A stretch of 63,508 nucleotides of DNA, counting the filler, from Octopus bimaculoides (taxonomy: Eukaryota), in the NCBI RefSeq assembly GCF_001194135.2. It is 5 parts of 5 records of this genome, joined end to end, with 100 filler letters (N's around TTAATTAATTAA, not from the genome) between each part and the next. Parts side by side here need not be neighbours in the genome. Positions count along the whole stretch, not along the records: positions 1 to 18,270 come from NC_068985.1; positions 18,371 to 40,732 come from NC_069006.1; positions 40,833 to 52,445 come from NC_068999.1; 2 more parts are not named here. One strand, written 5' to 3'. A program made the translations under genes and the position numbers. Positions 1 through 63,508 of this stretch are shown piece by piece. Below the pieces are notes generated by a model. The model did no database searches. It saw only the letters and a list, made by a program, of their open reading frames with translations, and was not told where the DNA came from. Within the stretch, counting starts at the first letter, position 1. Every line of letters begins with the position of its first letter.

Positions 1-100
1 GCTGTCTTCAGGCCTTCAGAGTAATTTCCAGGCAGCTGAACCCTAAAAAGGAATAAAGATGGATTCCATTCTATATCACCCTTTCTTCAATATTTATGGC

Positions 101-205
101 CTTCTTCTTCTTCTTCTTCTTCTTCTTCTTCTTCTTCTTCTTCTTCTTCTTCTTCTTCTTCTTCTTCTTCTTCTTCTTCTTCTCCTCCTCCTCATTGCTG
201 CTGTT

Positions 206-237
<32 letters not shown>
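101..237. repeat. (CTT)n microsatellite grading into (CAT)n
   Basis: Read directly; explains the poly-L/R/F/S ORFs at 59-344. Confidence 0.95.
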
Positions 238-1479
238 TCCTAGAATATTTAGAAGAGTCGTCTGGTGATATCTCTTCCGGATCATTTCTTTCCGAAGTGA
301 AATCCCGCCGAGGTCAATTTTGCTTTTCATTCCATCAGAACTGATAAAAAAATAAAGTTCCAGTGGAATATCTGGTTTGATGGTATCGACAAACGCTCTC
401 TCCTTAAAACTTCAGCCTTTGTACCTAAAGCAGTAACTATCATCATCGTCAACGTCATCATCACCTTTATCATCATCATTATCCTCATCGTCGTCGTCAT
501 CCTCGTCGACAGCAGCAGCAGCAGTAGCAGCAGTCGTAGTGGTAGTAATTGTTGTTGTTGTACCTCAACAAAAGAATGTAAATGAGTCGTCGAGCTCTGA
601 TCAAAAGACAGTCTATGATCTACACACGGCCCTCAAGGTCCAGAAGGTCTGACGGATGAACTTCTTTGAAATAATAGATAAAACGTAGGGAAATTGTCGC
701 TTAGGAAATGCATGACATAGAATAAATATTGATTACCGTTATTGGAAGATTTCAATAGGGAATCATGGAACCATTTGCATCAAACGTATACTTGGCAGAT
801 ATTTTAGTTTATCGACGGATGAAGAAAGTTGATCACACCGGGATTTGAACTCACAATGTAAGACGATAGAACCACATAGCGCTGAGTATATCTTTCCTGA
901 ATGCTATCGGTTTTGCTTATCCACCGTGCACCCACGCCCTGCAAAATTATTGTTAGTTAGCTGTCTAAGATAACAAACATCAGTCAGGAGAGTAAAACTT
1001 TATACCAAACAGAAAAACCGATAATTCTATACTATATATCTTCCAAGTTTAACAGATATGTAGTTATTTAAGAGTACTGTGATAGTGTAATGCACATATA
1101 TAGACATCTTGCGGAGGCTGTGCGTAGATTTCAGGGTGAGAACATTTCAAGGTTAAGTGAAAATCAAAGAAACAAGACACGAGTTTGTAAAAAGAATTGT
1201 TACATATCGAGTTTCAACTACCCGAGTGAGTTAAACATCTAAGCCTCCTACATATGTTACTTACTTTGTAACATATGTACAATATGGGAGTCCACACATT
1301 AATATACAATAAAAGTAATGTATATTTAAGGAGAGGTGATTGACAATAGGTTTAATCGCATAATGATGTGTGAATAAATGCATACATACATGTATCTATA
1401 TACGTGTGTGCGTGTGCGTATGTACGTGTGTCTATAAAAACATTTTCGTATGCTTACATATTTTCACGTATATATACAT

Positions 1480-1540
<61 letters not shown>

Positions 1541-2245
1541 TGTAATATGTATATATATATATATATTATAAATATGTGTACGTGTGTGTGTGTGTGTGTG
1601 AGGGGAAGAGGAGGTTAAATAATTCTTGACTGTTCTCGTGTTTCATCCTTAAAATTCATGAAGTTCATTTATTTTCAATTCAATATTTCTTTAGTTTACA
1701 GCAGCAACTAAGTTCAACTAGAAATACTTGGTCTTATTTTCCAAATATAGCAGTAGAATGCGTTTTATTAATTGCCATATTTTATTGTGAGCAGCAAGTG
1801 CTGTCGCTGAGTTTCAATTGTTTTCACTACTAAGTTCAAGTCAATTATAACACTTTGTAACTATTGACTCTTTACGTGAGTGAACTAACTCTGTATGTTA
1901 ATTTACTAATTGTATTCACTAATTAATAAAGTATGTTTTGCTAACCTGATTATATTAGCGTCGATCACTCAGATACATCTAATACAGCATGGTCGACAGA
2001 AAGGCCCTTATAGAAGGAAATTACATATATACAAAGGTTATTTCACAGGTGATCTAAACGATAGGTACGCTAGGCAAGTGCTGTAACGGATTACTGAGGC
2101 TACAAGGTTATAGCCGAGACGGTAGTTATGGAGCCATTGCAGATTTCCGATGCTACGGATATATAATTGTTAAACTTGACGTCAAACATTAAGGCAAGGC
2201 AAATATATCAAGTCACATAAATATTATTATAGGAAGAAATTCAAA

Positions 2246-2301
2246 ATCTTACAGCTGTTTCTGGAATATTCCTGAGTATGGGATATTCCGTCATCAGAGA
2301 C
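2246..2301 (-). ncRNA. Minimal type-I hammerhead ribozyme motif (HHR1)
   Basis: Minus strand: GTCT CTGATGA C-GGAATAT-CCCATACTCAGGA-ATATTCC-A GAAAC AGCT GTA AGAT. Helix I GTCT/AGAT, helix III palindrome ACAGCTGT, C-A mismatch at the base of helix II. Predicted cleavage between 2250 and 2249. Confidence 0.75.
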
Positions 2302-2456
2302 AAATAGGGGAAAACATATAGAAAATGAGAATAGTATATACCAATGAGATGATAGCATGTGTTGTTCCCTTCCATATCCTTATTCTGTTACTCCCTTCCT
2401 CTATGTCATCTTATTGATACATACCGTTCTCATTTTCTATATTTTTCCCACTATTT

Positions 2457-2512
2457 GACTCTGATGATGGAATATCCCATACTCGGGAATATCCCAGAAA
2501 CAGTTGTAAGAT
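2457..2512 (+). ncRNA. Minimal type-I hammerhead ribozyme motif (HHR2), inverted sister of HHR1
   Basis: GACT CTGATGA TGGAATATCCC ATACTC GGGAATATCCCA GAAAC AGTT GTA AGAT. Helix II closes U-A; helix I has one mismatch; the loop is AGTT rather than AGCT. Confidence 0.65.
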
Positions 2513-2588
2513 TTTGAAATTCTTCCTATAATAATATTGCATGACTTGAGATATTTGCCTTGCCTTAATGTTTGACGTCCTCTTTAAC

Positions 2589-2631
<43 letters not shown>

Positions 2632-2954
2632 NNNNNNNNNNNNNNNNNNNNNNNNNNNNNNNNNNNNNNNNNNNNNNNNNNNNNNNNNNNNNNNNNNNNN
2701 NNNNNNNNNNAGAATAGGTGCTACGGTATTTCTTCCGGATTTACGTTCCGAGTTCAAATCCTGCCAATATCAATTCTGTCCTTCAGCAATGCGTGGTCGA
2801 GAAAATAAAATATCATAGACGTAAAAAGTTGAGTGAGATTTTTTTTTTAAATATTTCATTATAACTGATGTCTTGAAGAAAAAGGTATTCTATCCTGTTA
2901 CTGATAGTTTTACCTCTCCGTGAAACCTTCCTCTACTATGTTGCATTAAAGTAC

Positions 2955-3207
2955 CTGGTTTATTCGTTTGTACTTCAACCATATCAGCTGACTATTAGCA
3001 ACAATCTGATAGAGTGCTCCATCCAAAACATAGATGTACCCACACAAATACTTTAAACCTTGTCGCAGGTAATTCTCATAAATCTTAGTCAAAAGAACAT
3101 GACGAATTGCCCGCCTTCTTGACAAAGTCGCCAAAGGTGACTCACGAGGTGAATCACGAGTCGCCTTCAAACGAAATGTTGCCTTCCAATCAACAAACCT
3201 GTCGAAC
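2955..3207 (-). CDS. Candidate internal coding exon of an unidentified gene (253 nt, phase 2 to phase 0)
   Basis: Pyrimidine-rich acceptor (ttttcttcttccctgattcaaaatttctgcttcaaaag|), donor CAG|gtactt, and an open frame across the whole exon: FDRFVDWKATFRLKATRDSPRESPLATLSRRRAIRHVLLTKIYENYLRQGLKYLCGYIYVLDGALYQIVANSQLIWLKYKRINQ. No homology recognised. Confidence 0.4.
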
Positions 3208-3615
3208 CTTTTGAAGCAGAAATTTTGAATCAGGGAAGAAGAAAAATGTTCATGATCGTAAACGATAATTTCTTGGGAAGTCCGACGAGTATTATCTAGA
3301 ACTCAATATGTGTGAGAATGTGTGTGGGTTTGTGTGTGGGTGGGCGTGTGTATGTGTGTGAGTGCGTGCGCTCGTGTGAAGACAGATAAAGCAAAGAATA
3401 TACAAGAATGAGTGAAAATTCATGATAATTTACTAATAGTATTATATATCATCCATGTTATATTATATTCGATATAAAAGAAAATAGTCCTAAACGTCCA
3501 GAACCACAGTCTCCAACTTTTACATTCAGGGAAAGTTAGCATACTTGTAGTAATAAAAACAAAACTTATATAACCCACAAGAACCAAAGTTTGTCTGTTG
3601 TAAATACATCCATAC

Positions 3616-3780
3616 CTTAATTCATTAAGTTGTAAAGCCGAATATAGAATATATATAAAAATATACAAAGTACAGTCAACAGAATCATTTATAAAAATTC
3701 GAGTTGATGACTTGTAACAGCTATGTCCAAGATGAATTTTACACTCCTCAAATATTGACATGACATGGGGATAACCCATT
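3616..3780 (-). CDS. Possible upstream exon of the same unidentified gene (165 nt, phase 2 to phase 2)
   Basis: Acceptor cttacattag|, donor AAG|gtatgg, within the 119-codon ORF 3420-3779; phase-compatible with 2955-3207. Other splice choices exist. Confidence 0.2.
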
Positions 3781-4019
3781 CTAATGTAAGTGAGTAGTAC
3801 TTAAGCTTTCCCAATCATCTAGAATTAAAAACACTACACTCCGCAAAATTCAATTCTCCGCTCAATGATTAAGATATTCCAGTTATAATGCATATGGGAC
3901 ATCGATGCTTTGCAATAATGTATACTTATCGCATGTAAGCATAGGGAGATGAAATTCCACAGTAGATTATATATTCTGTAAATAGACATTGTTTCATTCT
4001 TCCACCAAAATATAACTAA

Positions 4020-4328
4020 AAGTTGCTGTTTGTTCCTTCTCGAGCCTTTCCTGGATCGCAAGGGTTGGTTTCCCGGTTTCATTGGCGTATAGGTTATCCA
4101 CCTGGACGGGACGCCGGTCTATCACAGGTGAGCTGCTAGACGCAGGAGGAAAGAGTGAGGGAAAGTTGTGACGAAGGAGTCAGCACAAGTTCGTCATTAC
4201 CTTCTGCCGGCGCCGCATGGAACTTAGGTGTTTTGTTCATAAACACACATCGCACGAGCTGAGATTCGAAACCCCGATCTCTCAACCGCGAATCCGCTGC
4301 TCTAACCACTAGTCAATGTGCCTCCACA
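4020..4328 (-). mobile_element. tRNA-derived SINE (same head as the 12272 copy, different 3' half)
   Basis: Minus-strand head gtggaggcacattgactagtggttagagcagcggattcgcgg...gtttcgaatctc with A/B boxes; short (CAA)-like tail. Confidence 0.8.
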
Positions 4329-5151
4329 TAACCAAAGGTACCTTTCCTAAATATTCTAAATGTTTCCTAAATGTCTGACACTGACTTAGAAGTAATTGGT
4401 AACTGTAACACAAAATCAGTTATTTTATTAGACATAAAATTTCAGAGAAAAATGACAGAATCCTACCTGACGTTAAAAAAATTCATCAATATCGCATATT
4501 GTGTTCTTAGAAGCTGATCCTTCGTCTAGTGCAAATGACCAAATGTCGTTCAACACAATAGAAAACTGCAGGCGTCATGCGAGCATGTAGCAGATGATAC
4601 ATTTTTAATAATTTCTTTAGTAGTTGCGAATAATTATAACCATCTTTTAAGCCATTCCATGCTTATCTTGAGAAAAATCTACAGGTCATTACTAGCAGAG
4701 AGAAAGAGAGAGAGAGAGTGGGGGAGTGAGTGAAAGAGAGAGAGGGTGGGAGAGTTAGAAAGAGACACAGAAAGACAGACAAACAGACAGACGGTCAGAA
4801 AAAGAGAAAGCTTGACAGAAAGAAAGAGAATGTGAAAGAATGAAAGGCTTTGTAACTTAACAGTTAAACATTTCATTAAAAGCCAGAGCCACTTAACTAG
4901 TAACAGCTTAGTTATGGGCTCAGTTTAATCAAATAAAAGCCCCGGTCAAAATATTTCGATTTCTACTAATGCCGAGAAACCATTATATTTATATTTATAA
5001 TTAATGACAACTAAATTTAGCACATGGATAGTAGGTTTAGGGCAAGGTGCAGACGATATAAGCGACGCCATTTTTTTTTTCGTCTGGAATAGGTTTTATC
5101 TTCAACAGAAAGATAATAATGAGTCACAGTAGTTCCAGTAACAGCTTCGAC

Positions 5152-5187
<36 letters not shown>

Positions 5188-6673
5188 NNNNNNNNNNNNN
5201 NNNNNNNNNNNNNNNNNNNNNNNNNNNNNNNNNNNNNNNNNNNNNNNNNNNNNNNNNNNNNNNNNNNNNNNNNNNNNNNNNNNNNNNNNNNNNNNNNNNN
5301 NNNNNNNNNNNNNNNNNNNNNNNNNNNNNNNNNNNNNNNNNNNNNNNNNNNNNNNNNNNNNNNNNNNNNNNNNNNNNNNNNNNNNNNNNNNNNNNNNNNN
5401 NNNNNNNNNNNNNNNNNNNNNNNNNNNNNNNNNNNNNNNNNNTATATACACATACATGCATGTGTGTGTTTGTGCGTGTGTAGATGCGAGTATGTATGTA
5501 TTGATAGCGATATTGATATTTTAAACGCTATATCCATTACACTAATGTAACTTGACGGTTATTATTTTACATCCGCTACTAGGTCTTCCTCATTTATTAT
5601 ATAGATATACATTATGGAAAATAGATAGCTTCCTTTACGGAAACAGTTCTGGGAAAACAAAAGCTCCTTCACCATACATTTACAAATACGCTCACACACA
5701 CAGAAACGCATAAAAATATATTCGCGTTTACATATGCACGAAAATATACAAACTATACCATATACATAATCGCAGTAAAACATTTATACATATGAATGTA
5801 CACGCACGTACACACACATGCACATACATTTATACACACTCACATACATTCACACACAAACACAAGCACACATACAGACGTTGAAACGTACATACACATG
5901 CATGGCATTCTTTTGCAATTTAAGAAATCTATCAAACAATTCCAACCAAAGTAAATTCGCAGAGATTCTTTTCCCTAAGGGAATAGTTGATTCATTGTTT
6001 CCTTTTACCGAACGGCTCATTCGTCCTATATGCCCGCAGTATATATGCATTTATACATGCATATATATACATATATAAACNNNNNNNNNNNNNNNNNNNN
6101 NNNNNNNNNNNNNNNNNNNNNNNNNNNNNNNNNNNNNNNNNNNNNNNNNNNNNNNNNNNNNNNNNNNNNNNNNNNNNNNNNNNNNNNNNNNNNNNNNNNN
6201 NNNNNNNNNNNNNNNNNNNNNNNNNNNNNNNNNNNNNNNNNNNNNNNNNNNNNNNNNNNNNNNNNNNNNNNNNNNNNNNNNNNNNNNNNNNNNNNNNNNN
6301 NNNNNNNNNNNNNNNNNNNNNNNNNNNNNNNNNNNNNNNNNNNNNNNNNNNNNNNNNNNNNNNNNNNNNNNNNNNNNNNNNNNNNNNNNNNNNNNNNNNN
6401 NNNNNNNNNNNNNNNNNNNNNNNNNNNNNNNNNNNNNNNNNNNNNNNNNNNNNNNNNNNNNNNNNNNNNNNNNNNNNNNNNNNNNNNNNNNNNNNNNNNN
6501 NNNNNNNNNNNNNNNNNNNNNNNNNNNNNNNNNNNNNNNNNNNNNNNNNNNNNNNNNNNNNNNNNNNNNNNNNNNNNNNNNNNNNNNNNNNNNNNNNNNN
6601 NNNNNNNNNNNNNNNNNNNNNNNNNNNNNNNNNNNNNNNNNNNNNNNNNNNNNNNNNNNNNNNNNNNNNNNNN

Positions 6674-6736
<63 letters not shown>

Positions 6737-6859
6737 CACATACATACATATACATATATGTATATATATGTATGTATGGTATGTATGTATGTACGTATGA
6801 GTATGTATGCATATATACATATATATATGTATATATATATATCTTTATCTATATCTATA

Positions 6860-6906
<47 letters not shown>

Positions 6907-7460
6907 ATCTGTCTGTCTGTCTGTCTGTCTCTCTCTATATATATAACCTGACTCACATTGCCATGGATTTGTATATGGAAAATTCTGAATATGTTCATGT
7001 GGTTGCTTTTGAACGAACTTATATATGTTTTTTTCCCTCTTTAAATATAAATGTATTTATATATGTACATTCGTCTATAAGTCTTACATGAAAGAATATT
7101 CCTGTATTTCTTGGGAAAAAGTTGGGGAAGTGTACGCAATAATGGATCTCCGTCGTCTAGCTATTCGATCAACTGAATAAACGTGTGCCTGAGCATTCCA
7201 CACACACACACACACCTGTATCCTTAACTTAATTTTCTGAAAGAATCACTGTGACGGTCTCTGACAAGCTGTACCTAATGAAGTAGTTGGGCCATCCACC
7301 TGCGTCCGTTCAATTTCATTCTTAAGATACAGGTCGATCTCAGGCTAGAGGAAATGACAATTTGTACAGTCTTTTGTAGAGAGATGATAACCTGGAGCAG
7401 TAGGTGCAACGTGAACTTCTTAAACATTCGGCAATATTCCGCTAATAAACATATATAAGT

Positions 7461-7657
7461 AATCCTTTCTACTATAAAACCAAGACCTGAAATTTTTGGG
7501 GAGAAGGCTAGTTGATTTCACCGATCATATCGCGCAACTGGTTCTTATTTCATCGACGCCGATGGATGAAATATAAAGCTGAACTCAGCTGGATTTGGAC
7601 TAAATTCCGCTAAGCAGTTTATCCAGGGTGCTAACGAGTCTGCTAGCTCGCTGTCTT
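7461..7657 (-). mobile_element. tRNA-derived SINE, family with a gcctttcatcc...gataaa.taagtaccag core
   Basis: Diverged match to the copies at 29031 and 57455. Confidence 0.7.
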
Positions 7658-7689
7658 AGTAAGTATACGTAAACAATGCCGCATTGGGA

Positions 7690-8160
7690 TTCTCTGTTTA
7701 CTCTTAGAAACTCATAAGAAAGTTCCTTCATAATTATCTACGTAGGAGGTCAAATCTACTCTGGCTTACTCCACGTATTCTTCTGTACATATTAACCCTC
7801 TACCACTTTCATTTCTTGGTAAATATAATGTCACTGCTCCTGCTCATTAATAGTGAATTCCCTAGTTCTTCTGTCTAGATTTGCTTGTTCAGATTTTGTC
7901 CATTCTACAAAAGCTGATTTAGGAATAACACACATGCACCCATATCGCAACTATTCCTCTTACAAAAGTAAGAAAGTCTGGTTTATACGTTCTTACCTTA
8001 TGTACGCACACTTTTACTCCTTTATTTCTTCCAATCATTGCATTGCGAACTTGCTGGAGCAGGACACAGTACTGATGAGTTTACTCCAACAAATCAATCC
8101 TAGTATTTGCGTTAACTCACTGGTCACTTTTCTGCATTCTACTTTTGCCGAACCACTAAT
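7690..8160 (-). mobile_element. R4/Dong-like non-LTR retrotransposon, degraded RT C-terminal fragment
   Basis: Minus translation VEWTKSEQANLDRRTREF...LYLPRNESGRGL resembles WT..EL..LDRKTRK...LYLPR..GGRGL. Confidence 0.7.
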
Positions 8161-8299
8161 GTAAGATAATATAAAAGAAAAAAAACTATATATANNNNNN
8201 NNNNNNNNNNNNNNNNNNNNNNNNNNNNNNNNNNNNTATATATGTATATATCATGTACTGATCCGTGATAGAAAATTCAACAAAAACGTACACCATTTG

Positions 8300-9715
8300 G
8301 TAAGAGATAAATATTATTTATTTAAAGGTCACAATACATGTATTAAAGCGCTACTAATAGTTTCATATATTGAGAAAACACAAGCATATTCGTCAGGCGC
8401 AAACTATATATAATAACGAACTAAAGAAATTGAATAGTAGAAGAAACACGAAAAAAATGGGAAGGCCATTTATAGAAAACGTAGACAGTAAACAACGGAA
8501 AAACGGAAAACCAAAAGCCTAAGCTAAAATGTAAAAAATAAAAATTAAAAGGGTAAAAGAGCTATCCTCCTTAGACCTTAAAGTATAAGGCTGGAAAGAT
8601 ATTAAGTCAGTCAGGAATAGGCGGAATTTTCCAATTTTTCAAAATATATTCATACGTATGCATGCAACCACTGAACATTTCTGATCTGGAATCATTAGAC
8701 AGTAAATGATTTAAGATCTGAACAGGATCTGCGCTCTTTCAGCCAAACAAAGTCTACATTTATTCGATCCATTTACGTATTGGTTTCTCAATTACTTTCC
8801 ATTTAATTATATGCGGTGTTTCGCTATCTTTCAACGTCCATACGTAGCTAGCCAACTTAGTAGCTTTACTTTTATCCCTATGTCGGAAGGAGGCTATGTG
8901 ATTAGCATAGCGATTTTAAAATTCACCTTCACATAATCAAATATAGGTGTTCTTATCAGTTGTATCAATATTTAGAGCTGCAGTAACTTCTGCCTCATAT
9001 ATGATAGATTTAGTCATACATCGTTGGTCAGTGCACAGGATCCTGCTTCGTGACAGTTTCAAATGGATTAAGGCACATGGTATAATGACCACTTGTAATG
9101 ATACTCCTCATATTGAGGTAACAGCTTTATGATAATTTCACAGAACGCCTATTAAATATTTTCCTGTATCTGAATGGTTGGAAAATGTTTGTCTAGGAGA
9201 GACAGAAATCTTTTACTGACGTTAGTTTTATAATAAGGAAAAAAGGGAGAGACGAACCAAATAAATTTCCTCGGTCTATTTTTAGGTTTCTTATTATCCT
9301 GATTAATAGTAGAGTGGTTATGTACTACTTTATCTTTGATACTACTAGATCTATCATTAATATTTTAATTATTAGTATTAGAGGAATTCTATATTAATTA
9401 ATCTTTGAAGCCACTATTGGCTAGGGCCTTGTTATGATAGTGGGGAACTTTCTCGAAAATTTCTTTGGAAGAAGAGATGTTAGACACTCTGTTTCTAATA
9501 TTAGCTTTCAGGTTTTTAAATATTACAGGAGGGTGACAAGATTGTTTATGTATATATGCGAGCTTCTCATTAGGCTTATGGAAAGGTTTATACGAGGAGG
9601 CGTTTAATCTAGGAAAACATCTAAATAATCAACTATAGAGAGATTAATAGCTACTGTAGTTTTAATTCCTAATTGACTACAGGTAGAAATTAGTTGCTTT
9701 CTAAATCTATTAAGG
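8300..9715 (-). mobile_element. Penelope-like retroelement, 5'-truncated: RT C-terminus, GIY-YIG endonuclease and 3' pLTR
   Basis: Minus translation fragments [62 protein letters not shown]...RYANHIASFRH...KLASYVWTLK, CRLCLAE; contains stops and frameshifts. Confidence 0.9.
8348..8400 (-). ncRNA. Minimal type-I hammerhead ribozyme motif (HHR3) in the Penelope 3' pLTR
   Basis: GCGC CTGACGA ATATG CTTGTGTTTTCTCAA TATAT GAAAC TATTA GTA GCGC. Helix I is 4 G-C pairs, helix II 5 bp, helix III ACTA-T-TAGT. Same strand as the element and about 250-300 nt 3' of GIY-YIG. Predicted cleavage between 8352 and 8351. Confidence 0.85.
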
Positions 9716-9722
9716 GTGTATA

Positions 9723-9786
<64 letters not shown>

Positions 9787-11191
9787 CATATATATATATA
9801 TATATATATATANNNNNNNNNNNNNNNNNNNNNNNNNNNNNNNNNNNNNNNNNNNNNNNNNNNNNNNNNNNNNNNNNNNNNNNNNNNNNNNNNNNNNNNN
9901 NNNNNNNNNNNNNNNNNNNNNNNNNNNNNNNNNNNNNNNNNNNNNNNNNNNNNNNNNNNNNNNNNNNNNNNNNNNNNNNNNNNNNNNNNNNNNNNNNNNN
10001 NNNNNNNNNNNNNNNNNNNNNNNNNNNNNNNNNNNNNNNNNNNNNNNNNNNNNNNNNNNNNNNNNNNNNNNNNNNNNNNNNNNNNNNNNNNNNNNNNNNN
10101 NNNNNNNNNNNNNNNNNNNNNNNNNNNNNNNNNNNNNNNNNNNNNNNNNNNNNNNNNNNNNNNNNNNNNNNNNNNNNNNNNNNNNNNNNNNNNNNNNNNN
10201 NNNNNNNNNNNNNNNNNNNNNNNNNNNNNNNNNNNNNNNNNNNNNNNNNNNNNNNNNNNNNNNNNNNNNNNNNNNNNNNNNNNNNNNNNNNNNNNNNNNN
10301 NNNNNNNNNNNNNNNNNNNNNNNNNNNNNNNNNNNNNNNNNNNNNNNNNNNNNNNNNNNNNNNNNNNNNNNNNNNNNNNNNNNNNNNNNNNNNNNNNNNN
10401 NNNNNNNNNNNNNNNNNNNNNNNNNNNNNNNNNNNNNNNNNNNNNNNNNNNNNNNNNNNNNNNNNNNNNNNNNNNNNNNNNNNNNNNNNNNNNNNNNNNN
10501 NNNNATATATATATATATATACATAATACACGCGCGCGCATGTACAGACACACATCGCTCATGTATGTATACTTTTTGTTGCTGCACTTTATCTCATAGA
10601 CTTACTTGGTCGACTACACTAATAATCAAATAGGTATGAAGCGAATCCCTCACAACAATAACCAAATAAGCTCAATACTTACCCTATTTCTTTCTAGAAA
10701 TCATTCCCATTTTAGCTTTTTTCATATCAAACTTCACCCATTTTGTAAAATCGCTTTAGTTACATCACTAACTAATGATATAAATTTGCTTTGCAAACTC
10801 AACCAAACAGCGTCTGGAAGGAAATTCATTGGTACTCTATACGCATTATTTGCTAAATTTTATGTTCTGTTTTTATAATCATCTGAAGACTGGCATCAAG
10901 AAACTCCGGCCAACAATTTCGCAATTTTTCCATTACAATGGATTATACAATACAAAGAGAAATCAATTAACAAAAAGAATAGAAAGAACGAATTACGAAG
11001 AATGTGATATTAGCATAACGCTTAGTATGATTACTTGATATTAATATGGATTACATTGACATTTCGGAATTTAGTTCATTCTCAAAAGCAGAAACAGATT
11101 ATATAATGGAGAGAGAGAAAGCGAAAGCGACAGACAGACAGACAGAGAAAGAGAGAGATGGAGAGAGAGATGGAGAGAGAGAAGGAGAAGC

Positions 11192-11258
<67 letters not shown>

Positions 11259-11800
11259 GAAGACAATGTGAACGCATAGAAATGTTTCAAATATTAATTG
11301 AGAGAAGGACACAGAGGGAAGATGAAATGTCAAAAGGCAAGACAAATGCTGTTCTGCGTGTGTGTATAAATGTATGCATGTATAATGTGGAAGAAAGTAA
11401 TAATATATAAAGGAGGGGTCGCTGGGAGCCTTATGTGTAATTATTTGCTTTTCGTGAACATTTTTTTCTATGTTCATGAAAGACAAATGACCACACCCTC
11501 CGGCTGAAACCGATAATAGAATAATAATATAAAATGTATGTTGAAAAGACTCTAGTAAGTAATTTAAAAAGCTGTTTGTAATTGTGTTTCACACCGAAAG
11601 CTAACAGCTAATAGATGATATATACTGCGAGAACCAACGAGTTGGCGTCTACGTGGTTGTTCAACCTACTTGAAATAGCAGCCCGATATCCGTCAGGTTT
11701 CCTTTCGCTCTATTTAGACAGCAACTTATAAACTGAACTGATTAATGTGAAAAATGTCTTGTCGAAAACATGAAATAGTTATGGTTGATTCCAAACAAAG

Positions 11801-11809
11801 CATCATCAT

Positions 11810-11846
<37 letters not shown>

Positions 11847-11995
11847 GTCGTCGTCGTCATCATCGTCATCATCATCATCATCATCATCATTCATCATCAT
11901 CATCACCATCATCATCAGCAGCAGCAGCAACAACAAAAACAGCAACAACAAAAACAGCAACAACAAAAACAGCAACAACAAAAACAACAACACCA
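11801..11995. repeat. Compound triplet microsatellite (CAT)/(CGT)/(CAG)/(CAA)
   Basis: Read directly; source of the poly-I/H/Q/D ORFs. Confidence 0.95.
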
Positions 11996-12271
11996 ATAAT
12001 GAACTGATTCAGTAATTTCTACGCAGTCGCCTGACTTGCTAGAAATAGCTGTCACATTTCCTTAAAATCATGCTCTATTGTTTCATTTAAGGAGTGATAT
12101 ATTACGTAATGCATCAACTGATATACAAAAGTAAGGCTGGTGGAGGATGTAAATCTTTTAATTGTAATCGATCAAAACTGACCTTGGAATAATCAACATA
12201 TACTGCAGCATCAAAAGAACGACAAATACTAATACAACCCAACTGTACATTTTGTGGTTCATTAATAAAGG

Positions 12272-12658
12272 GAAGGTGGCGCAATGGCCCAGTGGTTAGG
12301 GCAGCGGACTCGCGGTCATAGGATCGGGGTTTCGATTCCCAAACCGAGGGTTTTGTGAGTTTATTGAACCAAAACACCTAAAGCTCCACGAGGCTCTGGC
12401 AGGGGATGGTGGAGAACCCTGCTGTACTCTTTCACCAAAAACTTTCTCTCACTCTTACTTCCTGTTTCTGCTGTGCCTGTAATTCAAAGGGTCAGCCTTG
12501 TCACACTGTGTCACGCTGAATATCCCCGAGAACTACGTTAAAGGTACACGTGTCTGTGGAGTGCTCAGCCACTTGCACGTTAATTTCACGAGCAGGTTGT
12601 TCCGTTGATCGGATCAACTGGAACCCTCGACGTCGTAGGCTACGGAGTGCCAACAACA
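12272..12658 (+). mobile_element. tRNA-derived SINE, near full length
   Basis: Head ggcgcaatggcccagtggttagggcagcggactcgcggtcataggatcggggtttcgattccc (A box, B box), unique body, (CAA)/(AAT) tail. Confidence 0.85.
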
Positions 12659-13699
12659 ATAATAAAGGAAAAACGACCATCTTACTACTTAATAGTGAAA
12701 GTAAATCTTATCTTTAAACACGGAAATCTGGTGAGTCTGAATGGGATGTCAATGTACCATGTTATCACCAAATGTTTTCTGTGCCTATGTAATCACAAAC
12801 AGTCACAGATAACCTCTTACAACCTTTGACTAGTATTTTATTCTGGGTGAACCCCATAACCGTTCGATGTCTAAAAATTAGTTTTGTAGAAACTTCTTTC
12901 AAAATTCCTATTTTGTTTCTCACGCATGAACCTGTGTAAGTTGAACTTTGTAAAGTGTTAGAGCAAGGAAGTTAGAAATTTCTTGCAATACATACCAGTA
13001 CATACATCTGAAGCGAGATATTTTCAGGGGCCCTTAAACTGCTATTGGGGATCCCCCGATTTACTATTTGATTGCATCCCCCCTCAAAAAAATCTTATAT
13101 AGTCCACAAGGAGCCATATGGGACCCACTTGACAAGCACTGCTTCATACACATAATTAATCGAATCATTCAAGATACAATGGCTAGAGAGAGACGGCTGT
13201 ACCAACTCTTGGCTGATACGCATATTCAAGTATGTATTCTTGAACAAAGTTAAATGAAGTGCCTTGTTCAAGCACAAAATACATCGCCCAGCCCGGAATT
13301 CAAACTCAGGAACTAACGATCAAGACTACAACACCGTTATAACTGATCCATGAACCTTCTCTCATACATCTTACAAGGTTTGTTTTGTATATATTACACA
13401 GCTGCAGTTGCTTTTCAGACATGTTTCCCCAACTTTTAGCATTTATAATTAATGCTGCCGCTTAGAGGATTTTTCTCTTTCGGAAAATGATTGAACTATA
13501 TATTACTGGCAATAACATATGTTAATACCCCTGAGACTCTACTCTCTTGGCAATAACATCTGTTGGTTTACTGAAGGACTTATTTTCGCATCAGCTAGGG
13601 CCACATAGAATAAAATTTGCTATTTCTCTTCCCACCAAAATAAGAGAGAGAGAGAGAAGAGAGAAAAAACGAAAGTCTGGGAAATGGGGCTAAAGAGAA

Positions 13700-13746
<47 letters not shown>

Positions 13747-14343
13747 AGTGAGGTAGAAAGTAAAGTATCAACTAATCTCAATTTTCACTGTCTCTTATTA
13801 AATTAATTCGGATTCTGTAAACAGAAACTCCGTAGCACACAATCACCAGTGACGAAACATTTCGCTTTACAGCTACTGAGTGATGTTTCGAAAAGCCATT
13901 ATATATATTTATATAGATGNNNNNNNNNNNNNNNNNNNNNNNNNNNNNNNNNNNNNNNNNNNNNNNNNNNNNNNNNNNNNNNNNNNNNNNNNNNNNNNNN
14001 NNNNNNNNNNNNNNNNNNNNNNNNNNNNNNNNNNNNNNNNNNNNNNNNNNNNNNNNNNNNNNNNNNNNNNNNNNNNNNNNNNNNNNNNNNNNNNNNNNNN
14101 NNNNNNNNNNNNNNNNNNNNNNNNNNNNNNNNNNNNNNNNNNNNNNNNNNNNNNNNNNNNNNNNNNNNNNNNNNNNNNNNNNNNNNNNNNNNNNNNNNNN
14201 NNNNNNNNNNNNNNNNNNNNNNNNNNNNNNNNNNNNNNNNNNNNNNNNNNNNNNNNNNNNNNNNNNNNNNNNNNNNNNNNNNNNNNNNNNNNNNNNNNNN
14301 NNNNNNNNNNNNNNNNNNNNNNNNNTATATATGTTCATATATA

Positions 14344-15232
14344 AAGGGTCATCCCATAGATAATGCGTTTTATTCAATTGCATGAACTAAAAGTAGGAGT
14401 GGGACGGGATAAACTGCCTGAATCATCTTGCTATAAAAGCAGGTAGTAATAGTACGTTGTACTTATTCTTAGTGCAAGTTTTTGAAAAGTGTAGTTAGAT
14501 TTTCACAGTTATTTTTTCAAACCTATAATGGAAGTGACAAAAGATCATATTCGGCATATTTTGCTTTATGAGTTCAATAAAGGCAACCACGCAACAGAAA
14601 GTACGAGGAGTATTAATGCAGTGTATGTGAATCGGACACAAGCGTAAACCAGCGTCCAAGGTGGTTCCACAAGTTCTGAGTCGGACACCAAAGCCTAGAA
14701 GACGGGCATCGTCCTGAAAGATCTGTAGAGCTCGACGAGGACATCCTGCAAACCTTGGTGGAATAAAATCCTATCTTAACTGTTGAAAAACTTGGATTTG
14801 GTCATTCAATCAGATATTCAAGTCAGCGGCTTTGGTTTCAAGACGAAAGTTGTTTTTCCATTAGGATAATGCTCGGCCACATACAGTGAAGATAACATTC
14901 CTAAGGCTGGAGCAGTTTGAACGGGAGACAATGCCCCACCCACCATATACGCCGGACATTGCCCCATCTGATTATCATTTATTCCATAATCTTCAAAATG
15001 ATTTGGATGGAAAAATATGAATCCTGTAGACGTGGTCAGAACATTACTGGAGGATTTTTCGTCACGGAAAGTGAATTTTGGAAGAGGGGCCTTGCAAGAC
15101 TACCAGATAGATGGAAGCGAATTGTCGAAAATGAAGGAAAGTATATTTTAGATTTAAAAAGTACTTTGTTTATCTTCATTTTGAAGAATTAAAAAAGTAT
15201 AAAATGAACGCATTATTTATGGAATGACCCAA
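14344..15232 (+). pseudogene. Mariner transposon with internal deletion (889 bp)
   Basis: 26-bp TIRs aagggtcatcccatagataatgcgtt / aacgcattatttatggaatgacccaa (22/26), with TA on both sides. Translation MEVTKDHIRHILLYEFNKG... jumps near 14810 to DNARPH...HPPYTPDIAPSDYHLF; the WVPHEL/first-Asp region is missing. Confidence 0.92.
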
Positions 15233-15238
15233 TATATA

Positions 15239-16515
15239 TTAATGTCATCAAGTATGAAATTTGTAGAAAAGAAATAAGTTTGCTAATGTTTTTTTATATA
15301 TACAAGGAATAGTTCTATTCATCAAATTATGCAACCATATTGTCAATAGCCTATTGTTATTTCAGCGGTAGCTTGTTCAGGCCGGAACTGTAAAAGCCTG
15401 GCAATCTAGAGTCAATAAAATTTTAGAAGGCCTGTCTTACGCCATCATCGGAATGAAATTTTTTTCCTGTCAAAAAGTTATCCAAATTCTGGAAGAAGTG
15501 GTAGTCAGTGGGGACAAGATCAGGTGAGTATGGTGGATGATGGAGAACTTCCAACTCCAACTCCTGTAGTTTCGCCAATGTGATTTTTGCTGTGTGGTCT
15601 GGCTTTGTCTTGCAATAAAATAGGAGTGGATCTGTTGACTAATCTAGGCTCTAGGCTGTTGTTTTTTGTAAGTTTATGCATCATTTGGTCCAGTTGGCTG
15701 CACTATACTTCGCCAGGTTTAATGATGTCATAATGGATCACACCTGCACCAGAACACCAAATGCATCAGCTTCTTTTGATGAATTTTGCTTTTCGGACTG
15801 TGTGTTGGTAACTCGTCTTTGTTCAACCATCGGGCTGAACGTTTACGGTTGTTGTATTGGATACATTTCTCAACACATGTTACAATTTGACTCAAAAATG
15901 ATTCATTTTTGGTACGCGAAAGTAGCATAATGCAGGCTTCCAAACGTTGCTGTTTCTGATTTTCATGAAGTTCATGAGGAACCCACTTATCTACATTTTT
16001 CACTTTTCCGATCTGAACTAGGTGAGTCAATATTTTTTGCTTACTAACACCAAACAACAACGATAATTACCGGGCACTTTGAAATAGATATAACTCGACA
16101 GTGGCTTTCGGTTCGTCATTATCCACCTTTGTTTCTGGTCGACCGCGTTGCTCATTTCTTAGGTCAAAGTTACCAGAATGAAATTTTGAAAAACAATTTG
16201 ATACTGTCAGCTATGTAATAACATTAGGATGAAAAACTCCATTAATATTCCGAGCTGTCTGTGATGCTGTATTTCCATGAAAGAACTCATATTTCAAAAC
16301 TGTACGAATTTCCGACTTATTCATCTCTAAACAAAAGTAGCAAAAAACGATTTATAAATTTGTTATAAAGCCCAAAATGAGTTAGAATAAAGAAATAGAA
16401 GTGTCAAATTTCTAAGAAAAAATTAAAGTTTATGAAAATAAAAGAATGGCGAAAAATGAGCAGCAGTCAATTTTTACCATTTACTTTAATACAAATTTAA
16501 TACTTCACGACCTAA
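15239..16515 (-). pseudogene. Near full-length mariner transposon (1277 bp), inactivated
   Basis: ATG at 16324 (MNKSEIRTVLKYEF), WVPHEL, IVTCVEK (TCDEK), HPPYSPDLVPTDYHFF; diverged TIRs ttaatgtcatcaagtatgaaatttgtag vs ttaggtcgtgaagtattaaatttgtat; TA flanks; internal stops. Confidence 0.92.
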
Positions 16516-16606
16516 TATATATACATACATACATATGAGTGTGTATGTATGAATCTATATATACAAATTTATACATATATATATTTATATATACATATAT
16601 ATATAT

Positions 16607-16641
<35 letters not shown>

Positions 16642-17319
16642 NNNNNNNNNNNNNNNNNNNNNNNNNNNNNNNNNNNNNNNNNNNNNNNNNNNNNNNNNNN
16701 NNNNNNNNNNNNNNNNNNNNNNNNNNNNNNNNNNNNNNNNNNNNNNNNNNNNNNNNNNNNNNNNNNNNNNNNNNNNNNNNNNNNNNNNNNNNNNNNNNNN
16801 NNNNNNNNNNNNNNNNNNNNNNNNNNNNNNNNNNNNNNNNNNNNNNNNNNNNNNNNNNNNNNNNNNNNNNNNNNNNNNNNNNNNNNNNNNNNNNNNNNNN
16901 NNNNNNNNNNNNNNNNNNNNNNNNNNNNNNNNNNNNNNNNNNNNNNNNNNNNNNNNNNNNNNNNNNNNNNNNNNNNNNNNNNNNNNNNNNNNNNNNNNNN
17001 NNNNNNNNNNNNNNNNNNNNNNNNNNNNNNNNNNNNNNNNNNNNNNNNNNNNNNNNNNNNNNNNNNNNNNNNNNNNNNNNNNNNNNNNNNNNNNNNNNNN
17101 NNNNNNNNNNNNNNNNNNNNNNNNNNNNNNNNNNNNNNNNNNNNNNNNNNNNNNNNNNNNNNNNNNNNNNNNNNNNNNNNNNNNNNNNNNNNNNNNNNNN
17201 NNNNNNNNNNNNNNNNNNNNNNNNNTAATCAAGTATCTGCACGCCTGGAGAACTACGTTACGTAGAAACAATGGTATTGAATGAAAATAAATTTCCAACG
17301 TACTTGTTTTTGTATAATC

Positions 17320-17367
<48 letters not shown>

Positions 17368-18234
17368 GTATCGAAAAATACTTTAGGAATGAGAAACCAG
17401 GTTCAAAATTTCCCCAAGACACCTGTAGAAGGTTGGAGGGTATAACAACAAACAAGATGAGGACAAATATCCGTCGAATGTAAATAATGAAAATAATGTA
17501 AATAATGTAGAACAAGTAAATAATATAGAACAAGTAAAAGAATAAAAGGATATATATATATATGTATTACTCTCTCCAGGCACAACACGATATATATATA
17601 TGTATGTATGTACATACACACATTCTATGTATATCGAAATAGCTCTTCGCATATACTTACTACTAGTATCACCACTGCCACGGTTGTCATTGTTGTCGTC
17701 CTCAATCTCCGTTTTCTCTCTTCTTCTCCCACTCCTCCTCATCCTCCTCCTCATCATCAACGTCTTCATCATCGTCTTAAAATACATTTATAGACCTAAC
17801 TATATGTAACTTGAAAGGAATGCAAAATATTGTGTAACAACAAATGTAATATCGATATACCTCACGACCTTTGATCAAAAGTATTCTAATCATCATCATC
17901 ATGTATGTTAACATGCACTTAGTATTACAATGCTTGCTCTCAATTACATTTTTTTAAAACAAATATACGTGCCTCGTGAGACATTTGGCTGTTATGTCTA
18001 GAAGGGTGATGCACATAGAGCCGATATTCTCCAATGTTTTGGCAGGTTTGTTTACTTATATATGTGTAAGGCTTTTCAGCAATTTGTGTATCAGAATGTA
18101 TGATTTTTGAATTCCCCCACGTCTCCGTATGTGCGTATATGTGTCAAAGCGCACATATAAATGTGTGCTTTTGTATCTGTGTATGACACCACACAAAGGT
18201 GCCTCTGAGTCACTGTATGTAAATTGTGGCATGC

Positions 18235-18270
<36 letters not shown>

Positions 18271-18370
18271 NNNNNNNNNNNNNNNNNNNNNNNNNNNNNN
18301 NNNNNNNNNNNNNNTTAATTAATTAANNNNNNNNNNNNNNNNNNNNNNNNNNNNNNNNNNNNNNNNNNNN
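18271..18370. other. Artificial scaffold-join spacer (44 N + TTAATTAATTAA + 44 N)
   Basis: Identical 100-bp construct four times in the window; the 12-mer is palindromic with TAA in all six frames. Confidence 0.97.
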
Positions 18371-18454
18371 GACGAGTGGAACAGGCTCCTTTTAACGCGT
18401 CGCACGGTCGACACAAAAATATATATTATATACTATAACATAAGGGTACTCACA

Positions 18455-19306
18455 TGTGAAATGCGAGGAAATTGCCAGCAAGGAAAAGATAGAGACTCAA
18501 CCGGTAAAGATGTATAACAGTAAGGTTTATTGGTTGTCAACTAGAATGTCTGTGTGAGTGTGAATGCGACATACTTAAACACAATATAAGACAGGCCGTC
18601 ATGTAAACAAAGAGTGTGTATACAAATATATGTATGTGAATGCAAGAGATACAGAGCATAGAAAACAGTCTATAATAAGGACATTAAAAGTCCAGAACAC
18701 AAGGATGTGAAATACCAGTTCTCAGTTAAGGTACACAGTAGATTGAAAGTCTGTATATAAGAGGTTGAGGTGTTGAGGCAGAGCTAAGTCACATGTTGTG
18801 CAGTTGAGGCTTCTATGCCGAGCCGGCTACTTGATACAGGGGTTTCTTGCAGGTATCGAATTCTGGTTATTTCGTGGTAAAACAATTCACACAAACAGGG
18901 TTGAGACAAGCTGCGGTTGCTGTTGGTAGCTTGTGTATGTAGAGACGTCGTGTTGACGTTGGCGACAAAGCTTGTAGTAAACAGTTGAACGATGGTGTTG
19001 GTGTCGTCGCTGGAAACTGGCTGGTTGGTGTTACGTGGTCAACGACCAGACCTTAGAAGGTCTGTAGCCGCGTCAAACTGGAGTGGATAAAGCAGGCTAT
19101 TTATAGGTACAAAGAGGCTCCAGAAACATCAAACAAACACTCTCTCACGTGACCTTATTAGATGGCCACGATTGGTCGGTATGCACCCTGGCGCGATACA
19201 GAACTGGAGACAAATGCTGCGCAAATTAGAGTCAGTCAGGGTGATGGACACAGCAGGGTCCAAGGCGGGAAAGAGATAGATGTTACCCGCTACGTTCGCA
19301 TTTGTA
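18455..19306 (-). mobile_element. Solo LTR-like sequence (about 850 bp)
   Basis: Starts TGTGAAATGCGA and ends TCGCATTTG (8-bp inverted match). Minus strand has TATAAATAG (19097-19105) and AATAAA (18526-18531) in U3-R-U5 order. CpG-rich, no ORF, no TSD seen. Confidence 0.5.
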
Positions 19307-19699
19307 AATAAATAACCAAGAGAGGTGGTTTCACTACAAAGTTATACCTTTTATTATAAACCATTTTAGGACTGGGACTAACTTCACATCACGCCTCAAA
19401 AAAAAAAAATTATACATAATATCTAGGCATGGCAGTGTGGTTAAGAAGTGTCACGTATTGAACTTCCAAGCAATATGTAACGAATACTGCCCAAATGTTT
19501 AGATAATTAGAAACTGCCAATCACATGGCATGCACAAGTTTTATGTGAGCTGGTCTGTTTTTTTCTGCATATTGCAACCAAAGTAAACGGGGACACACGG
19601 TTGATTCCATCTCTATAGGATTATGATTGATTGTTTCCCCTTCTCGTATATTCTGCTGTTTGTTGTGCTTCTGGTATGGTGAGATAGAAATTCACACTC

Positions 19700-19860
19700 T
19701 TGAGTGGTTGGCGTTAGGAAGGGCATCCAGCTGTAGAAACTCTGCCAAATTAGATTGGAGCCTGGTGTTGCCATCCGGTTTCACCAGTCCTCAGTCAAAT
19801 CGTCCAACCCATGCTAGCATGGAAAGCGGACGTTAAACGATGATGATGATGATGATGATG
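19700..19860 (+). mobile_element. SINE 3' half with (GAT)n tail
   Basis: gagtggttggcgttaggaagggcatccagctgtagaaac...cggacgttaaacgatgatgat; same family at 20150-20350, 21050-21160, 22620-22720, 32545-32630, 32940-33170. Confidence 0.85.
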
Positions 19861-21018
19861 ACAGCTATTTGATCCTTGTTCTTATACCTGTGCTTACGAA
19901 ATAAGCAAATCACAAAACTTGACAAGAAGCTACTTTACAACCATGTGCTTTCAGGTTCAGTTACATTGTGTGGCACCTTGGGCAAGTGTCTTCTACTATA
20001 GCCCTAAGCTGACCAATGCCTTGTGAGGGAATTTGATAGACTAAAACATGTAGAAGCCTGTCATACTGAGTGCTATTTTTATGGCACCAGCACCAGTGAG
20101 GTCCCCATGCAACTTGCAAGATTCCAAGTTCCCTTTGACTCACTCTGTCAAAGAGGACCTTAGTCTTACAAGCTACATGGTGACTTCACTAGTGCTGGTG
20201 TCGCATAAAAAGTACCCAGGACTCTTTAAAGTGGCTGGCATTAGAAAGGGCATCCAACAATTGAAACCATGCCAAAGCAGTCGTTAGACCAGTTGGATCC
20301 TGTTTAAATCATCAAACCAATGTCAACATAGGACATGGATGTGGAATGATGACATATATGTGTGTGTCTGTTTGTCTCACTGCCACTTGACAACCAGAGT
20401 TGGTGTGTTTATCTCCCCTTAACTTAGTTGTTAAAAAAGAAAAAAAAACTATTGTTATAAGTACCAAACTTTAACCATTGTTCTGCAGAGATCTGATATA
20501 TCCACTCAAAATTTCATTACACTTAACTGCAGAAAGTAATTTATGTACCAAAATCTGTCTTTTATTGAGGAATGTCCTGTTTGGAAGTGTTTCTTGTTGA
20601 AGTGTCTCAAGTTTATTGAGGCAACATGGCTTGGTAGATATCTAACCGGAATAACCATGAAATTGAATTTCACAGTTAAAGGATTAAAAAACAGAGTACT
20701 GGAGGTTGGTATGTTTGACCAGCATAGTCGTGATCCAATGACTGAGACATGTGTAAAAGGATAAAAGAATACTTAAAGCACTCCTTGACAATAGTCGAGT
20801 GAACTAACACACCTTCCTAGTTATGGTAACATGACCTTTTTGCTACAACACAACCAGATTTTGAACAAACATTCATGATTAACTTGTGGGTTTGTGTTTC
20901 ATCCTAACAATCTTTAGGTGAATTATGTGTCAACATGGCAGCAGGATGAAGAGGTCATGGTTATAACTATCACTTTTGTAACTTCTTACTGTTTCTCTCT
21001 CTCTCTCTCAATCAATGA

Positions 21019-21049
<31 letters not shown>

Positions 21050-22845
21050 TCATCATCATTTAAGTCCATTCTCCATGCTGGCATAGGTTGGACAGGTTGA
21101 CCAGGGCTGGCATGCTGGAAGGCTGCACCAGACTCCAGTTTGATTTGGCGTGGTTTTCTAGATACACATACACACACATACATATATACATGTGTGTNNN
21201 NNNNNNNNNNNNNNNNNNNNNNNNNNNNNNNNNNNNNNNNNNNNNNNNNNNNNNNNNNNNNNNNNNNNNNNNNNNNNNNNNNNNNNNNNNNNNNNNNNNN
21301 NNNNNNNNNNNNNNNNNNNNNNNNNNNNNNNNNNNNNNNNNNNNNNNNNNNNNNNNNNNNNNNNNNNNNNNNNNNNNNNNNNNNNNNNNNNNNNNNNNNN
21401 NNNNNNNNNNNNNNNNNNNNNNNNNNNNNNNNNNNNNNNNNNNNNNNNNNNNNNNNNNNNNNNNNNNNNNNNNNNNNNNNNNNNNNNNNNNNNNNNNNNN
21501 NNNNNNNNNNNNNNNNNNNNNNNNNNNNNNNNNNNNNNNNNNNNNNNNNNNNNNNNNNNNNNNNNNNNNNNNNNNNNNNNACACATAAGTTGATATGAAT
21601 AAGGAAAATATGACAAGTTAAAAATGCTAAAATAATTTTAGCATTTTCTACCTTGTCTTATTTTCCTTATATATATACACACACACACACATCACTGAAA
21701 TCTCAAAGCTACAAGATAATGCATGATTAATTTAAAACATGAATAAATAAGCATTGCATTTGACAGAAAAATCTGAACGCTAAAGGGTTGAACCAACAAA
21801 ATGCTACCATTCGCATACAGTCTCTGGGAGAAAGACAGCATTTTGTTTCCAAAAGTGGGAATGAGAAAAAAAAAAAACCTCAGAGAATGCTAATTGAAGG
21901 TTATCTGATACATTTATTGTCATCTGGGTTGTTTTCATGGAAATTCTTTGTGTGTAATGCTTTGTGTTGGCTTTAGAGTATCTTGTTTTCATAGTAGGAT
22001 ATATTTTTTGCAGTAACTGACTACACAACTTTCGTTGTATGATTGCAAACTCAAAATACTTTTCATGAAGCTATCAAGCAGGGAAACTAGTACTTGCTGT
22101 TGCTTTTGAGAATGGTTTCAAATTTTGGCACAAGGACAGCAAGTTTTGGGGAGAGGGCTAGTTGATTATATCAACCCAAGGGCTCAGCTGGTACTTACTT
22201 TATTGAAACCTGAAAGGATAAAAGGCGAAATTGACCTCAGCAGAATTTGAGTTCAGAATGTAAGGACAGAGCATTTTGCCTGCTGTGCTAACTGTTGCTT
22301 TTAATAACAATATGTTTTAGCAATTTGTGATCTAAATTTTTTCATGTGCAAGACATGATCACAAATTTTCAAAACTAGATAAGATAAAATAATAAAGAAA
22401 GAAATTTTATATCTGTTCACTGAAGTGTGGTTGTGACATCAGAACATGAGATATTTCACAGTCACATTCCCAGCCACACCCATCAATGTACAATACAAAA
22501 GCGTAATCTATTTTAATTTGTATGTTTTATTGTTCCGCAATTGTAAAGGTTACCATATTCACATAACTCAGCAAACTTTCCAAAACGTACCACCGCATAC
22601 AACTACATAAAGAAGATACTTTCAACATCATCATCATCGTTTTATGTCCGTTTTCCATGTTGGCATGGATTTGATGGTTTGATAGGATCTGACGAGCTGC
22701 AGAGCTGTGCCATGGCACAAAATGTTTTGCTGAGACACACATATATAAATGTATACATCAATTATATATATATATCATCATCATCATTTAATATTCATGT
22801 TCCATGCCACCATGGGTTAGGTAGTTTGACAGCTTCTAATTAGAC

Positions 22846-23104
22846 CAATGGTTCTCAACCAGGGATCCACATGACCCTTGGCAGGTTCCATATAAGATTT
22901 TGCTGTTAAAATTTATCTGCCAAAAATTGGTTACACTTTTACAATACGCAAAATATTTCCACAATTTTTAATACAATTCCTAATAATATTAATTATAAAA
23001 ATATAATAATAGGATTGTTAAGAACTTCAAATGGTTATAAGGGCCCAGTAGAACAAAATAAGAATCAAAGGGGTCCATAGGCAAAAAATGGTTGAGAACC
23101 CCTG
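22846..23104. mobile_element. hAT-type MITE (259 bp)
   Basis: TIRs caatggttctcaacc / ggttgagaacccctg; 8-bp TSD aattagac / aattagaa; inverted relative to the 35316 copy. Confidence 0.85.
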
Positions 23105-23280
23105 AATTAGAACAAGGACTGCATTGTATTCCAGCATTTGCTTTGACATGATTTCTACAGTGGGACACCCTTTCTATCTCCAATTACTTTATAGCCTGTA
23201 TAGAGAGCTTTTTTTCATACCACCAGCACTAACGAGTTTGCCATGTAGCTTGTAAGACAACAAACCCCAAAGGAAATATA

Positions 23281-23321
<41 letters not shown>

Positions 23322-24424
23322 CGTTTTTGGATTTGGTTTGCAAAATTTTTTATGTGATTTCGTGTGTTGAAGCATATTCTGTTGTGTCTGGGGAGAGTCA
23401 TTTTCTTATTGTGCCTTATAATTTAACACACTCACCGGTAAAATTTCCACTTATTTCTTATTTTTATTTTNNNNNNNNNNNNNNNNNNNNNNNNNNNNNN
23501 NNNNNNNNNNNNNNNNNNNNNNNNNNNNNNNNNNNNNNNNNNNNNNNNNNNNNNNNNNNNNNNNNNNNNNNNNNNNNNNNNNNNNNNNNNNNNNNNNNNN
23601 NNNNNNNNNNNNNNNNNNNNNNNNNNNNNNNNNNNNNNNNNNNNNNNNNNNNNNNNNNNNNNNNNNNNNNNNNNNNNNNNNNNNNNNNATATAGAGAAAA
23701 TAGAAGTTGAAAATGTACTGAGAATAGTTGAAATATTTTTTTATTAATATATTAAAAGCTTTAACTGGTTTCACAGTTTACATTGATTTTCAAAATGTTC
23801 AAATAGAAAGACACAGCTTACGTTGCAGCTGTCTTGTTTCTGACTAGTGTTTGAAGCTTGTCCTATTATTATAGGGAGTTCATCGCTCAAATTAGTACAT
23901 GTTTTGAATAGGATTTGATTGGTAGAGGATAGTCACATGACTGCTCTTAAAATTTTTTGTAGGTTAGGTTCCCTGCTACATCCCTGTTAGTATTGAGTGA
24001 CAATGTTTAGCATTGTAAATTAAGGCTGACACAGTTGACTGAACATGTCCAAACAATCAATGCTCTGAATGTTTTCTGTCAAGTGTTTGTAGAGAATGAA
24101 CACATGTTTAAGTGTATAACTTTTTGTAGGTTTCCTACTACGTCCATGCATTAGTGCTACATGACAGTATATTTTGCACCTAAAAAGAAGACTGACACAG
24201 TTGAGTGAACAAGGCACTCCAAGTTTAATTGGTCTGGTGAGAGAGTGAACAGGAGTCATTTGTATGTAGTCCAGTGGCTAAAGTTATGGTTGTTAGCTGT
24301 GTAGGTTCCTTATGATAAGTGGCAGAAGGAGTTTTGTGTGTGAATAGTTATTTGTGTATGTACTCTGTTAAAGTCTTGGTTTGTACTTTTGTAGGGAAGT
24401 ATTTTCTCAGTGCATTTTCAACTT

Positions 24425-24700
24425 CTATTTTCCCTGACTGGCTCCTGTCCTGGTGGCATGTAAAAAGCACCATTTGAGCGTGGTCGATGCCAGTACCGTG
24501 TGACTGGCCCTCGTGCCAGTGGCATGTAAAATACACCCACTACACACTCAGAGTGGTTGGTGTTAGGAAGGGCATCCAGCTGTAAAAACATTGTCAGATC
24601 AGATTGGAGCCTGATGCGGCCTCCTGGCTCGCCAACCCTCAGTCAAACCATCCAACCCATGCCAGCATAGAAAGCACATGTTAAACAGCAACAACGATGA
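24425..24700 (+). mobile_element. (GAT)n-tailed SINE
   Basis: Matches the 19700 and 40395 copies. Confidence 0.8.
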
Positions 24701-25254
24701 TGATAATATATAACTTTGCTGAATCATGTGGAGACAGTAACCTTTACAACAACAAAACAGACAAGTTAAAACTTAGTTTTAAACCCCATTTATGTTCTTT
24801 TGATATCTATGCAGCACCTAGAACCAACCCTGGGTCAGATCTTCAGTTAAAATTGGATTTGACACTGACATGGTTGTTTTACCTCACTGTGAGAACACAC
24901 ACATTTGTATATATTTGCATCTAATGATATTGAGGAATCTGATATTTCTTTAAACTGTGGTCCCTTTTATTAAAGTTAATATTCAAGCATGCATTTAGCT
25001 ATATTCCTTCACATTCCGGGACCAATTCCCTGCAGTAATGTTGGATCAAATTTTTCCAGTTGAGTACGTTTTGTGTTCAAATATCTCTGAAGTTAACTTG
25101 GCCTTCTACCCTTCCCGGGTCTTTAATTAAAATAGGATACCAGTAAAGATTGATTTAATCCACTAAGTCCACTCCAACATAGTTTCTGGCTTTATTGCTT
25201 ATTTAAGAAATTTTTTGCAAATCCATAGGCACCACATTGGCTCAACACAAAGAA

Positions 25255-26250
25255 ACAATTCATACAAGCTTATCCTTTTAGCGTTGAAGTTACTGTCAAA
25301 CATAATACTTATTAATTCACATTGCTTTTGAATCAATTCTGTATTATCTCATAACATTGAAATTTTGATGATGTGATTATTTACTTTTAGAAAGACATTG
25401 TAGGGTATGTATGAGAGTCCAGATCTAGCCATTTGGAACATAAAACAGATAGAATATTTGGGCTGGATATGACGAGGTTAAATACATATTTATGATATAA
25501 CCAAGAAGCATGAGACTTTTATGGCAGAGATATTAGCATTTATGATGTTCACATCTTTCCAACTTGGCATTTGCAAGATTTAGTGATGTGACATTTTGTC
25601 AAATGGGAATCAATCCAAAGTTGAAATTCTCATTCTTATTAAACATCTTAACTCGTTAGCATTCAGATTACTCTGGGTCAAGTGTAATGCTTATTTATTC
25701 ACATTGTTTTGAATTAATCCTGTATTATCACAAAGCTTTGAGAATTCAATGATGTGATTGTTTATTTTTTAGAATGACATTGTAGAGTAGGTGTGAGAGT
25801 TCAGATCTGGCCAGTTGGAACATAGAACAAGGACAATATCTGAACCCTGGATATGGTTTAGTTTAAACACATGTTTGAGACATAACCATGAAGTGTAATA
25901 TTTTAATGACAGAGATATTAGAATTTATGATATTCATGTCTTTCCAACTTGGCATTAGCAAGATTTAGTGATGTGACATGTTGTCAAAAGGCAACCAATC
26001 CAAAGTTCAAATCCTGATTCTTATAAAATTACTCAATCCTTTGGAATTACATACTCATGTAACGCTTATGAATTCAGATTGTTTTAAATCACTCCTGCTT
26101 TGCCTCATAACTTTGAAATTTTGCGAATGTGATTGTATATCTATAGAATGATATTGTAGGTAGGTGAGAGAGCTCAGATCTGGCTAGTTTGAGCATAGAA
26201 CAGGTAGAATATTTGTGCCAGTTATGGCCAGTTTAAATGCTAAAGAATTA
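25255..26250 (+). repeat. Tandem array MITE-spacer-MITE-spacer-MITE, period about 385 bp
   Basis: ctttccaacttggcatt recurs at 25555 and 25940; three diverged copies of the ttaa-ccctttagcatt...aatgctaaaggg MITE also seen at 34117 and 21690-21790. Confidence 0.85.
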
Positions 26251-26544
26251 CAAAATTAAAACAAAAAAAAAGCATTTTCATATTTTCTAATAAAAACAAA
26301 TATGTAAAGACCTTTTGAATTTCATTAAAATAATCTCTTTATTAAATTTCTTTTTCCACAGAAGAAAAAAAAATCAAAACTATTCCATTTTTGATTTTCA
26401 TTAAAATATAGCAAACTTAATAGATTACAAATAAGGGAAAATGAAAAATAAATATGAACTGATATGTTTATGAAGAGAAATTATTTTGTGCTTCTTTTCT
26501 TTAGTGGCTCATTTACGGCAATCATTATGCTAGCATACTGGAAT

Positions 26545-26589
<45 letters not shown>

Positions 26590-27031
26590 AGAGAAAAAAG
26601 TTGAAAATGAAATTTAAGTAAATTTACTTCGCAAGAAACACTTTTTATGTGGAAAAACTTATTTTCCAGTGTGTGTGTGTGTGTGTGTNNNNNNNNNNNN
26701 NNNNNNNNNNNNNNNNNNNNNNNNNNNNNNNNNNNNNNNNNNNNNNNNNNNNNNNNNNNNNNNNNNNNNNNNNNNNNNNNNNNNNNNNNNNNNNNNNNNN
26801 NNNNNNNNNNNNNNNNNNNNNNNATATATATATATATATACATACATACATACACACACACACACATAGGGTGTCTCATAATAATAGGACACATTTTAAG
26901 CACAAGCAACTAGGAGTGTGACAAAGGCAACATTTAGAATCTTTTGAATGACTAAACAAATGTATGCCATTATTATGAGATTGTGTTTGTGTGAGTGTAT
27001 AAAAAACAAACACACAACCATACACACATGC

Positions 27032-27068
<37 letters not shown>

Positions 27069-27461
27069 TTTTAGCAAACATTAATGAATAACCATAAACA
27101 AGACAGGGCTGGGAAGATTTTCATTTTTGATTCTTGTTTAGTATTCATCCACAGAATGTTCTCTCTACAATGTTTTCCACTTCCTCATCGTGGTTAGGTT
27201 TGCTCAAGAAAAATTGGGAATTAATAATAGTAATAATAATCCTTTCTACTATAGGCACAAGACCTGAAATTTTGGGGCAGGGGTGCTCGTTGATTTCAGG
27301 GACCCCAGTGCTTAACTGGTACTTAATTTATCCACCCCAAAAGGATGACCAATGAAGCTGACCTTGGTGGAATTTGAACTCTGAACATAAAAACAGAAAA
27401 AATACCATTAAGCATTTAGTCTGGCAAGCTAACAATTCTGCCAGCTCACTGGCAACAATAA

Positions 27462-27915
27462 TAATAATAAGGCCAGACATTATATTGAAAGACTTCAGAC
27501 AAAAATCATGCCTCCTCGTTGATATGACTGTCCCAATCGATATAAGCATATCTGTCAAGACCTACCAAAAACTTGAAATAGAAATTAGCAAAATGTGGAA
27601 CCTGAAGACTAAAACAATGCCTGTTGTCATAGGTGCCCTAGGAATGATAGCAAAAGGGGCTGATTGCTACCTAGCTCGGATACCAGGAACCCCCATATCC
27701 TACGTAAAATACTATGCAATCTCAAATTTTTAAAACAAACTCATTATTTTCTTAAGGTTTCTTAAACAATCTCTAGAACAATATTATGTACAAAACCAAA
27801 TATATGGCACCCTAGGCATAAGACCAACTTCTAACTTGTTGTCTCTTGAGATCTCTGGGTGAGACTGGCAGCTAACATGTACAAATGCAAAGCAAAAGTC
27901 AAACATAAAATAATA
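27462..27915 (+). mobile_element. R4/Dong-like LINE 3' end (restriction-like endonuclease and 3' UTR)
   Basis: RPDIILKD...CLLVDMTVPID...KMWNLKTKTMPVVIGALG; bounded by (AAT)n on both sides. Confidence 0.88.
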
Positions 27916-27924
27916 ATAATTCTT

Positions 27925-28290
27925 TTCTTTTACTTGTTTCAGTCATTTTGATTGCAGCCATGCTGGAGCACCACCTTTAGTCGAGCAAATCGACCCCAGG
28001 GCTTATTCTTTGTAAGCCTAGTACTCATTCTACTGGTTCCTTTTGTAGAATAGCTAGGTTCCAGGGGCGTAAACACATCAACATCAGTTGTCAAGCGGAG
28101 GTGAGGGGGCAAAAAACAGACACACAAACATACACACACAGAAATATACGATGGGCTTCTTTCAGTTTCCATCTACCAAATCCACTCACAAGGCTTTGGT
28201 TGGCCCCGAGGCTATAGAAGACACTTACCCAAGGTGCCATGCAGTGGGACTGAACCTGGAACCATGTGGGTGGGAAGCAAGCTTCTTGCC
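27925..28290 (-). mobile_element. CORE-like tRNA-derived SINE
   Basis: Minus strand ...ggttcagtcccactgcatggcaccttgggtaagtgtcttctatagcc...; family also at 32660, 33650, 38515 and 54390. Confidence 0.8.
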
Positions 28291-28299
28291 ACAGAGCAC

Positions 28300-29246
28300 G
28301 GTTTCAAATATTGGCAGCAAGTTCAGGAGAGGGGTTAAGCTGATTACATTGACCCCAGTTTTCAGCTTGTCCTTATTTCATCAGCCCTGAAAGGATGAAA
28401 GGCAAAGTCAACCTTGGCAGAAATTTCGTTCAGTATGTAACAGCAAACAAAATACTGCTAAGAATTTGCTCTGGCATGCTAACACTTCTGCCAGCTCAAC
28501 ACCCTAACAACAACAACAACAACAACAACAATCATAATAGCTTCAAATTTTGCCACATGGGCAGCAATTTCAGGGGAGGAGATAAGTCAATTACATCAAC
28601 CCCAGTGTTTCACTGGTACTTAATCTATCGGTGGAATTTGAACTCGGAACATAGCAGCAAACAAAATATCACGAAGCATTTCACCTGGCATGCTAACGAT
28701 TCTGCCAGCTCGCTGCCTTAACAACAATAATAATAATCTTTTCTACTCCAGGCACAAGGCCTGAAATTTTGGGAGAGGGAGCCAGTCGATTAGATCAACC
28801 TCAGTATGCAACTGGTACTTAATTTATCGACCCCCAAAAAGATGAACAGCAAAGTCAACCACGAAGCATTTTATCTGGCATGCTAATTATTCTGTCAGTT
28901 CATCGCCTTAACAACAATAACGATAATAATAATAATAATAATAAAACTTTAAACATTTTCACTTGTGTAATTCCTGTGATTTTGTTTCAGTTCAATGATT
29001 ATCTCTCTCTTAATTTAAATTTTGCACAAAGGCGGTGAGCTGGCAGAAACGTTAGCATGCCGGACGAAATGCTTCGCGGTATTTCGTCTGTCTTTATGTT
29101 CTGAGTTCAAATTCCGTTGAGATCGACTTTGCCTTTCATCCTCTCGGGGTCAATAAATTAAGTACCAGTTGTGCACTGGGGTCAATCTAATTGACTGGCC
29201 CCCCCTCCTCCAAAATTTTGGGCCTTGTGCCTTGAGTAGAAAAGAA
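28300..29246. repeat. Cluster of four SINEs of one family: three minus copies (about 28300, 28530, 28735) and one plus copy (29031-29246)
   Basis: Shared head ggcggtgagctggcagaa.cgttagcatgcc and core gcctttcatcc...taagtaccag; copies separated by (AAC)/(AAT) runs. Confidence 0.85.
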
Positions 29247-29532
29247 TTTAAATTTCGCACTAGTTATGCCATATGTAGTATAACAACAGCAGTTTGAAGT
29301 GATGGACTAGGGACCATATACTATAAAAGAAAACAAAAATAACCCCCAAAATTTCACAGTAATAGCCATATAACACTGCTTGCCGAAATCCTTTTGTTAC
29401 CATATTATTAATGATTTGGTTTATTTTGAAAGTTATGAAGCATTTAGTAAATTAACTCTTATAATTAACCTGGTGTTTGGAACATAAATTAACATTGTTA
29501 ATTTGGTAGGTTTTAATTCTAGAACACTTTAA

Positions 29533-29710
29533 CCCTTTTGTTACCATATTTCAGTTGAATATATTTTGATTAATTTGGAAAATTAATCAAATATTTAGTC
29601 AAAGAACATAAATTAATTTTAATGGAGGGTTTTAATATAAATGACTTTAAAACAAAAGAATTGGTATCACAGAATCAAGAGTAGCCCCAGATAGGTTGGT
29701 ATAAAAAGGG
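29533..29710. mobile_element. piggyBac-like MITE (second family)
   Basis: TTAA-cccttttgttacc ... ggtataaaaaggg-TCAA. Confidence 0.55.
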
Positions 29711-29809
29711 TCAATTTATTTAACAAAAAGATTCCATTTCTACTTTATGGTTGAGTGGTTAACGGCAGAAGATCACAATCCATATATCTCCACAGATCTT
29801 TTATCTTTT

Positions 29810-30150
29810 ACTTGTTTCAGTCATTAGACAGTGGCCATGCTGGGGCACCACCTTCACGAATTTTTGTTGAATGAATTGACTCCAGTATTGGTATTTTTGG
29901 CTTTTTTTTTCTGCCAAACCACTAAATTACAGAGACATAAACACACCGACACCAGTTGTCACGGAATAGTAGAGGACATGCACACACACACACACCGAGT
30001 TTCTTCCAGTTTCTGTCTACCAAATCTACTCACAAGGTTTTGGTCGGCCAGAGGCTATAGTAGGAGACACTTGCCCAAGGTACCACAAGTGGAACTGAAC
30101 CCAGAACCATGTGGTTCAGAAGCAAATTTCTTACCGCAGAGCCACATGTA
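29810..30150 (-). mobile_element. CORE-like SINE
   Basis: Diverged match to the 27925 copy. Confidence 0.75.
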
Positions 30151-31434
30151 AGAAAACACACACACACACACACACGCACACACTGGATAATGCTATCCTC
30201 CATAAGCTCTGTTGGAATTTTATGCCTGGGAAGCTATTGACCACAGACTACAAAAAATAACTTATACAATATGAATGTCTAAATTAACAGAAGTCACTGA
30301 ACTGAGTCTAATGGGGAATCATAAATTGAAACCAAAGAGAGAGGGGGGGGGGAGAGGAAGAAAGAGGGAGAGAGAGGAGTATTCATTCTAGTTGTGTATA
30401 CCAAACCAAACCAAACCAAACAGGAAATCCCCTAGTGTGTCTCTTGTTCATGAATATTCATAATTTATTTATTCTTTTACAGAGGTACAAAACTTCAGAT
30501 AATTTTTTCCATTTTTTTTTTTGTGTGTAAAGAGATCGCAAAATGTATTTACTACAATCCAGAATAAAAGACAGATTCCGTATTCAGTCTGCTATAAGCT
30601 TATCATATTTGATGATATATAAAACACGCTTTCTTTTCGAAAAATGTCTTTAAGGGAAAAAAATACCACAGATCCTACATGTGAAGTTGGGCCTCTCACA
30701 GACTTCAATGCACCAAAAAGTCTTTTCTTGAATATATGCTGCTAAAATTGGGGTGGATCTAATAGGTTTGGGTATCTTTTATGCTCTTAGATATGGCAAT
30801 TCCTTCTCTACAGAATTTTATTACATGATTTATTATGGAAACAGAAATCTTTCAAATGTTCGTTTACTTTGTTTTTGTTTTTAAATCTGTGGCAAGGGCA
30901 GTTTTATTTTTTGTTTATGTTCTACTTAAAGACCCATTAAATTCAAAATTGTACAGCTGATGGATGTTATTTGGAAATTTAGATTATTTTTTTCTTTCTA
31001 TGTTCATTTTGGATGGAATGGTTATAAAACTTTAGATATTGTACAGGAATTGTTAAATGCTAAACATCTTGTCTTGCGATTCAAAATGTTGAAACTGGAG
31101 TAAAAAAAAAAAATGACAAGGAAAGCAGATGAAGAATCAGACATAGATAAGCAGATGAAAATGGTAAAAACCTGACAGAGAACCACATAAACAGACCAGG
31201 TAGACAAGATATAGAGAGGAAAATGCTACACATTTATAGCTGAAAATAAGTTTAAACACTGAGCAGTGGCAGTATGTTTAAGAACTGTTCATTGCAAGGT
31301 TTCAATGCCTGCAGAGTATTGTGAAAATAATGTTTCATTTCTTCGTTTTTCGGGAAATAAATTAGATATGAAGTGAAGCATAAAAATAATATTGGCTATA
31401 GCTTTGATAAAGCAGATAATGAGGCGAAGGATTT

Positions 31435-31473
<39 letters not shown>

Positions 31474-32284
31474 GAAAATGTCAGTGCTGGATTTCACATC
31501 AATATTGATTGCAATTATCTTGCAGATGCTAAATTAAGTTTATATATATATATATATATATATATAGTGCACTGTTTCATGATGGTAAGATCAACAAAAA
31601 CAAGCACTGCGTCTGTTGAAAGCATTTTATATATAATGGCAGTGCTTCAGCATGGCTGAAACTTGTAAAGAATATAAAAGATATGTAACTATATTACTCA
31701 ATATGTCCTTTCTCTAATTGAAGATGAAAGGACATATTGCTATTTATAATATAAGTTGCAGTGATTTTTGTAAATGCGGGTATGTACATACATACCTACA
31801 CACATATCTGTCTATTGATATATAAGCATATTATGAACACACACATATATAAATATTATGCAAAGATATCTAGTCTTCATTCTACTCATCTTCCAAGTTC
31901 AGAACTAGCAGGAAAATTTGTTGAAAGGAAAATACAAACAATGCATTCAGTATCTCTTCTTTTTTTAAGCAAAGCACACAATGTAAGCATTCATACACAC
32001 ACACACACACACACATAGGTTACAGTGGAGTGATAAGTTGAAAAAGATCTTTGTTTGGCCACTTGGAATAGAGTACTCAAAGGAGAATCAGAGAATGAAT
32101 AAAAAATATTAAATTCATAATTGTTAGTCTGACAAAATATATTTGGTTTCATTGTAATGCACCAAAGATGAAACAGGACATTTGTGTCTGACAAATGAGC
32201 ATGGATTATCTATCTATCTATCTATCTATCTAATTGAATAAAATAGAGTCAACAAGGAGTTTGGTTAGACAACTATTTTATAAA

Positions 32285-32384
32285 CACTACATACGTTTCG
32301 ATACAACAGATCCACATATACACAGGATTTAAATTAAGCAATGGTTTACCTGTATAATGGGATCCAGCTGTATCTCGTCAGGTG
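32285..32384 (-). ncRNA. Hammerhead ribozyme motif with a long helix II (HHR4), not linked to any ORF
   Basis: CAC CTGACGA GATACAGC TGGATCCCATTATACAGG [22-nt loop] CCTGTGTATATGTGGATCT GTTGTATC GAAAC GTAT GTA GTG. Helix II starts with the canonical G10.1-C11.1 pair and 8 contiguous pairs; helix I CAC/GTG. Predicted cleavage between 32288 and 32287. Confidence 0.85.
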
Positions 32385-33884
32385 GTATACAATCGCTGTC
32401 CCCATTAGTAAACCTTTGACTTCGATGCTAACACATCTAACTATATATATATATATATATATAGCCTTGTGAGTGAATTTGGTAAGCAGAAGTTCCATAC
32501 ACACACACACATATAAGGGTACTGAAATATATATCATCATCATCGTTTAACGTCCGCTTTCCATGCTAGCATGGGTTGGACGACTTGACTGAGGATTGGT
32601 GAAACCGGATGGCAACACCAGGCTCCAACACACACACATGCATGTATACACACAAACACACCAAGCTTAGTAGAGTTTCCATCTACCAAATTTACTAAAA
32701 AGAATCAGTTGGCCAAAGGTTATAGTGGAAGGCACTTGCCCAAGGCACTGCACAGTGGGACTGAACCTGAAAACCCATAGTTGCGAAGTGAGCTTCTGAA
32801 CCACACAGCCATGCCTGCACCTTGTATCTCTTTTACAGCAGGACATTGTGCTTGTCCATCTATCATACTTTAACATCTGAAACCGGGCATAAGGCTACCT
32901 CCTCCTATCTTAAATACATGCCTACCACTCAGCTAGGGAGGTTTTTCTTTTTGTTGCAAGTTACTTGGCAACCACACTAGTGCTGGTGCCATGAAAAGAA
33001 AGCACCCTAAAGATATTGTCAAGTGGCTGGCATTAGGAAGGGCATTCAGCTGTAGAAATCATACCAAAGCAGGCACTGGAGCCTGACACAGTTCTTTAAC
33101 CTGTTGGATCCTGTTAAACTATACAACCCATGCCAGCATGGAAAATGGGCATTAAATGATGATGATTATATTTTATATTTATTTTACTTGAAAAGCTCAA
33201 AAGCAAAGAGATAAAGATAGCAGAAACAGGTTTGATGCTACTTGAAGTTTCTAGTCTGGACCTGCATGTTGACAGCAGTCACCTTCTCAAAACTTGGTGG
33301 TTATTTGAGAATATAGTCCCTACATCTGTGCCTGGGTAGTATTCAGAAAGCCTGTGCAGTCCATTCTAAAGTATGAAGAGGGTGGGGTTATTCTAGAAAA
33401 TCATCATCATTGTTTTAATGCCCACTTCCCCATGCTTGCATGAGCCAACCAGAGTTTACTGATGTAGATTTTCTACAGCTGGATACCCCTTCCTGTCACC
33501 AAGCAAGGAAATATTTCCCCATGGCAAGATAAGGTTTCATGGAAGAATGGAAATGAATCACACTGCTTGTATGACAGGGACACTCATTTACAACCACCAT
33601 ATGATGTCAAGAAGACACAAGCGTACTCACTCACACATACACACAATGAGTTTCTTTCAGTTTCTGTCTATCAAATCCACTCACAAGAGTTTCTTCAGTC
33701 TGTGACCATAGTAAAAGACACAATGGGCTTGAACCCAAAAGCCTATAATTGGGAAGCTAATTTATTAACTACACAGCCACATGGGCTAAAAATGAAGACC
33801 TTCTACTCAATACCTGGCTGGGCAGCTACATCCAGCAGGTCCCCTTTCACCTGGTTGAAGTTCAAGGAAACTGAATCTAGATCT

Positions 33885-34500
33885 AAGATCTTCCGATCTG
33901 ATCTTTTAAACATGGAATGTAAGAACACTTCTCGATCTTAGCCAGAATGACATTCAACGTTTGAGTCGAAAGAACTCTCTCGTTTCGATATTGACATTGC
34001 TGTCCTGTGTGAAACAGGACTTACAGGAGAAGGAAAGCTTGAGGAATTCTGGTTATACTTTGTATCGGAAAGAGAAAGTCAAAGGAGGGAGAGAAGAATC
34101 GGATGAATCAGTTTTACCCCTTTAGCATTCAGATTACTTTTGTCAAGTATGATGCTTAAGATATCCACATTGTTTTGAATTAAGAATTCCTTATCGCATA
34201 GCTTCAAGATTTTGATGGTACAATGGTTTATTTTTAGAATCATATTGTAGGGTAGGTGTGAGAGACCAAACTTGGCTGGTTTGAATATCAAACAGGTAGA
34301 ATATCTGTGCTGCATATGGTCGGTTTAAATGCTAAGGGATTTCTGTTGAAGCCAGGATTGTATGAGATCATCAACAAAGGACTTACAACTCTCTGTCTAC
34401 CATTATCTCAAGACATCTTTATTACACTCATTTTATACTCCAGCTTTTGATGCTGCTGAAGATGTGAAAAATCAATGGAAGGACTTCAAAGAACCTAGCT
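33885..34500 (+). mobile_element. RTE-type LINE, AP-endonuclease fragment, interrupted by a MITE
   Basis: TWNVRTLLD...KELSRFDIDIAVLCETGLTGEGKL...; resumes after 34340 with INKGLTTLCLPL...YTPAFDAAEDVK. Confidence 0.8.
34117..34338 (+). mobile_element. piggyBac-like MITE
   Basis: Ends cccctttagcatt / aatgctaaggg with degenerate TTAA flanks. Confidence 0.75.
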
Positions 34501-35315
34501 GATTTTCCAAATGATTAATCAAACAATCAATGAGTTAATTAGTTAAATGATTAACCACTTCACTAGTAATAACAAAAGAAGTGAAATAGAATCAGTGTGT
34601 ATGGTTATCATTGGCATAATGATCCTCCCAAGATACAACAAAATCTATTCCAACACATCATGAATTTTGCCCATCAAATATAAAAATGAGATATTCAAAT
34701 TGATAAAAAAGGTGAAAATAATGCCATGGACTGTGAACCCTACAACACATTTTTTTGTTGTCAATTCTTACCAATAGATTATGACTTGAAAGTTCAGGCT
34801 AAGTTTGGGAGTAAATAAGTACTCAAGTGAAAAGAGAGTGTTTTTGACCGGAGGTAACTTAGCATTGATGTAGCTGTGTGAAAGTTGTAAATGGTTAACG
34901 TCAAAATTGGTTCTGTAGCATCATGAGTTTTAGATAATGTTAAAAATGCTAACTCCATTTACAATAACATCATAAATAGACAAGAAAATACACCAGAAGC
35001 ATATATTCCGTAAATTAGGAAGAATAAACACCAACTACGTCCTATGGAGACCAAAGAAAATAATTATGAAAAGAGAAGAATTGAAGGAAGCATATAAAAG
35101 TTACAGCTAAAATGAGTAAATTCACAAGAACAAAGAAAGCAGAATTGGAATATGTAGAAAAACAATGAGAGGAGATTTCTAAAACAAGTTTGTATTCAGG
35201 ATAAAATAAATATAATGCTGTATGGTTTAGAAAACTAACAATCTCCTCTCACAAGAGCAACTGTGAGTGAAACAAGAGAGAGAGAAAACTGATAGAGGAA
35301 AACTCAAGTGTAAAC

Positions 35316-35575
35316 CAGTGGTGCTCAACCATTTTCTTTTATCTATGGCTACCCTTTGACTCTTATTTTACTCCAGTGGAGCCTTATAGCTATTCAATGT
35401 TTAAAAAACCCTATTGTATTTTTATTATTAATTTTATTAGGGATTATATTAAAAAGAAACTGTTAAAATATGTTGTGTATTGTAAAAGAATAAGCAATTT
35501 ATTGCTCATGAATTTTAACAAAAAATCTTACATGGACCCCCAAGGGCCATATGGAGCCCTGGTTGAGAACCACTG
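35316..35575. mobile_element. hAT-type MITE (260 bp) with a perfect TSD
   Basis: TIRs cagtggtgctcaacc / ggttgagaaccactg; GTGTAAAC at 35308-35315 and 35576-35583. Confidence 0.93.
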
Positions 35576-35849
35576 GTGTAAACAATCCTAAAGACCGAAT
35601 TTTGAAATAGAAGGAACATTTTTTTCTTAACCTACTTGGACAGCACAAGGCTAGCAATTTCAGGGGAGGGGTAAATCGATGTCATTGACCCCAGTCTGCA
35701 GCTGGTACTTACTTTTATTGACTCTGAAAGAATGAAAAACGGAGTTGACTTTGGTGGAATCTGAACTCAGAACTTTCAGACAGACAAAATGCCACTGAGC
35801 ATTCTGCCTGGTATGCTAACGATTCTGCCAGTTTGCCACCATAGACCAA

Positions 35850-36200
35850 CCTATCATTCATGTTGTGAAAGAAGCCAAAGTTACAGATATGAATAACTTT
35901 ACTAAAGAAAAACTAAAGAATTGTGACAGGTCCCTTTCAAATAACAAGGCACCAGGTTTTCATAATAAACCAGCGGAACAATAGAAAACAAGAGCACTCC
36001 TGGTTAAATATGAACTGTGGACAATAAAACCTTATATCAAGACAAAGCTGAGAAATTGGTAAAAAAAAAAAATTGCCTGGTACCAATCACCTCTGCTCAC
36101 CCAAAGAAATCTTGAATATGTTAAAGAATATTGAAGCATTAGTTTATCGGTTATTGCAGCTAGAAATCTACAAGATGTGGCTTTTAAGAAAACACCTGCC
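35850..36200 (+). mobile_element. Old LINE fragment (start of the RT region)
   Basis: FTKEKLKN...LSNNKAPG...PAE resembles FT..EL....L.N.KA.G.D.IPAE. Confidence 0.45.
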
Positions 36201-36741
36201 CCCATATAGAACCATTACTAAGAATCAACCAAAATAGTTTTCATTTGGGGAAATCAACATGGTTGCAAATTCATTTCCATACATAGTCATAAATGTAAAT
36301 GGACAAATACACATACAATCATACTTATAAATATACATACATAAGTGAAGTAGATACAACCAGACAACTGAACACAAATACTGTGTCATTTTTAAGAACA
36401 TGAAATATCTCTTGTATTTTGATAATGACATTTTCTCTAAATCATATGAAATATATATATATATATATAGATATATCAAAAGATGTTAACAACAAAATAG
36501 CAAAGATGGTATTAAAATATATATAAAAAACAGAATTTTAACAAAATAGAAAATAAAAATTTTATATATATATCACTTAAATGTTAAAGGGGCTTCTGAA
36601 TGACCTTCTCTGTGTGTGTGTGTGAGTGTGTGTTTGTAACGGTATTCAGTTGTAGAAGAATGCCTCAATAACATATTCATCTAACCCATGCAAGCATGGA
36701 AAAATGGACATAAAAAATGATTGAAGATATGAATATACGCA

Positions 36742-36772
<31 letters not shown>

Positions 36773-36828
36773 ACACACATTTGTATGTATATATGTATGT
36801 ATATGTACATTATATAAATATATATGTA

Positions 36829-36886
<58 letters not shown>

Positions 36887-37044
36887 TATATTTGTGCATA
36901 TATATATATATATGTATGTATATGCATATACATGTACATTATGCAGTCATAATGTTCATACATGTGAGTACGTGCATAGAATATTTGAATAAATATGTCT
37001 GCATGTATTTATGTTCCACAGTAAACTTATAAATTACACCAACA

Positions 37045-37546
37045 TTACGGCAAGTCGTCTAATTCATTCTCAACAAAAAGCTGCTGCAACGTGTCGTATA
37101 CTACTTTCGAATGTTCTATAACCCGGTCAATCTGTTTGTTGTCATCTTCTTCAGTCTTCAGCTTGGCAACAAGCTGCGCTTTCTTTGGCAGTGTGTACAT
37201 AGCGATATACACACCTTGCTTGACGAGCCAAGGGTGGAACTTGGCCAGTGTGTCATCGTATGCTTTCTGTGTGAGCACAGAAAGCTTTACATCTTCGGCG
37301 GCATGTCTCATTTGTTTAATGAACTCCATCACAAACTCAAAAGCCCTGTGTAGTCGGAGTAGTGTCCTGCTGCCAGACAAGCTATTATTTGTGGTAATTT
37401 CATTCTCAATCTCATACTGCATCATTCGGTTGACGGTGACGTAATTCTCCCCGTCTGAAGAATTCCTGTATTTGTGCAAAATGGAAACCTTGCTATTCAC
37501 CTCCGAAGCAACAAATCCAAACGCTTTGCCAAGAAGATATAAGAAT
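37045..37546 (-). CDS. CPTP: Ceramide-1-phosphate transfer protein (GLTP-domain, GLTPD1), terminal coding exon
   Basis: Acceptor ttttcttgttaatcttttgcag| at 37547, phase 2. Protein FLYLLGKAFGFVASEVNSK...SGSRTLLRLHRAF...YDDTLAKFHPWLVK...AMYTLP...ENELDDLP* matches CPTP/ACD11 motifs (RTxLRLHR, HPW, C-terminal LxDLP). Arg rather than the GLTP Trp indicates the phosphate-headgroup subtype. The ORF-track start MLNFET... is intronic. Confidence 0.93.
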
Positions 37547-37799
37547 CTGCAAAAGATTAACAAGAAAAAAAAAAAAAAAAGAGTAATAATAGTTTCAAAA
37601 TTTAGCACAAGGCCAGCAATTTTAAGGGGAGGGAGAAGTTAGCTACATAAACATCAGTAATCAACTGGTAGTTTAATTTATTAATCCTGAAAGGATAAAA
37701 GCAAAATAAGCTGGAAGAAATGTACAAAGCATTTTGTCAGATGTGCAAATGGATCTGCAAGTTTGCTGCCTTAGGTAATAATAATAATAATAATAATCA

Positions 37800-38055
37800 T
37801 CATCATCATCGTTTAACGTCCGCTTTCCATGCTAGCATGGGTTGGACGATTTGACTGAGGACTGGTGGACCAGGAGGCTACACCAGGCTCCAATCTGATT
37901 TGGCAGAGTTTCTACAGCTGGATAGAGTGTAGTGGGTGCTTTTACGTGTCACCAGCACGAAGGCCAGTCAGGCGGTACTGGCAACGGCCACGCTCAAAAT
38001 GGTGTATTTTATGTGCCACCCGCACAAGAGCCAGTCCAGGGGCACTGGCAACGAT
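37800..38055 (-). mobile_element. (GAT)n-tailed SINE in the CPTP intron; other SINEs at 37600-37780, 38095-38265 and 38515-38880
   Basis: Reverse complement of the 40395 family. Confidence 0.85.
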
Positions 38056-39094
38056 CTCAATAATAATAATAATAATAATAATAATAATCCTTTCTACTAT
38101 AGGCACAAAACCTGAAATTTTGGTGGAGGGAGTAAGTTGATTACATTGACCTCCGTGCTCAACTGGTACTTATTTTACCAAACCCGAAAGGATGAAAGAC
38201 AAAGTCAACCATAGTGGTATTTGAACTCAGAACATGAAAACAGACAAAATACTGCTAAGCAGAGGAAAAACAATCAGGGGCTATTGGAAAGATGCCCAAG
38301 GGCTGCATGACTTCCTGGAAAGCATGGATGAGAACAGCTGCTGTGGGCAGAATCAAACTAGTCCACATTTCAATGGAGAAGAGTATAGACATTTGTAACA
38401 GCAAGATTTATTTCAATGATGTTTAACAATGGGCTTCAGTGTTGCCATTGTCAACATGGAGAGGTTGAAATAACAAGAAGCTGGTGACTCATAGCTTCAT
38501 ATTTTGTCTTTTGTTTTTTTACTTGTTTCAGTCATTGGACTATGGCAATGCTGGGGCATTACCTTGAACGGTTTAGTCAAACAAATCGACTCCAGTAAAT
38601 AGTTTTAAGGCTTGTACTTATTTTATCAACCTCTTTTGCCAAACTGCCAAGTTACGGGGATGTAAACAAACCAACACCAGTTGTCAAGCAGTTGTTGGGG
38701 AAAAACAAACACACACACGATGTACTGCCACACAGTTTCTGTCAACCAAATTTACTTTCAAGACATTGGTTGACCTGGAGCTGTTGTAGAAGACACCAGC
38801 CCAAGATGCCGCAGGGTCGGACGGAACCTGAAACTGTGTGATTACAAAATGAGCTTCTTAACCAACTCAGCCATGCCTGCATCTTCCTTCACAATTTCTC
38901 AACAATCAGAGAATAAAGCCAAATTTCTTTTGTTTTTTATTTTTCCATTTTGTCCACATCAGTGTCAATTTGGGGAGTGTTACACAACTTGCAATCATTG
39001 ACTACAACATATTGTACATATTAAAGGATTGAAACCTGTATAACATTTGGGGACCCTCTCTCAGCTGCAAGGTCCTTGCCTTGCAAGCTCACGG

Positions 39095-39380
39095 GTGCTG
39101 GTTCCACATAAAAGGCACCCGTGCCAGTGCTATGTGAAAGGCACCCATGCTGGTGTCACATAAGAAGCACCCATGCCGGTGCCATACAATTGGCACCTGT
39201 CCCAGCACCACATAACAGGCTCCCATGCTGGTGCAACATAAAAGGCACCTGTGCTGGCGCCATGTAAGAAGCACTCGTGCCAGTGCCACCTATGGGGCAC
39301 TCGTGCTGGTGCCACCTATGGGGCACTCATGCTGGTGCCACATAAAATGCAACTGTGCCAGCATCACATGAAAAGAACCT
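39095..39380 (+). repeat. Eleven exact-period 26-bp tandem units inside a SINE (39060-39590)
   Basis: Consensus gtgctggtgccacataaaaggcaccc; units start at 39095, 39121, 39147 and so on to 39355. Confidence 0.95.
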
Positions 39381-39535
39381 AGTACACTTTGTAAAACGGT
39401 TGGCATTAGGAAGGGCATCCAGCCATAGAAACAATGCCACAAAAGACAAATGGAACCTCGTGCAGCTCTCCAGCAGGCCAGCTCCTATCAAACAGTCCAA
39501 CCCATGCCAGCATGGAAAATGGACATTAAAGGAGG

Positions 39536-39587
<52 letters not shown>

Positions 39588-39955
39588 CATTTCAGCATTT
39601 TTATTTACACTAGCAATTTCCATCATGTATATTTTCTGACAATACCTCCAATTAGAAAAGTCAAATATTCCATACATACAAGCCAAAATGCTGTAATTAT
39701 CAGCTACTATCATTATGTACAGCTCTGGTATTCTAGTGCTACGGCAATGTGATAAAAAGGCTTCAAGGTTAGATAAGTTAACAATGAACAAAGGAAAAAC
39801 AAAAAAGAATCTAACTTGGTCACCAGATTGCTTTGTTTGCATTCTGTTTGTGAGAACCAGGATATGGCTTTGTAAATCTAGAGCTGCTCTGATGTCACAA
39901 GCACAAGCCATTGGGACCCTAATGCATCCATACTGACAGAGGAATCCCATCATAC

Positions 39956-39988
<33 letters not shown>

Positions 39989-39989
39989 T

Positions 39990-40360
39990 ATTCATTCTTT
40001 TACTCTCTTTGGTCATTTGCCTGCAGCCATGATTTAGTTGAGCAAATCGACTGCAGGACTTATTCTTTATAAGCCTAGTACTTATTCTATCAGTCTCTTT
40101 TGGCAAACTGCTAAGTTACAGGGACGCAAAGACACCAGGATCAGTTGGCAAGCAATATTGGGGGGGGGGAACAAACACAGACACACACACACATTCATAC
40201 GCATATATACAACAGGTTTCTTTCAGTTTCTGTCTTCCAAATCCACTCACAAGACTTTGGTTGGCCCGAGGATATAGAGGACACTTGCCCAAGGTGCCAT
40301 GCAGTGGGACTGAACCTGGAATCATGTAGTTGGTAAGCAAGCTACTTACATGGCCACTCC
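39990..40360 (-). mobile_element. CORE-like SINE
   Basis: Matches the 27925 copy end to end. Confidence 0.85.
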
Positions 40361-40394
40361 TGTATATATATATATAATCATGATGACACCTGTG

Positions 40395-40720
40395 CCCAGC
40401 GTCGCCTTCCTGGCACGTGTAAAGACATTCAAGCGAGATCGTTGCCAGTGCCGCTGGACTGGCTCCTGTGCAGGTGGCATGTAAAATACACCATTTTGAG
40501 CGTGGTCGTTGCCAGTACCGTCTGACTGGCCCTCGTGCCGGTGGCATGTAAAATGCACCCACTACACACTCGGAGTGGTTGGCGTTAGGAAGGGCATCCA
40601 GCTGTAGAAACTGCCAAATCAGATTGGAGCCTGGTGTAGCCACCTGGTCCATCAGTCCTCAGTCAAATCGTCCAACCCATGCTAGCATAGAAAGCGGACG
40701 TTAAACGATGATTATGATGA
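40395..40720 (+). mobile_element. (GAT)n-tailed SINE, little diverged
   Basis: CpG-intact copy of the 19700/24425 family. Confidence 0.85.
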
Positions 40721-40732
40721 TATGTATATATA

Positions 40733-40832
40733 NNNNNNNNNNNNNNNNNNNNNNNNNNNNNNNNNNNNNNNNNNNNTTAATTAATTAANNNNNNNNNNNN
40801 NNNNNNNNNNNNNNNNNNNNNNNNNNNNNNNN
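40733..40832. other. Artificial scaffold-join spacer
   Basis: 44 N + TTAATTAATTAA (40777-40788) + 44 N. Confidence 0.97.
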
Positions 40833-40897
40833 ACCTTATCCATCTATTGTTTTCATAATCGGTCATAATGTCTTACGTTTAAGATGATTCCCATGCT

Positions 40898-40981
40898 TTC
40901 TCTGATGAGAAGGTTACAATTTTAATATCAAAGATCCCTATGGATCACACAGGTTGTAATCCTTTGAAACATATGTAGGAA
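40898..40981 (+). ncRNA. Hammerhead ribozyme motif (HHR5)
   Basis: TTCT CTGATGA GAAGG TTACAA...GATCC-ctat-GGATC...TTGTAA T CCTTT GAAAC ATAT GTA GGAA. Helix II 5+6 bp with one bulge; helix III palindrome ACATATGT; helix I TTCT/GGAA; AATAAA at 40980. Predicted cleavage between 40977 and 40978. Confidence 0.85.
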
Positions 40982-41029
40982 TAAAGTATGCAATTATAAC
41001 ATGCGTTTTCTCCAATCCTTAAATTCTTA

Positions 41030-41071
<42 letters not shown>

Positions 41072-42045
41072 AGGTACACAATCCTTTATCCAGAACCCTT
41101 GGGGACAGTTGTGTTCTGAATTTCGGATTTCTTCGGATTTTAGAACAAAAGCCAGCTGCCCCAGACTGTAAACTAGACATCAAAGCAGACATCCTACAAA
41201 GGTAGCAAAAGCACATGTATACGTGCTCACAACCAGTAGGAAAAATAAAGATTACAAATATTATTATAGTTTATTTATTGGGTAACTATACTGTTAAATG
41301 AAATAAAGGAAATAAAGTAAATAAAGATGACAAATAACAAAATACATAAAATTAGATAATTTAAAACAAAAATATACGATCCATAAGTGCAAGTATACAC
41401 ATTACCATAATATTTTTGCAGAGTGGCGATAAATATTCGCACTAATTTGGATAAACAAAGACTACAAATGGTATCACTGCTTATTTATATGCCAGAGCCA
41501 TGAAGTAGTTCAAACTAGGCTAAATATGTAGCTGCAGTTAAGATGTAGAACAGGGTCGGCTGGTGTCACCAATGTCGTCGTCAGTTTGCAGGCAAATTTC
41601 CGATCATGTGTTAAATACGGGATTCTCAAGTGATGAAATAGCACTAAGAGAGAGGGCATTTTGAAAGACTTCTTCAAGTGTCATCTGTCTCATTAACATA
41701 GGTTTCTGTTTAAGCAATGTCTCTTTAATTGTATAAACTCCCATAATCTGTTGATCTCTGATAAATGCAGGTTGTTCAATGCCAGCAGTTAATTGATCAC
41801 AAATTTTCGCCATATTTTTTCATCTGCGTTCTTTTTGTCGTCATCACTACTGTCATCTTTCTTATCCGTATTTAACACCATTTCTGCAATTTCCCCATCA
41901 CTCAAGGAATACACAAGTGCAACATTGTCAATTCTTCATTGTCATTTCTTCAATGTCCGCTTCTTCTAGATCACTTCTACGCGATAAGCTTTCCGCATAA
42001 GTTACGAGTTTTGATATTATCTTCTTGTCATTAGTGACACGAAAT
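41072..42045 (-). mobile_element. Tigger/pogo (Tigger4-like) transposon 3' remnant
   Basis: IDNVALVYSLSDGEIAEMVLN and KICDQLTAGIEQPAFIRDQQIMGVYTIKETLLKQKPMLMRQMTLEEVF; terminal ...atcctttatcc...tttcggatttcttcggatttt resembles the Tigger4/MER46 end. Confidence 0.75.
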
Positions 42046-42054
42046 CCAAGGTTC

Positions 42055-42110
<56 letters not shown>

Positions 42111-42799
42111 GAGTTATACTTGTTTGGCAAGTAACTCAATCTGAGACCGAGTATCGTAACTGAAACAATAAAACAGTTACATAACGGAATGACCACATTA
42201 ATCACATAAAAACACACAATAAGTTTTCAGTTTGTTTCATACCAATACAACTTGTTGAGAAAGTTTTATCGTACTTCTGCAACCTGACCAGAGACACAAT
42301 TTCATCGTAAGATACTCTAGCGCTGAATTCGTGAACATGTGTGATCGTACATTTTGTCCTATCATTTGATAGAAGAGTGGTGAGGTATATGATACTTTGT
42401 CATACAAGGTAACACTCGTTTGTTCGTCAGTATATGTTAAGTTTTCATTACAGTGCTTACAGTTTCTTCGTCAAATTTAATCCATTGAAATAAGATGAGG
42501 TGTTAAATCATTGTTACAATGAAGTATTCATATGTAAACAGCATCGGAGATACAGAAACTACGCATACACAGAAGGGTTACTCATATCGGAAGGATTTAC
42601 ACATACGTACATTGGAGTTAGACATACACACAACAATTATGTATGAAATAGTTCTTGACACTGCACACAATTTATGTAGAGCACAATCAGTATAATAGTA
42701 AACACAAAACCAAACCAAAATACTGCACATATCTATGGCACAGAGATTTATGCTCAGTTTGAGTAGTGAAAGCATACAATAAAGTTATGACTACAGAAA

Positions 42800-42967
<168 letters not shown>

Positions 42968-44035
42968 GAAGAAGAGCACTCAGAGGGAGCAAACCTCAGC
43001 CAAGGTAACACCAACGTCCTCTCAACGATTAGCCGGAGATGGGTTTTAAAATGAGAATATCTGAAATAAACTCGACTGCTCTCACAAACAAGAATACTAA
43101 AAATGAACCCGACCGCTCTCAAAAATTAAGTAAAAAAAAACAGGAAAAATAATCTAGAATCCTTGTCCGGTACCTGATTGATAGCAATGGTTGTCATGGA
43201 ATGTGAAAGTGGTGTGCGGGCTGTGTTTGTAATGCTGTGTGTGTCGTCTGCAGTAGGAACAGGGACAGTTTTCCCTATGTAGGCCTTTTTTAGTCTATCC
43301 ACTGATATAGTGTCTTTACGACCATTAAGGTCTATGGTGAAAACTTTATCCGTGCGTGAAAGAAAACGGAAAGGACCTGCATAGGGTGCTGTTAACGGAG
43401 GTTTAACAGCGTCATTGCGCACAAAAACGTGAGTCCAAGAAGTAAAGCTTCCTTCAAGGCATAGCTAGAAATACAATTGTCAAATAGGTAAGAGGTTATA
43501 AACAGGAGCGATATATTCAAAATTGGTAAAACTAAAAATTGTTGAGGATAAATCAAATATATTATTATTACTGAATATGTTAGTGTTATTTAATTTCTGA
43601 ACGTTTTGCTACCGTTTGTTTATGTAGTTTGATTCCTTTATTTATCAGTTTCTACTAAGATAGAGATGTGAGTAAAATTAATAATAGGGAAACGAAAATA
43701 AAACTTTGGAAACAAAAACGCCACCATAACTTACGTGGAAACCATGAGCGTGCTTTCAAGGAAGATAAACAGAGAAAGACTTGAAAGTGAATGTAAGATC
43801 GTAATACTTCATGTAAAGTAAAGTAAATATAACAAATAATCCAGAATCCTTGTCCCGTACCTGATCGATTCCAATTCCAAAATCTAATCAGTTCGTGCCA
43901 GTCACGAGGCAAAGCATCTCTGAAAGTTTCATCCGAATCCATCCAGCGGTTCTTGAAATATCTTGTCCGCGGACAAATAAACAAGCAAACACGACTGAAA
44001 ATAATATTTCCGCCTTTGCTAAGGGGGAGATGATA
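42968..44035 (+). mobile_element. Two partial copies of a Helentron/DINE-1-like non-autonomous repeat
   Basis: Shared 31-mer at 43148 and 43835; 3' part ttcatccgaatccatccagcggtt...acaaataaacaagc...tttccgcctt-tgct-aagggggaga resembles HINE ends. Family assignment is from recall. Confidence 0.35.
43180..43425 (-). mobile_element. Ty3/Gypsy integrase C-terminal (GPY/F) fragment
   Basis: RNDAVKPPLTAPYAGPFRFLSRTDKVFTIDLNGRKDTISVDRLKKA. Confidence 0.85.
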
Positions 44036-44049
44036 ATAATAAAAACAAC

Positions 44050-45775
44050 AACAACAACAACAATCAAAAGAGGTATCTTCTAGGGAGATTCTTGTTCACC
44101 ATTGTTATTTGTTATAGCCTTGATCCCACTTTTTGTAGTCCTACGCAAAATCAGCGCACACTATGAGCTGAGAAAGAATGGACCTCGTCTCAACCATGGA
44201 AGATTTAAAACTGTTCGCAAAAACAGAGCTTGAAATGGAGAGGCTGGTTGAGACTGTACAGATGCGCAGCAAGGATATAAGGATGGAATTCGGTATCTCA
44301 AAATGTGCGGTGCTCACTTTTAAACGGGGGAAAAGAGCAGATTGTAAGGGCGTAGAATTGCCAAACGGTGAGAAAATGGAAGACCCGGATGGTGATGGTT
44401 ATAAGTACCTTGGATCTTGGAGCTGGACAATATCCTGCACAGAGAAATGAAAGACAAGGTAGACATGGGCTGATTAGCGTACGGGAGTGCATCAACAGTG
44501 ATAGAAGAAACATGGAAGAGCATTTGGTAAATAAGAAACAAGACCTACTACCGCATGGTGATAATGCAGAAGGATTTACCAAAAATGGACTTGAGAGTGC
44601 TAATCAATTCCGATCACGAATAGCCAGCGAGAGAAAAGAAACTCTACTCCGCATGGAATTACATGGTCAGTTCCACCGTGAAACTAACAACTTAAAAGAT
44701 CAGGAAGCATCATGGAGGTGGCTCAGCAAGGGTGATCTGGAAAAGAAGAATGAAAGCCTCATTATCGCTGCCCATGATCAGACATTGAATACCAACTCAG
44801 TGAAAAGGGATATATACCACACAAGTGCAACGAACCTCTGCAGAATGTGTGGGAAGAGGGTCGAAAGCATGACTCACATTGTTAGTACTTGTGAAAGTCT
44901 TGCTCAGAAAGAGTACAAGCACAGACGGTACAAGTTAACGCAGAACCTTTGCTGGTTACTATGCCGGAAGTATGGATACGAGGTAACGGTGCTTGGTACC
45001 AACATACACCAGAAAAGGTAATGGACGAAAAAGGGAAAGCAAAATCCTCTGAGACTTTGACTTCCAGACAGTCAAGGTGCTAGAGCATCGAAGGCTGAAT
45101 ATATGACAGAGTTGGCCAATAACTACACTGGATAATGTGTTGGCATTATAAAATCAAAATTGCTGACAAATGGTACAAGCACAACTCTGAGGTTGTAACT
45201 GAGGGAAAAAAATGTAACTATTCTTTGGGACTTTCCAGTATGTACAGACTGGACCATCAAAGTAAATAAACCAGATATTGTTGTTGAAGACCAAAACAAT
45301 AAGGTCTGTTTATTGATTGACATGAGCATACCCTGTGACCATAATATCACGGCAAAAAAATTTGATAAGCTCAGAAAATATAAAGATTTGCTCATCGAAA
45401 TCGGAAAGATGTGGAATCTCCAGACGGTTGCAATACCAGTGATTGTAGGAGCACTTGGAATTATAAAAAAAAGAACTGAAAATTATTTAAGAATGATCTC
45501 TGGCTTACTATGCATGCAGGAAGTGCAAACGTTTGTATCAACTGGAACGTCACACGTATTGGGAAGAGCATTGTCGCTGTGAATTTTCTTCCCTCTTTAT
45601 TTTCTTTGCTTACTTTTTTATTTTTGATTTTTTTCTCTGTCTTTCTTCCCCCTTTTCTCTATCACATGACTTTGTAAATGGACAATTTGGTATGTTTATT
45701 TTAATGGCCTACCATTTCTCTGCCCTAGGTGTCAGGAAGACACTAGGCAAGAAATGGAAACAGAATTGAAAGATG
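44050..45775 (+). mobile_element. R4/Dong-like LINE, 5'-truncated: RT part, CCHC and restriction-like endonuclease, 3' UTR
   Basis: MEDLKLFA, GYKYLG, LHGQFHR, CRMCGKRVESMTHIVSTC, KPDIVV...LIDMSIPCD...EKY-like K.RKYKDL, IPVIVGALG; frameshifted. Confidence 0.9.
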
Positions 45776-45782
45776 ATAATGA

Positions 45783-45840
<58 letters not shown>

Positions 45841-45863
45841 AATAATAATAATAATAATAATAA

Positions 45864-45894
<31 letters not shown>

Positions 45895-46063
45895 CAGCAG
45901 CAGCTCCGGGCTAAATAAAAAACATGGACGTACACTAAGAAGCTCTCTCAACAAAACAAACTTAATCCAGTAACATCGGTACAATGGAAGGAAAACTTCG
46001 CGATACAAGAGTAGTAAAAGAGTTCTGTTAAATCAAAGGAGAAGAACAAGGAAACAGTGTCGT

Positions 46064-46113
46064 GTCAAAAAGTCAACCCTGAACAACTGTTTGTTCAGGG
46101 TTGACTTTTTGAC
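46064..46113. repeat. Perfect 23-bp inverted repeat with a 4-nt loop
   Basis: gtcaaaaagtcaaccctgaacaa-ctgt-ttgttcagggttgactttttgac. Confidence 0.95.
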
Positions 46114-46239
46114 CCGTCTCCTATTGTCACCCTCAATGCTTTACTTTCAATCCAAAACTCATGTCGGATTGGTCATCACCAAGGACAAGGACCGCGTTAC
46201 TCAGTGGGGAACCAGACTGGGGTTGAAAAGTCTGCTGCT

Positions 46240-47132
46240 GCTGCTTAAACAAACTCTAAGAAACCGAACTACCTGGTAATCAGAACCAGGATAACCCTAA
46301 CCCTAGACCTGTAATGACACCACAAAAAACACCACCTAAAGTAAAACGTATAAAATGGACAGGAGAGGATTATAGAGATGTGTTGAAAGCTTTCTCTAAT
46401 GCTCGACTAAACCCAAACAATAACCTCATTGTACAAACATACACTCGTGGAGAAACTTAGTAGGCAACAAAATACGCAGATATGTAGACGCAAATAAATT
46501 AAGTAATATACGTAGAGACACCATTATGAATAAAAGATTAACTGACGCTGAAATTAGCCAAATTAGGACACAAATATTACATGGTAGACCAAATGAAAAC
46601 AGCAACAATGCAGATGAAATAGCTAACAGATGCACAGAGCCCAGTGTACGAGCAGCACACCCCAACGAGGAAGCTGAAGAAAGAATAGTGAAGAACAGGG
46701 TTCAAAGTGCATCTATTTTATATGGACGATCTCAAGCTGTTTGCTAGAAATGGCGAAGAGTTAGTAAGGCTGGTAACAACTGTTAAAGAGTTCAGCAATG
46801 ATATCGGGATGGATTTTGGCCTTGATAAGTGTGCTAAAGTAACTTTTCTAAGGGGAAAGATCAAGAAAACAACTTCCATTAAATTAGACACCGACACCAC
46901 CATCAAGGAGCTTGACCCACAAGAAAGTTATAAATACCTGGGGATAAACGAAGGAGATGGTATGCAACATACTACTATGAAGGAAAGAATAAGAAAGGAG
47001 TATTACAGGAGAGTGAGACTCATACTAAAAGCTGAACTCAACTCCTAAAATCGCATCGAATCCATTAATTAGTATTTCCAGTAGTCCAATACAATTTTAA
47101 CATCATTAACTGGAATCTTACAGAGCTCCATT
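46240..47132 (+). mobile_element. R4/Dong-like LINE 5' part with internal deletion (N-terminus fused to RT)
   Basis: PKVKRIKWTGEDY... then HLFYMDDLKLFA...YKYLGI...KEYYRRVRLILKAELNS...INWNLTELH. Confidence 0.85.
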
Positions 47133-47134
47133 GG

Positions 47135-49511
47135 ATGATCTGTTGGAAGCTCGGAAATATTGTTAGTCTCATCGTAAGTTCGCATTCCACCGCAGAAGCG
47201 TAGCACAGACGTAGTTGTTCCAAGTATCGTCTCCATACTGGGCCATGCAGATGCTCTTAGTCGCTTACCATTTGGAAATGACAACAACTTCGACAAGGAG
47301 GAAAGTGGTGAAGACATGGACATGGTGTGCGCCATTATAGTTCTCAGTCTTCAAGTCAAACCTTTAGACGGAAACATCCTCCGTCAAGAGTTTGGGAAAC
47401 ATCCAGTGATAACTACAGTGATGCGCTATGTCCGCGAAGAGTGGCCACCAAAGCACACTGAGACATGATGAAGTTGAACAGTTCCGGAATTTGTTGGATT
47501 CATTCAGTATCTACCACAGATGCCTCATCCATGGATCAAGAGTTATGATTCCACAGAGCCTACAGTCCAGTATCCTAGATCTAATGCATATCGGACACCA
47601 CGGCATGGAAAGTATGAAACAATTAGCAAGAACCGCTGTCTACTGGCCCGGTATTGATGCAGCTATTGAAATGGCTAGTCGATGGTGTGATACGTGTGGC
47701 AAACATCAAAACAAACCATCCAAGCCTGTAGTTCAGCCATGGATGCTACCAGAGAAGCCAAGGAGCCACTTACATATGGATCATGCCATCAACTTCATGG
47801 GTACAAACTGGCTAATGATCACAGACGCCTTCTTACGGCAGTCCAAGAGCATTGTCTACAGAAATTCCTAGTGTTTGGGTAGCGTTTCGTTCCAGCAAGT
47901 TCATGTCAGGGATCTTGGTGACAATGTAAGGAACTGTGCCTTGCTTACCAGTCATTAGATCCTTGGTTTCAACCATGAAAGTTCCAGAACGGGCAGGTCA
48001 TGCTTGTCGGCAGACTCGAAGTGATGTCTGACATCATCCAGCTTCGGTTTTCCTCGTTGTTTTCAGAACAGCTAAGAAACGAAAATTCCAGTAGTTGCAG
48101 TGTCAAGTTCCATCATAAACTGTCGGTCCTGGATTGTGATTGGCACAACTAACTTAGAAGTATCGTCGGGAAATTCACTTAGGATTGCTTTGACAAGCTT
48201 TGCTTTTGTGATGATTCTCTTCACAGAAGGTTTGGAACGATGTTCCCATTGCTGTCGTTGCTTCTTACAGTTTCCAAATGTCCTTTCTTGTCCCAAAAGT
48301 TGCAGTTGACTTCTTTGTAGGGACAGTTTGTCACTTTATGGGCCTTTCCACATCTGTACCACTTCAACTCAGGGTTTATGGAATTAGACTACTGGTGGTT
48401 TATTCGTTGACCCTTGTTCTGGGTTTGCTTGACCTTGTTGACAGTTCTGGTCTTGGAATCGTAGACAGTTTTTTCGGTCTCAAATGCGACTTGGACAGCA
48501 CAGACAAAGTCCAACTCTGTGTCCTTGATCTTAAAAAGAGCCTTTAAGACAGCTTCATTGTTGACAGAACATATGAATCTCTGTCTAAGAGTTTCATCTT
48601 GAAGGTCTGTGACAGAAGGAAAGGTAGCAGCGTCTTGTCGTATACACGCTGCCAGTTCTTGGAGAGTTTCGCCTGGCTTCCGTTGCATGTCACTCCAGAA
48701 CTTGAAACGTTCCCGCACAGTGAAATGTTTTGGGTTAAATTGTTCTTTCATAAAGCTGGCAATTTTCTCCATTGTCAGCTCGTTAATATCCTTTGGTGGA
48801 TTCTGTTGACTAGTCAGATTCGCCAGTTGTTTATAAGACAATGGTTTGATTTGTCAAAACTATTAGATCCTTGCGCTTGTCAGGCACAGCGTTTGCCATA
48901 ATAAAGATGCAGAATCTTGACCAGTAATCAGGCCACAATTCAAGTGCTGAGTCAAAAGCAACAAATGGTGGGATAGCAATAGAAGTTGGAATACAGGAGC
49001 TTGGACTGGAATCTTTTTCAGAAATTTGAACTTTAATCAGTCTTCTCAAAGCTTCCATATCTTCTCTGTACTACTGCATCTGTACCTCTGAAGTTGAAGT
49101 TGTTGTGTGAGTAACTTTATCAGCTCACCGCTTTGTTTCGCCATTGGTATCAATGTAAAACTTGTTAAATTATTGCTTCATCTAAAATGAAGCTTATGTG
49201 CAAAACTGATTGTTTACTTTCAAATAATTATATCAGTGTCGAAGTAAAACGTCCACTCGGTAAGATTAGTCTTTCTTATCCTATCGTAAGAAGTCCACTT
49301 CACAAAAATGACGACAGTATCCTAACGGCGACGCCAATTTGTTATATTTCTCTAATTTACTTACAAAGAATAGAGTAATAATCCAGATAGGTGTGCTGTC
49401 TGTGGTTCAATATACTTCTCTCGTTTGCTCGCAAAGAAAACACAGTGGTACTCCAGATAGATGTAAAATCTGTTTATTTCAGCTGTAAAACTCAAGACTG
49501 TAATAATAACG
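47135..49511 (-). mobile_element. Rearranged Ty3/Gypsy element nested in the R4 copy
   Basis: Minus: LTR, PBS, Gag (RERFKF..QRKPGET...LRQRFIC), protease (MELDTAT...NLL.RN) down to about 47835. Plus 47245-47835: HADALSRLP and the integrase H2C2 (H..HHG..MK.LAR..VYWPGID...C..C). Minus 47135-47245: RRYLEQLR (integrase C-terminus). Confidence 0.88.
49326..49511 (-). promoter_or_regulatory. Gypsy 5' LTR (49340-49511) and primer-binding site (49326-49336)
   Basis: Minus strand ...ATAACA-aat-TGGCGTCGCCG; LTR ends TGTTAT / ATAAC(G); internal AATAAA. Confidence 0.6.
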
Positions 49512-50714
49512 TAAACCAAAAATCGAGACGCCATGTGAACGTTCTCACGAGTTCCATAACTTTGAATTCTATTGGCTAGCGATCTCCACAACAAGAGGAC
49601 TGGATGCTGCTGCTTGTGTTCAAACACGAAAGTAACAAAAACATCACATTCTGTTGTCAAGGAAGCTTGCAAATTCGCAAGGAACCTCGGCATTAACCCT
49701 GAATTAGACGAAGAACATGAAATCACTGCGACCAAGCAAGCAAAACGGATCAAACAGACTGAAAAAAGAACGGGCAGAAACAAATTGAGGTGCGGTGGAG
49801 CCAGAAGCCTCTGCATGGACAGTATATGCTTCGAAGACGAAATACTGATGTAGACCAAGCAACAACTAACTCATCAGTGGTTGAGAAGCTCAGGACTGAA
49901 AGCAGAGATTTAAGGTTTCATTTTAACGGCACAAGACCAAAGCTTGCTTACAATAAACTACGAAGCTAATGTTCTTCAAAACGGTTCTGACCCTAAATGC
50001 AGATTCTGCGATACAATAGACCATCTCGTCTCGGTAAGTCCTGTACTGACACCAAACGAATACAAAAATCGCCACGATAGAGTAGGACAGTATTTACATT
50101 GGAAAATGTGTAAATACTACAAAATCAACACTCTTGATTACTAGTATGGACGTCATCCTCAGCCAGTCGTTGAAGATAAAAATGTCATTATCTTCTGAGA
50201 TTTTCCAGCCAACACCGATAGAACGATCCAGGCTAATCGACCAGACATAGTCATTAAAGACGGGGAAGAAAATATTTGTAGATTAAAAGATGTAAGTGTT
50301 CTCACTGATAAAAATATGTCTGTAAAGGAATTTGACAAATTAAATAAATATAAGGACCTGGAAATTGAAATACAAAAGATGTGGTATCTTAAAGCGAGAA
50401 CTGTTCCTGTTATTGTGGGTGCCCTAGGTATGATAAGAAAGGGATGTCAAAAACATCTAGATAATATCCCAGGAGAACCATGTCTTAGAGAAATCCAAAA
50501 GATTGTACTGACAAGTACTGCCCACATCCTTAGAAAAACCCCATTAATTTAAATGTCTGAGTTGTATTACATGAAAATATTTCGCTAGTGTCTCTACTAC
50601 CTCCCATCCCCAAGCTTTCAGTCATAGTGTAATATCCCTTATCTTTCACTCGCCCTTGGACGCTGGGTGTGTCTCAGCAAGGGATTGTAACAAACATGCA
50701 GATTAAAAGTAATC

Positions 50715-50715
<1 letters not shown>
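49512..50715 (+). mobile_element. R4/Dong-like LINE 3' part (continuation of 46240-47132)
   Basis: EDWMLLLVFKHE, CRFC.TIDHLVS, ANRPDIVI, EFDKLNKYKDLEIEIQKMW...VPVIVGALG; ends in (AAT)n. Confidence 0.88.
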
Positions 50716-51913
<1,198 letters not shown>

Positions 51914-51964
51914 TATAAATAAATAAATAATTTTATTAGCCACAGGGGCTGACATAAAACAATA

Positions 51965-52445
51965 TGATAATAACAATAGAAGCATAATTTCGGCAATAAA
52001 CTTGCGCGCAGTCGCAGTAGTTGGTTATGGCACTGGAATCCTAATGTGGACAGAGAAGAAGCTAAAGGAGATGGACAGGAAGTCAAGAAAGCTCCTCTCG
52101 ATGCATGGAGCCCATCATCGATGAGCAGGCACTGATCACCTTTACACGAAGAGAGCAAATGGAGGAAGGGGACTGATAAGTGTGGAAGATTGCGTGCGTA
52201 TCGAAATCGAGAACTTAATGAGATACCTAGCCCAAAGTATAGAAGCCTTGCTAGTGACATTTAGGAACGAGGGAGTATTGACTGCAGAGCAAAAAGGGAA
52301 AACAAAGAAAGAAGTACAAAAAAGACATGAAGAAGAATAATGCAAGAAGGGACTACGCAATCAATGCCACGTAGCCACATCATAAGTTGCTGGGAAAAAT
52401 AGGTTGTATTGGCTGATGAAAGAAACCCTAAAAAAAGAGACTGAA
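51965..52445 (+). mobile_element. R4/Dong-like LINE RT C-terminal fragment
   Basis: WTEKKLKEMDRKSRKLLSMHGAHH...LYTKRANGGRGLISVEDCV. Confidence 0.85.
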
Positions 52446-52545
52446 NNNNNNNNNNNNNNNNNNNNNNNNNNNNNNNNNNNNNNNNNNNNTTAATTAATTA
52501 ANNNNNNNNNNNNNNNNNNNNNNNNNNNNNNNNNNNNNNNNNNNN
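52446..52545. other. Artificial scaffold-join spacer
   Basis: 44 N + TTAATTAATTAA (52490-52501) + 44 N. Confidence 0.97.
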
Positions 52546-52612
<67 letters not shown>

Positions 52613-55488
52613 TGTTATTATTATTATTTTATGATGTTTTCATCAAACTACAGAGAGCAGTTATGTGTGACTGGTAGATGTGTACTTTTTGTTTCTTCTG
52701 CTTTACTTTCTTTTATATTGACGTTATGTTATGTCTGCAGTGCCTAGTAGTTTTATTTCTTGTATAATGCACATACTTCTATCTCTAGGGATCGTCTCTC
52801 TGTTATTTTAAAATTATTATCCACGCACCACTTATCATAGAGAAACTTTCTGTTTTGAGTCTCCATATGTTAATTATCCGGATTCACAGACCTCTATATT
52901 TTGATGATTTCTCTACTTCTTTGTGATGCATTGCATTATCATCTGTTGGGTTTGAATTTTAACTTAGGCGATACGTCCTTCCTTGGTGGATCTTGACGAA
53001 CAACAGCCATTTAACCTACATAAGCGTTTGTGGGTGTATGTGTATGCTAGTGTGTATATGTGTGCAAGTGTGTTTATATGTGTATATATGTTATATGTGT
53101 GCGTGCGAGCATGCGTGGAATGGTGTATCACAGGTTATGGTCGGTCTTTCAATCTTTAGGCAAATTCCTCGTGCTGGTTTATACCATCTCCGCGAGAGTG
53201 GTCTAGAAAAGTTCCTGGTGGCTTTGAAAGATGCTATGCTAAATATCAACTTAGTATTTCAAAGCGAGGAAACGTTTATCTAATATATACTGTTCTAATT
53301 GCTATAGCAATTGCCTGTGTGTGCTCAGTGAAAATTCTATGCGGTTAGATAGGCCGAGTTATTTTGTGAGATAATTTCCTTGACGAAATTCCTTGAGAAA
53401 TAACAGTTACGAAATTCGAAACTGCTGTCTTTGAATAAAAGCATAACTCTATATATCCGCACCGGTTTATATTAGTATTTAAACATACCATCATCACTCA
53501 TATAACCGTCAAGATTATCTTGTATTAAAACATCCTATTAAACGTTTTCAAAAGAAGACACAACCACAAAGGATGATAAATGTTGCTTACTTCCTGAATT
53601 AGTCGTCTTGTGTCATTTATATTTTGGTTAGAACTTGTTATATCGATCCGTATTTATGATATGGTTTATCATTTCGACCGGAAAAGTACACTGATTTAAA
53701 TTCAAATTGCTTGTCAGTTTTAGGATTTTAGAAATAAGAAATAATGAATACGGATTGATTGCTTGCTTCACTCAACCATACAATTACGCCAATACCATCG
53801 AATTCATTAGATCGACTCAATTATTGGAAAACATTTTCATTTTGTTCGTTTTTTTTTTTAGAGTTTAAAAGAACGTTATATAACTTTTTGCTGTCCTAAT
53901 ATGTAATTGACAGAAATCGTCGAGACACTGTCAATACCTTTCTCAAAACTACTACTACTGCTTCTAATACTAATACTGTTTCTGCTGCTGCTGTTGCTGC
54001 TGCTATTCTACTGCTACTGATTGTGTTACATGATCAAAGGAAGGATATCATCGATTTAATCGGTATGTTATCTTTTATTTTTTCTTATCTTTTACTTGTT
54101 TCACTCACTAAACTGCGGCCATTCTGGAGCACCACCCTGAAGAATTTAACCCGAACGAATCAACTCCAGTACTTACTTCTTTTTAGTCTGGTACTAATTC
54201 CATCAAACATTTTCGTCAGAGCAGGGAGAGCAGGCAGAGGGAGAGAGATGTNNNNNNNNNNNNNNNNNNNNNNNNNNNNNNNNNNNNNNNNNNNNNNNNN
54301 NNNNNNNNNNNNNNNNNNNNNNNNNNNNNNNNNNNNNNNNNNNNNNNNNNNNNNNNNNNNNNNNNNNNNNNNNNNNNNNNNNNNNNTATAAACGATGGTC
54401 TTCCACACAGTTTCCATTTACAAATTTCACTCACAAAGCTTCGCTTGGCCTGAGGTTATAGTAGAAGACACTTGCTGAAGGTGTCACGCAGTGGGAATGA
54501 AACCTGAATCCCTGCGGCTGGAAAGCATCTTCTTACCACAGAAGCACGCTGGGAACATTATTTTATCGACTCGAAAAGAGGAAAGGTAACGTCGACCTCG
54601 AATGTGACTTCAGAACGCATAGAACCATTAAGGGTTTCGTCCAACCTGCTAACTCTTATATTGATTTCAAATTTTGACACAAGGCTAGCAAGGGGTAGAT
54701 GAAAGTCAATTAATCAAGTGGTATTTATTCTATCGATTCCAGAAGGATTAAAGGCAAAGTCGAATGTGAACACCGAACGTAAATACGTACGAAATACCGC
54801 TAAGCATTTTGCCCGGCGTGCTAAAAATTCACCCAGCTCACTGCCTTAGCTTACGGTTATATTAATCATTGTAGTAGACATCAACATTCACATAGTTCAT
54901 ACAGGCTTTACAGCATGAAATTTTAGAAGGTCGAATATATATGGGGCATGACAAATAAGTTATTTAAAATGGGCTGGAGACTCAAATATGTGGGGATAAG
55001 TTTAAACTTTATGAAGAGAAAATGAAAATAATTATTCAGAATTAGGTATGGCTGTGTGGTTAAAACGTTCCTTTCATAACCACTTAATTTTTGGTTCAGT
55101 TCTTGCGCGCAGTGCCTTGTGCAAGTGCCTTATATATATATATATATATATATNNNNNNNNNNNNNNNNNNNNNNNNNNNNNNNNNNNNNNNNNNNNNNN
55201 NNNNNNNNNNNNNNNNNNNNNNNNNNNNNNNNNNNNNNNNNNNNNNNNNNNNNNNNNNNNNNNNNNNNNNNNNNNNNNNNNNNNNNNNNNNNNNNNNNNN
55301 NNNNNNNNNNNNNNNNNNNNNNNNNNNNNNNNNNNNNNNNNNNNNNNNNNNNNNNNNNNNNNNNNNNNNNNNNNNNNNNNNNNNNNNNNNNNNNNNNNNN
55401 NNNNNNNNNNNNNNNNNNNNNNNNNNNNNNNNNNNNNNNNNNNNNNNNNNNNNNNNNNNNNNNNNNNNNNNNNNNNNNNNNNNNNNNN

Positions 55489-55522
<34 letters not shown>

Positions 55523-57316
55523 TCACACAAACTTGTTACCAGTTCAAATATGCTTGACGCATTGAGGCATATTCGAACCCGTGGAAAAAAGAACCATTCG
55601 CCGTATTTTGCCATGAAGAAAAATCTCGCTGGAGATAGAAGCGAGAAATTTCTTCCTAACAAAATACAGTGAATAACTTTCTTACGGGTGCAGATACACC
55701 TCAAATGTATTTCATCGCTCATGACCACCGCAAATAATTTAAAAACAACGAAGTAGTCCTTCCACTTGCTTCCTTTTCCAATTGATGATTATTATGAGCG
55801 CTTAAGAGAACTGTACATATTAATGTGAAGTTAATAGGAAACTCTCCGTGGCAGTTAAAGCGGAAGAGTCTTCCTCATATACTGCACCTTACCGTCTTAG
55901 AAAGGAAGAACTCATTTTACATAGAATAATGTGAGACTAGACATATTTCTAAAATAAATGAGCGAGTTACAACTGGCATATTCGTTACCATCCTGTCCAT
56001 TAAGCGAAAAATCCAGTTGTAGTTTCTGATTACTAGGCACTCGGGTTTTGTGCGCACTGGTCTGATGGTGACCCTTAACCCTGTATAAATTTCTATCACA
56101 TAATATAATTTGTGCCTACTCCTGTAGGTATATATACATGTATATGGCTGGTATATTTCTAGGGAACACGTTTTCAATGTAGAAATATCAAAAATAGTTT
56201 ACTGACGTCTGTGTTATTGATCTAGCATGATACCAACCTGCCACTCTGTTCAACGAGCGCTTAAGCAAATTATTTAATGTATTATTTTTTTCTATCGTCT
56301 GTTCATGGTGACATTGCTTCTATTACATCATCCATCATGTTATATATTTATTTGTTTCTAGACATTGGTTTGTCTCAAATGAACGAAACCACACAACAGA
56401 TGCTGCAGCACTGAGAAATTGATTCACTTACTGAAAGGCGACATGTCACTCTGTTGATAGTCCGATGGCTACAATATGACAAACCAAATGCATAGATTTT
56501 TTGGATGCAAATTTTTCCGGGTGTTCTTCCATTTCTCATTTACAAATGAAGCAGAGTCAAATTAATTCTCTAAAGCAGAGATTCACAACAACTTTTCCGC
56601 TATTGACTCCCGCTGATTCCTATTGTACTCCGCTAGACATTCATAGCCATTCGATGTTTAAAAAGAGTCTATTGCATTTTTTTATATATATATATATAAT
56701 TAAATAATACGAATTATATTAAAAAATCTTGAAATATGGTATGTATTATAGAAGCACAACCAATTTATTGCGCATAAATCTTATACGGATCCCCAAGGGT
56801 CAGACGGTTGAGAGCTATAACTCAAAGTGCTTCACCTGCGCATCCTAACTAGAGAGTTTGCTTGTCGATACATGATGCTAAATCAGGATTGGCTACGACT
56901 GAGATGCCAATATGCAAAAGCTAACAAGACAAGTCGTCGAAAGCCGACCGTGGTTTACAAGTAGAGACAATACCCTCCACTTGACCAGCTGTCACCACAA
57001 ATATCAACATATTTATGGTTTGTATAAAATGCCGCTTGGCATTATAGTGATAAATGACAGCAGAAAACTAAAATATAGGCATAATAAAAGCAATTTGTAA
57101 CGAGAAATATGTTTATCTCTTTTTCATGGAATATTTAGAGAATGACTAAAAATAAAAGACGAATTCTTAATAAAAGATGGCGTTGTATCTTCGCGCAGTA
57201 GCAGAGACGAGTGTGGCTTGATGTGTAACTTGATACGCACACAAAACACTGACATCACACACATGCACAGGTGCACATATATATGCATATGTATGTATAC
57301 ACATACACACACACGC

Positions 57317-57359
<43 letters not shown>

Positions 57360-57373
57360 AACACATTATTATA

Positions 57374-57423
<50 letters not shown>

Positions 57424-57454
57424 CATTATCATCATCATTAATATTATTATTAGA

Positions 57455-57670
57455 AGGCGGCGAGCTGGCAGAATGGTTAGCTCGCCGGGCGAAATGATTA
57501 GCGGTATTTCGTCTGCTGCTACGTTCTGAGTTTAAACTCCGCCGATATCGATTTTGCCTTTGATCCTTTCAGGATCGATAGATTAAGTACCAGTGAAACA
57601 CTTGTGTAGATGTAATCGACTAGTCCCCTCCCCCAAATTTCCGGCCCTGTGCCTATAGTAGAAAGAATTA
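57455..57670 (+). mobile_element. tRNA-derived SINE, CpG-intact copy of the 29031 family
   Basis: ggcggcgagctggcagaatggttagctcgccgggcgaaatg...gcctttgatcc...taagtaccag. Confidence 0.85.
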
Positions 57671-57699
57671 TTATTATTATTAGTAGTAGTAGTAGTATT

Positions 57700-60600
57700 T
57701 TTTGTCTTTGCATAGCTTGTAACGCTGGAGATGTACTACGTGTCAGCTGTTCACTACCAGAGAACTAAGATAACCCCTCTTATTTTGTGAGTACCATCCG
57801 GAGTATTCGAGAAGTTCAAAGCAGTGCTGTTTTCTGCAAGTGCTCCACCCTTATCGCAGCCCATGTTTGTTCCACGTACTTCTCGAGATTTTTGCTCACT
57901 GTTCCCAGGGCTCCAACAATTATTGGTACTACTACCACCTTTTTCAGTAATCACAACTGTTTAACCTCCCGAGATAACCTGTCATATCTATCGACTTTCC
58001 TTTCTTCCTTATCGTATACCATGTTGTCAGCTGGGCATGCTATATCTGTGATCCAGCACCGTTTGCTTTCTATCTCATTTAACACTATATCTGGTTTCTT
58101 GATCTCTATCTCATGGTCGCACTGAATCATAAACTCCCATAAGATCTTTGCATTATCATTTTCGATGATGCCTTCGGGTTTATGTTTCTACCATATTTTT
58201 GCTCTGTTAAGTCCATACTTGTTGCAAAGCGTGCAATGGACAATCGTTTCTATATTGTCATGACGTCTCTTATATTCTTTCTGGGTTAGTGGCGTACATT
58301 GACTGGTAGTGTGCCATACGGTTTCACCATTGTGTCCACAAATTCTGCACTTATCGCTTTCTGATCTGTTGTCTATTCAGCATTTGACGTAATTCGTTCT
58401 TAATGTTTGCTCTTGGGCAGCACAGACTGGAGCCAAAGTCTCCGGTTTTAAGTCACCTTTATTCATCCATAGCTATCTTTTTTCTCTGTCTGTATTATCT
58501 TCAACATCCATATGAAATTGTTCATGCATTCTTTTCTTCATCCACCTATTTTCAGTTCCATTCATTCTCAAGTCCTTGTACAGTACTTCATCTTTGCAAT
58601 CTTGCATCCTACACAAGCCTGGCTTTCTTATTTCCAATAATAGTGGTCCTGTAGCATTTTGTACATACCATGCTATGTTGTTTTCGTCTGCTCTAATGCT
58701 ATCGTCGCATCCAATTAGTTCTGTTCCCCCTCTTTTTCTTGTTACATATAATCTGTCTGTATCATTGTTTAGGTAGAGTCAGCAACTTCCTTGTCTTTCT
58801 GTTTAAGCTATTTAGTTCTTCTATTACGCATGCGATTACCCCTGCTCCATGTATGAGGAGTGAAACTGTCCTGATTTTGATAGCCTCAGTCTTATTCTGT
58901 CCGTTTAATTTCGACTTACGGATCAGTCTCAGTCTGCCCAAGTACTCTACCTTAAATTTCTTTCTCCATCAATTTATCCATTTCCAATATCCCCAAGTAC
59001 TCATAGCCCGTCACTTCTATTTCCTTAATAACCTTTCCCCGACGGTATCTATAGCCCGTCCATACATTTAATTTTGCTTCTCTATAAGACTAACACACCA
59101 CACGTTTTCAGTCCAAACTCCATTCTGATAGCAGAACACCGTATCACCGAGGGAACTGACTTGGGCTTCATCTTTACCATAAAGTTTGAGGTCATTTATA
59201 AATAACAAATGGTTGATTTTTTGTTGGTGGCTCTTGAATACACACCCAGCCTTTGCTTTCCTCAGAATCAGTGTTAGTGGTATCATGCACAGTACAAAGA
59301 TCAGTGGGGACATGTAGTCCCGTTGGAAAATGCCTCTCCTGATTTCTATTGTCCCTAAACTTCTCGCTGTCAGTTCCGTCCTCCACTGCGCCATACTTTT
59401 TCCAAGCAATCGCTCAACATTCGATGTTAATATCAAATAGGTTCATACATTCTATAATCCAAGAACGTTAATCGATCCATGACATGGCTAAGTTACTTTT
59501 CCTCATCTTGCAGTCTCTAAGTACAGTTTTGTCTACCAGGAGTTGATTCTCGGTACCTATTCTCTTACGCTTGCAACCCTCCTACTCATGTGGCAGGAGT
59601 CTATTTTTTCCAGATGTCCGTACATTGACTCTGTGATTACACCAGTCAATAATTTCCACATAAGTGGCAAGCAGCTTATTGGACTGTAATTGTCTATCGT
59701 ATTGCCTTTTTCAAGCACAGCACTGTCCTACCCAATATCAACCACTCTGGTATTACTTGGTTGGCATTTAAAAAGGCGTTGGGTTGTGCACCTATTTGTG
59801 CATGACATTCACCAAATCTTTTGATTCAGTAGCCTTGAACTCCATCTGGTTCCGGGGTCTTCCAGTTGCCCATTTATTATTATAATTTTTTTTTGCTGAT
59901 TTCCTTCAATTCCCTAACTGAAATGATTAGTTCTGCCTGTTTTGGACAGACTACTGTTTGTTTCAGTTCTTGCAACCATTCAGCATCCCTCTTGTGCTCC
60001 TTGTCTTTGCTCCAGATGTCACTCCAAAAACCTTTGTGTTTCAATGTTATCGGGTATCAACTATTCATCTGTACACTCTCCATTTATTTCTTTGTAGAAT
60101 CTCTTCTGATCTACTCTGAATAACCTCTTCTGCTGATATCCCTTCACTCTTTGGTCGTATCTTACTATCTTTGTTTTCTTTGCAACGATGTGCTGTTTGA
60201 GTTCCTCCAGTACTGCTTTCAGGCCCTTTCTTTCAATATCATACTTCCTGTTTAGTGCCCTATATTTTTGTTCATGCTTCCCCTTTTCTTTTCAGTCTAA
60301 CACAGAAATGTCCTTCGAGAGCATATCTAACCCTGCCTGGATTATTCTTTTCCGCCATGGAACTTTTCTTTTCTCACTCCCATTATATTTCTTTTTCTTG
60401 ACATCAACACCCACATTTTCCGCTACAAAAATACTTGCTGTCTTGATGATTCTTCTCCTGATGTAATTCAGAATTTCCTTCACATTTATCGTTACCTGGT
60501 TCAATTTCCACCGATCAAAATTATCGCTATCGTTCTCCTGTAACCTTACCTTTATTCTGTCGTACATTGCATTTTGCCCATCTGTCATGGCACCATTAGT

Positions 60601-60930
60601 TTTATTGTCTTGTTCCAAACCATCTCTATGTCTCTCATTGAGCAAGCTATCACTGTTCTTCTCCTGGCGTTTCTTAGAAATTTCACCTCTGTTTTCTGCT
60701 ATGCGATTATTTTTATCAGTAGAAACTGTATTTCCATCGTTTTCTCTGCTGCTGTTTTCCAATATCCGTCTTTTGATAGCTTCGAGCTCTACTTCTGTGA
60801 ACCAACGATTTTTTTCTTCTTGTTCTAGCTTAATCACATAATCTCTGTTCTGTGAGTTAAAACAATCCCCTTTCTCTCCATTGATCATACATATGTTGTC
60901 GGTATCCCCTAAGATGAACACATTGTTGTC
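57700..60930 (-). mobile_element. Near full-length, degraded R4/Dong-like LINE (about 3.2 kb)
   Basis: N-terminal PWRKRI...L.KDISVL; RT (RRGIFQ.D.MSPLIF, HLLFI.DLKLY); restriction-like endonuclease at 57800-58200; many stops. Confidence 0.9.
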
Positions 60931-61799
60931 GTTATTATTATTATTATTATTATTATTATTGTTATCATCTACAAGAGCAAGTATGGGAAGACATCTCAAT
61001 CGCCGACCTAAGGAGGGCAGAAACGAAGGCTCATAACTAACGAAGGCCCGCTGAGCAAACTTCTTAGCGGTATTTCATCTTTCTTCACCTCCTCGGTCCC
61101 TATCCCGCCGAGGTCGGCTTTGTTTTTCACTCTTTTAGGGTCCATTAAATAACTACCAGTTACGCACAGGGGGCGGAAGTGGTAGTTATTCACTTGGTTT
61201 GTGCCTATATGAGTGAGAGAGCAGTACACGTTTCCCCTGCGCAGCTTAACTAGAGAGCTTCCTTGTAGGTACGTAATCCTAAATCAGGATTGAATACGAC
61301 TTAGTAACGACGGTGATGCCAATATTCAAAAGCTAACAAGTCGCCAAAAACCAGCCGTTGTCATGACCCTTGAGCTGGGGTCCAGATAGAATGTTCTTCA
61401 GATCGAGCAACCCATCCCATTCAAAAGGTCTCTGAATAAGGGTTGTTTAAGGATGTTGAATGAAACATCCATGTTTCTAGAGATGAATTATTCAAACCCC
61501 AAAGAATTCTTTTCAACACATGGCTATGATGTTCCCCCACTACTTCTACTCGTGATCTGAAATGCACATACCGTCAGTCATTAAGGGACATGCTCAACTG
61601 GTTAAGGTCAAGCAACTGACAAGCAAATCTGTGGTATTGAGCAGAATATTTGTTGTTGCCCATCTTTTATACAAGGACAACACAATGCATATGATAACAC
61701 TTCCAATCAGTTAAGATCAGAAGTCATGAGAACCACTGCCTGGTACTGTATCAGGGCATTGAGAGCCACTGCCTGGTACTGGATCAGTGCAATTATTAT

Positions 61800-62123
61800 T
61801 GTTATTTTATGTTTGACTTTTGTTTTGCATTTGTACAAGTTGGATCCAAGTCTCACCCAGAGACCTCAAGAGACAACAAGTTAGAAGTTCATGTAGGTGT
61901 TATGCCTAGGGTACCATATATTTGGATTTGTACAGTTTTGTTCAAGTGAATGTTTAAGAAACCATAAGAAAATTATGTGTTTGCTTTAAAATTTGAGATC
62001 ACATACACAGTATTTTACGTAGGATATGGGCAGTTCCTATGAGCACTATCTTTTGAACTTCAGCCATTTTGGGGTTTCCTGGTATCTGAGCTAGGTAGTA
62101 ATCAGCCCGTTTCGCTGTCATTC
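61800..62123 (-). mobile_element. R4/Dong-like LINE 3' end, same subfamily as 27462-27915
   Basis: Reverse-complement match to 27640-27915. Confidence 0.85.
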
Positions 62124-62223
62124 NNNNNNNNNNNNNNNNNNNNNNNNNNNNNNNNNNNNNNNNNNNNTTAATTAATTAANNNNNNNNNNNNNNNNNNNNN
62201 NNNNNNNNNNNNNNNNNNNNNNN
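62124..62223. other. Artificial scaffold-join spacer
   Basis: 44 N + TTAATTAATTAA (62168-62179) + 44 N. Confidence 0.97.
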
Positions 62224-62907
62224 GCGAGATGATACTTTCTCAAGATCAGCAAAGATATGCTACAGTACGTCAGATGGAGTCTCAATACAGAAGGGAGATG
62301 AGACTTTCCTAAGATCAGCAAATGCATGCTGCAGCACATCAAATGCAGTCTCAAGACAGAAACAAGATGATCTCAAGATCTCAAGATCAGCAGAGGCATG
62401 CTGCAGGATCATCTGGAAGGCACTTCCATCCAGTCAAAGGATTTTTTGAACAATATCAGACAATACAACTCTGCATTTCAAATGACATCGTTTGGTGCAT
62501 CTAAAGAGATAGCTGAACCTCTTACTCACAAATGAACAACTACAGTTACTCCAAATTTACTTTATGAGTGATGTAGGACAACAAACCTGAAGGAGGTGTC
62601 AAAACTTCAGACAATGGGTCGTGTTATATGCAGTGCTGACTGCTGCAAAGGAGAGTGTATCCACTGACAGCTTTATGGTGCATTCAAAAATCACATACCC
62701 CACTCCCAATTTTTCATGACAGTTTAGGGCCTGGTATGCTCCAAACAGATGCATAACATGTCACTTAGCTGAATTACCCCATCATTTACTCCACAAAAGT
62801 TTTGTCGTCAATGCTGCATTTTCCTATATCATCTGTTTCAAAATAACTGTAATATATATACAAGCTATGCCATTTTAATCCTGAGCAATGCCAGGTATCT
62901 CTACTAG
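62224..62907 (+). mobile_element. Internally deleted Helitron with an intact 3' terminus
   Basis: LEGTSIQSKDFLNNIRQYNSAFQMTSFGA and LLQIYFM (Rep N-terminal motifs); 3' hairpin cctgagcaatgccagg followed by CTAG-T at 62904-62908. Confidence 0.85.
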
Positions 62908-62984
62908 TATTTTATATATATATGTAAATATAACACAGTATCAGAGTATTGACCAGACTATCAGGTGCTGGTCATAATGTGCTT

Positions 62985-63508
62985 CCAATTCTGTCTTGAT
63001 GGCACCATTCTTTCCCATCTTGACCCAAACTGCTTAGTTAGATCAAAATTCCATTGTCATGAAGGCCTTGTTAAGTTGCCTATTCTGATCTCTTAGATAC
63101 CACTCAACAACTGTACAAGTCCACAAGTCAGAATTTGCAACATTTCAGGCCCAGTGGAACTTGTGCTTTCAGTATTCAGCAATCACATCATTCATTCTGC
63201 ACTGTTATTGAATGATTTCATTTCGAATATGTTCTTGTAATGATATTCCTAGCAGGGATCTTTCTATAACCCTTTGCATCATCACCAGTCATTCTATCCT
63301 TTTCATAGTAGTCCAAGTCTGACTTGCATATAAAAGCACAGATAGGATGGCACTATTGAAGTGTTTGACATGTATGGTATTGTCTATTTTTGTTTTGAAC
63401 ACATTCTTTCCATTCTGCCTTTTTTTTCTTTGCTAGACATATGCTCCATCATTCATGCACATTAACATTAGACATCAAGCAAAAGCACACAAATCTTATT
63501 TCTTGCTA
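62985..63508 (-). mobile_element. RTE-clade LINE C-terminal fragment
   Basis: MMQRVIERSLLGISLQEHIRNE...KFHWA...VEWY resembles RAMERSMLG.SL...IRNE...KW.WAGH...EW. Confidence 0.75.

What the first reader, a model, noticed from the sequence alone, without database searches (positions are those of the whole stretch)
2246..40981. Five minimal hammerhead ribozymes from four sequence families, all with self-complementary helix III
Seen: five loci carry the full core CUGAnGA...GAAAC...GUA with pairable helices I and II. Helix III plus loop reads ACAGCTGT, ACAGTTGT, ACTATTAGT, ACGTATGT and ACATATGT, i.e. perfect palindromes or one change away. The flanks and helix II are unrelated between families, so the shared geometry points to conserved function rather than recent copying. 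Known: minimal type-I hammerheads occur in Penelope-like element pLTRs and are proposed to cleave as dimers through a palindromic helix III (Cervera and De la Pena 2014). Inference: this genome holds several independent hammerhead-bearing families, most here without coding sequence (solo pLTRs or non-autonomous retrozyme-like RNAs). The motif class is known; I do not know whether these families are described in this species.
Basis: partly seen in the sequence, partly recalled or inferred. Interest (0 to 1): 0.82.

Follow-up and report, generated by a model that had tools for sequence, protein, structure and literature searches.

The report
Octopus Hydra-retroelement hammerhead ribozyme tails
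Five self-cutting-type RNA motifs (hammerheads) really lie in this octopus DNA; one sits at the tail of a broken Penelope-like jumping gene of the known Hydra type and the other four are likely tails of similar elements, so the kind is already described, although two have unusually long folded arms and one family's RNA looks heavily edited.

Summary
All five hammerhead cores and their self-complementary helix III are present. A strict descriptor finds 4 of the 5, against at most 1 hit in each of 200 shuffles. The host is an Octopus. HH3 lies in the 3' UTR of a decayed, 5'-truncated RT + GIY-YIG ORF with Hydra-clade motifs. Craig et al. 2021 already list Hydra-clade hammerheads of this build, including an O. 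bimaculoides family. HH1/HH2 are a head-to-head inverted pair, so not a tandem dimer. The four insertions end 53-100 nt after the cut site at microsatellites. Corrections: every copy has a weak or damaged helix, and HH4/HH5 are not minimal. Their helix II is 75 and 57 nt, against 10-30 nt in 42 Hydra-type motifs. RNA reads show both families are multi-copy and transcribed, with no read-end pile-up at the cut site and no circle joints. HH5-family reads carry an A>G/T>C excess resembling A-to-I editing (no DNA control). This scan noted the same class, long arms included, on other octopus-like DNA. Verdict: new members of a known kind; low-moderate interest.

The parts
2164..2593 (.). Head-to-head inverted pair of two 5'-truncated element ends (arms about 2164-2352 and 2406-2593), 3' ends facing outward; right end abuts (CA)n(TA)n
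   Evidence: as one transcript it is predicted to fold into a hairpin of -249 kcal/mol in which 47 of 48 HH2 nucleotides pair with the other arm
2250..2297 (-). HH1 type I hammerhead; helix I 4 bp, helix II 29 nt with C.A at base, helix III ACAGCTGT
   Evidence: Hydra-type model E 0.017
2461..2508 (+). HH2, same family as HH1; helix I broken at third pair; helix III ACAGTTGT (self-pairs with two G.U)
   Evidence: missed by strict descriptor and by model R1
8240..9716 (-). 5'-truncated, decayed Hydra-clade Penelope-like element between (TA)n tracts
8631..9714 (-). ORF remnant: end of RT, thumb, Cys linker, GIY-YIG endonuclease without CCHH; stops and frameshifts
   Evidence: tblastn E 2e-35 to P0042 residues 367-711; profile of 54 ORFs i-E 1e-30 and 5e-23
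8352..8396 (-). HH3 in the 3' UTR about 235 nt after the ORF match; helix I GCGC/GCGC, helix II 25 nt, helix III ACTATTAGT
   Evidence: model R1 E 2.5e-7; same helix III in L023, L037, L043 and Penelope-1_HM
32232..32441 (-). Short element end between (TA)n and (AGAT)n; at least one other copy runs on 255 nt further 5'
32288..32381 (-). HH4 with 75-nt helix II rod; helix III ACGTATGT
40833..41030 (+). Short element end, 5' side lost in an N gap, 3' end at (TA)n; antisense in an intron of the CPTP gene (intron inferred: first 38 codons not in window)
40902..40977 (+). HH5 with 57-nt branched helix II; helix III ACATATGT
37045..37548 (-). Context: last coding exon of ceramide-1-phosphate transfer protein (GLTP family); identifies the host as Octopus

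Best explanation
The five motifs are type I hammerheads; HH3 lies in the 3' UTR of a decayed Hydra-clade Penelope-like retroelement, and the other four are likely 3' ends of related elements, left as 5'-truncated copies in microsatellites. In the active parent, the short self-complementary helix III is predicted to be unstable alone and to pair between two copies in a tandem transcript, which would cut the RNA after GUA and release the unit that the element's RT/GIY-YIG protein copies into (TA)n. Copying likely stops early, leaving only the ribozyme-bearing tail, sometimes with an inverted second piece (HH1/HH2). The present copies are likely inert passengers: single or inverted, mutated, and transcribed without visible cleavage. 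Shown: motifs, ORF linkage for HH3, flanks, multi-copy transcription of the HH4 and HH5 families. Inferred: linkage of HH1/2, HH4, HH5 to an ORF; dimer cleavage; the insertion mechanism.
For: ORF remnant 8631-9714 matches full RT+GIY-YIG proteins. Its translation shows X-N-C-x5-C (first Cys position is a stop), no Cys between the GIY- and YIG-like motifs, CxxC before the conserved E and CxH after the N, the Hydra diagnostics of PMC8557442 section 11. 34 of 48 related loci with >=250 nt after the ORF have a sense hammerhead within 700 nt; helix III is 8-10 nt and self-pairs fully in 33 of 42 motifs. Cut site to flanking microsatellite is 84, 100, 56, 53 nt for HH2-HH5. HH5-family reads end at 41029 and run into (TA)n with mixed flanks, and show opposite-strand joints in the 5' part in all three raw runs, the inverted arrangement described for PLEs. 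HH4-family reads: of 34 listed variable places none is in the 12 invariant core or cut-site positions, N7 varies, helix I regains a C-G pair, and helix III changes to another self-pairing form. In the HH5 family 534 of 543 reads at 40901 have C, giving a 4-bp Watson-Crick helix I.
Against: No coding remnant lies next to HH1/2, HH4 or HH5, and their flanks match none of the 79 loci by blastn beyond one weak 36-nt hit. Model R1 finds HH3, HH1 and weakly HH5 but not HH2 or HH4. Helix II of HH4 and HH5 lies outside the 10-30 nt of the 42 Hydra-type motifs. No pile-up of read ends at GUA in either lay, so cleavage is not shown. Some HH4-family loose ends have a damaged GAAA. The reference motifs were picked by a pairing descriptor and the 79 loci are redundant, so the covariation is partly circular. 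No outgroup tree was built.
Confidence: 0.85

Rival explanations
1. HH4, HH5 and HH1/2 are short non-autonomous elements with their own life cycle (retrozyme-like): transcribed as tandems, cut, circularised and mobilised in trans by a PLE enzyme.
For: No ORF beside them; families are multi-copy and transcribed; long helix II would suit a compact structured RNA; metazoan retrozymes exist in molluscs (PMC7229834, passages).
Against: No site lies in a tandem array; no head-to-tail or back joint passed the listing threshold in 8 run-lays (one 2-read back joint 41007 to 40860 in X21 is not at the cut site or the 3' end); other copies run on further 5' (loose ends); retrozyme hammerheads are described as canonical with loop 1-loop 2 contacts.
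Confidence: 0.15
2. One or more copies have been kept by the host to cut or destabilise CPTP-region transcripts.
For: HH4 lies 4.7 kb downstream of the CPTP stop on the same strand; reads 99% alike cover it (24, 20, 19 reads).
Against: A 922-nt contig spans HH4 whole with no difference; no read-end pile-up; HH5 is antisense; copies carry helix-weakening changes relative to their families; a lone copy has no tandem partner.
Confidence: 0.03
3. The motifs are chance matches in AT-rich repeat DNA.
For: Rfam finds no hammerhead; HH2 fails the strict descriptor.
Against: 4 hits against at most 1 in each of 200 shuffles; HH3 at the expected place behind a PLE ORF; core kept while N7 and helices vary in family reads.
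Confidence: 0.01

Closest known systems
Hydra-clade Penelope-like elements, incl. Hydra-1_Obim of Octopus bimaculoides (Craig et al. 2021, PMC8557442; passages, section 11, supplement parts 1, 2, 52, 53 read)
   Same: C-terminal GIY-YIG without CCHH, CxCx5C-type linker, CxxC and CxH motifs, (TA)n targets, a type I hammerhead near the 3' end with short palindromic helix III; ACTATTAGT is the helix III listed for Penelope-1_HM.
   Different: The hammerhead listed for Hydra-1_Obim matches none of the five; by eye the remnant is about half identical to its protein over one 69-residue stretch, so a different family. Listed Hydra helix II spans are at most about 26 nt; HH4 and HH5 have 75 and 57 (long helix II is listed only for the spike-moss PLE-X1 rows marked as deviating).
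[quoted passage not shown]
   Same: Type I, short helix I, longer helix II, palindromic helix III, mostly single dispersed copies, some close pairs on opposite strands; dimer-dependent, low in vitro activity.
   Different: These five have an 8-9 nt helix III (the 'small palindromic' variant, not the helix-III-less min-HHR); G10.1-C11.1 is absent in all but HH4 (HH5 has G.U); no octopus data in the parts read.
Dimer-cleaving PLE hammerheads (Lunse, Weinberg, Breaker, RNA Biol; not held; known here only through review PMC6765202 passages)
   Same: Palindromic very short stem III, cleavage as dimers in tandem PLEs.
   Different: No tandem partner exists for any copy here; the inverted pair would mask rather than complete the ribozyme.
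Metazoan non-LTR retrozymes (Cervera and De la Pena 2020, PMC7229834; passages read)
   Same: Short, non-coding, transcribed, hammerhead-bearing repeats in invertebrates.
   Different: Retrozymes are head-to-tail tandems giving circles with canonical hammerheads; none of that is seen here.

Membership tests
Type I hammerhead ribozyme | Core CUGAnGA / GAAA / NUH with helix I open | tested here: met
   5 of 5
Type I hammerhead ribozyme | Three pairable helices | tested here: inconclusive
   Met for HH1, HH3, HH4, HH5 by descriptor; HH2 helix I only 2 contiguous pairs; HH3 helix II weak; helix III stable only as a duplex
Type I hammerhead ribozyme | Self-cleavage after NUH | not testable with these tools
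   Needs assay; RNA reads show no end pile-up at HH4 or HH5, in a library type that may not show it
Type I hammerhead ribozyme | Match to an Rfam hammerhead model | tested here: not met
   None among 59 matches at E<=1; these short-helix-III variants are scored instead by model R1 (3 of 5)
Hydra-clade PLE (HH3 element) | RT followed by C-terminal GIY-YIG endonuclease | tested here: met
   Colinear match to P0042 residues 367-711
Hydra-clade PLE (HH3 element) | CCHH absent from the endonuclease | tested here: met
   No Cys between the SIIY and TYI motifs
Hydra-clade PLE (HH3 element) | CxCX5C linker | tested here: met
   Reads X-N-C-x5-C; first position is a stop in this decayed copy
Hydra-clade PLE (HH3 element) | CxxC and CxH beside conserved E and N | tested here: met
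   CRLCLAE and N..SE..SGCMH in the translation
Hydra-clade PLE (HH3 element) | N-terminal RWK and DKT motifs | not testable with these tools
   Copy is 5'-truncated; its best protein match P0042 has both
Hydra-clade PLE (HH3 element) | Insertion in (TA)n and hammerhead near the 3' end | tested here: met
Hydra-clade PLE (HH3 element) | Phylogenetic placement against Neptune, Nematis, Penelope/Poseidon | not tested
   No outgroup sequences were fetched
PLE 3' ends (HH1/2, HH4, HH5) | Physical link to a PLE ORF | tested here: inconclusive
   None in the window; no own genome held; loose ends give only 30 letters
PLE 3' ends (HH1/2, HH4, HH5) | Fixed 3' end at microsatellite, variable 5' end, inverted 5'-attached copies | tested here: met
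   HH1/2 inverted pair; HH5 family 3' end and opposite-strand joints; HH4 longer copy
Non-LTR retrozyme | Head-to-tail tandem of short monomers, circular RNA | tested here: not met
   No array at any site; no listed tandem or circle joints; circles can be missed by these libraries

The most novel reading that the evidence does not exclude
Octopus carries PLE hammerhead families whose helix II has grown to 57-75 nt and is kept by compensatory change, and the host's ADAR hyper-edits their RNA, including core A15.1, because the elements' own inverted insertions make long duplexes: A-to-I editing would act as a brake on retroelement ribozymes.
Probability: 0.2. Interest if true: 0.6.

Novelty: new member of a known kind. 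Interest (0 to 1): 0.3.

Why it matters
It adds undescribed Octopus families to a known class and shows how dense they are (five in about 59 kb of called bases) while Rfam misses them all. The long-helix-II variants would also escape size-limited descriptors. They offer natural substrates for the still open question of what PLE hammerheads do in vivo, and the editing pattern, if confirmed with DNA, links that question to cephalopod ADAR biology. As they stand the copies are most likely inert relics, so the finding is not surprising to a specialist.

Tried and rejected
Own-genome search: no genome held, so no genome-wide count or family alignment. Rfam: only AT-repeat miRNA noise. Pfam on 131 short ORFs (of 483 listed) found GLTP, a mariner-type transposase piece, LINE RT and integrase pieces, but nothing on the PLE fragments; Pfam also missed the five full-length relatives. 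The endonuclease fragment alone found no homologue among 38 candidates. The representatives search was never run. Viral contigs: 72 pattern matches, none a relative. No listed holder is on record as RNA; three raw RNA runs of the same species label were laid instead. Dimer formation between HH1 and HH2 in cis was rejected: they are on opposite strands and would form a hairpin. Unconstrained cofolding gives an intermolecular helix III for HH1 and HH5 but not the full active fold for any site. Literature searches: 'hammerhead + Penelope-like + octopus', '+ Hydra clade' and 'hammerhead ribozyme + cephalopod' gave only Craig 2021 as relevant; 'hammerhead + long stem II + retrotransposon' gave 0; 'hammerhead ribozyme + A-to-I editing + retrotransposon + ADAR' gave 1 unrelated paper. 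The library lacks many subscription papers, Lunse et al. among them, and supplements of Cervera 2014 were not read; either may hold octopus or long-stem examples.
Full report
Observation. A structural descriptor hits 4 of the 5 and nothing else in the window; 200 block-wise dinucleotide shuffles gave 0 hits 183 times and 1 hit 17 times, and with a palindrome filter 0 hits 197 times and 1 hit 3 times. HH2 is missed because its helix I breaks at the third pair. Rfam reports no hammerhead among 59 matches at E<=1. Helix II spans 29, 29, 25, 75 and 57 nt, with folding z-scores of -3.5, -1.1, -0.05, -5.8 and -2.4. Helix III is unfavourable as a hairpin (+2.1 to +2.4 kcal/mol) and favourable as a self-duplex (-11.1, -3.4, -4.9, -6.2, -7.0).

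Host. The exon at 37045-37548 (-) encodes a GLTP-family protein, 95% identical to Octopus sinensis ceramide-1-phosphate transfer protein. The host is therefore an Octopus; the species is not established by my calls. No own genome is held.

HH3 belongs to a coding element. The stretch 9716 to 8240 (-) lies between (TA)n tracts. Read with X at stops, one fragment finds 5 unnamed proteins of 429-813 aa among 184 candidates. These match 8631-9714 colinearly across frameshifts, E 2e-35 for P0042, and a profile of 54 related ORFs finds only this locus in the window at i-E below 0.2. The translation has the end of an RT, then X-N-C-x5-C, a GIY-YIG-like region with no internal cysteines, CxxC before the conserved glutamate and CxH after the asparagine. 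These are the diagnostics given for the Hydra clade in Craig et al. 2021 (PMC8557442 section 11). Its supplement lists Hydra-1_Obim from O. bimaculoides, nearly all Hydra families in (TA)n, and a table of Hydra hammerheads with short palindromic helix III, ACTATTAGT among them. The Hydra-1_Obim hammerhead differs from all five here, and by eye its protein is about half identical to the remnant over one 69-residue stretch, so this is a sister family.

Independent relatives. An alignment of the five proteins fetched 79 loci from metagenome contigs (best 80 of 505). On 43 hand-picked non-identical motifs 93% of cells pair and all 4 helix I pairs change on both sides, but the motifs were chosen for pairing and the loci are related, so this is partly circular. 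A model built from them scores HH3 at E 2.5e-7, HH1 at 0.017 and HH5 at 0.14, and misses HH2 and HH4 (12 matches at E<=5).

The other insertions. HH1 and HH2 are the arms of a 430-bp inverted repeat, 2164-2593, with 3' ends outward. That is the inverted 5'-truncated arrangement described for PLEs, and close opposite-strand pairs are also reported by Cervera and De la Pena. One transcript holds only one sense motif, and folding pairs 47 of 48 HH2 nucleotides with the other arm, so the pair cannot be the dimer. HH4 sits in about 210 bp between (TA)n and (AGAT)n, HH5 in about 200 bp between an N gap and (TA)n. Cut site to microsatellite is 84, 100, 56 and 53 nt for HH2-HH5. No coding remnant lies beside them.

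RNA reads, HH4 (three raw runs of one study, about 6% of each read, plus one contig set). 69, 120 and 70 reads were laid, of which 40, 91 and 50 are under 90% alike, so other copies are transcribed. Of 34 listed variable places none falls on the 12 invariant core or cut-site positions; N7 varies; 32284 restores a C-G pair in helix I; 32368 turns G.U into A-U; 32292 and 32294 change together to ACATGTGT, which also self-pairs with two wobbles. Loose ends show subfamilies with an intact CUGAnGA and a different inner helix II 5' arm, together with changes at 32312-32313 that would keep pairing (unphased, inferred). Against this, some loose ends show copies with a damaged GAAA. No end pile-up and no joint was listed, and one contig spans the site whole.

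RNA reads, HH5. 477, 501 and 366 reads. 534 of 543 reads have C at 40901, so the family helix I is four Watson-Crick pairs. N7 is T, A or G. Reads leave the element at 41029 into (TA)n with mixed flanks, and three opposite-strand joints recur in all three raw runs, as inverted pairs like HH1/HH2 would give (template switching is an alternative). Depth is flat across the cut site (X19: 137/134 before, 137/130 after) with no pile-up. A>G (24, 24, 29 places) and T>C (18, 17, 14) far exceed G>A plus C>T (4, 2, 3), Fisher p 6e-5 to 4e-6 after composition, whereas HH4 shows the opposite bias. Most sites are at 10-35% and include A15.1 (40969). This resembles A-to-I hyper-editing on both strands in an apparently unstranded library, and octopus repeats are known to be heavily edited (PMC5625713 passages). 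There is no DNA control, 29 rows were not shown, and copy divergence is not excluded.

Mechanism. Shown: real cores, ORF linkage for HH3, microsatellite-bounded ends, multi-copy transcription of two families. From the literature: PLE hammerheads with short palindromic helix III cleave poorly and mainly as dimers. Inferred: parents made tandem transcripts cut by a two-copy hammerhead; early-terminating reverse transcription left 3' tails in (TA)n; the copies here are single or inverted, mutated and probably inert. The retrozyme rival lacks tandems and circles.

Novelty. The class, the clade and an octopus member are in print. New here are several further Octopus families, helix II lengths of 57 and 75 nt beyond the Hydra range I could measure, and an editing-like pattern over one family. 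My searches found no paper on octopus long-stem or edited PLE hammerheads, within a library that lacks many papers. Earlier notes of this scan describe the same class and long arms on other octopus-like DNA; they are unchecked and were read after I had noted the long arms and the Hydra link (note). Score 0.3.

Noticed in passing
window 40835-41030: RNA reads of the HH5 family show a strong A>G plus T>C excess, including core A15.1 and U4, resembling A-to-I hyper-editing; no DNA control.
   Followed up: partly
window 32246-32288: A well-expressed other locus matches only this 43-nt tail, and the match stops exactly at the HH4 cut-site nucleotide; its upstream letters look like a decayed GAAA plus CAATTG palindrome. 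Either another family sharing the tail or a copy truncated at the cut site.
   Followed up: no
window 61464-61577 (-): Possible decayed sixth hammerhead: one core change, 5-bp helix I, 93-nt helix II region; no null was run for this relaxed scan.
   Followed up: no
window 24763-24853 (-): Weak model hit (E 2.4) with CUGAAGA, 59-nt spacer and a damaged GAAA; may be chance.
   Followed up: partly
window 37045-37548 (-): Last coding exon of CPTP; the first 38 codons are not found in the window, so the intron is likely over 25 kb.
   Followed up: partly
window 15731-16066, 44356-45582, 46692-47045, 47422-48853, 59071-59442: Fragments of a mariner-type transposase, LINE RT/zinc-finger pieces and an LTR-type integrase.
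   Followed up: no
window 19729-19853, 24578-24712, 32529-32628, 37796-37919, 40600-40732: A dispersed SINE-like repeat of about 100-125 bp with a CTGAGGA-like word but no hammerhead; copies lie next to HH4 and HH5.
   Followed up: no
window 18271-18370, 40733-40832, 52446-52545, 62124-62223: Paired 44-N gaps around a 12-nt spacer (TTAATTAATTAA at 40777-40788), probably an assembly artefact.
   Followed up: no
L004, L057, L058, L071, L075: Metagenome Hydra-type loci with the same hammerhead both before and after the ORF, i.e. intact pLTR tandems, good templates for a dimer-cleavage assay.
   Followed up: no
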